Virus record (IMG/VR): IMGVR_UViG_3300050505_000421
Location: 1 to 26,578 of that record
Direction: 5' to 3' (one strand)
Source: a virus
Length of the DNA: 26,578 bases
Below the pieces are notes generated by a model. The model saw only the letters and a program-made list of their open reading frames with translations. It made no database searches and had not been told where the DNA came from. The translations under genes and the position numbers were made by a program. Shown here one piece after another: positions 1 to 26,578 of the stretch (positions are counted from its first letter, which is position 1; each line of letters begins with the position of its first letter).

Positions 1-143
1 CTCTCCGCACTCTCCGCCCTCTCCGCCCTCTCCGCACTCCACGCCGCACTCGCCGCACTCTCCGCACTCCACGCCGCACTCCTCGCCGCACTCCACGTCG
101 CACTCCTCTCCGCACTCCTCGCCGCACTCCTCGCCGCACTCCA
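1..143. repeat. Imperfect 9/12-bp tandem repeats (CTCCGCA / CGCCGCACTC) encoding SAA/SAE/WSA
   Basis: Visible directly in the sequence. Confidence 0.9.
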
Positions 144-584
144 CGTCGTGTCGGGAATCGCTTCGCCACTCGCAGCACGATCGCAAAGATCGATCACGGT
201 CTCGCACGCAGACAAAGCCCCCGCGTTCGTCGTATGCCGCACAGCTTCGCGAACAACGACCGCCTTGACACGGTACTCCAGGCGGCGCCACGTCTCGGTA
301 TCAAGCACATGCCAGCTCGCAGCGAGATCAGCGAACCGGAACACAGTCTCCATCCAGTTCTCTTCACTCCCCGCGTCATCGATCCAAGGCGTCAGGTGCG
401 CCAACCAAGCGGGCATGAGCTCGGCAGGGCAAGCCGCGGCGCTCCCATCCCTTCCGCACTCCGGAACGAGTGCGGCCAGAAGACAAGCCGTCGCGCGACC
501 AGCATCATCTTGGCTTGCCCACTCTTTGCGCGTCAGGCGCCCTTCGTTCAAGAAGGTTTCGAGGCGGTCCGTGTACACGCTCAT
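1..584 (-). CDS. Hypothetical protein with C-terminal Ser/Ala/Trp low-complexity repeats (3'-partial); paralog of 7497-8135
   Basis: ATG at 584 after AAGGAGG. Translates MSVYTDRLETFLNEGRL...CLLAALVP...MPAWLAHLTPWIDDAGSEENW...WSAARSAA and runs off the window edge, so it is absent from the ORF track. Confidence 0.85.
   Translation of the reverse strand, partial: MSVYTDRLETFLNEGRLTRKEWASQDDAGRATACLLAALVPECGRDGSAAACPAELMPAWLAHLTPWIDDAGSEENWMETVFRFADLAASWHVLDTETWRRLEYRVKAVVVREAVRHTTNAGALSACETVIDLCDRAASGEAIPDTTWSAARSAARSAERSATWSAARSAAWSAESAASAAWSAERAERAESAE
304..401. repeat. 98-bp exact direct repeat, copy 1 (copy 2 at 7864-7961)
   Basis: Base-by-base identity from AGCACATGCCAGC to GTCAGGTGCGC. 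Confidence 0.95.
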
Positions 585-748
585 GTGTCCTCCTTCCGCA
601 GTTTCTTCGCGAGGACCACCGCTTCACGAAGCGCGGCGTCCAAGGCATTGAGTGCGGTGAAGTCCGGCAGGTCCGAATCCTCGTTCTCGACCACGGCTAC
701 CTGCGCGGCGATGAGCGCGCGCAAGAGCTTGACAGGGATGCCCCGCAT
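581..748 (-). CDS. Hypothetical protein (~55 aa)
   Basis: Start (GTG)ATG overlaps the upstream stop, and its own stop overlaps the next ATG. Confidence 0.7.
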   Translation of the reverse strand: MRGIPVKLLRALIAAQVAVVENEDSDLPDFTALNALDAALREAVVLAKKLRKEDT

Positions 749-1023
749 CACAGCACGTCCACCGGCGTGAGGCCGCGCTTCTTCTGGTTCTCCCCGATCC
801 AGGTCGGGTACTTGAAGAGCTTCTTCGTACGACCACACGAACGGGAACGCCGCTGCTTCGTGCTCTTGGTCCGCTTCCCGTTCGCCTTCGTTCCGAACTT
901 GATGACGTCGACAGCGCGCAGGCTACCGGCGCAGCGGTAGAGAATGCCGCCCATCGAGTCCGATGCGAAACGCGGCCTGAGTTCCCCGCCGCAGACGCAA
1001 GTAAGTCCCATGATCATGTTCAC
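748..1023 (-). CDS. Basic Cys-containing hypothetical protein (possible zinc ribbon)
   Basis: ORF track; CVC...C...C; RBS AAAGGAAG. Confidence 0.75.
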   Translation of the reverse strand: MNMIMGLTCVCGGELRPRFASDSMGGILYRCAGSLRAVDVIKFGTKANGKRTKSTKQRRSRSCGRTKKLFKYPTWIGENQKKRGLTPVDVL

Positions 1024-1028
1024 TTCTT

Positions 1029-1041
1029 CCTTTCGGTTGGT
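1029..1041 (-). promoter_or_regulatory. Gene-boundary motif variant ACCAACCGAAAGG
   Basis: Variant of the 13-bp repeat, just upstream of a start codon. Confidence 0.55.
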
Positions 1042-1052
1042 GGCTGTATCGT

Positions 1053-1490
1053 TCAGCGGATCTTGTGGCAGAGGCAGCGGTCCTGCTCGCAGTTCTCGCA
1101 GGCCTTGTCCTTCACTTCCTCTTCCACTTCGTCTTCGTCTTCCGGTGAGTAATGGGCGTACGCGTCGTCTCGTTCAGCCTGGTGTTCGGCATCGACGTCA
1201 TCATCTACGTGGTAGTCGTAGTCGTCATACATGTAGTCTTCGACCCAAGGATCGAACTCCCGCGCCTCGCGTCGGGGAAACAGCAAGTCCCAAGCCGTGG
1301 TCAAGGCGTCGAGGGACACGTCGCTGCTCGGCTTGTTGGCGAACGCCCAAAGCCACGCCTCGTCCTCAGACTTCCCGAGGAGCTCAAGGTAGATGGCCAA
1401 GCGCAAGACCTTCTTCACGTCGGCGGGGGCGAGGCTCCAGTCCGCAAGCGCGACGGTGAGAAGGTCGTTCAGTTCTTTGCGGTCGAGCAT
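1053..1490 (-). CDS. Hypothetical protein with acidic tail and terminal Cys cluster
   Basis: ORF track; RBS GAGGA; D/E-rich C-half; CENC-x4-CLC. Confidence 0.85.
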   Translation of the reverse strand: MLDRKELNDLLTVALADWSLAPADVKKVLRLAIYLELLGKSEDEAWLWAFANKPSSDVSLDALTTAWDLLFPRREAREFDPWVEDYMYDDYDYHVDDDVDAEHQAERDDAYAHYSPEDEDEVEEEVKDKACENCEQDRCLCHKIR

Positions 1491-1511
1491 TAGTCCTCGT
1501 TGAGATGGGCA

Positions 1512-1793
1512 CTAGGAACAGTCAGTGCCAAACTCTAACTCCATCTTCGACGGCAACTCAAACTCTTCCGTACACTCGAGACAGATCAAGCGCACGTCGC
1601 GTGAGTCTGTGTCGTAAACGTCGAAGTTCTCAGCATCACTTACGATGAGCACCTTTCCAATAAAGCCGATTACGGCTCGGTTTGCGGTTACCTCTTCGAG
1701 GTAGTTGATGCGTTCCGTGTCCGCGTTCTTGCACGCGGGACACACTGGTTTTGTGTCATCGGCGCTAGCGCGGCGGGGTGGGTTGGTGATCAC
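1512..1793 (-). CDS. Zinc-ribbon hypothetical protein
   Basis: GTG start overlaps the radC stop (GTGA); CPAC...CLEC. Confidence 0.75.
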   Translation of the reverse strand: MITNPPRRASADDTKPVCPACKNADTERINYLEEVTANRAVIGFIGKVLIVSDAENFDVYDTDSRDVRLICLECTEEFELPSKMELEFGTDCS

Positions 1794-2236
1794 AGGCGCT
1801 CCGTCAGACCCGCGTCGTAGAAACTGAAGTGCGCCCCGTCCGCACCGATGATCACGTGATCGAGCAGATCGACACCGAGAAGCGAGCACGCCTCGCTCAG
1901 TCGCTTCGTGAGCATTCGGTCTTCCGCGCTCGGCTGCACGTCTCCGCTTGGATGGTTGTGCGCAACCACCAGCGCCTTGCTGGCACACAGGAAGGCGGTG
2001 CCTAGGAGATCGGTCGGCCTGACCGGCACACTGGTCACCTGGCCATCCGTGCGAACGTAGCCAATCGGGCGCAGTCTGCCATCCAAGTAGATGGCGATGA
2101 ACGACTCCCGCGTGTTGTTCTCAAGGAGAGGGCGAAGCATCGCGGCTACGTCCGCCGACGTGGTCAGCGGCTTGCGCCCGTCGAACTTCAGGTTCGCACC
2201 CTTAACGTAGCGAACCTCCATCTCACGGCATTCCAT
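1790..2236 (-). CDS. radC: RadC-family JAB/MPN domain protein (stand-alone, no HhH)
   Basis: RESFIAIYLD, AHNHPSGDVQPSAED and LLDHVIIG are the RadC signature motifs. Confidence 0.93.
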   Translation of the reverse strand: MECREMEVRYVKGANLKFDGRKPLTTSADVAAMLRPLLENNTRESFIAIYLDGRLRPIGYVRTDGQVTSVPVRPTDLLGTAFLCASKALVVAHNHPSGDVQPSAEDRMLTKRLSEACSLLGVDLLDHVIIGADGAHFSFYDAGLTERL

Positions 2237-2238
2237 GG

Positions 2239-2697
2239 TTACACCTGTCCCGTGTTGACGTAGCCGCAACCGCACTCCACATCGTGCACGCGGCGAGCCT
2301 CGTCATCGTCTCCGAACTTCTTGCAGTTGTCACAACGCTGGATCTCGAAGGCGTCGTGCCCATCCGCGAAGGCATGGTCCCAACCTGTTACAAGCAGCCA
2401 TGCCGCGTCACACCCGCAGTTCTTGCCGCGAACTTCCGCCTTCCAATCCCGGTAGGTGAGCATTGCGTTTTGGTTCCCGTCACCGACAAGAACCTCACAG
2501 CGAGGGCAGTACACGTCATCACCATAGTCTGGTCCTACCGGAATGTTGTCGTTCACCCCGACCCACCACAGGACTTGGATCTCCGGCGAGCCGCAACGTC
2601 CGCACACGTACAACATGTCGTTGGGTGGTTGCGGCATCGGCTGCACTTGGCTTCGCCACTCCGCGATCGTTCGCATCGCAAGCTTCGTGTTACTCAT
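2239..2697 (-). CDS. Multi-CxxC zinc-binding hypothetical protein
   Basis: CGRC, CPRC, CGC, CDNC, CGC. Confidence 0.8.
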   Translation of the reverse strand: MSNTKLAMRTIAEWRSQVQPMPQPPNDMLYVCGRCGSPEIQVLWWVGVNDNIPVGPDYGDDVYCPRCEVLVGDGNQNAMLTYRDWKAEVRGKNCGCDAAWLLVTGWDHAFADGHDAFEIQRCDNCKKFGDDDEARRVHDVECGCGYVNTGQV

Positions 2698-2966
2698 CCC
2701 TTACCTCCCAGCCTTCGCTCGACTTCGTTTCGAAGATGGACCGCAAACTGTGCCAGTGTCGGGGCGTGCTGTCTGTCCCGCGGTTCCAAAGCTGACGCGG
2801 CTGCGGCCAAGTAACTCGCCATGATCTGTGCCTCCGCTACTGCCTTCGCGCAGTCGCGTTCCGCACGCAGCGCCTCCAGGCGTGCGCGTTCCGCACGCAG
2901 CGCCTCCAGGCGTGCGCGTTCCGCACGCAGCGCCTCCAGGCGTGCGCGTGTCACGTCGTCTCCCAT
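2694..2966 (-). CDS. Hypothetical protein with 3x RARLEALRAE repeat
   Basis: ATG at 2966 after AAGGAGAAAAG; stop overlaps the next ATG. Confidence 0.8.
   Translation of the reverse strand: MGDDVTRARLEALRAERARLEALRAERARLEALRAERDCAKAVAEAQIMASYLAAAASALEPRDRQHAPTLAQFAVHLRNEVERRLGGKG
2855..2949. repeat. Perfect 30-bp tandem repeat, 3 copies plus 5 bp
   Basis: CGCGTTCCGCACGCAGCGCCTCCAGGCGTG x3. Confidence 0.95.
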
Positions 2967-2973
2967 CTTTTCT

Positions 2974-2986
2974 CCTTGTGCTTGGT
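2974..2986 (-). promoter_or_regulatory. Gene-boundary motif ACCAAGCACAAGG
   Basis: Consensus copy between a stop (2989) and an ATG (2966). Confidence 0.8.
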
Positions 2987-2988
2987 GG

Positions 2989-3171
2989 CTACGGCTTGCG
3001 CTTGGCGTCGACGTAGGCCTTGAAGATCTGATAATTGCGGATGTCCTGCGGTGCGCAGGTCTGGATAGCCTGCCACTCAAGGCGCCGGAGCTCTCGCTCG
3101 AGCTTGATCACTTCGACTGGTACAGGTGGCGAACGGCGCTTGAAGTCGTCGTTGGTCAACGTGATGTCCAT
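2989..3171 (-). CDS. Hypothetical protein (60 aa)
   Basis: ORF track, start trimmed to ATG 3171. Confidence 0.7.
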   Translation of the reverse strand: MDITLTNDDFKRRSPPVPVEVIKLERELRRLEWQAIQTCAPQDIRNYQIFKAYVDAKRKP

Positions 3172-3196
3172 GATAACACACTGGTCCTGTGAGCAG

Positions 3197-3209
3197 ACCA
3201 AACACAGGG
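3197..3209 (+). promoter_or_regulatory. Gene-boundary motif ACCAAACACAGGG, antisense to local genes
   Basis: Intergenic, followed by AAGAAG. Confidence 0.65.
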
Positions 3210-3219
3210 AAGAAGCGAT

Positions 3220-3305
3220 AGCCCGGCACCGCCCAGGCGCCCGACGACTACGCAGGCAGAATTACCTGCGGCGAAGTTTCCCCGAACTCTAGGCGGTGCC
3301 GGGCT
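3220..3305 (-). ncRNA. Candidate structured RNA: 17-bp closing stem around 2-3 internal hairpins
   Basis: Minus strand AGCCCGGCACCGCCTAG pairs with CTGGGCGGTGCCGGGCT. Inner stem CGCAGGTA/TGCCTGCG. The mismatches are G-U wobbles only on the minus strand. Confidence 0.55.
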
Positions 3306-3309
3306 GATT

Positions 3310-3585
3310 TCAGTTCCCTCCCATACTCTCACCGGTGATCGCCTTGAACAGCGTGCACACAGCGGAGTAGGTCTCTACCTTCATGGTGGTGTACGCATAC
3401 ACGAAGACCACACGCTTGCGGCGTTCCTGCTCTGCAGGATTGGAGGCACGGGCACGCCACTTGAACAGCGCGCTGTCGAGCACAGCACGGTAGTCCAACT
3501 CATAGTCCGAGCCTGTGGACATCTGGGCTAGGCTGCGCACTTCGAGCAGTGCGAAGTCCGGGTCGTCGTCGAATGGCTTCTTCAC
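3310..3585 (-). CDS. Hypothetical protein
   Basis: GTG 3585 after GGGAGG, overlapping the upstream stop. Confidence 0.75.
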   Translation of the reverse strand: MKKPFDDDPDFALLEVRSLAQMSTGSDYELDYRAVLDSALFKWRARASNPAEQERRKRVVFVYAYTTMKVETYSAVCTLFKAITGESMGGN

Positions 3586-4205
3586 CGACGGTCCTCCCAC
3601 GCCTTCTCGAGCAGCGGCCACAGCTTCTCGTCCACGTGTCCCTTCATGCCGTCGAGGTCATCGCCGATGAAGCCGTAGCAGGAGTCCTCGACCTCCCAAT
3701 GGATGAAGTCTTCGGAGCAGGTGGTACCCTTCTCGATCACGTATCCCCAACAGTTCCCCTGGATGAATTCGTCGTACGTTTCGACCTCCTGCTTGAGGTA
3801 CTTCCGGATCTCGGCGCGGTGCCCGTCGGTGATCGGCTCGTCCGGTTTCAAGCCGAGGCCTTCTCGCATCTTCTCCGGCGTGGCAACGATCCAGCCGACC
3901 TGCCCGGAATCCCAGCGCCCCGGGTCGCAGTCGTCGAACGACGACGTCCGCATCGAGATGCCGCTGTGGTCGATGAGCCAGAGGTCCAGCACGACGCTGC
4001 CCTCCGGTACGTTCTCCTCGAACCAAGCCTGCGGGTCGCGCTTCGGCTGCACGTCGCCGAGGTTATAGTTGCGATGCCAACACGCCATCAGGCCGGTGTT
4101 GCTCCATTCGCGCGGGCTATCTGCGTACTCATCGCGCACAACGCGAATCCGCACCTGCTCCTTGGCTTCCGGCTTCTTCGTTCGCTTCGTCTGGGTCGAT
4201 GGCAT
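3582..4205 (-). CDS. Conserved phage/plasmid hypothetical protein (DHSG...WDSGQVG type)
   Basis: Motifs SPREW, DHSGISM, WDSGQVGW, EVETYD..G..WGY and DSCYGF recalled from mobile-element hypothetical proteins; not database-checked. Confidence 0.85.
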   Translation of the reverse strand: MPSTQTKRTKKPEAKEQVRIRVVRDEYADSPREWSNTGLMACWHRNYNLGDVQPKRDPQAWFEENVPEGSVVLDLWLIDHSGISMRTSSFDDCDPGRWDSGQVGWIVATPEKMREGLGLKPDEPITDGHRAEIRKYLKQEVETYDEFIQGNCWGYVIEKGTTCSEDFIHWEVEDSCYGFIGDDLDGMKGHVDEKLWPLLEKAWEDRR

Positions 4206-4224
4206 TTGTCTTTCATCCTTCCAC

Positions 4225-4611
4225 CTACTCGAAAGTTTGGCTGTCGGCGAATTCGGCGAGTACCTTCACGAAGGTCGGTAAAACAAAACACAGAGCAAGC
4301 CACATGTTTGGGCCCGTGCGCTTGTGACCGCGTGCTCCACCGAGGTGTTCCGGCCATTCTTCGACGCGGTACAAGACCGCCTCGCCGTTGGGTGTACCCA
4401 TGTCGTGGTAGGCACACACGTACACGGAGCGGTTCGAGGACGGACGGCGTGCGTGGAAGGACACTTCCCCCCACACAGCAACACCACCGGCGTTGAAGTG
4501 TACTGGCGATACTTCAAAGCCGATCGCCTTAAGGCCGCGAGACAAGGAGTTCAGTACACGGCGTGCACGGTGCTCCCACAGTTTCTTGGCCCCACCGGCA
4601 GGGGCAGTCAC
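4225..4611 (-). CDS. Hypothetical protein (NAGGVAVWGEVSFH motif)
   Basis: ORF track. Resembles an NxxG.AVSGEVTLH-type mobile-element family (recalled, unverified). Confidence 0.75.
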   Translation of the reverse strand: MTAPAGGAKKLWEHRARRVLNSLSRGLKAIGFEVSPVHFNAGGVAVWGEVSFHARRPSSNRSVYVCAYHDMGTPNGEAVLYRVEEWPEHLGGARGHKRTGPNMWLALCFVLPTFVKVLAEFADSQTFE

Positions 4612-4847
4612 TTGGTCTTCCCCGCCGGCTGGCGCGCCTTCTCCATCTGCGCCGTGATGCGTGCACGCTCCCGCTTCGCGGAGAGACTGCCAAGTCGAGC
4701 GAGCCGCTCCTTCAGAGAGAGCGCGCCGTACACGGCGCTACGGTCGGCTGCTTCGGCGCGACGCTTCGCCTTCGCCTGGCGGGCGATCCCCTTCGGACCA
4801 CGGTTGACCCGCCCGTGGGCGTTGACCGGCTTCGTGTTCCTGCTCAT
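4608..4847 (-). CDS. Small, highly basic hypothetical protein
   Basis: ATG 4847 after the boundary motif/RBS; K/R-rich. Confidence 0.8.
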   Translation of the reverse strand: MSRNTKPVNAHGRVNRGPKGIARQAKAKRRAEAADRSAVYGALSLKERLARLGSLSAKRERARITAQMEKARQPAGKTK

Positions 4848-4860
4848 GGTGTTCTTTCTT

Positions 4861-4873
4861 CCTTGTGTTTGGT
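4861..4873 (-). promoter_or_regulatory. Gene-boundary motif ACCAAACACAAGG
   Basis: 6 nt downstream of the tRNA-Gln CCA. Confidence 0.8.
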
Positions 4874-4879
4874 TTGAAC

Positions 4880-4953
4880 TGGTTCCGGGAGGAGGATTCA
4901 AACCTCCGTCATCGCATCCAAAGTGCGAGGTCCTGTCGCTAAACGATCCCGGA
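4880..4953 (-). tRNA. tRNA-Gln(UUG) with encoded CCA
   Basis: Acceptor TCCGGGA/TCCCGGA; D stem GTTT/GGAC; anticodon arm TCGCA-CTTTGGA-TGCGA; T arm GGAGG-TTTGAAT-CCTCC; ACCA end. Confidence 0.92.
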
Positions 4954-4964
4954 TCAGGGTTCTA

Positions 4965-5414
4965 CTACTCATCCAACCATACGAGTGCGTGTGTGCGCCA
5001 GAATTCTACCGAGATAACCGTAGCCAGATGACTCCATGGCTCGGGCGGTGCGGTCTTGCCGACGTAGGCCGTGCTCAAGACGAAGACTTCCGTCATCGTC
5101 TTGTTCCGCTTGAGCACGACCGTGACGAAGCGCGTCGGCTCCGGCTTGCGGTTGTGCACGAAGCGCGTGGGGCCCTTCCGGCCCGTACGCTTGTGGAAGA
5201 AGACGTCATCCGCTTCCGTCGTTGCGACGCACTGTGACGCACCGACTACGCGGTCGAACTCGATCTCCCGTACGATGATGTCGTCCTCGGGTTGCGCGAC
5301 CACCTCGGACAGCGCCTTGTCGAGCAAGGGCAAGACAGCGGCGTGGTCCTGTACGTGCGAGTGACCGGGGCGGTCGACCACGAGATGGCCGCTGCCGAGG
5401 CGCCACATTCGCAT
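4965..5414 (-). CDS. Conserved hypothetical protein (R..R.G.TRFV.NRKPEP...PEPW...FW..HALVW type)
   Basis: ATG 5414 after GGGAGG with TGATG coupling; motif pattern recalled from phage hypotheticals. Confidence 0.85.
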   Translation of the reverse strand: MRMWRLGSGHLVVDRPGHSHVQDHAAVLPLLDKALSEVVAQPEDDIIVREIEFDRVVGASQCVATTEADDVFFHKRTGRKGPTRFVHNRKPEPTRFVTVVLKRNKTMTEVFVLSTAYVGKTAPPEPWSHLATVISVEFWRTHALVWLDE

Positions 5415-5632
5415 CAGAAATCCTCCCACTCAATTGTGATCCGTTCACAGCCCTCAAGCAGTTCGATCAGCCCTTCCACGTCCTTGAACTGGCGCCGGAA
5501 CTGCTCGGCGATGCGTGGGTGTTGATTCGCGGTCTCGATCGCTTCCTTGTACGACAGGCGCGCGCAGTCGAGCGCCCCTGCAAGTGCGGTGTGTTCGGGT
5601 CCGCTAAGCGCGCGTGTCATTCTCTTCGGCAT
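5414..5632 (-). CDS. Hypothetical protein
   Basis: ORF track trimmed to ATG 5632; RBS AAGGGG. Confidence 0.75.
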   Translation of the reverse strand: MPKRMTRALSGPEHTALAGALDCARLSYKEAIETANQHPRIAEQFRRQFKDVEGLIELLEGCERITIEWEDF

Positions 5633-5634
5633 GT

Positions 5635-6099
5635 TCACTTCCCCTTCTTCTCTTGGGCCTTGTGTAGACCCGCCAACAGATCCCGTGTGATGCCCTCGTA
5701 CGCCCCGCGGTCCTTGATCAGGGCACGTTGTGCCTGCGTTCGCGACCACTTCAGTTCGGCTCGCACGACTTCGCAGGTCTGGAGCGTTTCCCCGTCTTCC
5801 AGGGCAGCAAGGCCGGCGAAATACAGCCAGTCTACGATTAGATCCCAGATCACGTCCGGTTCGGGGACGGGCCGGTTCTCGTCGAAGCTGAGCGCCGGTG
5901 CTATTGCGGCGACAGGTGGTGCGGGCGCAGGTGTGCGCTTCGCTCGGAACTCGACGCGCACGCCGTAGTAAGCAGCACGCGCGGCATCGTCGGCGTGCGG
6001 GTCCTCTTCCGGTTGCGGCTGTGGCGTCGCGGCGGGTGAGGTGGTTGAGTTGTACTTGAAGTGTCTGTCGCCGAGGAAGCTCTCGTCGAAGATGGTCAT
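5635..6099 (-). CDS. Hypothetical protein with Pro/Ala-rich linkers
   Basis: ATG 6099 overlaps the upstream stop. Confidence 0.8.
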   Translation of the reverse strand: MTIFDESFLGDRHFKYNSTTSPAATPQPQPEEDPHADDAARAAYYGVRVEFRAKRTPAPAPPVAAIAPALSFDENRPVPEPDVIWDLIVDWLYFAGLAALEDGETLQTCEVVRAELKWSRTQAQRALIKDRGAYEGITRDLLAGLHKAQEKKGK

Positions 6100-6275
6100 C
6101 CGCCCACCCTCTTCATCTCGCACACGTCGATCGTGTTCAGGCTGTGCCGCTCTTCCATCTTCCGCATGTCGGCGACGTGGTGCTCACACGCGTTGCGTGT
6201 TACGAGTACCTTGCCTCTCCGAGAGATCAGGATGATTTTCGTCGCGGGCAAGTAGCACGGGCCCCATTCACACAT
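6096..6275 (-). CDS. Small Cys/His hypothetical protein
   Basis: ATG 6275 after GGAG; CEWGPC...CEHH. Confidence 0.7.
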   Translation of the reverse strand: MCEWGPCYLPATKIILISRRGKVLVTRNACEHHVADMRKMEERHSLNTIDVCEMKRVGG

Positions 6276-6279
6276 GGCG

Positions 6280-6900
6280 TTACTCTCCATAGAGGTACTC
6301 CTTGAAATTGCCGCGCACGTTCTTACCGCGCGTTGTGATCTGTGTCGCGCCATTCGCGGCACGCTTGAGGTAGCCTCGCTGGGCCAACGATTCGATGTGT
6401 GCTTCACTTCCGCCGTTGCGCCCTGTCAGTCTCCAGTGAACGAGATCCACCCTGGCGAGGAACTCCTGGCGGTACGGGCCGGACTTCAAGCAGGCAAAGG
6501 CGTACAGCACGGCCTGCTCGTCTTCGGTCAGCGCTTCAGGCGGCGGTGGCAGGAGCGGCGCGAAGTCCTCAGGCCGCACGTACAGCACAGCGAACACCTT
6601 GTCTCCGTCCGAACCCTTGAGCACCATCACCCCGCGCGGGATCGGATACAGTTCGTCGTCGAGGTCGACGGCGTTGTTCGCGTTGAAGATGTTCGCGCCT
6701 CCCCACGATCCCCACTTGGTCTTGGCTTCGCCGGTACGGAGCTCGACCGCGCAGAAGAAACCGCGGCGGCCCTTCTCTCCTGCTTCCATCGGAGAGATGG
6801 TGTCCTTGGCTACGACTTGGATGTCCGGCTTGCGGTAGCCGAGGCCGCGCAAGGCGTTCTGCACAGGCTGCGGGAGGTCGGCAGTCGGGAGGTAGGGCAT
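6280..6900 (-). CDS. Hypothetical protein (possible C-terminal winged-helix-like segment)
   Basis: ORF track; the ending 'SLAQRGYLKR...TQITTRGK' resembles a wHTH wing (inference). Confidence 0.85.
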   Translation of the reverse strand: MPYLPTADLPQPVQNALRGLGYRKPDIQVVAKDTISPMEAGEKGRRGFFCAVELRTGEAKTKWGSWGGANIFNANNAVDLDDELYPIPRGVMVLKGSDGDKVFAVLYVRPEDFAPLLPPPPEALTEDEQAVLYAFACLKSGPYRQEFLARVDLVHWRLTGRNGGSEAHIESLAQRGYLKRAANGATQITTRGKNVRGNFKEYLYGE

Positions 6901-6912
6901 TGAAGTCTTCCT

Positions 6913-6925
6913 CTTTGTGCTTGGT
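6913..6925 (-). promoter_or_regulatory. Gene-boundary motif ACCAAGCACAAAG
   Basis: Fills the intergenic gap 6901-6930. Confidence 0.75.
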
Positions 6926-6930
6926 TGCTT

Positions 6931-7494
6931 CTAGTAGTCCTGCGCCGCTTCGCGCAGCTTCCGCAGACCGTCCTCGCCGAGGCCGTTGCGCAGAGCCAGA
7001 CCGATCTCGAGGCAGTCCCGCCAAGTCTTCTCCGCCTTGCGGCTGTCCACGTCGAGACCGTAGTTCGTAGCCCACGCGTCGAAGGTGGAGTAATCGATCG
7101 CGTCGGCATCACAACTGAGGCTGTACAACACGTCGCAGGGATCGGGCAGGATGGGCTGTCCGAAACGCCGCATGAAGCCGGGCTTGTCGGTCACCGCTTT
7201 GCCGTGTTCTGTCTCGGCTTCGATCGCTTCCACGGCGTAAATGGTGCGGTGATCGAATTGACTGTAACTCGGACAGTGTGCGATGCCGGCGGTGTAGAAC
7301 GTGGTCAGGATCAGGCGGTCGGTGAAGCTGTAACCGGAGACGTTTGTGATCGTCGTCCTGCGCCACAGACCGACCTTCCAGTTGAGGGAGCGATCCTTAT
7401 CGCCTGCGTGGCGAGACTTCGACCACGGGATGAAGTCTGCCTTGACCGCAAGGCAGAGGTCCTTCATGACCTGTTCGAGTTCGGCACGAGCCAT
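6931..7494 (-). CDS. Conserved phage hypothetical protein (DVLYSL..D...F..W...G.D.DSRKAEK type)
   Basis: ATG 7494 after AAGGGA; motif recalled from phage hypotheticals. Confidence 0.85.
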   Translation of the reverse strand: MARAELEQVMKDLCLAVKADFIPWSKSRHAGDKDRSLNWKVGLWRRTTITNVSGYSFTDRLILTTFYTAGIAHCPSYSQFDHRTIYAVEAIEAETEHGKAVTDKPGFMRRFGQPILPDPCDVLYSLSCDADAIDYSTFDAWATNYGLDVDSRKAEKTWRDCLEIGLALRNGLGEDGLRKLREAAQDY

Positions 7495-7496
7495 CG

Positions 7497-8135
7497 TTAT
7501 TTCCCTTTCGGCCACCCTTGGACAATGGCGGTTTGGATCGCGTCGAGGATACCGGCGATGATCCGATCGGCCGCCGCACTCCACGCCGCACTCGCCGCAC
7601 TCTCCGCACTCCACGCCGCACTCCTCGCCGCACTCGCCGCACTCTCCGCACTCCACGCCGCACTCCTCGCCGCGCTCCTCGCCGCACTCTCCGCCGCGGA
7701 CCATTCAGCAGGAGTAATAGTCTCCCCCGCAGCAGTGCGGTTACAAAGAGCGAGGACCGTCCTGCACACGGCAAGCACCGGTTCGTCGGTCGTGTGCGCC
7801 ATCGCTTCTTGAACGATGATACCGCGAACCACGAAATCCAGGCGGCGCCACTGCTCCGGGCTGAGCACATGCCAGCTCGCAGCGAGATCAGCGAACCGGA
7901 ACACAGTCTCCATCCAGTTCTCTTCACTCCCCGCGTCATCGATCCAAGGCGTCAGGTGCGCGAGCCACGCAGGCATGAGATCCGCGGGACAGTTCGAAGT
8001 CGAACTGCAACCAGGAACCAACGCGGCCAGAAGGCAAGCCGTTTCTCGGCCATCATCGTCCCGTCCGTTCCAACTGCCGCGTATCAAACGTCCCTCGTTC
8101 AGGAAGAGTTCAAGACGATCGCTGTAGACACTCAT
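7497..8135 (-). CDS. Hypothetical protein with Ser/Ala/Trp repeats; paralog of 1-584
   Basis: ATG 8135 after GAGGAG; MSVYSDRLELFLNEGRL... aligns with the 584 gene. Confidence 0.88.
   Translation of the reverse strand: MSVYSDRLELFLNEGRLIRGSWNGRDDDGRETACLLAALVPGCSSTSNCPADLMPAWLAHLTPWIDDAGSEENWMETVFRFADLAASWHVLSPEQWRRLDFVVRGIIVQEAMAHTTDEPVLAVCRTVLALCNRTAAGETITPAEWSAAESAARSAARSAAWSAESAASAARSAAWSAESAASAAWSAAADRIIAGILDAIQTAIVQGWPKGK
7571..7701. repeat. Imperfect 9/12-bp tandem repeats encoding SAARSAAWSAESAA
   Basis: Visible directly; same unit as 1-143. Confidence 0.9.
7864..7961. repeat. 98-bp exact direct repeat, copy 2
   Basis: Identical to 304-401. Confidence 0.95.
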
Positions 8136-8146
8136 GGTTGTCTCCT

Positions 8147-8479
8147 CTACTTTTTGAAGGGCGCTGCGATTGCAGCAGCCATCGCGAGTGCGTCGAACGC
8201 GGGCTTGCGCAGCGGGGCGGGAGGCGGCTTCGGCCCGTCCAAGCGATACACCGTGTCGCGCTTGAACGGCTTGATCTTTCCGTGCAGGTCTTCGTAGGCG
8301 AGGACGCGAGCACCACAGACCGTCGTCTCCTCGTCGAGGACGACCATCTTGTAAGCGGCGTGCGGCAGCGCCGACTCCCACCTGATCTTCCGGCAGTACT
8401 TGCCCGGCGGTTGGTCGCAGAGCGGGCAGGCGACTTCGAGCGCCTTGCGTGCGACAAGCTTGCGGCGTGCTTCACCCAT
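8147..8479 (-). CDS. Zinc-finger-like hypothetical protein (ALEVACPLCDQPPGKYC)
   Basis: ORF track; CPxC-x7-C...H; RBS AAGGAG. Confidence 0.8.
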   Translation of the reverse strand: MGEARRKLVARKALEVACPLCDQPPGKYCRKIRWESALPHAAYKMVVLDEETTVCGARVLAYEDLHGKIKPFKRDTVYRLDGPKPPPAPLRKPAFDALAMAAAIAAPFKK

Positions 8480-8505
8480 CTTGGTTCTCCTTGCTTCTTC
8501 GGAAG

Positions 8506-8727
8506 TTAGACTTCAACTGCGTCGATGATCGACGACCACTCTTCAAGACGCGCCGCTGTCTGTGCAGCGAACGTTCGCGTACGCAACCAGCGAACGCGGG
8601 TCCACCAACGCTCGGCTTCGGTCGCCGCGCCGAATGGATCTTCGGCTGCGTCCCAGGCTGCCCCTTGTGCCATCTCCTCGGCGAGCACCCAGAGATGCGC
8701 CCACTCCTTCACCACTTGCCATAGCAT
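8506..8727 (-). CDS. Trp-rich hypothetical protein
   Basis: ATG 8727 after AAAGGA. Confidence 0.65.
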   Translation of the reverse strand: MLWQVVKEWAHLWVLAEEMAQGAAWDAAEDPFGAATEAERWWTRVRWLRTRTFAAQTAARLEEWSSIIDAVEV

Positions 8728-8732
8728 GATGG

Positions 8733-9314
8733 TTATCCTTTGGGCTTCGCGGCGAACTCGGCGCGGGTCGTCAGGTCTTCCTCGTACAGTTCCGTGCATT
8801 TCGGACACCAGATGTGGTAGGGACCACCATCACAATCGTAGTCGTCCATCACGGTGCCGGTCTTCTGTTTGACCCACATCGGGATCTCGATCTCATCGCT
8901 ACCGCAATGCGGGCAGACGTACTCTTCGTCTGCAAGCACACTGGCTGCGATGTCCGCATTGACGGCATCGGCCCAAGTACGCAATGGATACACAGCCGAC
9001 CACCAACCGGTGGCCTGTTCGACCCAATAACCGTGCGCCTTGAGCACAGCGGCAAGTTGCTCCATCGCGTCGTACTGTTCGTACGAGAAGTTGCAGCGCA
9101 GCGCGAGATCCCCGCCATCGTGAACGAGGATGAGCAGGGCGCCGGTGCAACTGACATCCGCATGCCGTTCACGCCATTCCTCGGGCGTGTAGAACGCACT
9201 GCAACCACCGCCGGTCGGCTCGCGGCCCTCTTCTTTGCGGATGTGGTCAACGATCGCGTCGGCGATCTTCTTCGCCGTGCCGGTCAGGTGGCTTGTGTCG
9301 AAGTCGTTCTTCAT
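8733..9314 (-). CDS. Hypothetical protein (GGGC..FY.P.EW...HDGG domain) with C-terminal zinc ribbon
   Basis: ORF track; CPHCGS...WCPKC. Confidence 0.85.
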   Translation of the reverse strand: MKNDFDTSHLTGTAKKIADAIVDHIRKEEGREPTGGGCSAFYTPEEWRERHADVSCTGALLILVHDGGDLALRCNFSYEQYDAMEQLAAVLKAHGYWVEQATGWWSAVYPLRTWADAVNADIAASVLADEEYVCPHCGSDEIEIPMWVKQKTGTVMDDYDCDGGPYHIWCPKCTELYEEDLTTRAEFAAKPKG

Positions 9315-9508
9315 CGCTTCTTTCCCGAACGGTTGAGCACGGCTACGATCTCGTGCGCGAAGTCGTCCAGGTCCGCCGGCATCCCGATGACGTAAGGCGG
9401 GCCGTAGTTGATGACGCCTCCCTTGGAGACGCCGCTCAGGTAGGCGATCAGCACACCGTCGCGCTCGATGACGCGCCCTGCAGTCAGGGCGTAGCGAGGC
9501 TTCTTCAT
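9311..9508 (-). CDS. Hypothetical protein
   Basis: ORF track; RBS AAGGGA; ATGA coupling. Confidence 0.75.
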   Translation of the reverse strand: MKKPRYALTAGRVIERDGVLIAYLSGVSKGGVINYGPPYVIGMPADLDDFAHEIVAVLNRSGKKR

Positions 9509-9519
9509 CGGCTTGTCCC

Positions 9520-9954
9520 TTAGCGCAGCTTCTTCAGCGTGCTCAAGTTTTCAAGGGCCCAGGTGCGCAGGGCCGGGCCCTCCGCACCCGAAGAGTTGTG
9601 GCCGTCGCTCTTCCAGTACAGTTCGGCGAGGGTGGTGGGTAACGGGTGCAGCCTCTCCCACAAGTTGGGCGGTGGGTCACACGGCAACCCGTCGGCTCCG
9701 TAACTACCAGACAGGCCGAGCTTGTGTTCTCCGACACGTACCCGTCCCATCATGAAGTGCCCGAACTGCGTCATCCGTACGTAACGTACGAGGCAGCGCA
9801 ATTCACGGCGTTCGGCCGGTGGACGAAAGAAGGGCACGGTCGGATCCGTTGGCCAACCCTCGTTGCTCACGCGGTTGAACAAGATCAAAAAGGCACCGCC
9901 GGCAGTCTGCTCCCCATGGCGGTTGTAGCCGCCGTACTTCGTGTTGAGGAACAC
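9520..9954 (-). CDS. Hypothetical protein
   Basis: ORF track; GTG after GAGG. Confidence 0.8.
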   Translation of the reverse strand: MFLNTKYGGYNRHGEQTAGGAFLILFNRVSNEGWPTDPTVPFFRPPAERRELRCLVRYVRMTQFGHFMMGRVRVGEHKLGLSGSYGADGLPCDPPPNLWERLHPLPTTLAELYWKSDGHNSSGAEGPALRTWALENLSTLKKLR

Positions 9955-9957
9955 GCC

Positions 9958-10164
9958 TCACCCGCCCACGGCGCGCAGTACGGCCGAGCGCAGCGTCTCC
10001 GCCTTGAACAGGAAGTCGTCACCGGTGCGCGGATCCGTGAGCATCACGGACCAACCGGCTTCGGTCGATCCGATGGTGACCTGCCAGGACTCGGCGAGGT
10101 AGAGAAGCCACTCGTCCGTGGTGGCGTGCGCCCTCGGGCTCTCGTAACCGTAGACCTTGTTCAC
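9958..10164 (-). CDS. Hypothetical protein
   Basis: GTG 10164 after GGGGAGG, coupled to the upstream stop. Confidence 0.75.
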   Translation of the reverse strand: MNKVYGYESPRAHATTDEWLLYLAESWQVTIGSTEAGWSVMLTDPRTGDDFLFKAETLRSAVLRAVGG

Positions 10165-10421
10165 GCTGTCCTCCCCGGCCGTCCGGCCGCTGTGTAGATC
10201 GATCCGTTCCCGTCGAGGAACAGAACCCCGACCTCTTCGAACAACTGTGGCGCCTTGGCGTACTGGCGCGCGAAGTGAATCACCGAACCAGAGCTCGGGC
10301 CAACGGCCAGCACCCGGCCTCGCTTGTCTCCGAGGCGGAGGGTGAAGTGGCCTGTGAGCACGTGCCTTGGCGGCTGCTCCATCGTGAAGCGGCAGGCAGC
10401 AATCGAAAACTCGAAGTGCAT
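10161..10421 (-). CDS. Hypothetical protein
   Basis: ATG 10421 after the boundary motif. Confidence 0.75.
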   Translation of the reverse strand: MHFEFSIAACRFTMEQPPRHVLTGHFTLRLGDKRGRVLAVGPSSGSVIHFARQYAKAPQLFEEVGVLFLDGNGSIYTAAGRPGRTA

Positions 10422-10433
10422 TGGGCTCTTCTT

Positions 10434-10446
10434 CCTTGTGCTTGGA
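10434..10446 (-). promoter_or_regulatory. Gene-boundary motif TCCAAGCACAAGG
   Basis: 2 nt downstream of the tRNA-Leu CCA. Confidence 0.8.
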
Positions 10447-10448
10447 TT

Positions 10449-10539
10449 TGGTACCGGGGGAGGGAGTCGAACCCTCACAGGCCTGCAAGGGCCTGGCGAT
10501 GTTTGAGATCGCTGTGTCTTCCAGTTCCACCACCCCGGC
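10449..10539 (-). tRNA. tRNA-Leu(CAA), long variable arm, encoded CCA
   Basis: Acceptor GCCGGGG/CCCCGGT; D arm GGTGGAACTGGAAGACAC; anticodon arm GCGAT-CTCAAAC-ATCGC; variable stem CAGGCC/GGCCTG; T arm GAGGG-TTCGACT-CCCTC; ACCA end. Confidence 0.95.
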
Positions 10540-10551
10540 GTGGGTCTCGTC

Positions 10552-10626
10552 TTCTCTAAGTGCCGGCGTCCTGCTTCCCAGGATGAGGAGCAGGACGCGA
10601 GCCTAGAACAGGCGAGAAAATCGGCA
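10552..10626 (-). ncRNA. Unknown structured RNA element, copy 1 (three-way junction plus pseudoknot)
   Basis: Covaries with the copy at 14655-14728 (see findings). Confidence 0.7.
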
Positions 10627-10691
10627 GGCGGGTTCTAACTTCCCGTAGCAGTTTACCGCTTCGTGTCCATTCCTCCTAGATTCTTCGAGGG

Positions 10692-10859
10692 CTACTTGAG
10701 CACCTTCTCGAGCTCGGCTTCGAAGTCCCGCTCCCAAAGGGTGGAGCCATCGGGCCGACGCAGTGCGAAGGGACCGCCGAAGATGCGGACCTCCGGTGCC
10801 GGCTTGTACCCAAGTTCCATCAGCCATTCCATCAGCGTGTGGATGTTCACCTTGCCCAC
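10692..10859 (-). CDS. Hypothetical protein (55 aa, MGKVNIHTLMEWLMELGY...)
   Basis: Manually translated; GTG after AAGGAATAGG; below the ORF-track length cutoff. Confidence 0.75.
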   Translation of the reverse strand: MGKVNIHTLMEWLMELGYKPAPEVRIFGGPFALRRPDGSTLWERDFEAELEKVLK

Positions 10860-10863
10860 GCGC

Positions 10864-11115
10864 CTATTCCTTCAGCGCGGCGAGCAGCGCCAGCTTCTCC
10901 GCGCGGTACGGGGAGGCGAAGCCCTTCCGGCCCGTCTCGTCCTCGTAGCGGCGGATGCGGCTGAGCACGACGTGGAACGCGCCGAACCAAGCGGCCTTGG
11001 TCGCTTCCCACACCTTGCGCTCGTGGAGCGCGATGGCCTCGGCGTTCTTCCGGTTCTGCGGCAGCGTGGCGCGGGTGACGCCGGCCTGCTGCAAGGCGTA
11101 CGCGAGCGTGGTCAT
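10864..11115 (-). CDS. Hypothetical protein
   Basis: ORF track; RBS AAGGAG; strong GC3 bias. Confidence 0.85.
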   Translation of the reverse strand: MTTLAYALQQAGVTRATLPQNRKNAEAIALHERKVWEATKAAWFGAFHVVLSRIRRYEDETGRKGFASPYRAEKLALLAALKE

Positions 11116-11126
11116 GGTGTCGAACT

Positions 11127-11139
11127 CCTTCTGTTTGGA
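11127..11139 (-). promoter_or_regulatory. Gene-boundary motif variant TCCAAACAGAAGG
   Basis: Intergenic, 11 nt upstream of an ATG. Confidence 0.6.
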
Positions 11140-11157
11140 GGTTGGAAGGGTTGAAGA

Positions 11158-11367
11158 TCACGGTTTGTAGGGGCGTTCTCCGCAGTTCTCGCAACGCAAC
11201 TCTTTGTACCAGTTGACATAACCGCAGTGGAGTTGACCGCAACGCCACACCAAGCCGACGCTTTCAGCGGCGCGTTCGATTGCAGGATACTCGTCGTCCG
11301 ATGCGGCTTGGATCAGCGCGCAGTAGACTCGGTTCGCTGTCCAACGCGGCTTGCTCCTCTTTTGCAT
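11158..11367 (-). CDS. Small zinc-ribbon protein (C-x4-CG.VN...CENCG, RanBP2/NZF-like spacing)
   Basis: ATG 11367 after GAGGAG; WRCGQLHCGYVNW...CENCG. Confidence 0.75.
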   Translation of the reverse strand: MQKRSKPRWTANRVYCALIQAASDDEYPAIERAAESVGLVWRCGQLHCGYVNWYKELRCENCGERPYKP

Positions 11368-11371
11368 GTGG

Positions 11372-11650
11372 CTACTCCTCGTCCTTGCAGGATTCGTCAT
11401 CGCAGTCCGCAACTTCGACGTAGGTCCGCAGGTGCGTCGGCGATGCGTTCTCGATCTCGAGCGTGTAGAGGTCGGGCCCGCCGGCGACCGACGCCTTGGC
11501 GCCGCTCTCTTCGTCGTACTCGTAGTCGGCGAGGTGCTCTGCCTCCGCCTTGGCGGCAGCGCGCGCTACTCTCCGGTCGGCGAAGTAGTAGTTGGAGTCC
11601 GGCAGGTAGCCGCCTTCCAACCCCACTAGGACGTGACAGTGCTTCGGCAT
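11372..11650 (-). CDS. Acidic hypothetical protein
   Basis: ATG 11650 after GGGAGG. Confidence 0.8.
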   Translation of the reverse strand: MPKHCHVLVGLEGGYLPDSNYYFADRRVARAAAKAEAEHLADYEYDEESGAKASVAGGPDLYTLEIENASPTHLRTYVEVADCDDESCKDEE

Positions 11651-11853
11651 CACGACCTCCCGCGACAAGAGCAATCCTCGTACACATTGGAATCGTGGCC
11701 AGACTTCAAGATCAAGTCGAAGAATGGTACCCCTGTGAAGCGGCGAATGCGGCCCTTCGTGTCGTAGTGACCAAGGCTCCGATGCGCGTCATCGATTGCG
11801 TGCCAATGCTCTTCACGCTTCTTCCAATCCGGCTTGGTCTCTGGTGGATTCAT
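11650..11853 (-). CDS. Hypothetical protein
   Basis: ORF track; coupled at both ends. Confidence 0.7.
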   Translation of the reverse strand: MNPPETKPDWKKREEHWHAIDDAHRSLGHYDTKGRIRRFTGVPFFDLILKSGHDSNVYEDCSCRGRS

Positions 11854-12347
11854 TTGCGACTCCGCTTCACTTCGTAGGTTCCGTCGTCACGAAGCACGCA
11901 GTTCACGGCTTCGGCGATCGCATCGGCTGTGGCTGCGTCGGGGTAGCCGACCAAGTCGGGGTTCCGCTTTGCGATGTGTGCGTGGCCGCAGTTCTCACAT
12001 ACGAAAGCCTTGGCAACGCGGTGACCTGTTTGGTCGCGCACGTCTACATCTTGCACGTCCTTCCAAGCGGTCGATGGCGATCCGCAGTTGTTACAAGCCG
12101 CCTGCTCTTCGAACTCAGGTCCGCGGTTGTCGATCGTGTAGTACGAGCCGAACGATACAGCCGATTGTGCCATCTCATCGTAGGCCGCAGGCGAATCGTA
12201 GGCGATGCCTGGTCCGAAACCGATCGCGGCTGCGTACAGGTCTTCGAAGTGCCAGGTCTTCTTGTGTGCCGTGACACGGCCGGCGTAGTCGCCGCGATCA
12301 CGGTAGAAGATCTCGATCACAGCGTCACCGATGTAGCGTCGGGCCAT
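11850..12347 (-). CDS. Hypothetical protein with internal zinc ribbon
   Basis: ORF track; CNNC...CENC; RBS AGGAG. Confidence 0.85.
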   Translation of the reverse strand: MARRYIGDAVIEIFYRDRGDYAGRVTAHKKTWHFEDLYAAAIGFGPGIAYDSPAAYDEMAQSAVSFGSYYTIDNRGPEFEEQAACNNCGSPSTAWKDVQDVDVRDQTGHRVAKAFVCENCGHAHIAKRNPDLVGYPDAATADAIAEAVNCVLRDDGTYEVKRSRK

Positions 12348-12357
12348 TGGCTTTCTC

Positions 12358-12828
12358 CTACTCCGTCAGTGCGTGCGTGTCGATCCCATCCGGGATTCGA
12401 TCGTGTCGTGCCGCGAACACGCTGATGCGGTGCGACCGCTTGATCAGGCGGATGCGGTCCGCAATCGACAGGCTGCACCACGCTTCGGTTGCTTCCTCGT
12501 ACTCGAGTTCCGAGTAGCGATCGTCGTCGAGGACCGGATAGTCGGCAAGGCGGGCCTCTGCATCAAGGCCCGCCTTCTCCGCGGCAGAGCCCGGGCGAAC
12601 GATGATGATCTCAAACCACCCGCAAGCCCAGTGACCGAAGCGGTGGAGCTCGTGATCTTCGGCGTGCTCTTCGAGCAGGGCGCGCAGCGCCTCGAAGTTC
12701 GCACGGTCGAGGATTCCCGAATCGCGGTTCAGCCCGCAGGGAGCGACCAGCCAGTCCTGGCGATCGTCATCAAGGTGTGCGCCGCGCGGGTCGAACGGGG
12801 TTGGCGCGAACTTGCTGTAGCATTGCAT
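12358..12828 (-). CDS. Conserved phage hypothetical protein (RDS..L...NF / HWACGW.E / L.DYPVLD type)
   Basis: ATG 12828 after AGGAG; motif recalled from phage hypotheticals. Confidence 0.85.
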   Translation of the reverse strand: MQCYSKFAPTPFDPRGAHLDDDRQDWLVAPCGLNRDSGILDRANFEALRALLEEHAEDHELHRFGHWACGWFEIIIVRPGSAAEKAGLDAEARLADYPVLDDDRYSELEYEEATEAWCSLSIADRIRLIKRSHRISVFAARHDRIPDGIDTHALTE

Positions 12829-12838
12829 GTGGAGGCTC

Positions 12839-13141
12839 CTACCAGATGTCGGTTTCGATACACACGAACTCGTCCGGTTGCGCACCGATCCAAGCGCGGC
12901 GGATGCAATCGGCCAGGTCGTGGCTATTCCAGCGCATGAGACCGTACGTGCCTCCGTACTTCCCGTGAAAGGACAGGGTGTGGCAACCTGCGCCGGTGTT
13001 ATCGCGCCAGAAGCCGATGTGACAGTGCGCTTCGATGAGTTCGGTCAGGAGCTTGAGTGTGTCTTCCTTCCCGGCCGTTTCTTCTTTGGCACGCTCTTCG
13101 TCTAGGGCGCGCTCGCACCACTGTTTGTATGTTGGCATCAC
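12839..13141 (-). CDS. Hypothetical protein
   Basis: ORF track; RBS AGGAG. Confidence 0.8.
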   Translation of the reverse strand: MMPTYKQWCERALDEERAKEETAGKEDTLKLLTELIEAHCHIGFWRDNTGAGCHTLSFHGKYGGTYGLMRWNSHDLADCIRRAWIGAQPDEFVCIETDIW

Positions 13142-13238
13142 GGCTTCTCCTGTTGAGGCGCCTTGAAGGTAGCCAAACGGAACTTGACCAGCCCGCCTTT
13201 GCGCAGTAGACGGTGAGCTTCTTTGCCACGCGCCCTCC

Positions 13239-13541
13239 CTAATCCGCCGAGCACTTGACCACGACGTTCGCGGTCATGGCCGGGCCGTACTCCACGCACA
13301 TCGGCGAGTCGGACGGACACCACCACGTGTTGGTCGGCACGTCGACGAGGACGCAGTCCCCGTTCCCGGTCGGCACGCAGGCGTTCGGCACGGGCGCCGG
13401 CGGCGGCACCGGGTTGAGCGGCGCGTCCGGCAGCGGGACCTCGATCACGACCGGCCCGACGCAGGCGTCCGGCGAGTAGTCGCAGTTCGAGGCAGAGAGA
13501 GCCAGCGCAAAGAGCGAGGCTGCGAAGAGAAAGCGCTTCAT
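13239..13541 (-). CDS. Putative secreted/lipoprotein, Cys- and Pro-rich
   Basis: MKRFLFAASLFALALSASNC: basic N-terminus, hydrophobic core, then Cys; ATG 13541 after the boundary motif. Confidence 0.8.
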   Translation of the reverse strand: MKRFLFAASLFALALSASNCDYSPDACVGPVVIEVPLPDAPLNPVPPPAPVPNACVPTGNGDCVLVDVPTNTWWCPSDSPMCVEYGPAMTANVVVKCSAD

Positions 13542-13554
13542 CGTGTTCCTTCTT

Positions 13555-13567
13555 CCTTGTGTTTGGT
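13555..13567 (-). promoter_or_regulatory. Gene-boundary motif ACCAAACACAAGG
   Basis: 2 nt after the upstream stop. Confidence 0.8.
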
Positions 13568-13569
13568 CG

Positions 13570-13908
13570 TTAAGGAAAGCGTGTCTGTGTTCGTAGAAGG
13601 TCAAGGGCGCACTCCGTCCAACTACTCTGCCACGCCTTCCAAGCCTTTGCGGGTTCCAGTCCGTCTGCGTAGACATCCAAGGCGTGCTGCGACATCCAAA
13701 CCGCGCGGCCCTCCAAGAGCAGTTCTGTGACTGCGATCCTCTGCGCGTGCCGGAGCCCCGCGTCACTTGGGTTCGCGAGGCAAGCGAGCAACCGTGCGTC
13801 ACGGCCCCGCTCGAGGACGTCTTCGGTGCGCTCCTCGATCTCATCTAGATCGATCGCGTTCACGCAGTCCTGGCGGCCGGCGGCGCGCCAAACGTCGTAG
13901 AGGCTCAT
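13570..13908 (-). CDS. Hypothetical protein
   Basis: ATG 13908 after AGGAG, ATGA-coupled. Confidence 0.75.
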   Translation of the reverse strand: MSLYDVWRAAGRQDCVNAIDLDEIEERTEDVLERGRDARLLACLANPSDAGLRHAQRIAVTELLLEGRAVWMSQHALDVYADGLEPAKAWKAWQSSWTECALDLLRTQTRFP

Positions 13909-14114
13909 CGCAGGTTCTCCTGGCCGAGATCGCCATCGTCGTCGCACGAGCAGCACGCAGCGCCGATTGGGCTCTTGGCAGATCGCAGGCATTCCTCGTG
14001 GTCTGCGGCGATCATCAATGCGGCCCCCGGGTTTCCGCATCGGGCGCATGGCAACCGCACGAACCGGTCGTCACTCGGCAAGCCACACCAATCGCAGTCT
14101 CGGGTCGATGGCAT
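13905..14114 (-). CDS. Small Cys-rich hypothetical protein
   Basis: ORF track; CDWC, CARC, CCSC. Confidence 0.7.
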   Translation of the reverse strand: MPSTRDCDWCGLPSDDRFVRLPCARCGNPGAALMIAADHEECLRSAKSPIGAACCSCDDDGDLGQENLR

Positions 14115-14123
14115 TTGGTCCCC

Positions 14124-14252
14124 CTACCAGAACTTGACGATGAAATGTACGATCACGAACAGCCCTCCGCCAAACAGGCTCAGACCAACCACGGCAGTCA
14201 CGACAGCCCACGCAACGTCGCTCGCGGTGGCATGCGTACGGAGTCTTCGCAT
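14124..14252 (-). CDS. Small single-TM membrane protein (42 aa, ends HFIVKFW)
   Basis: Manually translated: MRRLRTHATASDVAWAVVTAVVGLSLFGGGLFVIVHFIVKFW. Confidence 0.75.
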   Translation of the reverse strand: MRRLRTHATASDVAWAVVTAVVGLSLFGGGLFVIVHFIVKFW

Positions 14253-14398
14253 TCGCTTTCTCTCTTGGTGAAACGGCCCGCCTCGGCATGCGCGCCCGGC
14301 TTGATTTTACCACCGTCCCGTTAGGCTTCATCGGAGCAAATAGCGTCCTCCACCCAACCAAACGGTCCAAGCTTTCCGGAGATCAACCCGGCAAGTCC

Positions 14399-14623
14399 CT
14401 AGCAGAGGAAGTCGCCCCACATCCGGTACCAATCCGGCTCTTGCGTGGTTCCGTCCTCCTGCGTGAAATCGTAGATGGCGCGCATGCGCCGGATCCACTC
14501 CGTCTGTGCGTCGGTCATCTTGTTGTAGTGGGCCTGTCCGCGTTCGATGACGCGGCGCACACCGGGCGGGTACTCCAGTTGATCCGGCAGCGCGGACCAG
14601 TAATTCGGCTTCGTACGCGGCAT
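14399..14623 (-). CDS. Hypothetical protein
   Basis: ORF track; follows the boundary motif. Confidence 0.8.
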   Translation of the reverse strand: MPRTKPNYWSALPDQLEYPPGVRRVIERGQAHYNKMTDAQTEWIRRMRAIYDFTQEDGTTQEPDWYRMWGDFLC

Positions 14624-14633
14624 TTCTTTTCTC

Positions 14634-14646
14634 CCTTGTGCTTGGT
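14634..14646 (-). promoter_or_regulatory. Gene-boundary motif ACCAAGCACAAGG
   Basis: Consensus copy, 10 nt upstream of an ATG. Confidence 0.8.
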
Positions 14647-14654
14647 CCTCACGT

Positions 14655-14728
14655 CCTCTAGTACCGGTGTCCTACCCGCCAGGACGGCAGGCAGGACACG
14701 GGCCTAGAACAGGCGAGGGGTATCGGTA
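14655..14728 (-). ncRNA. Unknown structured RNA element, copy 2
   Basis: Covaries with the copy at 10552-10626. Confidence 0.7.
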
Positions 14729-14735
14729 GGCAGGA

Positions 14736-15269
14736 CTACAACGAAACGACGGCCCCGTACGAGCCGATGGTACCGACCAGGATTCCTACCAGCTTGCCGG
14801 ACGAATCCAGTACGCCGGCGCCTAGAGCTCCGGGCGGCACTCGGAACGTCGTGCGCAGGACACGGACCAGGACGGGGCCCGCCGCCAGAAACTCCGAGTA
14901 GCGAGAGCATGAAGCCAAAACGGAGTCGATGACTCGACCCCTCAGTGTAGAGGCCACGTCCGGTCCCCAGTACCCGGCTCGAACCGCGGCACCCTTCGAA
15001 GTCGCGGTAGCAAGCCTGACCTCTTCCTTCAGCGGGACCTCGAGATCCAGCCAGGCCACGCCGGTCGGCGACATCGCTTCGACCCAGGCGACGATCGGCT
15101 CTGCGTCCGCTGCCACGAAGACGTAGACCTTCCCATCCTCGGCAGACGAAACGAGCTCTGCCGAAGTGGCCACGGTCCAGCGATCGAGTACCACGCCCGA
15201 CCCGGCAGCACCGGACCCGGCAGAGATGACGCGGACCGCGAGTGCAGCTGCGGTGAAGGCAACGTGCAT
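14736..15269 (-). CDS. Trypsin-like peptidase fold protein lacking the catalytic triad
   Basis: GSGVVL...VATSAELV, GVAWLDL and PPGALGAGVLDSSGKLVGI match the S1/HtrA-like scaffold, with His/Asp/Ser replaced. Confidence 0.7.
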   Translation of the reverse strand: MHVAFTAAALAVRVISAGSGAAGSGVVLDRWTVATSAELVSSAEDGKVYVFVAADAEPIVAWVEAMSPTGVAWLDLEVPLKEEVRLATATSKGAAVRAGYWGPDVASTLRGRVIDSVLASCSRYSEFLAAGPVLVRVLRTTFRVPPGALGAGVLDSSGKLVGILVGTIGSYGAVVSL

Positions 15270-15278
15270 GTTCTTTCT

Positions 15279-15291
15279 CCCTGTGGTTGGT
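15279..15291 (-). promoter_or_regulatory. Gene-boundary motif variant ACCAACCACAGGG
   Basis: 9 nt upstream of an ATG. Confidence 0.7.
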
Positions 15292-15406
15292 TGAAATGCT
15301 GGACGATTCCTCCGGTTGCGGTTCCGTGATTTGGCGGGGCTTGTTCTAGCGCTTTACCCCAAGCGCCACGTCGTCTCATCTCGACGCGCAGGAAACGGAG
15401 TTGAAA

Positions 15407-15511
15407 CTACAGCAACGCGATCCGCGTGAACAGCGCGAGCAACGGCATGACTGCCAGCGACAGGAACGCGGCAGCGCGAGCGTAACCGTGCGTGATCTCG
15501 AAAGCGAGCAT
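15407..15511 (-). CDS. Small hydrophobic peptide (34 aa)
   Basis: Manually translated MLAFEITHGYARAAAFLSLAVMPLLALFTRIALL; RBS GGAAGGA. Confidence 0.55.
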   Translation of the reverse strand: MLAFEITHGYARAAAFLSLAVMPLLALFTRIALL

Positions 15512-15749
15512 GGTGGCTTCCTTCCGGGGGGCACCCCCCAGTGTCAAGGCGTTGTCGAGACTAGGCGAGTAGCAGTGAACGATCGGCTTTGCGGCTTAGG
15601 CACGCGTGAAGATCAAAACGCGGCTAGCCCGAAACGCGGCAGAAAACGCACGTGCGCCAGGCGCGCATCATGTGTGCGTTTCCACAGGCATTTCAGGCGC
15701 GACTACACGAAGCGATTTTTCCCGTTACATGTGAGGCGCTTTCAGCGCC

Positions 15750-16511
15750 TCAACCCATCAACTTGCGAAGCGCGTTGCTACCGCGCTGGCTACGCGTCGC
15801 GCCCTTCCCTCCCCTGCTACGCCGTGGCATCTCCCTGTCCGTCGCTGCGTTGTAGACAGGGCCCGGCAGTGTCGAGATGCTCACCGCTGTCCGCGTTGAC
15901 GTGGCGCACACGTTGTCCGCTACCGCGTTAGACTGCGATTCCGACGCGTGAGTGATCCCTACCGTGCCAGCGCACGCACCGCACGCTGGGCCATCGTACT
16001 CGTGACACTCGCACCCACAGTGAGAACCGCACGCTTCGCCGCAACAGCCCGCGTCAAGGTCACCCCACGGGCAAGGCGCTGGGTAGGTCACCCGTGCCGT
16101 TGCGCTGGCGCGAACCCCGGAGTCAACCGCCTTGCGAGGCGCGATCGGGGTGACCACGCCGTCCTTGGCGCGGTAGACGCGCCACCCCGCCGTGGTCTGT
16201 TGCCGGGCAGGGTCCGTCCGCCGCAGGGACTTCCGCATTGCGTTACGGGCGCACACGTAGGCGCGCCACGCGTCGGGATGGGTCCTACCACAGTGGGTGC
16301 ATTCCCTCAGTGCTTCGCTACGCGACGCCAGCGTAGCGCGCGCCCGCGCGTCGTCCGTCAATCCAGCGCGCTCGCCAGCCGCACGGGCCGCAATGTCGCG
16401 CCGCAACGCGAGGGTCAGTTGCGCGTGCTTGTCCCGCTCCCAGCCGTCGCTTGCGCGACACGGGAGGGAAAGGCAAACGGCGCACGTGGTATCGGGTGTA
16501 GTCATGATCAT
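15750..16511 (-). CDS. Cys-rich hypothetical protein
   Basis: ORF track trimmed to ATG 16511; CAVC, CTHC, CCGEACGSHCGCEC, CGAC. Start and coding status less certain. Confidence 0.6.
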   Translation of the reverse strand: MIMTTPDTTCAVCLSLPCRASDGWERDKHAQLTLALRRDIAARAAGERAGLTDDARARATLASRSEALRECTHCGRTHPDAWRAYVCARNAMRKSLRRTDPARQQTTAGWRVYRAKDGVVTPIAPRKAVDSGVRASATARVTYPAPCPWGDLDAGCCGEACGSHCGCECHEYDGPACGACAGTVGITHASESQSNAVADNVCATSTRTAVSISTLPGPVYNAATDREMPRRSRGGKGATRSQRGSNALRKLMG

Positions 16512-16554
16512 GGTGGCGCTTTTGTTAGACCGGAGCGCGCCAATCCGGTTACTG

Positions 16555-16809
16555 CTACTCCGCCGACTGGAGCGACGGCACCGCACCGGACACCCCCACG
16601 GTGGGGGCGGGCGCGTCGGGCGAACCCCGCAGCGACGCCAGCGTCACGCCCCGCGCGTACGCCGTGCGCCCGCCGATGGCGCCGTTGATCTCCGGGAGAT
16701 TGCTGTCCAGCGTCCTCTTCGCCATCTCCAGCTTCTCGGCGAAGCGCTCCGCCACCGTCTTCTTGGGGGCGCTGGCCACCTTCGTCTCGCTCTTGCTCTT
16801 GCTCGCCAT
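16555..16809 (-). CDS. Small basic hypothetical protein
   Basis: ORF track; RBS GGAG; strong GC3 bias. Confidence 0.85.
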   Translation of the reverse strand: MASKSKSETKVASAPKKTVAERFAEKLEMAKRTLDSNLPEINGAIGGRTAYARGVTLASLRGSPDAPAPTVGVSGAVPSLQSAE

Positions 16810-16838
16810 GATTCGTTCTCCGGTTTGGGGAACACTAC

Positions 16839-16851
16839 TCTTGTGCTTGGA
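16839..16851 (-). promoter_or_regulatory. Gene-boundary motif variant TCCAAGCACAAGA
   Basis: 29 nt upstream of an ATG that has its own separate RBS. Confidence 0.65.
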
Positions 16852-16921
16852 GCGAAATTGCTCAAGCTTCCCAAGGTCGTGAAACCCGATCCGCAGACGT
16901 GCCTAACAACCCACGTCAACG

Positions 16922-17006
16922 GGTCGCATTCCGCGACCGTCCCTGCCAGCCTCCCCGCGCATGCGCAGGGGAGCGGCCTAGGCGCGTACAGCGCACGCCT
17001 AGGCCG
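16922..17006. other. Cluster of consecutive hairpins (terminator, attenuator or ncRNA candidate)
   Basis: GGTCGC/GCGACC, CTCCCCGCGC/GCGCAGGGGAG and an 11-bp CGGCCTAGGCG/CGCCTAGGCCG stem. Confidence 0.6.
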
Positions 17007-17017
17007 ATGGTACCCGA

Positions 17018-17206
17018 CTACAGCGCGCGCCCCGACGTCTCCAGCCCGACCGCTTCCGCCAGCGCCTCCGCGTTGCTCGCACGGTCGAACCACGCCCGCC
17101 ACAAGCGCCGCGCCCGCTCTGCCGCGCGCGCCATGCCAGCCCGCTTGAGGTTCGCCGCGGTCCGCTGCCACATGTCCACCATCCGCCACATGTCACGCGT
17201 CGTCAT
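17018..17206 (-). CDS. Hypothetical protein, first gene of the left arm
   Basis: ATG 17206 after GGGAG. Confidence 0.75.
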   Translation of the reverse strand: MTTRDMWRMVDMWQRTAANLKRAGMARAAERARRLWRAWFDRASNAEALAEAVGLETSGRAL

Positions 17207-17250
17207 GGTCTGTGTCTCCCGTTTGGGTTGCCGTCCGATGCAGAAAGACA

Positions 17251-17267
17251 ATGCGAGCAACGTGCCA
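17251..17267 (-). promoter_or_regulatory. Sigma54 (-24/-12) promoter candidate for the left arm
   Basis: TGGCACGTTGCTCGCAT matches TGGCACG-N4-TTGCW with exact GG-N10-GC spacing, 44 nt upstream of the first ATG. Confidence 0.7.
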
Positions 17268-17346
17268 GCGATGCAAACCTAGTTATTCCTGCTACTTAGG
17301 TTCGCATGGGTTAGTCCAATGTCTGTACAGTTAGCGGTGTGGAGGG

Positions 17347-17355
17347 TGTGGATAA
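17347..17355 (-). promoter_or_regulatory. Perfect DnaA box (TTATCCACA)
   Basis: TGTGGATAA on the plus strand; single copy. Confidence 0.45.
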
Positions 17356-17725
17356 CCTAGCTAGGTAGCTGGAATGCCTAGACTAAAACTACCATACGTA
17401 GATACTGGACGGGGTGACCTAGGTTCAGTCAGAGCGTGGGGTTCTTACCCTGCTTTGAAGCGTTAGGTTTACAGGAAATGACTGCCAACCCCAACGATTT
17501 CCGCAACTTACACATGCGAGGGGTTTTCCCCCTAGCATTCTTGGTACGATTCTTTCCTGTGTGTTTAACTACCTGAAACTACTAGCCTAACACAGCTGTG
17601 GGGGTTTTACCCTACCTCGAGCGGTACGCTTCGTGCAATTTCCTCAGCGCGCCGCGTATGCACGCGCGAAGCCCGCGCGCAGTCGGACCCTACCCGCCCC
17701 GCACCGCACGGGGTACGCCCCGCAC

Positions 17726-17738
17726 CCCAAGCACAGGG
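17726..17738 (+). promoter_or_regulatory. Gene-boundary motif variant CCCAAGCACAGGG inside the control region
   Basis: No substantial ORF follows it. Confidence 0.55.
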
Positions 17739-17939
17739 AAAGTGTGTAGCAAGGACTAGACACGAACGATTCTCAGCGCTTACACGCGGAGGGATGCAGT
17801 GCGTTAGGGGGTTATGTCTAATTAGTTCGGGGATTTAGTTGATGGGGGGTGTAAAAGGGGTGGATTACCAACTGGAACGATCGTCGAGGTCCTATCCTGA
17901 GGCTCGATCAAATTCGGAAACGAACATGTGAGCCTCCCC

Positions 17940-17968
17940 TTGTCCAGGTCAAACATTGTGATTAGACT
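17940..17968 (+). promoter_or_regulatory. Sigma70-type promoter candidate for the right arm
   Basis: TTGTCC-17 bp-TAGACT, followed by GGAGGAG and ATG 17988. Confidence 0.6.
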
Positions 17969-17987
17969 CCGGCCTGGAGGAGTCCGC

Positions 17988-18857
17988 ATGTCCTACATGC
18001 ACATCGACAGCCTGTACAAGAACCAGACGATCCTGATGTTCCGCGAGTGCTTTGCACTGGAGAAGGTGCACGGGACGTCGGCACACGTCCGTTGGGCGGA
18101 CGGCCAGCTGCACTACAGCCCGGGCGGCGCGCCAATCGACAAGTTCCGCAAGGCATTCGATCACGAGGAACTCGAGGCAAAGTTCCGCGAACTCGGCTAC
18201 CCTACGGTCGTCGTCTATGGTGAGGCGTACGGGGGTTCCTGCCAAAGGATGATGGACACCTACGGGCCGACGCTGCGGTTCATCGCGTTCGAGGTGCTGG
18301 TGGGTGACCGCTGGCTCTCCGTGCCGGACATGGATCAGGTCGCGACGGGCCTGGGACTCGCGGTGGTGCCCTATCGGAGGGTGTCCACGAACTTGGAGGC
18401 GCTGGACTTCGAGCTTGACCGCCCGTCGGAGGTCGCTGTGCGGCGCGGCTGCGGTGAGGACCACCCGCGGGAGGGCGTGGTGCTGCGCCCCCTGATTGAA
18501 CTCAGAACGAACAACGATCAGCGCGTCATCGCGAAGCACAAAGGGGAGAAGTTCTCGGAGCGGGCAACCACGCCAAAGGTCGCGGATGCCGAAAAGCTCG
18601 CTGTACTGGCTGGCGCTGACGCGATCGCGCAGGAGTGGGTAACGCCAATGCGCCTCGAACACGTGCTGCAGAAGATCCCCGGCGCGAACATCGAGCACAC
18701 CGGGCAGGTCATCAAGGCGATGGTCGAAGACGTCTACCGCGAGGCGAAGAACGAGATCGTGGAGTCCAAGGAGGCCAGCGCCGCGATCGGGCGCAGGACG
18801 GCGATCCTGTTCAAGGAAAGGTTGAAGGCCGTCCTGAGAGAGCGGTCCACCTCCTGA
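17988..18857 (+). CDS. rnl2: ATP-dependent RNA ligase, T4 Rnl2 family
   Basis: Motifs I EKVHGT, III YGEAYG, IIIa FIAFEV, IV EGVVLRP and V IAKHK..F.E, plus an Rnl2-type C-domain (WVTPMRLEHVLQKI...MVEDVYRE); RBS GGAGGAG. Confidence 0.92.
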   Translation: MSYMHIDSLYKNQTILMFRECFALEKVHGTSAHVRWADGQLHYSPGGAPIDKFRKAFDHEELEAKFRELGYPTVVVYGEAYGGSCQRMMDTYGPTLRFIAFEVLVGDRWLSVPDMDQVATGLGLAVVPYRRVSTNLEALDFELDRPSEVAVRRGCGEDHPREGVVLRPLIELRTNNDQRVIAKHKGEKFSERATTPKVADAEKLAVLAGADAIAQEWVTPMRLEHVLQKIPGANIEHTGQVIKAMVEDVYREAKNEIVESKEASAAIGRRTAILFKERLKAVLRERSTS

Positions 18858-19118
18858 TCTACCGGAAGGGCGACGGGTTCTACGGGGGAGCTGCTGCCGC
18901 GCCCATTCAGCACCTGCCACGGTTCCTCCGTGACGACTTCCTGATCTTGGCGATGCGGCTACTGGCGAGAGCCCCCGTGCGTACGCACGGCCGTCGGCGG
19001 TTCCTTCGCTGAGGTCATCGGCAAGAGGGCTTGCGATCCCGGCGTGTTGAGAAGGCGCGGCCCTGGTTCGTGCTTGCCCCCCCCCCCTCAAATTCCGCAT
19101 CCCTCGTTCGATCACATC

Positions 19119-19146
19119 TTGACTCACCACGAATACGAGTTAGGGT
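19119..19146 (+). promoter_or_regulatory. Sigma70-type promoter candidate
   Basis: TTGACT-16 bp-TAGGGT upstream of the 19229 gene. Confidence 0.45.
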
Positions 19147-19228
19147 GGTTGCTGGGAGCGGTGCTGTAGAACAACTTGGTCAGGGTGGGTCGCACGCGAA
19201 ACCGTTCGACCAACAGGGAGGTTTGAAG

Positions 19229-19849
19229 ATGCCGACTGGGTACACGGCAATGATCGAGGACGGGGCTACCTTCGCTCAGTTCCTGTGGGGATGCGCGCAC
19301 GCGTTCGGGGCGAATGGCCTGCTGCGAGACGATGGGATCGACGCGCCCATCCCGGAGTACAAGCCGTCCGAGTACGAGAAGAAGCAACTCGATTCGGCCC
19401 TCCGACGACTGCGCAAACTGGGGAAGATGAGTCTCACCCAGGCAGCGCTGCTTTGTCAGGCGGAGTTCGACCAGCAGGTGAAGCGCAATGAGGAGACCCG
19501 CCTCCGCTACGCGCAGGAACGGGCGCAGTACGAGGCGATGCGCGTGCAGGTCGAGGCCTGGGATCCTCCGACGCCGGACCACGCAGGCTTGAAGGCGTTC
19601 ATGCTGGAGCAGATCAAGATCTCGCTGCCGCCGACAGAGAAGGATCTAGAGCGCTGGTACCCGCCCCCCGTGCTTCAGGATCCAGCGAGGTGGCTGGCGG
19701 AGCAACTGGCACACGCGATGGAATGCGTGACGCGCGCGAGCAAGGCTTGGGATGAGGAATTGAAGCGCACCAAGGAACGGAACGCCTGGAACGCAGCGCT
19801 GGCCAAGCGCGTCCCGCCGCCGGAGATCCCGCTGCCCAAGAAGCGCTAG
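19229..19849 (+). CDS. Conserved phage hypothetical protein (MPTGYT...F..F...CA.AFGA type), helical
   Basis: ATG 19229 after GGGAGG; N-terminal motif recalled from phage hypotheticals. Confidence 0.88.
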   Translation: MPTGYTAMIEDGATFAQFLWGCAHAFGANGLLRDDGIDAPIPEYKPSEYEKKQLDSALRRLRKLGKMSLTQAALLCQAEFDQQVKRNEETRLRYAQERAQYEAMRVQVEAWDPPTPDHAGLKAFMLEQIKISLPPTEKDLERWYPPPVLQDPARWLAEQLAHAMECVTRASKAWDEELKRTKERNAWNAALAKRVPPPEIPLPKKR

Positions 19850-19862
19850 AGGTTGCGTCTCA

Positions 19863-19875
19863 ACCAAGCACAAGG
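19863..19875 (+). promoter_or_regulatory. Gene-boundary motif ACCAAGCACAAGG
   Basis: Consensus copy, 6 nt upstream of an ATG. Confidence 0.8.
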
Positions 19876-19881
19876 AGGAAA

Positions 19882-20151
19882 ATGCTGAGTGTCTTCAAGT
19901 ACCCCGTGAACCTTGTAGACGAGTTCTCGCTGGAACTGCCCATCGGGGCCAGGATCCTTCACGTCGAAAGCCAGGCAGGAACCAACTGCCTTTGGGCCCT
20001 CGTCGACCCCAAAGCCCCGAAGGAGCTCCGGCACTTCCGCCTGGCCGGGACAGGGCACCCGATCGACGACTACGCGATCGGGGACCACATCGCCACCTGG
20101 CAGGACGGGCCTTACGTCTGGCACCTCTTCGAGGCGGGGGGAACGCGATGA
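19882..20151 (+). CDS. Conserved phage hypothetical protein (KYP...LWALVD...GTGH...VWHLFE; DUF7352-like)
   Basis: Motif pattern recalled; family number unverified. Confidence 0.85.
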   Translation: MLSVFKYPVNLVDEFSLELPIGARILHVESQAGTNCLWALVDPKAPKELRHFRLAGTGHPIDDYAIGDHIATWQDGPYVWHLFEAGGTR

Positions 20152-20459
20152 CTAGCCGAGAGGTGTTCGACGCCGTCGCCGCCGGCACGATGACTGCCGA
20201 GGAGGGGGCTGGTATCCTTACGGTTCCTTCCAAGGGAGCGAGGATCGCCAGTGGCGTGTTGGTCCTGACGCTGGCCTTCCTGGCAGCCTACGCCGTGGGC
20301 ATGGCCCTCTGCACAGGCGCCGCAAGGTGGTGGTACTCCGCCGGCATACCCCTCATGTTTCTCACGACCGAGTTGATTGTGTGGCGGTCTCGCAAGGCGT
20401 TCCGCCGCGAGACCGAGGCCAGACTACAAGCACTTCGGGACAAGGCGGGGTTGAAATGA
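20148..20459 (+). CDS. Two-TM membrane protein
   Basis: ATG 20148 coupled to the upstream stop; two hydrophobic segments. Confidence 0.8.
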   Translation: MTSREVFDAVAAGTMTAEEGAGILTVPSKGARIASGVLVLTLAFLAAYAVGMALCTGAARWWYSAGIPLMFLTTELIVWRSRKAFRRETEARLQALRDKAGLK

Positions 20460-20758
20460 AGCTCGTCTTCGTAGGGGACCAAGTAGGTGTCGCCTCCCCC
20501 GAGCGCAGGGAGATGACGGTCGACTGTATTGAGGTCGGGTACACGGTTGACGGCGCGGTTGGGTCAGCCAAGTTCACGGTCAAGGGCACCGTCGAAGTAC
20601 CCGGCGTGGTTGACAACAGATCCGGTGTCTACCGATTCCCGGTGGGCGCACACGGGGGAAACCTCGAGGAGGCTCTGATGCGCCTGCACCGCGGTGTGTT
20701 CCTGCTCGGGCCGGACTCCCCCGTCGCCGCCCCGGGCTTCTACAGGCTCATCGGCTGA
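20456..20758 (+). CDS. Hypothetical protein
   Basis: ATG 20456, ATGA-coupled. Confidence 0.8.
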   Translation: MKLVFVGDQVGVASPERREMTVDCIEVGYTVDGAVGSAKFTVKGTVEVPGVVDNRSGVYRFPVGAHGGNLEEALMRLHRGVFLLGPDSPVAAPGFYRLIG

Positions 20759-20770
20759 TACACACTTCTT

Positions 20771-20783
20771 CCTTGTGCTTGGG
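20771..20783 (-). promoter_or_regulatory. Gene-boundary motif CCCAAGCACAAGG, antisense to local genes
   Basis: Sits in the 35-bp gap between two plus-strand genes. Confidence 0.75.
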
Positions 20784-20793
20784 GAATACGTAG

Positions 20794-21381
20794 ATGATTT
20801 GGTTCACATCTGACACGCACTTTGGGCACGCCGGCGTGATCAAGCACGCCAAGCGCCCCTTCGCGGATGTCCAAGAGATGGACGCAGCCATGGTCGATCG
20901 CTGGAATGCGGTCGTCCAGTCACAGGACACCATCTATCATCTCGGGGACTTCTCCTTCTACCGCACCCGGAACGATAACGAGGCCCTCCTCCGTCGACTG
21001 CACGGGCAGAAGCACCTCGTCTACGGGAACCACGACCACGATCAGACCCGCAAGGCCAAGGGTTGGGCGTCGGTCGCGCCTTACCGAGAAATCAAAGTGG
21101 AACTGTCCGAGATATTGAATGGCTTCACCGGGCCCTATCAGCAGCACATCGTCCTGTTCCATTATCGGATGGTCGTGTGGAACGCAGCGCACTACGGCGC
21201 TTGGGCCCTGCACGGCCACTCTCACGGCACGCTCCCAGTGACCCTGACCGCGAAGACGTTTGACGTTGGCGTGGACTGCTGGGAGTACACCCCGATCTCG
21301 CTCGAGACGGTCGCGCGTGAAATGGCGAAGCGAAGCTTTGTGTCGGTTGATCACCACGGTCGTAGTAGGGAGGAGGCCTGA
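20794..21381 (+). CDS. Calcineurin-like metallophosphoesterase
   Basis: SDTHFGH, LGDF, GNHD, HGHSH and DVGVD metal-binding motifs. Confidence 0.93.
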   Translation: MIWFTSDTHFGHAGVIKHAKRPFADVQEMDAAMVDRWNAVVQSQDTIYHLGDFSFYRTRNDNEALLRRLHGQKHLVYGNHDHDQTRKAKGWASVAPYREIKVELSEILNGFTGPYQQHIVLFHYRMVVWNAAHYGAWALHGHSHGTLPVTLTAKTFDVGVDCWEYTPISLETVAREMAKRSFVSVDHHGRSREEA

Positions 21382-21382
21382 G

Positions 21383-21931
21383 ATGGCGGTCCGTGTGAGA
21401 ATGAACGGGCAGATGGTCTGCGCAGCGCAGAGCGACGCCGAAGCTGGGGACGTCTACATCGACGACGCCGTCCACCACCTGCTGCACACCGACTTGAAGA
21501 TCATTGGCACGGATGACGAGGGCGACACCTGGCGAGTCGCTTCGTCCTTGCGCCCGTGCCGGTGCTGCTCGGAAGAGAAGCCGGCCACCGCGCCTGCCGA
21601 TTCCGTCCGGGCCAACGGCTACTCTGACGACGCCGCGTACATCACAGGTGTGGAGGACCCCGAGGACGCTGTTCCGGGGACACCGTACCAACTGCTGATC
21701 GACGACGTCGTGGTTGGAACGATCGCGGTGGAGTTTGGCAGGGCCTGCGAGAATGAGTGGACGACAATCCTCCGTCCCGTTGTGGGCCACACTATCCGCG
21801 TGGGCAAGCGCACTGCGGCTCGTCCTCAGCCCTGTGCGGCGTGGGTGGCTCCAACGCCTGAGACTGTTGTTCCGGGTGATGCACCCGGCGACTGTGGCAG
21901 TTGCGGATGGTCGCAGGGCGCACATGAATAA
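21383..21931 (+). CDS. Hypothetical protein (MAVRVR...CAA...GDVYIDD N-terminal module)
   Basis: ATG 21383 after GGAGG. Confidence 0.8.
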   Translation: MAVRVRMNGQMVCAAQSDAEAGDVYIDDAVHHLLHTDLKIIGTDDEGDTWRVASSLRPCRCCSEEKPATAPADSVRANGYSDDAAYITGVEDPEDAVPGTPYQLLIDDVVVGTIAVEFGRACENEWTTILRPVVGHTIRVGKRTAARPQPCAAWVAPTPETVVPGDAPGDCGSCGWSQGAHE

Positions 21932-22181
21932 AGACGAAGGACACTTCGGCCCTCTGTGCCGGTTCGATCGTGACACGCTTGATTTCGTGCTCGGTTACGA
22001 GGCGGGTATGTTGTTTGTGCGCCTCGACCGGAAGCGGAAGAAGTGGTCAGGTGTGTACCACACAGAGAACCGTACAATGCTCGAGCGCACGGCCCTCTGC
22101 TGCGGCTACAGCGTAGAGATCGAGGAGAGCGGGGACCCCGCCTGGGTCTTCGCAACGTTTACACTGTACGGTCGCAATTAA
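21924..22181 (+). CDS. Hypothetical protein
   Basis: ATG 21924; ORF track trimmed. Confidence 0.75.
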   Translation: MNKDEGHFGPLCRFDRDTLDFVLGYEAGMLFVRLDRKRKKWSGVYHTENRTMLERTALCCGYSVEIEESGDPAWVFATFTLYGRN

Positions 22182-22196
22182 CGGAGGAGGTCTAGA

Positions 22197-22988
22197 ATGC
22201 TCCCAGTAGTTAGCCGCGTGGTGGATCTGACACCGTCTTGGTGGGTCGAGGCCGTGAATCAACAGGACAACGCGCGTGTAGGAGCAGCACTTCTTTACCT
22301 CATCACCGCCGCCGGCCGCCACGTTGCTTGGCTTGGGCGTGTGGAGTTTCACGCGGAGGCGCTGTACGTGGAGGTCGACGACAGTGAGTCTTTCACACCA
22401 GAACGCGAGATTCAGGTCCTTTGGAAAGCGCTCGACGTGATAGGGTCTGCGAGCACCAAACACATGGGTGAAGAGAAGAAGGTCGAGTTTGGTGGCGGTG
22501 CTCCGAACACGGAAACAGCCGCCAACTTCAGCAAGGAGGAACTTACGGCAGGGCAGGCGGAACTCAACATGTACGTACGACGAGCGCTGGCAGAACGCTT
22601 CGCGCTCGTGCGAGACGCGGTAAACGGAGGCTGGCTTCTAGCCCTAGACACACCATACGGGCCCAAGTTCTCTCTTGATATGCTTCAGAAAAGCGGCGTC
22701 GCGGTTCGAAACTGGGCAACGCCCGAGGCCGCTAAGGCGGGTGCGTACCAACTAGCCGCCAACCCCGAGGTGGTTGCGGTTGTCAGGAAGATCGATGCGG
22801 CGGCGCACGACGCGCGGCTGAAAGTTGATTACCAGCGTCGGAACGCGCTGGACGCACTCGGCTTCCTCTGCGAGGAGTGGGACAACGCCGACGGCGACCA
22901 ACGGAAGGTTCTGCGAGACTTCGTCGAGTTCCACATTCGGGAATTGACTGGCGCACACACAGAAGGGAGGAGCCGTGACGGCAAGTAA
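22197..22988 (+). CDS. Hypothetical protein
   Basis: ORF track; RBS GGAGGAGG. Confidence 0.85.
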   Translation: MLPVVSRVVDLTPSWWVEAVNQQDNARVGAALLYLITAAGRHVAWLGRVEFHAEALYVEVDDSESFTPEREIQVLWKALDVIGSASTKHMGEEKKVEFGGGAPNTETAANFSKEELTAGQAELNMYVRRALAERFALVRDAVNGGWLLALDTPYGPKFSLDMLQKSGVAVRNWATPEAAKAGAYQLAANPEVVAVVRKIDAAAHDARLKVDYQRRNALDALGFLCEEWDNADGDQRKVLRDFVEFHIRELTGAHTEGRSRDGK

Positions 22989-23232
22989 CTATACACCCCG
23001 CTGCGTAGTACCGGAATGCTCGACGCTGGTCGCGGTAGAGTCGAGTGCCTGCGCGGCTCACCAAGAGAGGGCTGTGGGAATGACTTTGAAGCGCGCCCTG
23101 CAGATACTCCTCGAAGCCGCGGAAGATTCTCTTGATGAGTACGGCAATTGCGAATGTTGTGCCATCGAGCACCGCGCTCGGGTACGGGCTGCGCAAGAGG
23201 TGGCCAAGGCTTGGTTGGCAAAGGACAAATGA
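22975..23232 (+). CDS. Cys/His-rich hypothetical protein
   Basis: GTG after GGAGGAG; C-x4-C-x9-C-x2-H, CECC. Confidence 0.75.
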   Translation: MTASNYTPRCVVPECSTLVAVESSACAAHQERAVGMTLKRALQILLEAAEDSLDEYGNCECCAIEHRARVRAAQEVAKAWLAKDK

Positions 23233-23444
23233 ACTACCAAGTCGCAGGCTACGTAGTTCGGAAGCAGGACGGTTGGCTCGGCTTTGGCAATAAACGTCAC
23301 GCCGACCTCTGCGAAGCCTTGGTATTTGCCGTCCGCGAGGAAGCAGAGAGGGCGTGCAGTGCGCCCGAGGATCAAGTCAAGGCGTTCCGCAGCCTGTCTG
23401 GTTCTTTTCATCCACGCACAACGTGTGGGTTCGGAGGAGAATGA
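23229..23444 (+). CDS. Hypothetical protein
   Basis: ATG 23229 after AAGGA, ATGA-coupled. Confidence 0.7.
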   Translation: MNYQVAGYVVRKQDGWLGFGNKRHADLCEALVFAVREEAERACSAPEDQVKAFRSLSGSFHPRTTCGFGGE

Positions 23445-23728
23445 GCGAAGCCACGAAGAAGCGCCCGAGTCGTGAGGCGCTGGCCGCCGCGAGTTGCATC
23501 ATCGCCGCCGGCGCCGACAGCGTTCCGGGAGACGGAAGTTTGGCGGATCAACTGGCAACGGTGTTGTGGAAGCTCGCTGAGAAGATCGACGCAGTTGCCG
23601 AACAGCGGTATGGGCCCCTGCCTCGGTGCGGCCTGCACGTCACCCGTTTGAACGACAGCAACGACGACTGCGGTGGCCCCTGCACGCTCGAGGCCGGGCA
23701 TCTTCAAAACTGCGACGATCTGGCATGA
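23441..23728 (+). CDS. Hypothetical protein with C-terminal C..C.L..GH motif
   Basis: ATG 23441 after GGAGGAG. Confidence 0.75.
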   Translation: MSEATKKRPSREALAAASCIIAAGADSVPGDGSLADQLATVLWKLAEKIDAVAEQRYGPLPRCGLHVTRLNDSNDDCGGPCTLEAGHLQNCDDLA

Positions 23729-24138
23729 AGATGGACGCCGGCACAGTCGTCCGCGTCGAGCCCCTTCTCGCCGATCAACCGAACGGCCCGGCCATGGCGG
23801 GCCTGGATGCGTTCGAGATCCGAAACGTGCCCTTCGAGATGAAGATCTACGCAGGCCCTGATCCCGTCGTGGGAGCGTACGTCCTGCGCGTGGTTCTCCA
23901 CGTAGCCGATCGAGACGACGCGCACAGGACCGGCGTACTGAGCACGGACTACATCCCCTGGAGCGAGTCTGACACGCAGCACCTCCAGGGAGACAAAGTC
24001 GCCGAACGCCTCCACGCGTTGGTCAGGCAGGCCATCTGCCACGAGCTCGACGAGAACACTTACTTCGAGGGACAACGGCGCTGGGATCCTCATCCGGAGG
24101 GCCAGCGCCAATTCTACAGTGAGGAGGAGCCACGATGA
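23725..24138 (+). CDS. Hypothetical protein (HELDE...DPH C-terminal motif)
   Basis: ATG 23725, ATGA-coupled. Confidence 0.8.
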   Translation: MKMDAGTVVRVEPLLADQPNGPAMAGLDAFEIRNVPFEMKIYAGPDPVVGAYVLRVVLHVADRDDAHRTGVLSTDYIPWSESDTQHLQGDKVAERLHALVRQAICHELDENTYFEGQRRWDPHPEGQRQFYSEEEPR

Positions 24139-24144
24139 CTTCTT

Positions 24145-24157
24145 CCTTGTGTTTGGT
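24145..24157 (-). promoter_or_regulatory. Gene-boundary motif ACCAAACACAAGG, antisense to local genes
   Basis: Starts 6 nt after the stop at 24138. Confidence 0.75.
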
Positions 24158-24196
24158 GGCTGGGTCGGGTGAAGAAAGGGACGCGTGTCATTGAAG

Positions 24197-24562
24197 ATGA
24201 AGAACAAGAAGGCGAAGCGTCCGCTGATCGCGTTGGCGAAGCGGATTCACGAGTACGGTTTCACAGCCAGTCTCGGGAGGATTGAAGGCCCCTGTTGTTT
24301 CATTGGGCACGGACGGCAAGTGCGCAACAAGAGGCTTGCACATTGCGCGGCGGGAAACCACCAAGAGCACGATATTTGGTGTTTGGAGAATCCAAGTTGG
24401 GTGTTTGAGTCGCCCCTGACCACCATCTTGCGGGATGGGCCGCAGCCCACTGAAGCCATCGGTCCTTTGGGCGTATACGAAGAGATCAATCTTCGGCGTG
24501 TGCGGAAGGAACAGGCGATCATGCTCTGTCTCTTTGCCGACGTTGCCGAGAACGACCTGTAA
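24197..24562 (+). CDS. Hypothetical protein
   Basis: ORF track; start either GTG 24185 or ATG 24197. Confidence 0.7.
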   Translation: MKNKKAKRPLIALAKRIHEYGFTASLGRIEGPCCFIGHGRQVRNKRLAHCAAGNHQEHDIWCLENPSWVFESPLTTILRDGPQPTEAIGPLGVYEEINLRRVRKEQAIMLCLFADVAENDL

Positions 24563-24573
24563 AAGGAACACAC

Positions 24574-24690
24574 ATGAAGCGTAAGCGACAGGCTTGGAAG
24601 CGCGATCACAAGGGCCGGTGGCAGTGGCGCAAGTGCGCCGGCGCCGGTCCGTTCACGACCAAGAAGAACGGAAGGAAGGCACCGCGATGA
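24574..24690 (+). CDS. Small basic peptide (38 aa)
   Basis: Manually translated MKRKRQAWKRDHKGRWQWRKC...; RBS AAGGA; stop overlaps the next ATG. Confidence 0.65.
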   Translation: MKRKRQAWKRDHKGRWQWRKCAGAGPFTTKKNGRKAPR

Positions 24691-24974
24691 GAGAGAAGAT
24701 CGTCAAGGCGCTCCGGCACGCGTATGCGCGCGGAGCTCGGGTGGGCTCGGTGCTCGAGGTCACACAGCGCCTGGCTGGGCGGAACCACGTCGACATCGCG
24801 GATCAGGAGGCCTTCGAGGCTTGGGTCAAGGCGAACGACGTCACGAAGCTCGCCACGGAGGTCCTGCGCAAGCAGACCCTCCGTCAGGTCCTTCGCTGCT
24901 ACAAGGACCTGCCGACCAAGAACCGCAACCGCTTCGTGAAGATGTTCCAGGCCCAAGCAATGGAGAAGGCGTGA
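24687..24974 (+). CDS. Hypothetical protein
   Basis: ATG 24687 after GAAGG. Confidence 0.8.
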   Translation: MREKIVKALRHAYARGARVGSVLEVTQRLAGRNHVDIADQEAFEAWVKANDVTKLATEVLRKQTLRQVLRCYKDLPTKNRNRFVKMFQAQAMEKA

Positions 24975-25195
24975 TGACAGCTTCCAAGTGGCGTGTGTTC
25001 ATCGGCGCGCAATTCCTGGGCGGCGCGGTTGGCTCCCTGGTGCAGGACGCCTTCGGCCTTGAGCGCTGGGTCGCGCTCGTGCGCGCGAACTGGATCCCCG
25101 CGATCTACAGCGTGCCTCTGGCCGCGTTCGTGGGCATCGTCGGGCTCTTCTTTGTCCTCGTCTCCCCCGAGACCAAGCACAAGGAGGAAAAGTGA
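24974..25195 (+). CDS. Small two-TM membrane protein
   Basis: TGATG coupling; two hydrophobic segments and a charged tail. Confidence 0.75.
   Translation: MTASKWRVFIGAQFLGGAVGSLVQDAFGLERWVALVRANWIPAIYSVPLAAFVGIVGLFFVLVSPETKHKEEK
25172..25184 (+). promoter_or_regulatory. Gene-boundary motif ACCAAGCACAAGG
   Basis: Overlaps the end of the previous CDS, 7 nt upstream of GTG 25192. Confidence 0.8.
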
Positions 25196-25440
25196 CGAGC
25201 CGCTCCGGCGATGATCCACCGTTTGAGTTTGCGAACTTCACGGCGTGGTTCAAGGAACAGTTTGGTTCGGAGCCTTCGTGCCCTGCTTACGACGAGGTCC
25301 TTGCTGCAGAGGGCCACGCGCGAGCATTGCGCCTGCGCTTCGAAGCGAACCTGACTTGGCTCGCGAAGCACGACGCAGCCTTGAAGGCTGTCGTAGCGGC
25401 GCCCTCCATCTTGTCCTTGCACAAGGAGAAGACGAAGTGA
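25192..25440 (+). CDS. Hypothetical protein
   Basis: ORF track; GTGA coupling. Confidence 0.8.
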   Translation: MTSRSGDDPPFEFANFTAWFKEQFGSEPSCPAYDEVLAAEGHARALRLRFEANLTWLAKHDAALKAVVAAPSILSLHKEKTK

Positions 25441-25673
25441 ACGTACTCGAGTTGACCCGCATCGCGGTCTTTCTGGAGAAGCAGGCCGCCGTACTCCCCG
25501 AGCCCGGGGCCACCAAGGCGGCAGAGGGTGCGTTCGAAGCGTGGTGCGACGTTGCCCACATCTTCCCGGAAGGGGACGAGGGGCGCGAGATGGCGATCCA
25601 GATGGCCGCGGACCAGGCCGTGCGTATGGTGCGGCGGGTTCAGTGGGAACCTCGCAACAGGAAGGAAGAGTAG
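25437..25673 (+). CDS. Hypothetical protein
   Basis: GTG 25437 after GCACAAGGAG (partial motif). Confidence 0.75.
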   Translation: MNVLELTRIAVFLEKQAAVLPEPGATKAAEGAFEAWCDVAHIFPEGDEGREMAIQMAADQAVRMVRRVQWEPRNRKEE

Positions 25674-25674
25674 G

Positions 25675-26286
25675 ATGAACATTGAGCAGATCTCCATGGA
25701 GCCGGCGGTCGCGCTGGCAAAGATGCAGGCCTACAAGCGCGCGATGGAGAAGGCGCAGACGTCCCTGCAGTCGACGGAATACCGCGCCGTTGCTAAGGCT
25801 TACAAGGCGTTGTCCAAGGGTCGACGGATCCTTGACATCGCGGACGCGTTCAAGCGCACAGGCCTCGACCAGAACTGGTGTCCGCGCCTGGCGATGCTGC
25901 CTGCCACGGCGACGCGTTGCTACTACCCGGCGGGGCGGAGCGAGCATCAGTTCTTTCAGCTAGAACGCGGTGTGTCGACTTGGCGTCGGTCCTACGCGAA
26001 GCACCGTTGCTTCACCGTTCCCGTCGGCGCCCTTTCCTCGGGGGAGACCGCACCGGAGGCCTTCCGAAACAAGGACTTCTTCGCGCAGGTCCCAATCATC
26101 CCGGCGCCCCTGATGCCGAAGATCGCGCTCTCCAACTTCCACATTCTCTGGGAACCTGTCTGGCGTGAAGAGCCCCCTGTCGATCCGTTCCTGCTTCGGT
26201 GCCTCGGTGGCGCGCTGTACGTGGTTGAAGCTGCCTGGGATCTCACCCCGGTGGAGCGCGCCGTGATGCGTGGGAGGGTGCGGTGA
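25675..26286 (+). CDS. Conserved phage hypothetical protein (VP.IP...HILWE..W...DP.LL...WDLT.VER type)
   Basis: ATG 25675; motif recalled from phage hypotheticals. Confidence 0.85.
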   Translation: MNIEQISMEPAVALAKMQAYKRAMEKAQTSLQSTEYRAVAKAYKALSKGRRILDIADAFKRTGLDQNWCPRLAMLPATATRCYYPAGRSEHQFFQLERGVSTWRRSYAKHRCFTVPVGALSSGETAPEAFRNKDFFAQVPIIPAPLMPKIALSNFHILWEPVWREEPPVDPFLLRCLGGALYVVEAAWDLTPVERAVMRGRVR

Positions 26287-26304
26287 TCTGGCGGTGAGCG
26301 AGTC

Positions 26305-26578
26305 ATGGACATGCGTATCAACGGCGTTCCCTGCTACATCTGCGGCCGAACCACCTCCATCGAGGTAGGCGGACTGGATGTAGCCGAGGTGCAGACCGCT
26401 TGGCGCAAGGCGACCTGCTCCAGCTGCGAGCCAGGAGGTAAGATGGGAATTGCGATAAATAACGTCATTTGTCGCATTTGCTCTTGCACTTTCACGGTCC
26501 GTGCTTCTACTGGGAATGAGGCGCTTGTGGGAGCGACCCGGGGCATCTGTGAGCGTTGCATCAATCAGCCGATTCTGG
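26305..26578 (+). CDS. Double zinc-ribbon protein (3'-partial)
   Basis: Manually translated: CYIC, CSSC, CRIC, CERC; open to the window end. Confidence 0.7.
   Translation, partial: MDMRINGVPCYICGRTTSIEVGGLDVAEVQTAWRKATCSSCEPGGKMGIAINNVICRICSCTFTVRASTGNEALVGATRGICERCINQPIL

Follow-up and report, generated by a model that had tools for sequence, protein, structure and literature searches.

The window analysed here is a 26,578-nt stretch of the 137,073-bp contig (G000) of an uncultured, myovirus-like soil phage, whose host probably belongs to the Myxococcota. Copies of one asymmetric word lie among its ORFs and tRNA genes, on both strands and in both orientations relative to transcription:

1022..1040, minus strand: sense site, score 21.4, overlapping the ribosome-binding site (RBS) region of ORF 748-1023
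2967..2985, minus strand: sense site abutting the ATG of ORF 2694-2966, with the upstream stop 3 nt away
3198..3216, plus strand: antisense site upstream (26 nt) of minus-strand ORF 2989-3171, an ORF with a separate RBS
4854..4872, minus strand: sense site flanked by tRNA-Gln (4880-4953), at its 3' end, and ORF 4608-4847
6906..6924, minus strand: sense site before ORF 6280-6900
10427..10445, minus strand: sense site flanked by tRNA-Leu (10449-10539), at its 3' end, and ORF 10161-10421
11127..11139, minus strand: degenerate sense site, 5' core only, before ORF 10864-11115; below the matrix listing cut-off
13548..13566, minus strand: sense site before ORF 13239-13541
14627..14645, minus strand: sense site before ORF 14399-14623, directly behind a conserved hairpin (14651-14726)
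15272..15290, minus strand: sense site before ORF 14736-15269 (trypsin-like peptidase)
16839..16851, minus strand: degenerate sense site, 5' core only, 29 nt before ORF 16555-16809
17727..17745, plus strand: site with a lower score (15.2), roughly 250 nt ahead of the RNA ligase gene within the divergent non-coding control region
19864..19882, plus strand: sense site, an RBS-improved variant, before ORF 19882-20151
20764..20782, minus strand: antisense site in the gap between ORF 20456-20758, whose stop is 5 nt away, and the metallophosphoesterase gene, whose start is 11 nt away
22456..22474, plus strand: in-gene site, score 21.2, within ORF 22197-22988
24138..24156, minus strand: antisense site overlapping the stop codon of ORF 23725-24138
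25173..25191, plus strand: sense site in the final codons of ORF 24974-25195, before the GTG of ORF 25192-25440
25414..25426, plus strand: partial sense site, 3' part only, before ORF 25437-25673

An earlier note on this DNA had described a 13-bp motif at 16 positions. All 16, with their strands, recurred among the 21 matches to HCCAAVCACAAGG at two or fewer mismatches in the window (3.6 expected), and the partial copy it mentioned lies at 25414-25426. Exact matches in the window numbered nine against 0.01 expected, a frequency that shuffled sequence did not reproduce (0 of 100 shuffles reached nine). The length of 13 bp proved too short: the word spans about 18-19 bp, with the consensus CAA[AGC]CACAAGGAAGAAG, and its edges are sharp, the flanks showing no conservation over 30 nt on either side. 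It carries 29 bits of information, where 12.4 are needed for the phage and 18.6 for a 10-Mb host. A matrix scan of the whole contig returned 50 strong copies, 14 of them inside the window, compared with one in each of three fourth-order Markov genomes used as controls. Intergenic enrichment extends over the whole contig, since 41 of the 50 copies are mostly non-coding, whereas non-coding DNA makes up 11.5% of the genome.

The sites, taken as 48 loci, are spaced more evenly than random (CV 0.67), both against a uniform distribution (P 0.0008) and against random gene junctions (P 0.0012). About a quarter of the gene junctions carry a site, and these junctions are wider than the others (median gap about 50 nt versus 4 nt). 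The structural region at 47-83 kb holds 12 sites, mostly antisense. Gene interiors, which had been thought free of clear copies, contain the strong copy at 22456, absent from the first list, and three more outside the window (112691, 119411 and 123109). Elsewhere in G000, the only repeated palindrome with 7-bp arms was a single tandem repeat.

As had been noted, eleven window copies (1029, 2974, 4861, 6913, 10434, 11127, 13555, 14634, 15279, 19863 and 25172) lie upstream of a start codon on the same strand, ending 6-13 nt before it; the distances for 16839 and 17726 are 29 and 249 nt. The idea that the motif flips with transcription did not hold, since three window copies (3197, 20771 and 24145) run antisense to their genes and the 45 junction copies of the genome divide into 24 sense and 21 antisense (binomial P 0.77). 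This balance breaks down in the left early arm (10 sense versus 1 antisense), and each of the four tRNA loci is followed at 1-27 nt by a sense copy.

The 24 sense copies double as RBSs, and in 23 of them ANGGA lies over the Shine-Dalgarno (SD) sequence, whereas none of the 21 antisense copies offers ANGGA on the mRNA. Copies without a mismatch over 16 positions make up 18/21 of the antisense class versus 9/24 of the sense class, and mismatches in the purine half are correspondingly rarer in antisense copies (5/168 versus 25/192; P 0.0005). Deviations in sense copies are mostly A>G (18/33). Since antisense copies keep the purine half better than RBS copies do, the word can have a function other than translation initiation, and it is likely more than a ribosome-binding signal. 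The earlier observation that anti-SD pairing does not explain the CCAAVCAC half is borne out by the standard 16S tail in four of five candidate host-type genomes. Six inverted doublets fold as strong hairpins, and the copy at 66721 pairs with a degenerate neighbour. Hexamers resembling a -10 element lie near 6-12 of the 50 sites versus 36 of 207 junctions, which is no excess in a scan whose coverage leaves host promoter types outside; with the same coverage, no sigma-70 consensus was found in 14500-18100. Since the sites are not enriched for such hexamers, they do not appear to be classical promoter operators.

Conservation was assessed in the relative G011, which shares 60-74% protein identity with G000 and 36% identity at fourfold third positions (896/2501). 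Of the 11 strong sites in the region that the two genomes share, 7 recur in G011 with place and orientation unchanged, and the G011 consensus is shifted in all nine copies (core plus GTRGAAG versus AAGAAG in G000). In-gene copies are kept at the nucleotide level. In the SNF2 gene the amino acids change with each genome's consensus (PNTGIKV versus TNTGVEV), and the antisense copy in the DNA polymerase gene keeps five fourfold third positions, for which a hand calculation gives a chance of about 0.006 at the 36% rate. The weak in-gene copy at 94633 (score 11.8) is not kept. As for doublets in the shared region, 82772/82796 is absent from G011 and 101703/101722 is reduced to a single copy.

Other, more distantly related phages carry dispersed words of their own. 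These were present in four of the first ten genomes, which were screened blind (G001, G005, G006 and G007); the carriers G017 and G018 were selected because a screen had shown repeats. The words of G006, G007 and G017 are palindromic, and since they have no sequence in common with the G000 word, they support it by analogy only. In G017 (spacing CV 0.45), 13 of 23 copies combine a G-type half with a T-type half, a pairing that breaks an RNA hairpin and therefore fits DNA half-sites. We take these evenly spread palindromes to resemble parS or Noc sites. By a hand count, nine junctions are shared against about five expected, which is suggestive but not significant. With the same layout and unrelated words, some of them palindromic, these phages offer a natural series for a joint change of a reader and the specificity of dozens of sites.

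Together, these findings suggest that the roughly 50 evenly spread copies of an 18-bp asymmetric word, in both orientations, probably form an orientation-tolerant network of operators or roadblocks, likely bound by one phage protein. Within such a network, repression or timing would be the likelier function and a structural or partition role the less likely one. A single phage-encoded, monomeric, multi-domain protein is predicted to bind each site, and the network would hold down transcription of the early, replication and structural modules. The sites may have been fitted into the smallest intergenic slot to hand: in the sense orientation, the purine half would serve also as the next gene's Shine-Dalgarno and drift towards GGAGG, while in the antisense orientation the site would tuck behind the stop codon and remain perfect. 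Inverted copies that meet may also fold as hairpins, as a by-product. The element-wide code proposed earlier thus stands best in its repressor-array form, and its versions as CsrA-type control or as a crossover sequence drew no support (see below). An operator network does not account for the sense bias at the four tRNA loci and in the left early arm. Among markers of a temperate life style, neither a tyrosine integrase nor a ParA-type AAA_31 protein was found in G000.

The leading, unproven candidate for the binder is a 233-aa protein (42471-43172) whose predicted structure (mean pLDDT 82.6) comprises three tandem Xis/MerR-type winged-helix modules, each beta-helix-helix-beta-beta-helix. Single modules match RdfS and the Pukovnik Xis (Foldseek probability 1.00, E 0.05-0.2). 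Its operon begins behind the site at 41392, and its gene is followed directly by the doublet 43175/43224. In a 58-60% homolog, the helices of modules 1 and 2 are better kept than that of module 3. The whole gene was found only in G000 among 16 records, the records of G011, G001 and G018 being fragments, and co-occurrence with sites across the genomes compared linked no protein. More tentatively, this protein may read the site head-to-tail with its three modules, and the output may be repression, in the manner of P1 C1 or stoperators, rather than genome organisation. It is a concrete, small candidate for testing.

Several other explanations have to be weighed against the operator network. Sense copies in RBS leaders and antisense copies behind stops are perfect complements on mRNA and might pair in cis or trans, masking ribosome sites or forming RNase III-type stems. 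The hairpins described above, the sense copies behind the tRNAs, the phage's RNA ligase gene and a slight excess of sense/antisense alternation in the right arm (18 runs versus 13.7 expected, z about 1.8, hand count) agree with such RNA pairing. We nevertheless consider it unlikely, since partner-specific co-variation is absent both between sense copies and the next antisense copy (P 0.62, 11 pairs) and within doublets (P 0.59, six pairs), and neither shared-region doublet survives in G011, whereas single sites do. The A>G changes, which G:U pairing would tolerate, improve the SD as well, the left early arm is almost without antisense copies, in-gene copies are conserved at a distance from starts and stops, and the G017 palindromes include hairpin-breaking variants. 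Host CsrA would also act on RNA, and its site is ANGGA on mRNA, preferably in a hairpin loop. Translational control by CsrA, or merely a favoured RBS context, would suit the ANGGA of the sense copies and the CsrA encoded in three of the five host-type genomes, but it is highly improbable: ANGGA is missing from the antisense copies, the better conserved class, and by eye occurs in two of nine G011 copies, and no conserved hairpin or stem presents GGA. Pairing with the 16S tail covers AAGGA only, and the word, which would then be an ordinary host RBS context, is missing from four of the five host-type genomes, the fifth having one 1-mismatch match. As a second layer of control, CsrA might still act on the sense copies. 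It is scarcely credible that a phage polymerase or sigma-like factor uses the word as a promoter for both sense and antisense transcripts. Its high information content and a sigma-region-4 HTH gene common to G000, G005, G006, G007, G011 and G017 would fit, but the sigma-4 helix is nearly identical across genomes whose words all differ, no RNA polymerase was found among 196 proteins scanned with Pfam, the distance from site to start ranges between 0 and over 200 nt, and a bipartite flanking signal is absent.

At the DNA level, the sites could be loading points of the phage's ParB/KorB-like CTPase (104776-105642), organising, protecting or segregating DNA. A ParB with N-domain and HTH is present in both G000 and G011, each with a site directly behind its stop codon, and the even spacing and the presumed parS/Noc likeness of the G017 palindromes point the same way. 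However, ParB dimers recognise palindromes, and parS is palindromic, whereas the G000 site is asymmetric. Among the site carriers, G001, G005, G006 and G007 gave no PF02195 match and G017 none to the ParB profile, and PF02195 is present in G008, G009 and G010, all without such sites. In the four cultured phages with the nearest ParBs, the 46-50 kb examined per genome contained no more than 3-5 repeated words, and ParA was not found in G000. On balance, this reading is quite unlikely. We regard a recombination or insertion signature bounding gene cassettes or invertible segments as very unlikely too, although the sites widen junctions, inverted pairs enclose gene groups, and a gene with its site (91514-91820) is missing from G011. 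Homology with G011 ends at the sites 94986 and 101703, as it would if breakpoints of gene gain and loss fell at the motif, but several other breakpoints lack the word, and roughly one junction in four has a copy in any case. There is no tyrosine recombinase and no resolvase over the cut-off; contigs from seven runs of the same phage, which drop rare variants, show no inversion or deletion at sites; 21-23-nt joints in contigs are other copies of the word; and sites within essential genes are kept. Finally, it is possible, though doubtful, that the sites are a lineage-specific genome barcode in a clade of probable myxobacterial myoviruses, near-invariant and evenly spaced in partly the same slots, in which word and reader would have been exchanged between two types, a palindrome of the dimer type and an asymmetric word with a fused triple-Xis monomer. 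Such a barcode would mark phage DNA as self instead of repressing promoters, the sense copies having been recruited as RBSs and the inverted pairs as hairpins; if true, it would mean protection, compaction or exclusion of co-infecting relatives.

To our knowledge, networks of dispersed operators have been described in P1 and in actinophages, with a protein identified for only two. By analogy, the operator network of G000 is probably closest to the C1 operators of P1 and the L5 stoperators. P1 has 22 asymmetric C1 operators of a similar length (17 bp) dispersed over a genome of about 100 kb, with one phage repressor, and its prophage is a plasmid, as set out in the available part of PMC8546580; G000 has a ParB and no integrase. 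Unlike P1, G000 has about 50 sites, of no sequence similarity, about half of which double as RBSs, and Pfam and PHROG scans found no C1-like gene. C1 operators adjoin the promoters they repress; in the promoter scans described above, the G000 sites are not tied to detectable promoters. Cluster A stoperators, as far as excerpts of their sources describe them (PMC6550527, PMC9283540, PMC13313380), are likewise asymmetric and genome-wide, occupy short gaps between genes or overlap gene ends, diverge in consensus between related phages, as in the tail shift of 9/9 G011 copies, and are recognised by a monomeric protein that has two or more DNA-binding domains, as predicted for G000. In the excerpt of PMC9283540, the asymmetric site is occupied by a two-domain monomer. 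Stoperators measure 13-14 bp and number 20-30 copies in those excerpts (PMC6550527, PMC9283540, PMC13313380), whereas G000 has about 50 copies of 18 bp and no recognisable Rep. They are oriented with transcription (PMC6550527, PMC9283540, excerpts), and those of L5 are inactive when reversed (PMC9283540, excerpt), in contrast to the 24:21 division of the G000 word (P 0.77). Compared with the known networks, the G000 site is longer, twice as numerous and indifferent to orientation, and it shares bases with ribosome-binding sites. Cluster A stoperators are targets of the immunity repressor and block elongation.

The start-associated sequences (SAS) of cluster K resemble the sense class, being asymmetric words with an SD core a few nt before starts and positions unable to pair with 16S rRNA (PMC3203893, available sections), but such start proximity is false of the antisense and in-gene copies. 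In those sections (PMC3203893), nearly all SAS point the same way, and they lie at non-structural genes only, whereas the G000 word is nearly half antisense, covers the structural region and has in-gene copies. Comparing antisense with RBS copies of the G000 word offers a test of what SAS-like words are. The 17-bp repeats of cluster O are similar in having 34 dispersed intergenic and intragenic sites of unknown function, predicted to bind protein, with no orientation rule and in a phage without an integrase, as the available text of PMC4351075 describes them. These repeats are palindromic (PMC4351075, same text), like the words of G006, G007 and G017; the word of G000, by contrast, has no such symmetry and overlaps RBSs.

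The two divergent arms of the window carry small, mostly unknown genes and are separated by a non-coding region at ~17.2-17.9 kb. The 13-bp motif that an earlier note described on these arms proved real, and all 16 positions listed for it are correct, yet the word is longer (18-19 bp) and genome-wide. The motif is non-random, with nine exact matches in the window against 0.01 expected and 21 matches against 3.6 expected when up to two mismatches were allowed, and eleven copies end 6-13 nt upstream of a start codon. From 36 near-perfect copies we derived a matrix, which defined a sharp 18-19-bp word, [C/T/G]CAA[A/G/C]CACAAGGAAGAAG, and revealed no conserved positions flanking it. When we scanned the whole 137,073-bp virus contig (G000, 61% G+C), of which the window forms bases 1-26578, with this matrix, we found 50 strong copies, compared to one in each of three Markov control genomes, and 41 of the 50 lie mostly in non-coding DNA, which makes up 11.5% of G000. 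The word holds 29 bits of information; specifying 50 sites would take 12.4 bits in the phage and 18.6 bits in a 10-Mb host. In exact-pattern scans, IMG/VR (52 stretches) and about half of the metagenome collection (112 stretches) yielded single, chance-like matches without homology to G000, and a scan for the variant word of the close relative G011 returned G011 itself and five singletons only.

To describe the arrangement at gene junctions, we assigned orientation manually to 45 of the 54 sites scoring at least 12; the remaining nine are in-gene or ambiguous, which contradicts the reported absence of the motif from gene interiors. The junction copies comprise 24 sense copies, which read along the adjacent gene, and 21 antisense copies. 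Orientation had been said to follow transcription, but it is random overall (P = 0.77), the left early arm being the exception at 10:1 sense. With genes called by an in-house codon-model script, in which a few starts are possibly off, sense copies mostly end 0-6 nt before the start codon and provide its Shine-Dalgarno sequence (SD), while antisense copies mostly start 0-13 nt from the upstream stop codon and are followed by a separate ribosome-binding site (RBS). Since many sense copies also sit directly behind a stop codon, both classes occupy the smallest intergenic slot. The median intergenic gap is ~50 nt at junctions with a site and 4 nt at those without. Perfect copies are more frequent among antisense (18 of 21) than sense sites (9 of 24), and the purine half carries 5 mismatches in 168 antisense positions versus 25 in 192 sense positions (P = 0.0005), the sense deviations being chiefly A>G, toward GGAGG. 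Because antisense copies are the better conserved, the purine half must serve a role besides the RBS. Six inverted doublets, both head-to-head and tail-to-tail, have variable spacing and can fold as hairpins. The 48 site loci are spaced more evenly than random (CV 0.67, P ≈ 0.001 against each of two null models), and every one of the four tRNA loci is followed by a sense copy at a distance of 1-27 nt.

G011 (IMGVR_UViG_3300025318_000025, 37 kb), which we reached through the ParB protein, is syntenic with G000 71.5-113 kb, with protein identities mostly of 60-74% and fourfold sites near saturation (36%). The G011 word occurs nine times; its core is CAARCACARGG, and its tail is shifted, mostly to GTRGAAG. 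Of the 11 strong sites that G000 has in the region common to both, seven have a G011 counterpart in the same place and orientation. The four without one are the doublet 82772/82796, site 91802, whose gene is absent from G011, and site 101722, whose tRNA cluster is likewise absent. At the in-gene copy within SNF2, the amino acids shift with each genome's consensus (PNTGIKV versus TNTGVEV), and the G000 codons there include rare ones, such as ATA at 3%. The in-gene copy in the DNA polymerase gene is weak and antisense; five fourfold third positions are kept in G011, among them those of two CTT codons, compared to CTT kept at only 8 of 63 other conserved leucines. A weak in-gene copy at 94633 is not retained. 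Together, these comparisons indicate that selection acts on the nucleotides themselves, at a distance from starts and stops, and that it targets single sites rather than doublets.

Pairing of sense and antisense copies as RNA is favored by their perfect complementarity, their association with tRNA loci and the mild alternation of the two classes; however, sense copies showed no co-variation with the antisense copies that follow them (P = 0.62), nor did the partners in doublets (P = 0.59), and doublets are not retained in G011. Translational control of the CsrA/RsmA type, which the earlier note raised, finds a potential reader in three of five host-type genomes, which encode CsrA, but ANGGA is missing from the antisense copies and from most G011 copies. 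Nor does the word look like an ordinary host RBS context: four of the host-type genomes lack it, the fifth has one match with a single mismatch, and the 16S tail is the standard one in four of the five.

Recombination, as in the crossover sequence for shuffling cassettes also proposed previously, gains no support: no tyrosine recombinase or resolvase was found above the cut-off and none of the seven runs contained rearranged contigs. A promoter is disfavored by the lack of a polymerase gene among 196 proteins scanned with Pfam, of a flanking signal and of -10 enrichment. The comparisons with relatives favor a DNA site, probably read by a protein.

The best candidate binder is a 233-aa protein (G000 42471-43172), although the link between protein and site is tentative and somewhat doubtful. 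Pfam finds HTH_17 twice in this protein, and its model has three Xis/MerR winged-helix repeats (pLDDT 82.6), single modules of which match RdfS and Pukovnik Xis with weak E-values. Since Xis/MerR-type winged-helix domains bind direct repeats head-to-tail (PMC5859096), an asymmetric site would be a suitable target for a fusion of three of them, and a loose 6-nt repeat is present in the word. A doublet lies immediately behind the gene, whose operon begins after another site. The family is tiny, with three full-length homologs. The nearest, P0133, diverges most in the third module, which may parallel the tail change of the G011 word if P0133 belongs to the G011 lineage. Of 16 records, G000 is the only one with the gene whole, and G011, G001 and G018 are fragments. 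A LuxR-type HTH (41426-41638) is a further candidate.

Other candidates were set aside. ParB (104776-105642) fits poorly, as the site is asymmetric and the presence of ParB does not track the words. The helix of a sigma-4 HTH is nearly identical among phages with differing words, a Fis-type HTH_8 gene found in G005, G006 and G007 is missing from G000, and a Zn-ribbon/HTH protein common to these three and G017 is, in a comparison by family-wise profiles, unmatched in G000, G001 and G011. UvrD co-occurs with site carriers but is also present in G020, which has no such word. Separately, a frame with Zn-binding and sigma-4 HTH matches lies behind parB (G000 104351-104790, or L056:18351-18790, minus strand; G011 29765-30260). 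In both genomes it has no ATG, GTG or TTG before a conserved WRPR..C block and is open far into parB; it may begin at a non-AUG codon or be joined to ParB by a frameshift.

Among ten larger, more distant contigs (42-50% capsid identity), picked before their repeats were known, four have a high-copy word, and the remaining six show no more than 3-4 copies, or tRNA words only. The G001 word is asymmetric, with 18 matches in both orientations and one doublet; the words of G006 and G007 are 22-24-bp palindromes at 15 and 13 loci, respectively; and the G005 word is promoter-like, 27 nt before early genes. A 45-nt promoter/operator-like unit, present ~20 times at G005 647-6290 and 17162-22777 (L349-L350), keeps this fixed 27-nt offset. 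A screen of shorter loci yielded G017, with an 18-20-bp palindrome in 23 copies evenly over 89 kb (L488-L492), and G018, whose asymmetric word occurs three times, in both orientations; G020 and G021 have no dispersed word. In G017, 13 of the 23 copies join two half-site variants unable to pair, which fits dimer recognition of DNA rather than an RNA hairpin, and neither ParB nor an integrase was found in this record (83% complete). The palindromes of G006, G007 and G017 share a TTG-N14-CAA geometry. The junction behind the homolog of 76705 has a site in G000, G011, G001, G006 and G017 but not in G007, but the overall overlap of site-bearing junctions between phages is no more than suggestive. 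Since the words of these distant relatives share no sequence homology with that of G000, they support it by analogy only.

Our literature searches for this arrangement returned only analogues. The G000 element would work most like the dispersed, asymmetric C1 operators of P1 (PMC8546580) and the stoperators of Cluster A (PMC6550527, PMC9283540, PMC13313380), although its orientation sets it apart from the stoperators, and orientation and distribution set it apart from SAS (PMC3203893). Among elements that still lack an explanation, the repeats of Cluster O (PMC4351075) come closest. The terms motif, intergenic and ParB do not occur in the main text of a myxophage survey preprint (10.64898/2026.09.14.751636). 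The output of the G000 element may be repression or genome organisation.

G000 encodes a portal, HK97-type capsid, T4-like tube and baseplate, terminase, class II ribonucleotide reductase, helicases, a ParB-like protein and an RNA ligase, in Pfam scans that covered all but very short ORFs and four genes lying across locus boundaries; an Rfam search matched a tRNA only. Because both contig ends fall within the same low-complexity repeat, G000 is probably near complete (CheckV 84%). GTDB genomes with capsid relatives are mostly Myxococcota, which makes a myxobacterial host likely. No cultured close relative was found (top capsid match 33%, baseplate 29%), and the seven listed public runs with G000 DNA are all rhizosphere metagenomes, with no RNA run among them. 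The ribonucleotide reductase, a PD-(D/E)XK exonuclease and the terminase each have intein or LAGLIDADG matches, in these ORFs:

48187-51306, ORF with intein or LAGLIDADG match
109963-112221, ORF with intein or LAGLIDADG match
124896-127529, ORF with intein or LAGLIDADG match

At 54153-55730, a prohead protease and a 2H phosphoesterase (2'-5' RNA ligase family) domain form one fusion, and at 101742-101892 a tRNA-Ile whose anticodon, AAT, is unusual for bacteria adjoins an unassignable tRNA-like gene. Paralogous genes with SAAW/SAAR low-complexity tails (window 1-584 and 7497-8135, G000 136990-137073) are 90% identical across 155 nt, and the contig begins and finishes within this repeat, the probable cause of the break in the assembly. 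An ~80-nt stretch occurs twice on opposite strands, directly before gene starts (window 23340-23440, G000 ~119760-119840). A second repeated element, on the minus strand at window 10550-10625 and 14651-14726, consists of 16 identical bases and then a long hairpin, in which the two copies differ by three compensatory pairs; one copy precedes tRNA-Leu and the other site 14627, and the element is possibly a terminator, a processing stem or a promoter-linked leader.

Follow-up and report, generated by a model that had tools for sequence, protein, structure and literature searches.

Two copies of a structured element lie in intergenic regions on the coding (minus) strand, within a block of small genes of no known function, in an uncultured soil phage represented by a 137-kb record (84% complete), of which we analyzed a stretch of 26,578 nucleotides (hereafter, the window). 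The element is real and unclassified, is represented by two sequences, and has a putative function: the reading that we tentatively prefer on the strength of predicted folds is that it is an extra-long gene-punctuation hairpin that forms or protects mRNA 3' ends. The two copies and the surrounding features are the following:

10541 to 10633, minus strand: copy 1, the complete homologous unit of 93 nt (alignment; covariance model score 110.6 bits; rod MFE -39.2 kcal/mol)
14642 to 14735, minus strand: copy 2, the complete homologous unit of 94 nt (alignment and ORF map; covariance model score 110.2 bits; rod MFE -51.3 kcal/mol)
10449 to 10539, minus strand: tRNA-Leu(CAA), separated by 5 nt from the base of the rod in copy 1
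10431 to 10445, minus strand: boundary (ribosome-site) motif downstream of the tRNA-Leu, ahead of an ATG at 10421
14631 to 14645, minus strand: boundary (ribosome-site) motif downstream of copy 2, ahead of an ATG at 14623
14736 to 15269, minus strand: gene upstream of copy 2, encoding a 177-aa trypsin-like peptidase (Pfam PF13365, E 1.1e-07)
10692 to 10859, minus strand: 55-aa ORF of no known family upstream of copy 1

The aligned units are identical in 84% of the columns, and each is located between co-oriented genes, with a stop codon upstream and the tRNA-Leu, or the motif and an ATG, downstream. The unit of copy 2 begins 1 nt past the TAG of the peptidase gene, for which relatives at 90% and 55% identity were found; upstream of copy 1, the 55-aa ORF stops 58 nt before the unit. 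The copies are direct repeats 4.1 kb apart, with about ten small genes between them, none of which matches a functionally annotated family and one of which has a weak match to a PHROG of unknown function. Among the 25 neighbouring ORFs, the only matches are those of the peptidase, an RNA ligase, a weak Pfam match to MSSP (PF03940), and PHROG families of unknown function. The original prediction placed the element on the minus strand at 10552-10626 and 14655-14728, where both copies were indeed found, but as a unit of about 75 nt, which is shorter than the homologous unit. Within those earlier bounds, copy 1 ends 12 nt before the 5' end of the tRNA-Leu, and copy 2 lies just before the boundary motif, with a gap of 9 nt, as had been described. 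That the resemblance exceeds chance is borne out by the covariance model, which scores the two copies at 110.6 and 110.2 bits and everything else in the window at no more than 23 bits, by the presence of only two copies in the 137-kb record, and by the simulation of stem pairing described below.

None of the 4227 Rfam families, known ribozymes and riboswitches included, matched the element in the region 10400-14900 even at E <= 10, apart from mir-1910, whose match is that of any generic hairpin (17.7 bits, where the threshold is 70); the only other match in this region is the tRNA-Leu, and at the gathering thresholds the whole window yields a single tRNA match, tRNA-Gln at 4883-4953. No homologs were detected in the viral, metagenome or genome collections searched, and no further copies in these collections or in the phage record. 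The original prediction called the RNA unrecognised, and no Rfam family accounts for it; two copies in one orphan genome are insufficient for the claim of a new RNA class, and no result points to a ribozyme, a riboswitch or a put-like antiterminator.

Two folds have to be compared, namely, a long interrupted hairpin (the rod) and the earlier fold, a three-way junction in which P1 encloses a 4-bp hairpin and the 15-bp stem. The parts of the element are located as follows:

10566 to 10598, minus strand: upper stem of copy 1, with one C.A and 14 standard pairs among its 15 rungs and a UCC loop
14667 to 14699, minus strand: copy 2 upper stem, 15 standard pairs (three of them G.U) with a UCC loop
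10601 to 10616, minus strand: copy 1 invariant 16-mer, the lower-stem 5' arm in the rod, containing the small hairpin of the earlier fold (exact match search, 2 matches)
14702 to 14717, minus strand: copy 2 invariant 16-mer (exact match search)
10545 to 10565, minus strand: copy 1 lower-stem 3' arm, including the P1 3' arm (10561-10565) and the tail
14647 to 14666, minus strand: copy 2 lower-stem 3' arm, including the P1 3' arm (14662-14666) and the tail
10622 to 10626, minus strand: copy 1 P1 5' arm (UGCCG) of the earlier fold, unpaired in the rod
14724 to 14728, minus strand: copy 2 P1 5' arm (UACCG) of the earlier fold

On re-reading both copies, the stem sequences, the UCC loop and the 16-nt invariant block reported earlier proved correct, and so did the counts of compensatory changes (one double change in P1 and three in the long stem that keep Watson-Crick pairing). 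The upper-stem bases differ between the copies at 11 of 30 positions, 6/15 in one arm and 5/15 in the other, next to a block that is identical at 16/16; the 16-mer and the UCCUGG loop region are invariant. Standard pairs fill all 15 rungs in copy 2 and 14 of the 15 in copy 1: apart from the three double changes that preserve Watson-Crick pairing, there is a fourth (C.A to U.G) and there are three one-sided changes, and no pair is broken. When the 11 observed differences were placed randomly over the 30 upper-stem bases, a stem with 15 standard pairs was obtained in 0 of 200,000 uniform trials and at a frequency of 3.4e-4 under a transition-biased scheme (P <= 3.4e-4). This comparison of the two copies shows that the 15-bp upper stem is under selection for pairing; the compensating changes uphold the view of an element that is structured, lies in cis and is on the strand that is transcribed. 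The covariation that the original prediction termed strong comes from no more than two sequences of a single genome.

For both copies, alone as well as in a 146-nt context, the MFE and centroid structures are one long interrupted hairpin of about 30 bp, with about 31 predicted pairs per copy, 1x1 loops and one or two bulges, in which the partner of the 16-mer is the 3' tail; the folding z-scores are -3.9 for copy 1 and -5.3 for copy 2. After realignment of the tail for the consensus fold (67/94 identical columns, compared to 64/94 before), RNAalifold gives -43.3 kcal/mol for the rod versus -37.25 for the earlier fold, with 28 consensus pairs, none of them broken, four double changes and six one-sided ones. 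In the full-length ensemble, the probabilities do not exceed 0.0003 for the P1 pairs and 0.0014 for the small hairpin, and the rod is favoured over the earlier fold by 4.5 kcal/mol in copy 1 and by 9.3 kcal/mol in copy 2. The interrupted rod is the predicted equilibrium fold of both full-length RNAs. The architecture of P1, small hairpin and pseudoknot that was originally proposed is not supported at full length, where both thermodynamics and the tail-corrected consensus favour the rod, and the covariation attributed to the pseudoknot (U-A vs C-G) belongs to an ordinary nested rod pair (columns 18-90). The earlier fold is the MFE structure only as long as the tail is untranscribed: both copies adopt it in the prediction if the RNA is truncated immediately past the P1 3' arm, and it would hence form first during transcription.

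This last result is one of the arguments for a different reading, namely, that the element is a three-way-junction RNA, possibly with a linker-tail pseudoknot, that acts as a specific cis-regulator, which might be a switch that works co-transcriptionally, an antiterminator that modifies RNA polymerase, a sensor of a ligand or protein, or a self-cleaver. The same fold is returned exactly by RNAalifold on a plain MAFFT alignment (-36.7 kcal/mol, with four double-changed pairs, one of them in P1); the 13-nt 5' flank that bears the P1 arm is identical at 11/13 positions although the rod leaves it unpaired; and the 16-mer is common to both folds, as switching sequences are. Nevertheless, we consider this reading unlikely given the full-length probabilities and energies quoted above and the lack of a match to any ribozyme, riboswitch or other Rfam family at E <= 10. 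Moreover, the covariation is uninformative on the small hairpin because its sequence never varies, the single double change in P1 has an estimated chance probability of about 0.07-0.1, and the 3' change in P1 is also accommodated by the rod, as G-C to G-U. A scheme that combines the two predicted folds, in which the element would be a bistable co-transcriptional phage RNA switch of an undescribed kind, seems very doubtful. The three-way junction (P1, small hairpin and long stem) would form first, the 16-20-nt tail would then invade it to yield the rod, and a protein, a ligand or a terminating ribosome would set the balance of the folds and hence decide if cleavage or termination of the transcript occurs ahead of the tRNA-Leu and of the next cistron.

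Alternatively, the element could be a palindrome that functions at the DNA level, with the RNA hairpin as a by-product. It might mark a module boundary or a hot spot of recombination, a role that PeSLs have in T4-type phages, it might be a miniature palindromic repeat of the selfish kind, or it might signal through a hairpin in single-stranded DNA. We place this possibility below the three-way junction but above the switch. It would suit the direct repeats that surround genes without functional annotation, palindrome symmetry can persist through DNA processes, and the plus strand of copy 1 folds at least as well as its minus strand (-43.1 vs -38.7 kcal/mol), contrary to the original claim that the wobble pairs work on the transcribed strand only. 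That claim does hold for copy 2, where the three upper-stem G.U pairs become A.C mismatches on the opposite strand (z-score -5.3 vs -2.0), which speaks against a DNA-level role. So do the limited stretch of identity, which at 16 nt makes a poor substrate for homologous recombination, the absence of sigma-70-like sites in 8000-26578, the absence of further copies, and the contigs examined, in which no joint between the copies was found, the sole joint listed (10901 to 14504) being outside the elements. The least probable of the readings considered here is an RNA operator, in which a sequence-specific RNA-binding protein of the phage or the host, a translational repressor or processing factor, would recognise the 16-mer and the UCC loop. 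The invariance of the 16-mer and the UCCUGG region amid arms that differ at 11/30 positions, and the proximity of copy 2 (in the earlier bounds) to the next gene, whose ribosome-site leader is 9 nt further on, are compatible with such a role; however, a whole tRNA gene separates copy 1 from the next leader, the element does not sequester the Shine-Dalgarno region in the predicted folds, and no candidate binding protein is found among the 25 neighbouring ORFs.

The rod is followed by CCCAC in copy 1 and by ACCAAGC in copy 2. The upper stem provides the G+C-rich hairpin of a canonical intrinsic terminator, but a run of U is absent and a consensus terminator scan lists neither copy. The original prediction took the lack of a U-tract to exclude a terminator; the observation stands but the inference is weak because the other junction hairpins of this phage have no U-tracts either. 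In the region 8000-26578, canonical terminators show no excess (11 vs 14.3 expected) and there are 0 sigma-70-like promoter sites. The five motif-pair hairpins of the phage (16-19 bp, -22.6 to -32.1 kcal/mol) are made from the ribosome-site repeat and are located after stop codons and before a ribosome-site leader, at least one of them where, according to rough ORF calls, plus-strand genes meet minus-strand tRNA genes. The element resembles these hairpins in being U-less, in its location at gene junctions and in its 16-mer, which scores weakly as a mirror copy of the motif found across the genome, matching at 10/15 positions in the same register in both copies (PWM rank among genome positions within the top 0.03% for copy 1 and 0.1% for copy 2; P ~0.05, a rough value after allowing for the positions scanned). 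It differs from them in the merely partial motif match of its arms, with a 3' arm that is not motif-like (only top 0.5-2.5%), in the 33-nt stem-loop at the tip, and in stability (-39 and -51 vs -23 to -32 kcal/mol); only 2 of the ~45 motif sites bear the element.

Several known phage elements invite comparison. The put antiterminator RNAs of phage HK022 are cis-acting, two-stem RNAs of ~70 nt, two per genome, located just downstream of two early promoters in divergent operons, with stems of similar size; the element shares the number of copies, but both occupy one putative operon, and its favoured fold consists of a single rod. In the excerpted description of Cluster K mycobacteriophages (PMC3203893), ESAS are imperfect inverted repeats immediately upstream of the start-associated ribosome-site repeat at about half of the SAS genes, with 17-bp repeats and 4-13-bp spacers; the left arm is nearer the consensus than the right, the departures do not support RNA pairing, and the authors favour DNA-binding sites. 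Copy 2, in the earlier bounds, precedes the motif by 9 nt and so is placed in a similar manner, and in the element, too, the left arm is the one nearer the consensus; between copy 1 and the motif there is the tRNA gene. The element differs from that description, which has shared 17-bp arms at many genes, in being confined to two sites, with arms that covary and compensatory changes that keep pairing. PeSL cassettes of T4-type phages, as excerpted (PMC2839356, PMC4122927), are numerous, conserved intergenic units of ~100 bp that extend from a stop codon to the next start and flank genes of no known function. Their stem-loop attenuates transcription, and they also have an AT-rich tract, a Shine-Dalgarno site and an early promoter of the sigma-70 consensus. 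The element is of similar size and placement, likewise adjoins genes of no known function, and has the stem-loop and the ribosome-site motif; the sigma-70 promoter, the AT-rich tract and the abundance are not found, so on this account it is not a PeSL.

The conserved sites for B. subtilis RNase III in phage SP82 are a system comparable to the element, alongside the RNase III processing signals in the early polycistronic mRNA of phage T7. In the excerpted account of RNase III (PMC3867540), the T7 early polycistronic precursor has five such signals, the idealised E. coli substrate is 22 bp, or two helical turns, and where the helix has bulges or internal loops, these direct cleavage to a single strand, by which stabilising 3' hairpins are left. 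As far as that account goes, the T7 signals are dispersed hairpins between cistrons, with a helix of more than 22 bp and small loops and bulges, and the element is similar, the co-oriented genes around it forming a putative operon of early-gene type; the about 31 predicted pairs per copy fall within the T7-type helix range (about 22 bp or more), and by analogy a processed hairpin might stabilise the upstream message here as well. In contrast to the T7 signals, with which it shares no sequence similarity, the element has only two copies and an invariant 16-nt block in one arm.

Under the preferred reading, that of a punctuation hairpin, the RNA would be made and would fold as a rod in the cell, creating and protecting an mRNA 3' end just before the next unit, that is, the tRNA-Leu or the next ribosome-site leader. 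The end might result from U-less termination or attenuation or, alternatively, from cleavage by a host double-strand-specific nuclease of the RNase III type; no RNase III gene is encoded in the phage record (84% complete), so that a host enzyme must be assumed. At copy 1, the end could also come from RNase P cutting at the tRNA 5' end, in which case the hairpin would stay behind to cap the upstream message at its 3' side. As to origin, the lower stem may have descended from a mirror-motif/motif hairpin of the phage, with the 33-nt stem-loop added at the tip. In favour of this reading are the location of both copies between a stop codon and the next unit, the predicted rod, the upper-stem pairing kept despite divergence, the length of the rod, above that of the idealised RNase III substrate, the U-less junction hairpins with the weak motif resemblance of the 16-mer, and the lack of an excess of canonical terminators or sigma-70 promoters. 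The invariant 16-nt block beside diverged arms is a poor fit for a purely structural hairpin and suggests that the sequence is specifically recognised or that a second fold exists; the small sample of two sequences from one genome, the true compensatory change in P1, with the earlier fold being the MFE before the tail is made, the equal folding of copy 1 on the opposite strand, the weak motif resemblance, and the 30-bp stem, unusually long for a terminator, also count against it.

If both competing folds matter, the element would be a new cis-acting RNA switch, which two sequences cannot establish; the relatives of the upstream peptidase offer a direct route to deciding this. The element is among the few sites in this genome where selection for RNA pairing is demonstrable from sequence alone, and would make it convenient to map the ends of transcripts in such phages. 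If the punctuation reading is correct, the element would clearly illustrate message punctuation in an orphan soil phage that does not use canonical terminators, and would suggest that a generic junction hairpin can grow much longer at selected sites, the leader of a phage tRNA among them.

Alignment of the two copies of the element delimits a homologous unit of approximately 93 nt that occurs twice in the window, on the minus strand, where both copies read as originally reported:

10541-10633, minus strand, copy 1 of the unit, bounds from the alignment
14642-14735, minus strand, copy 2 of the unit, bounds from the alignment, 84% column identity to copy 1

The copies share an identical 16-nt block that is absent elsewhere in the window even at 3 mismatches (2 matches, 0.27 expected). 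R1, the covariance model built from the two copies, scores copies 1 and 2 at 110.6 and 110.2 bits, respectively, and everything else in the window at no more than 23 bits with the filters off.

The window covers the opening 26.6 kb of an IMG/VR record of 137 kb (61% G+C; 84% complete according to CheckV). Its long ORFs include, as judged by eye, those for tail-sheath-like, DNA polymerase I-like and split ribonucleotide reductase-like proteins; the portal and tail sheath were confirmed through matches to GenBank phages. The likely genes between approximately positions 1 and 17,000 lie on the minus strand. Copy 2 starts 1 nt past the TAG of a gene for a 177-aa trypsin-like peptidase (PF13365, E 1.1e-07) and, within the bounds of the original prediction, ends 9 nt ahead of the phage's ribosome-site motif, beyond which lies the start codon (ATG) of a 74-aa gene. 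Copy 1 starts 58 nt past the stop codon of a 55-aa gene, and its folded rod (see below) ends 5 nt ahead of tRNA-Leu(CAA), after which come the same ribosome-site motif and an ATG. Among the 25 neighboring ORFs, the only named Pfam matches are the peptidase, an RNA ligase at 17928-18857 and a weak match to MSSP (PF03940); the other matches are to PHROG families of unknown function. The RNA ligase gene (plus strand; PF09414, E 1e-12; phrog_548, E 5e-28) opens the plus-strand block and is preceded by approximately 1.1 kb (16810-17927) that contains no convincing gene and a perfect 13-bp hairpin at 16974-17006, possibly a divergent control region. Consensus scans of positions 8000-26578 detected no sigma-70-like promoters and no excess of canonical terminators (11 vs 14.3 expected).

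Selection on pairing in the upper stem is solid even with two sequences. Between the copies, this 15-rung stem has changed at 11 of its 30 bases, and standard pairs nevertheless occupy all 15 rungs in copy 2 and 14 in copy 1. Four rungs are changed on both sides (C-G to U-A, U-A to C-G, C-G to G-C and C.A to U.G), and three on a single side, where a Watson-Crick pair is exchanged for a G.U pair or vice versa. When 11 random substitutions were introduced into the copy 1 stem, uniform changes never yielded 15 standard pairs (0 of 200,000 trials), and under a two-to-one transition bias the fraction of trials that did so was 3.4e-4. Neither the UCC loop nor the base of the stem varies, and divergence within the unit is greatest in the apical half of the stem. 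The upper stem is therefore treated as established. Three AGGAC sequences lie within copy 2 (14647-14672, minus strand), one in the 3' arm of the stem and two in the tail as GAGGAC-GU-GAGGAC; the matching places in copy 1 read AGGAC, AAGAC and GAGAC.

For the rest of the unit, the original prediction proposed a junction-like architecture, with a closing stem P1, a small invariant hairpin and a pseudoknot between the linker and the 3' tail. Folded alone, and also in 146-nt contexts, each copy instead yields a single interrupted rod of approximately 31 pairs, the 3' tail serving as pairing partner of the invariant 16-mer.

Predicted folding energies and ensemble probabilities for the two copies
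Rod: copy 1, -39.2 kcal/mol; copy 2, -51.3 kcal/mol
Best fold with P1 and the small hairpin enforced: copy 1, -34.7 kcal/mol; copy 2, -42.0 kcal/mol
P1 pairs, ensemble probability: copy 1, <= 0.0003; copy 2, <= 0.0003
Small hairpin, ensemble probability: copy 1, <= 0.0014; copy 2, <= 0.0014

The consensus fold depends on the alignment. With a plain MAFFT alignment, RNAalifold returns the originally proposed fold (-36.7), but the single gap in the tail is poorly placed in this alignment; once the gap is shifted, identical columns number 67 of 94 instead of 64, and the consensus becomes the rod at -43.3 vs -37.25 for the proposed fold. Of the 28 pairs in the rod consensus from the gap-shifted alignment, none is broken, 4 show double changes and 6 show one-sided changes. 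The covariation attributed to the pseudoknot (U-A vs C-G) turns out to be the outermost nested pair of the rod, and the small hairpin with its junction is disfavored by both the individual folds and the gap-shifted consensus. Two points still favor the originally proposed fold. The difference between UGCCG/CGGCA and UACCG/CGGUA in P1 is a true compensatory change, and in RNAs truncated directly behind the 3' arm of P1 this fold is the minimum free energy structure for both copies, so that it would form first during transcription. Thus, the rod is favored by these models as the equilibrium fold, and the junction fold is possible as a transient or alternative state.

The claim that the G-U wobbles work only on the transcribed strand holds for one of the copies. 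Copy 2, with three G.U pairs in its upper stem, has a z-score of -5.3 on the minus strand vs -2.0 on the plus strand, whereas for copy 1 the values are -3.9 and -4.0, respectively, with the plus strand slightly more stable. The case for a minus-strand RNA accordingly consists of gene orientation and copy 2.

The ribosome-site motif, CCAARCACAAGGAAGAAG, occurs 16 times in the window (1026-25187; 1.34 expected) and 52 times in the record at up to 3 mismatches to its 15-nt core, mostly 3-12 nt ahead of ATG or GTG and at times in inverted pairs. Five pairs of the motif with its mirror copy fold at -22.6 to -32.1 kcal/mol into stems of 16-19 bp without a U-tract, and at least one of these hairpins is located, by rough ORF calls, at the junction of plus-strand genes with minus-strand tRNA genes. 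Scanning of the elements with a weight matrix derived from 38 motif copies revealed a weak copy of the motif in the complement of the 16-mer. Its register is the same in copies 1 and 2, it matches at 10 of 15 positions, and its scores rank within the top 0.03% and 0.1% of positions genome-wide. The tail of the element is not motif-like. This likeness is a hint (P about 0.05), not a proof. The weak motif copy in the 16-mer suggests descent of the lower stem from the type of hairpin usual at this phage's junctions, with a 33-nt stem-loop added at the tip.

Rfam contains no family matching the element at gathering thresholds or at E <= 10, in agreement with its predicted absence from known families. 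Within the record, BLAST and R1 (filters off for the window, and on the whole record) recovered only the two copies and weak opposite-strand echoes; a third R1 match at 13224-13313 (14.1 bits, E 0.046) was rejected, as it spans the end of one ORF and the start of the next and has no similar stem. Pattern scans of viral, metagenome and genome contigs, with R1 applied to loci retrieved by them, identified no homologs. The exact 16-mer is present at 12 loci in viral contigs, none with the stem, and the element pattern was not found in metagenome contigs. The stem-loop pattern matched 31 loci in viral contigs and the core pattern one locus in genome contigs; across 33 sources, namely these 32 loci and one more (L018), R1 did not exceed 12.9 bits. 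The boundary (ribosome-site) motif gave 7 single-hit loci in viral contigs and at least 112 in metagenome contigs (34 of 64 parts scanned), none resembling a relative, and R1 found nothing in the 100 of these 112 metagenome loci that were searched with it. An 18-mer from the tRNA-Leu occurs at 23 viral loci, in no case with the element upstream.

The phage is an orphan. Searches with the two flanking proteins returned no relatives among viral contigs, a search there with a peptidase alignment returned none either, and the peptidase gave none in GenBank phages; its relatives in metagenomes show 90% identity (on a 1380-nt contig) and 55% identity (on contigs of up to 8946 nt). The best match of the portal is at 40% identity, in IMG/VR, with at most 33% among the matches listed for GenBank phages and all 251 records under 60%; the best match of the tail sheath is at 28%, and megablast of positions 9000-16000 against GenBank phages produced no match. 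The sequencing runs containing the stretch are rhizosphere metagenomes according to their records, and none of those listed is an RNA run; two of them may be the source. Seven runs have contigs that barely differ from the window; one run contig of 9601 nt carries 2 differences in 5101 nt, both outside the elements, and therefore provides no informative variation. The element is real, structured and unclassified, and was seen twice in one orphan phage. The prediction is partly confirmed: neither the architecture nor the new class is supported as originally stated. Two further observations come from elsewhere in the record: a 1039-aa ribonucleotide reductase-like ORF (G000:C1:48187-51306, plus strand) contains a putative intein-like insert, with a Cys-start block and an endonuclease-like middle recognized by eye, and a tRNA-like gene beside tRNA-Ile (G000:C1:101822-101892, minus strand), for which ARAGORN gives the anticodon as two bases, 'gt', could have an odd anticodon loop or be a false call.

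Several readings were dropped. Against a role as a tRNA leader, the element precedes only one of the record's five tRNA genes, and no tRNA accompanies copy 2. A -1 frameshift stimulator was rejected given that no slippery heptamer precedes either copy and that copy 1 lies 58 nt past a stop codon. In both copies, a UAG within the 16-mer (10603-10605 and 14704-14706, minus strand) terminates an extended open stretch in the -1 frame of the gene upstream; with no slippery site found, this is probably coincidental in DNA so rich in G+C. These open frames are overlapping Arg-rich ORFs of 74 and 68 aa that look like alternative-frame artefacts, and a coding role was dropped. An integron attC-like site lacks RYYYAAC/GTTRRRY cores (by eye). 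Between the 55-aa gene and copy 1 (10644-10668, minus strand), a strong Shine-Dalgarno-like AGGAGGA precedes a five-codon ORF (MDTKR), but at a spacing of only 1 nt, with nothing similar at copy 2. A T7-type RNA polymerase was not detected in the record, a result that says little since the same search was silent in every control genome.

A hairpin with a purely structural role would account for neither the invariance of the 16-mer nor the compensatory change in P1, and for this reason other interpretations are kept alive. A switch or junction RNA is unlikely; a repeat acting at the DNA level, of the PeSL or palindrome type, appears quite unlikely, and a protein operator very unlikely, each being kept in consideration by the same two features. 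By sequence, the element does not belong to the T7-type RNase III signals, PeSL or ESAS. HK022 put and the SP82 sites are additional comparisons for it. In location, the element is similar to the ESAS of Cluster K mycobacteriophages; in the passages of the ESAS report that deal with the arms, departures do not support RNA pairing and the authors favor DNA-binding sites (PMC3203893), whereas the arms of the element covary. The PeSL cassettes carry attenuating stem-loops (PMC2839356, PMC4122927). In its way of working, the element would be closest to the T7-type RNase III signals, alongside the PeSL stem-loops.

Our preferred reading, offered tentatively, places the element within the phage's hairpin punctuation as an extra-long member. 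The hairpin would make or shield an mRNA 3' end before the unit that follows. An RNase III-type route may be envisaged: according to the relevant portion of PMC3867540, small loops and bulges direct single-strand cuts that leave stabilizing 3' hairpins, five such signals are present in the T7 early precursor and the idealized substrate is 22 bp, a length that the rod exceeds; the rod has small loops and bulges of this kind. The enzyme would be supplied by the host, given that no RNase III is encoded in the record. The element lacks the U-tract of a canonical terminator; termination or attenuation without a U-tract would be equally possible because the other junction hairpins of the phage are likewise U-less. 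In the case of copy 1, RNase P cleavage at the 5' end of the tRNA would be enough to leave the upstream message capped at its 3' end by the hairpin.
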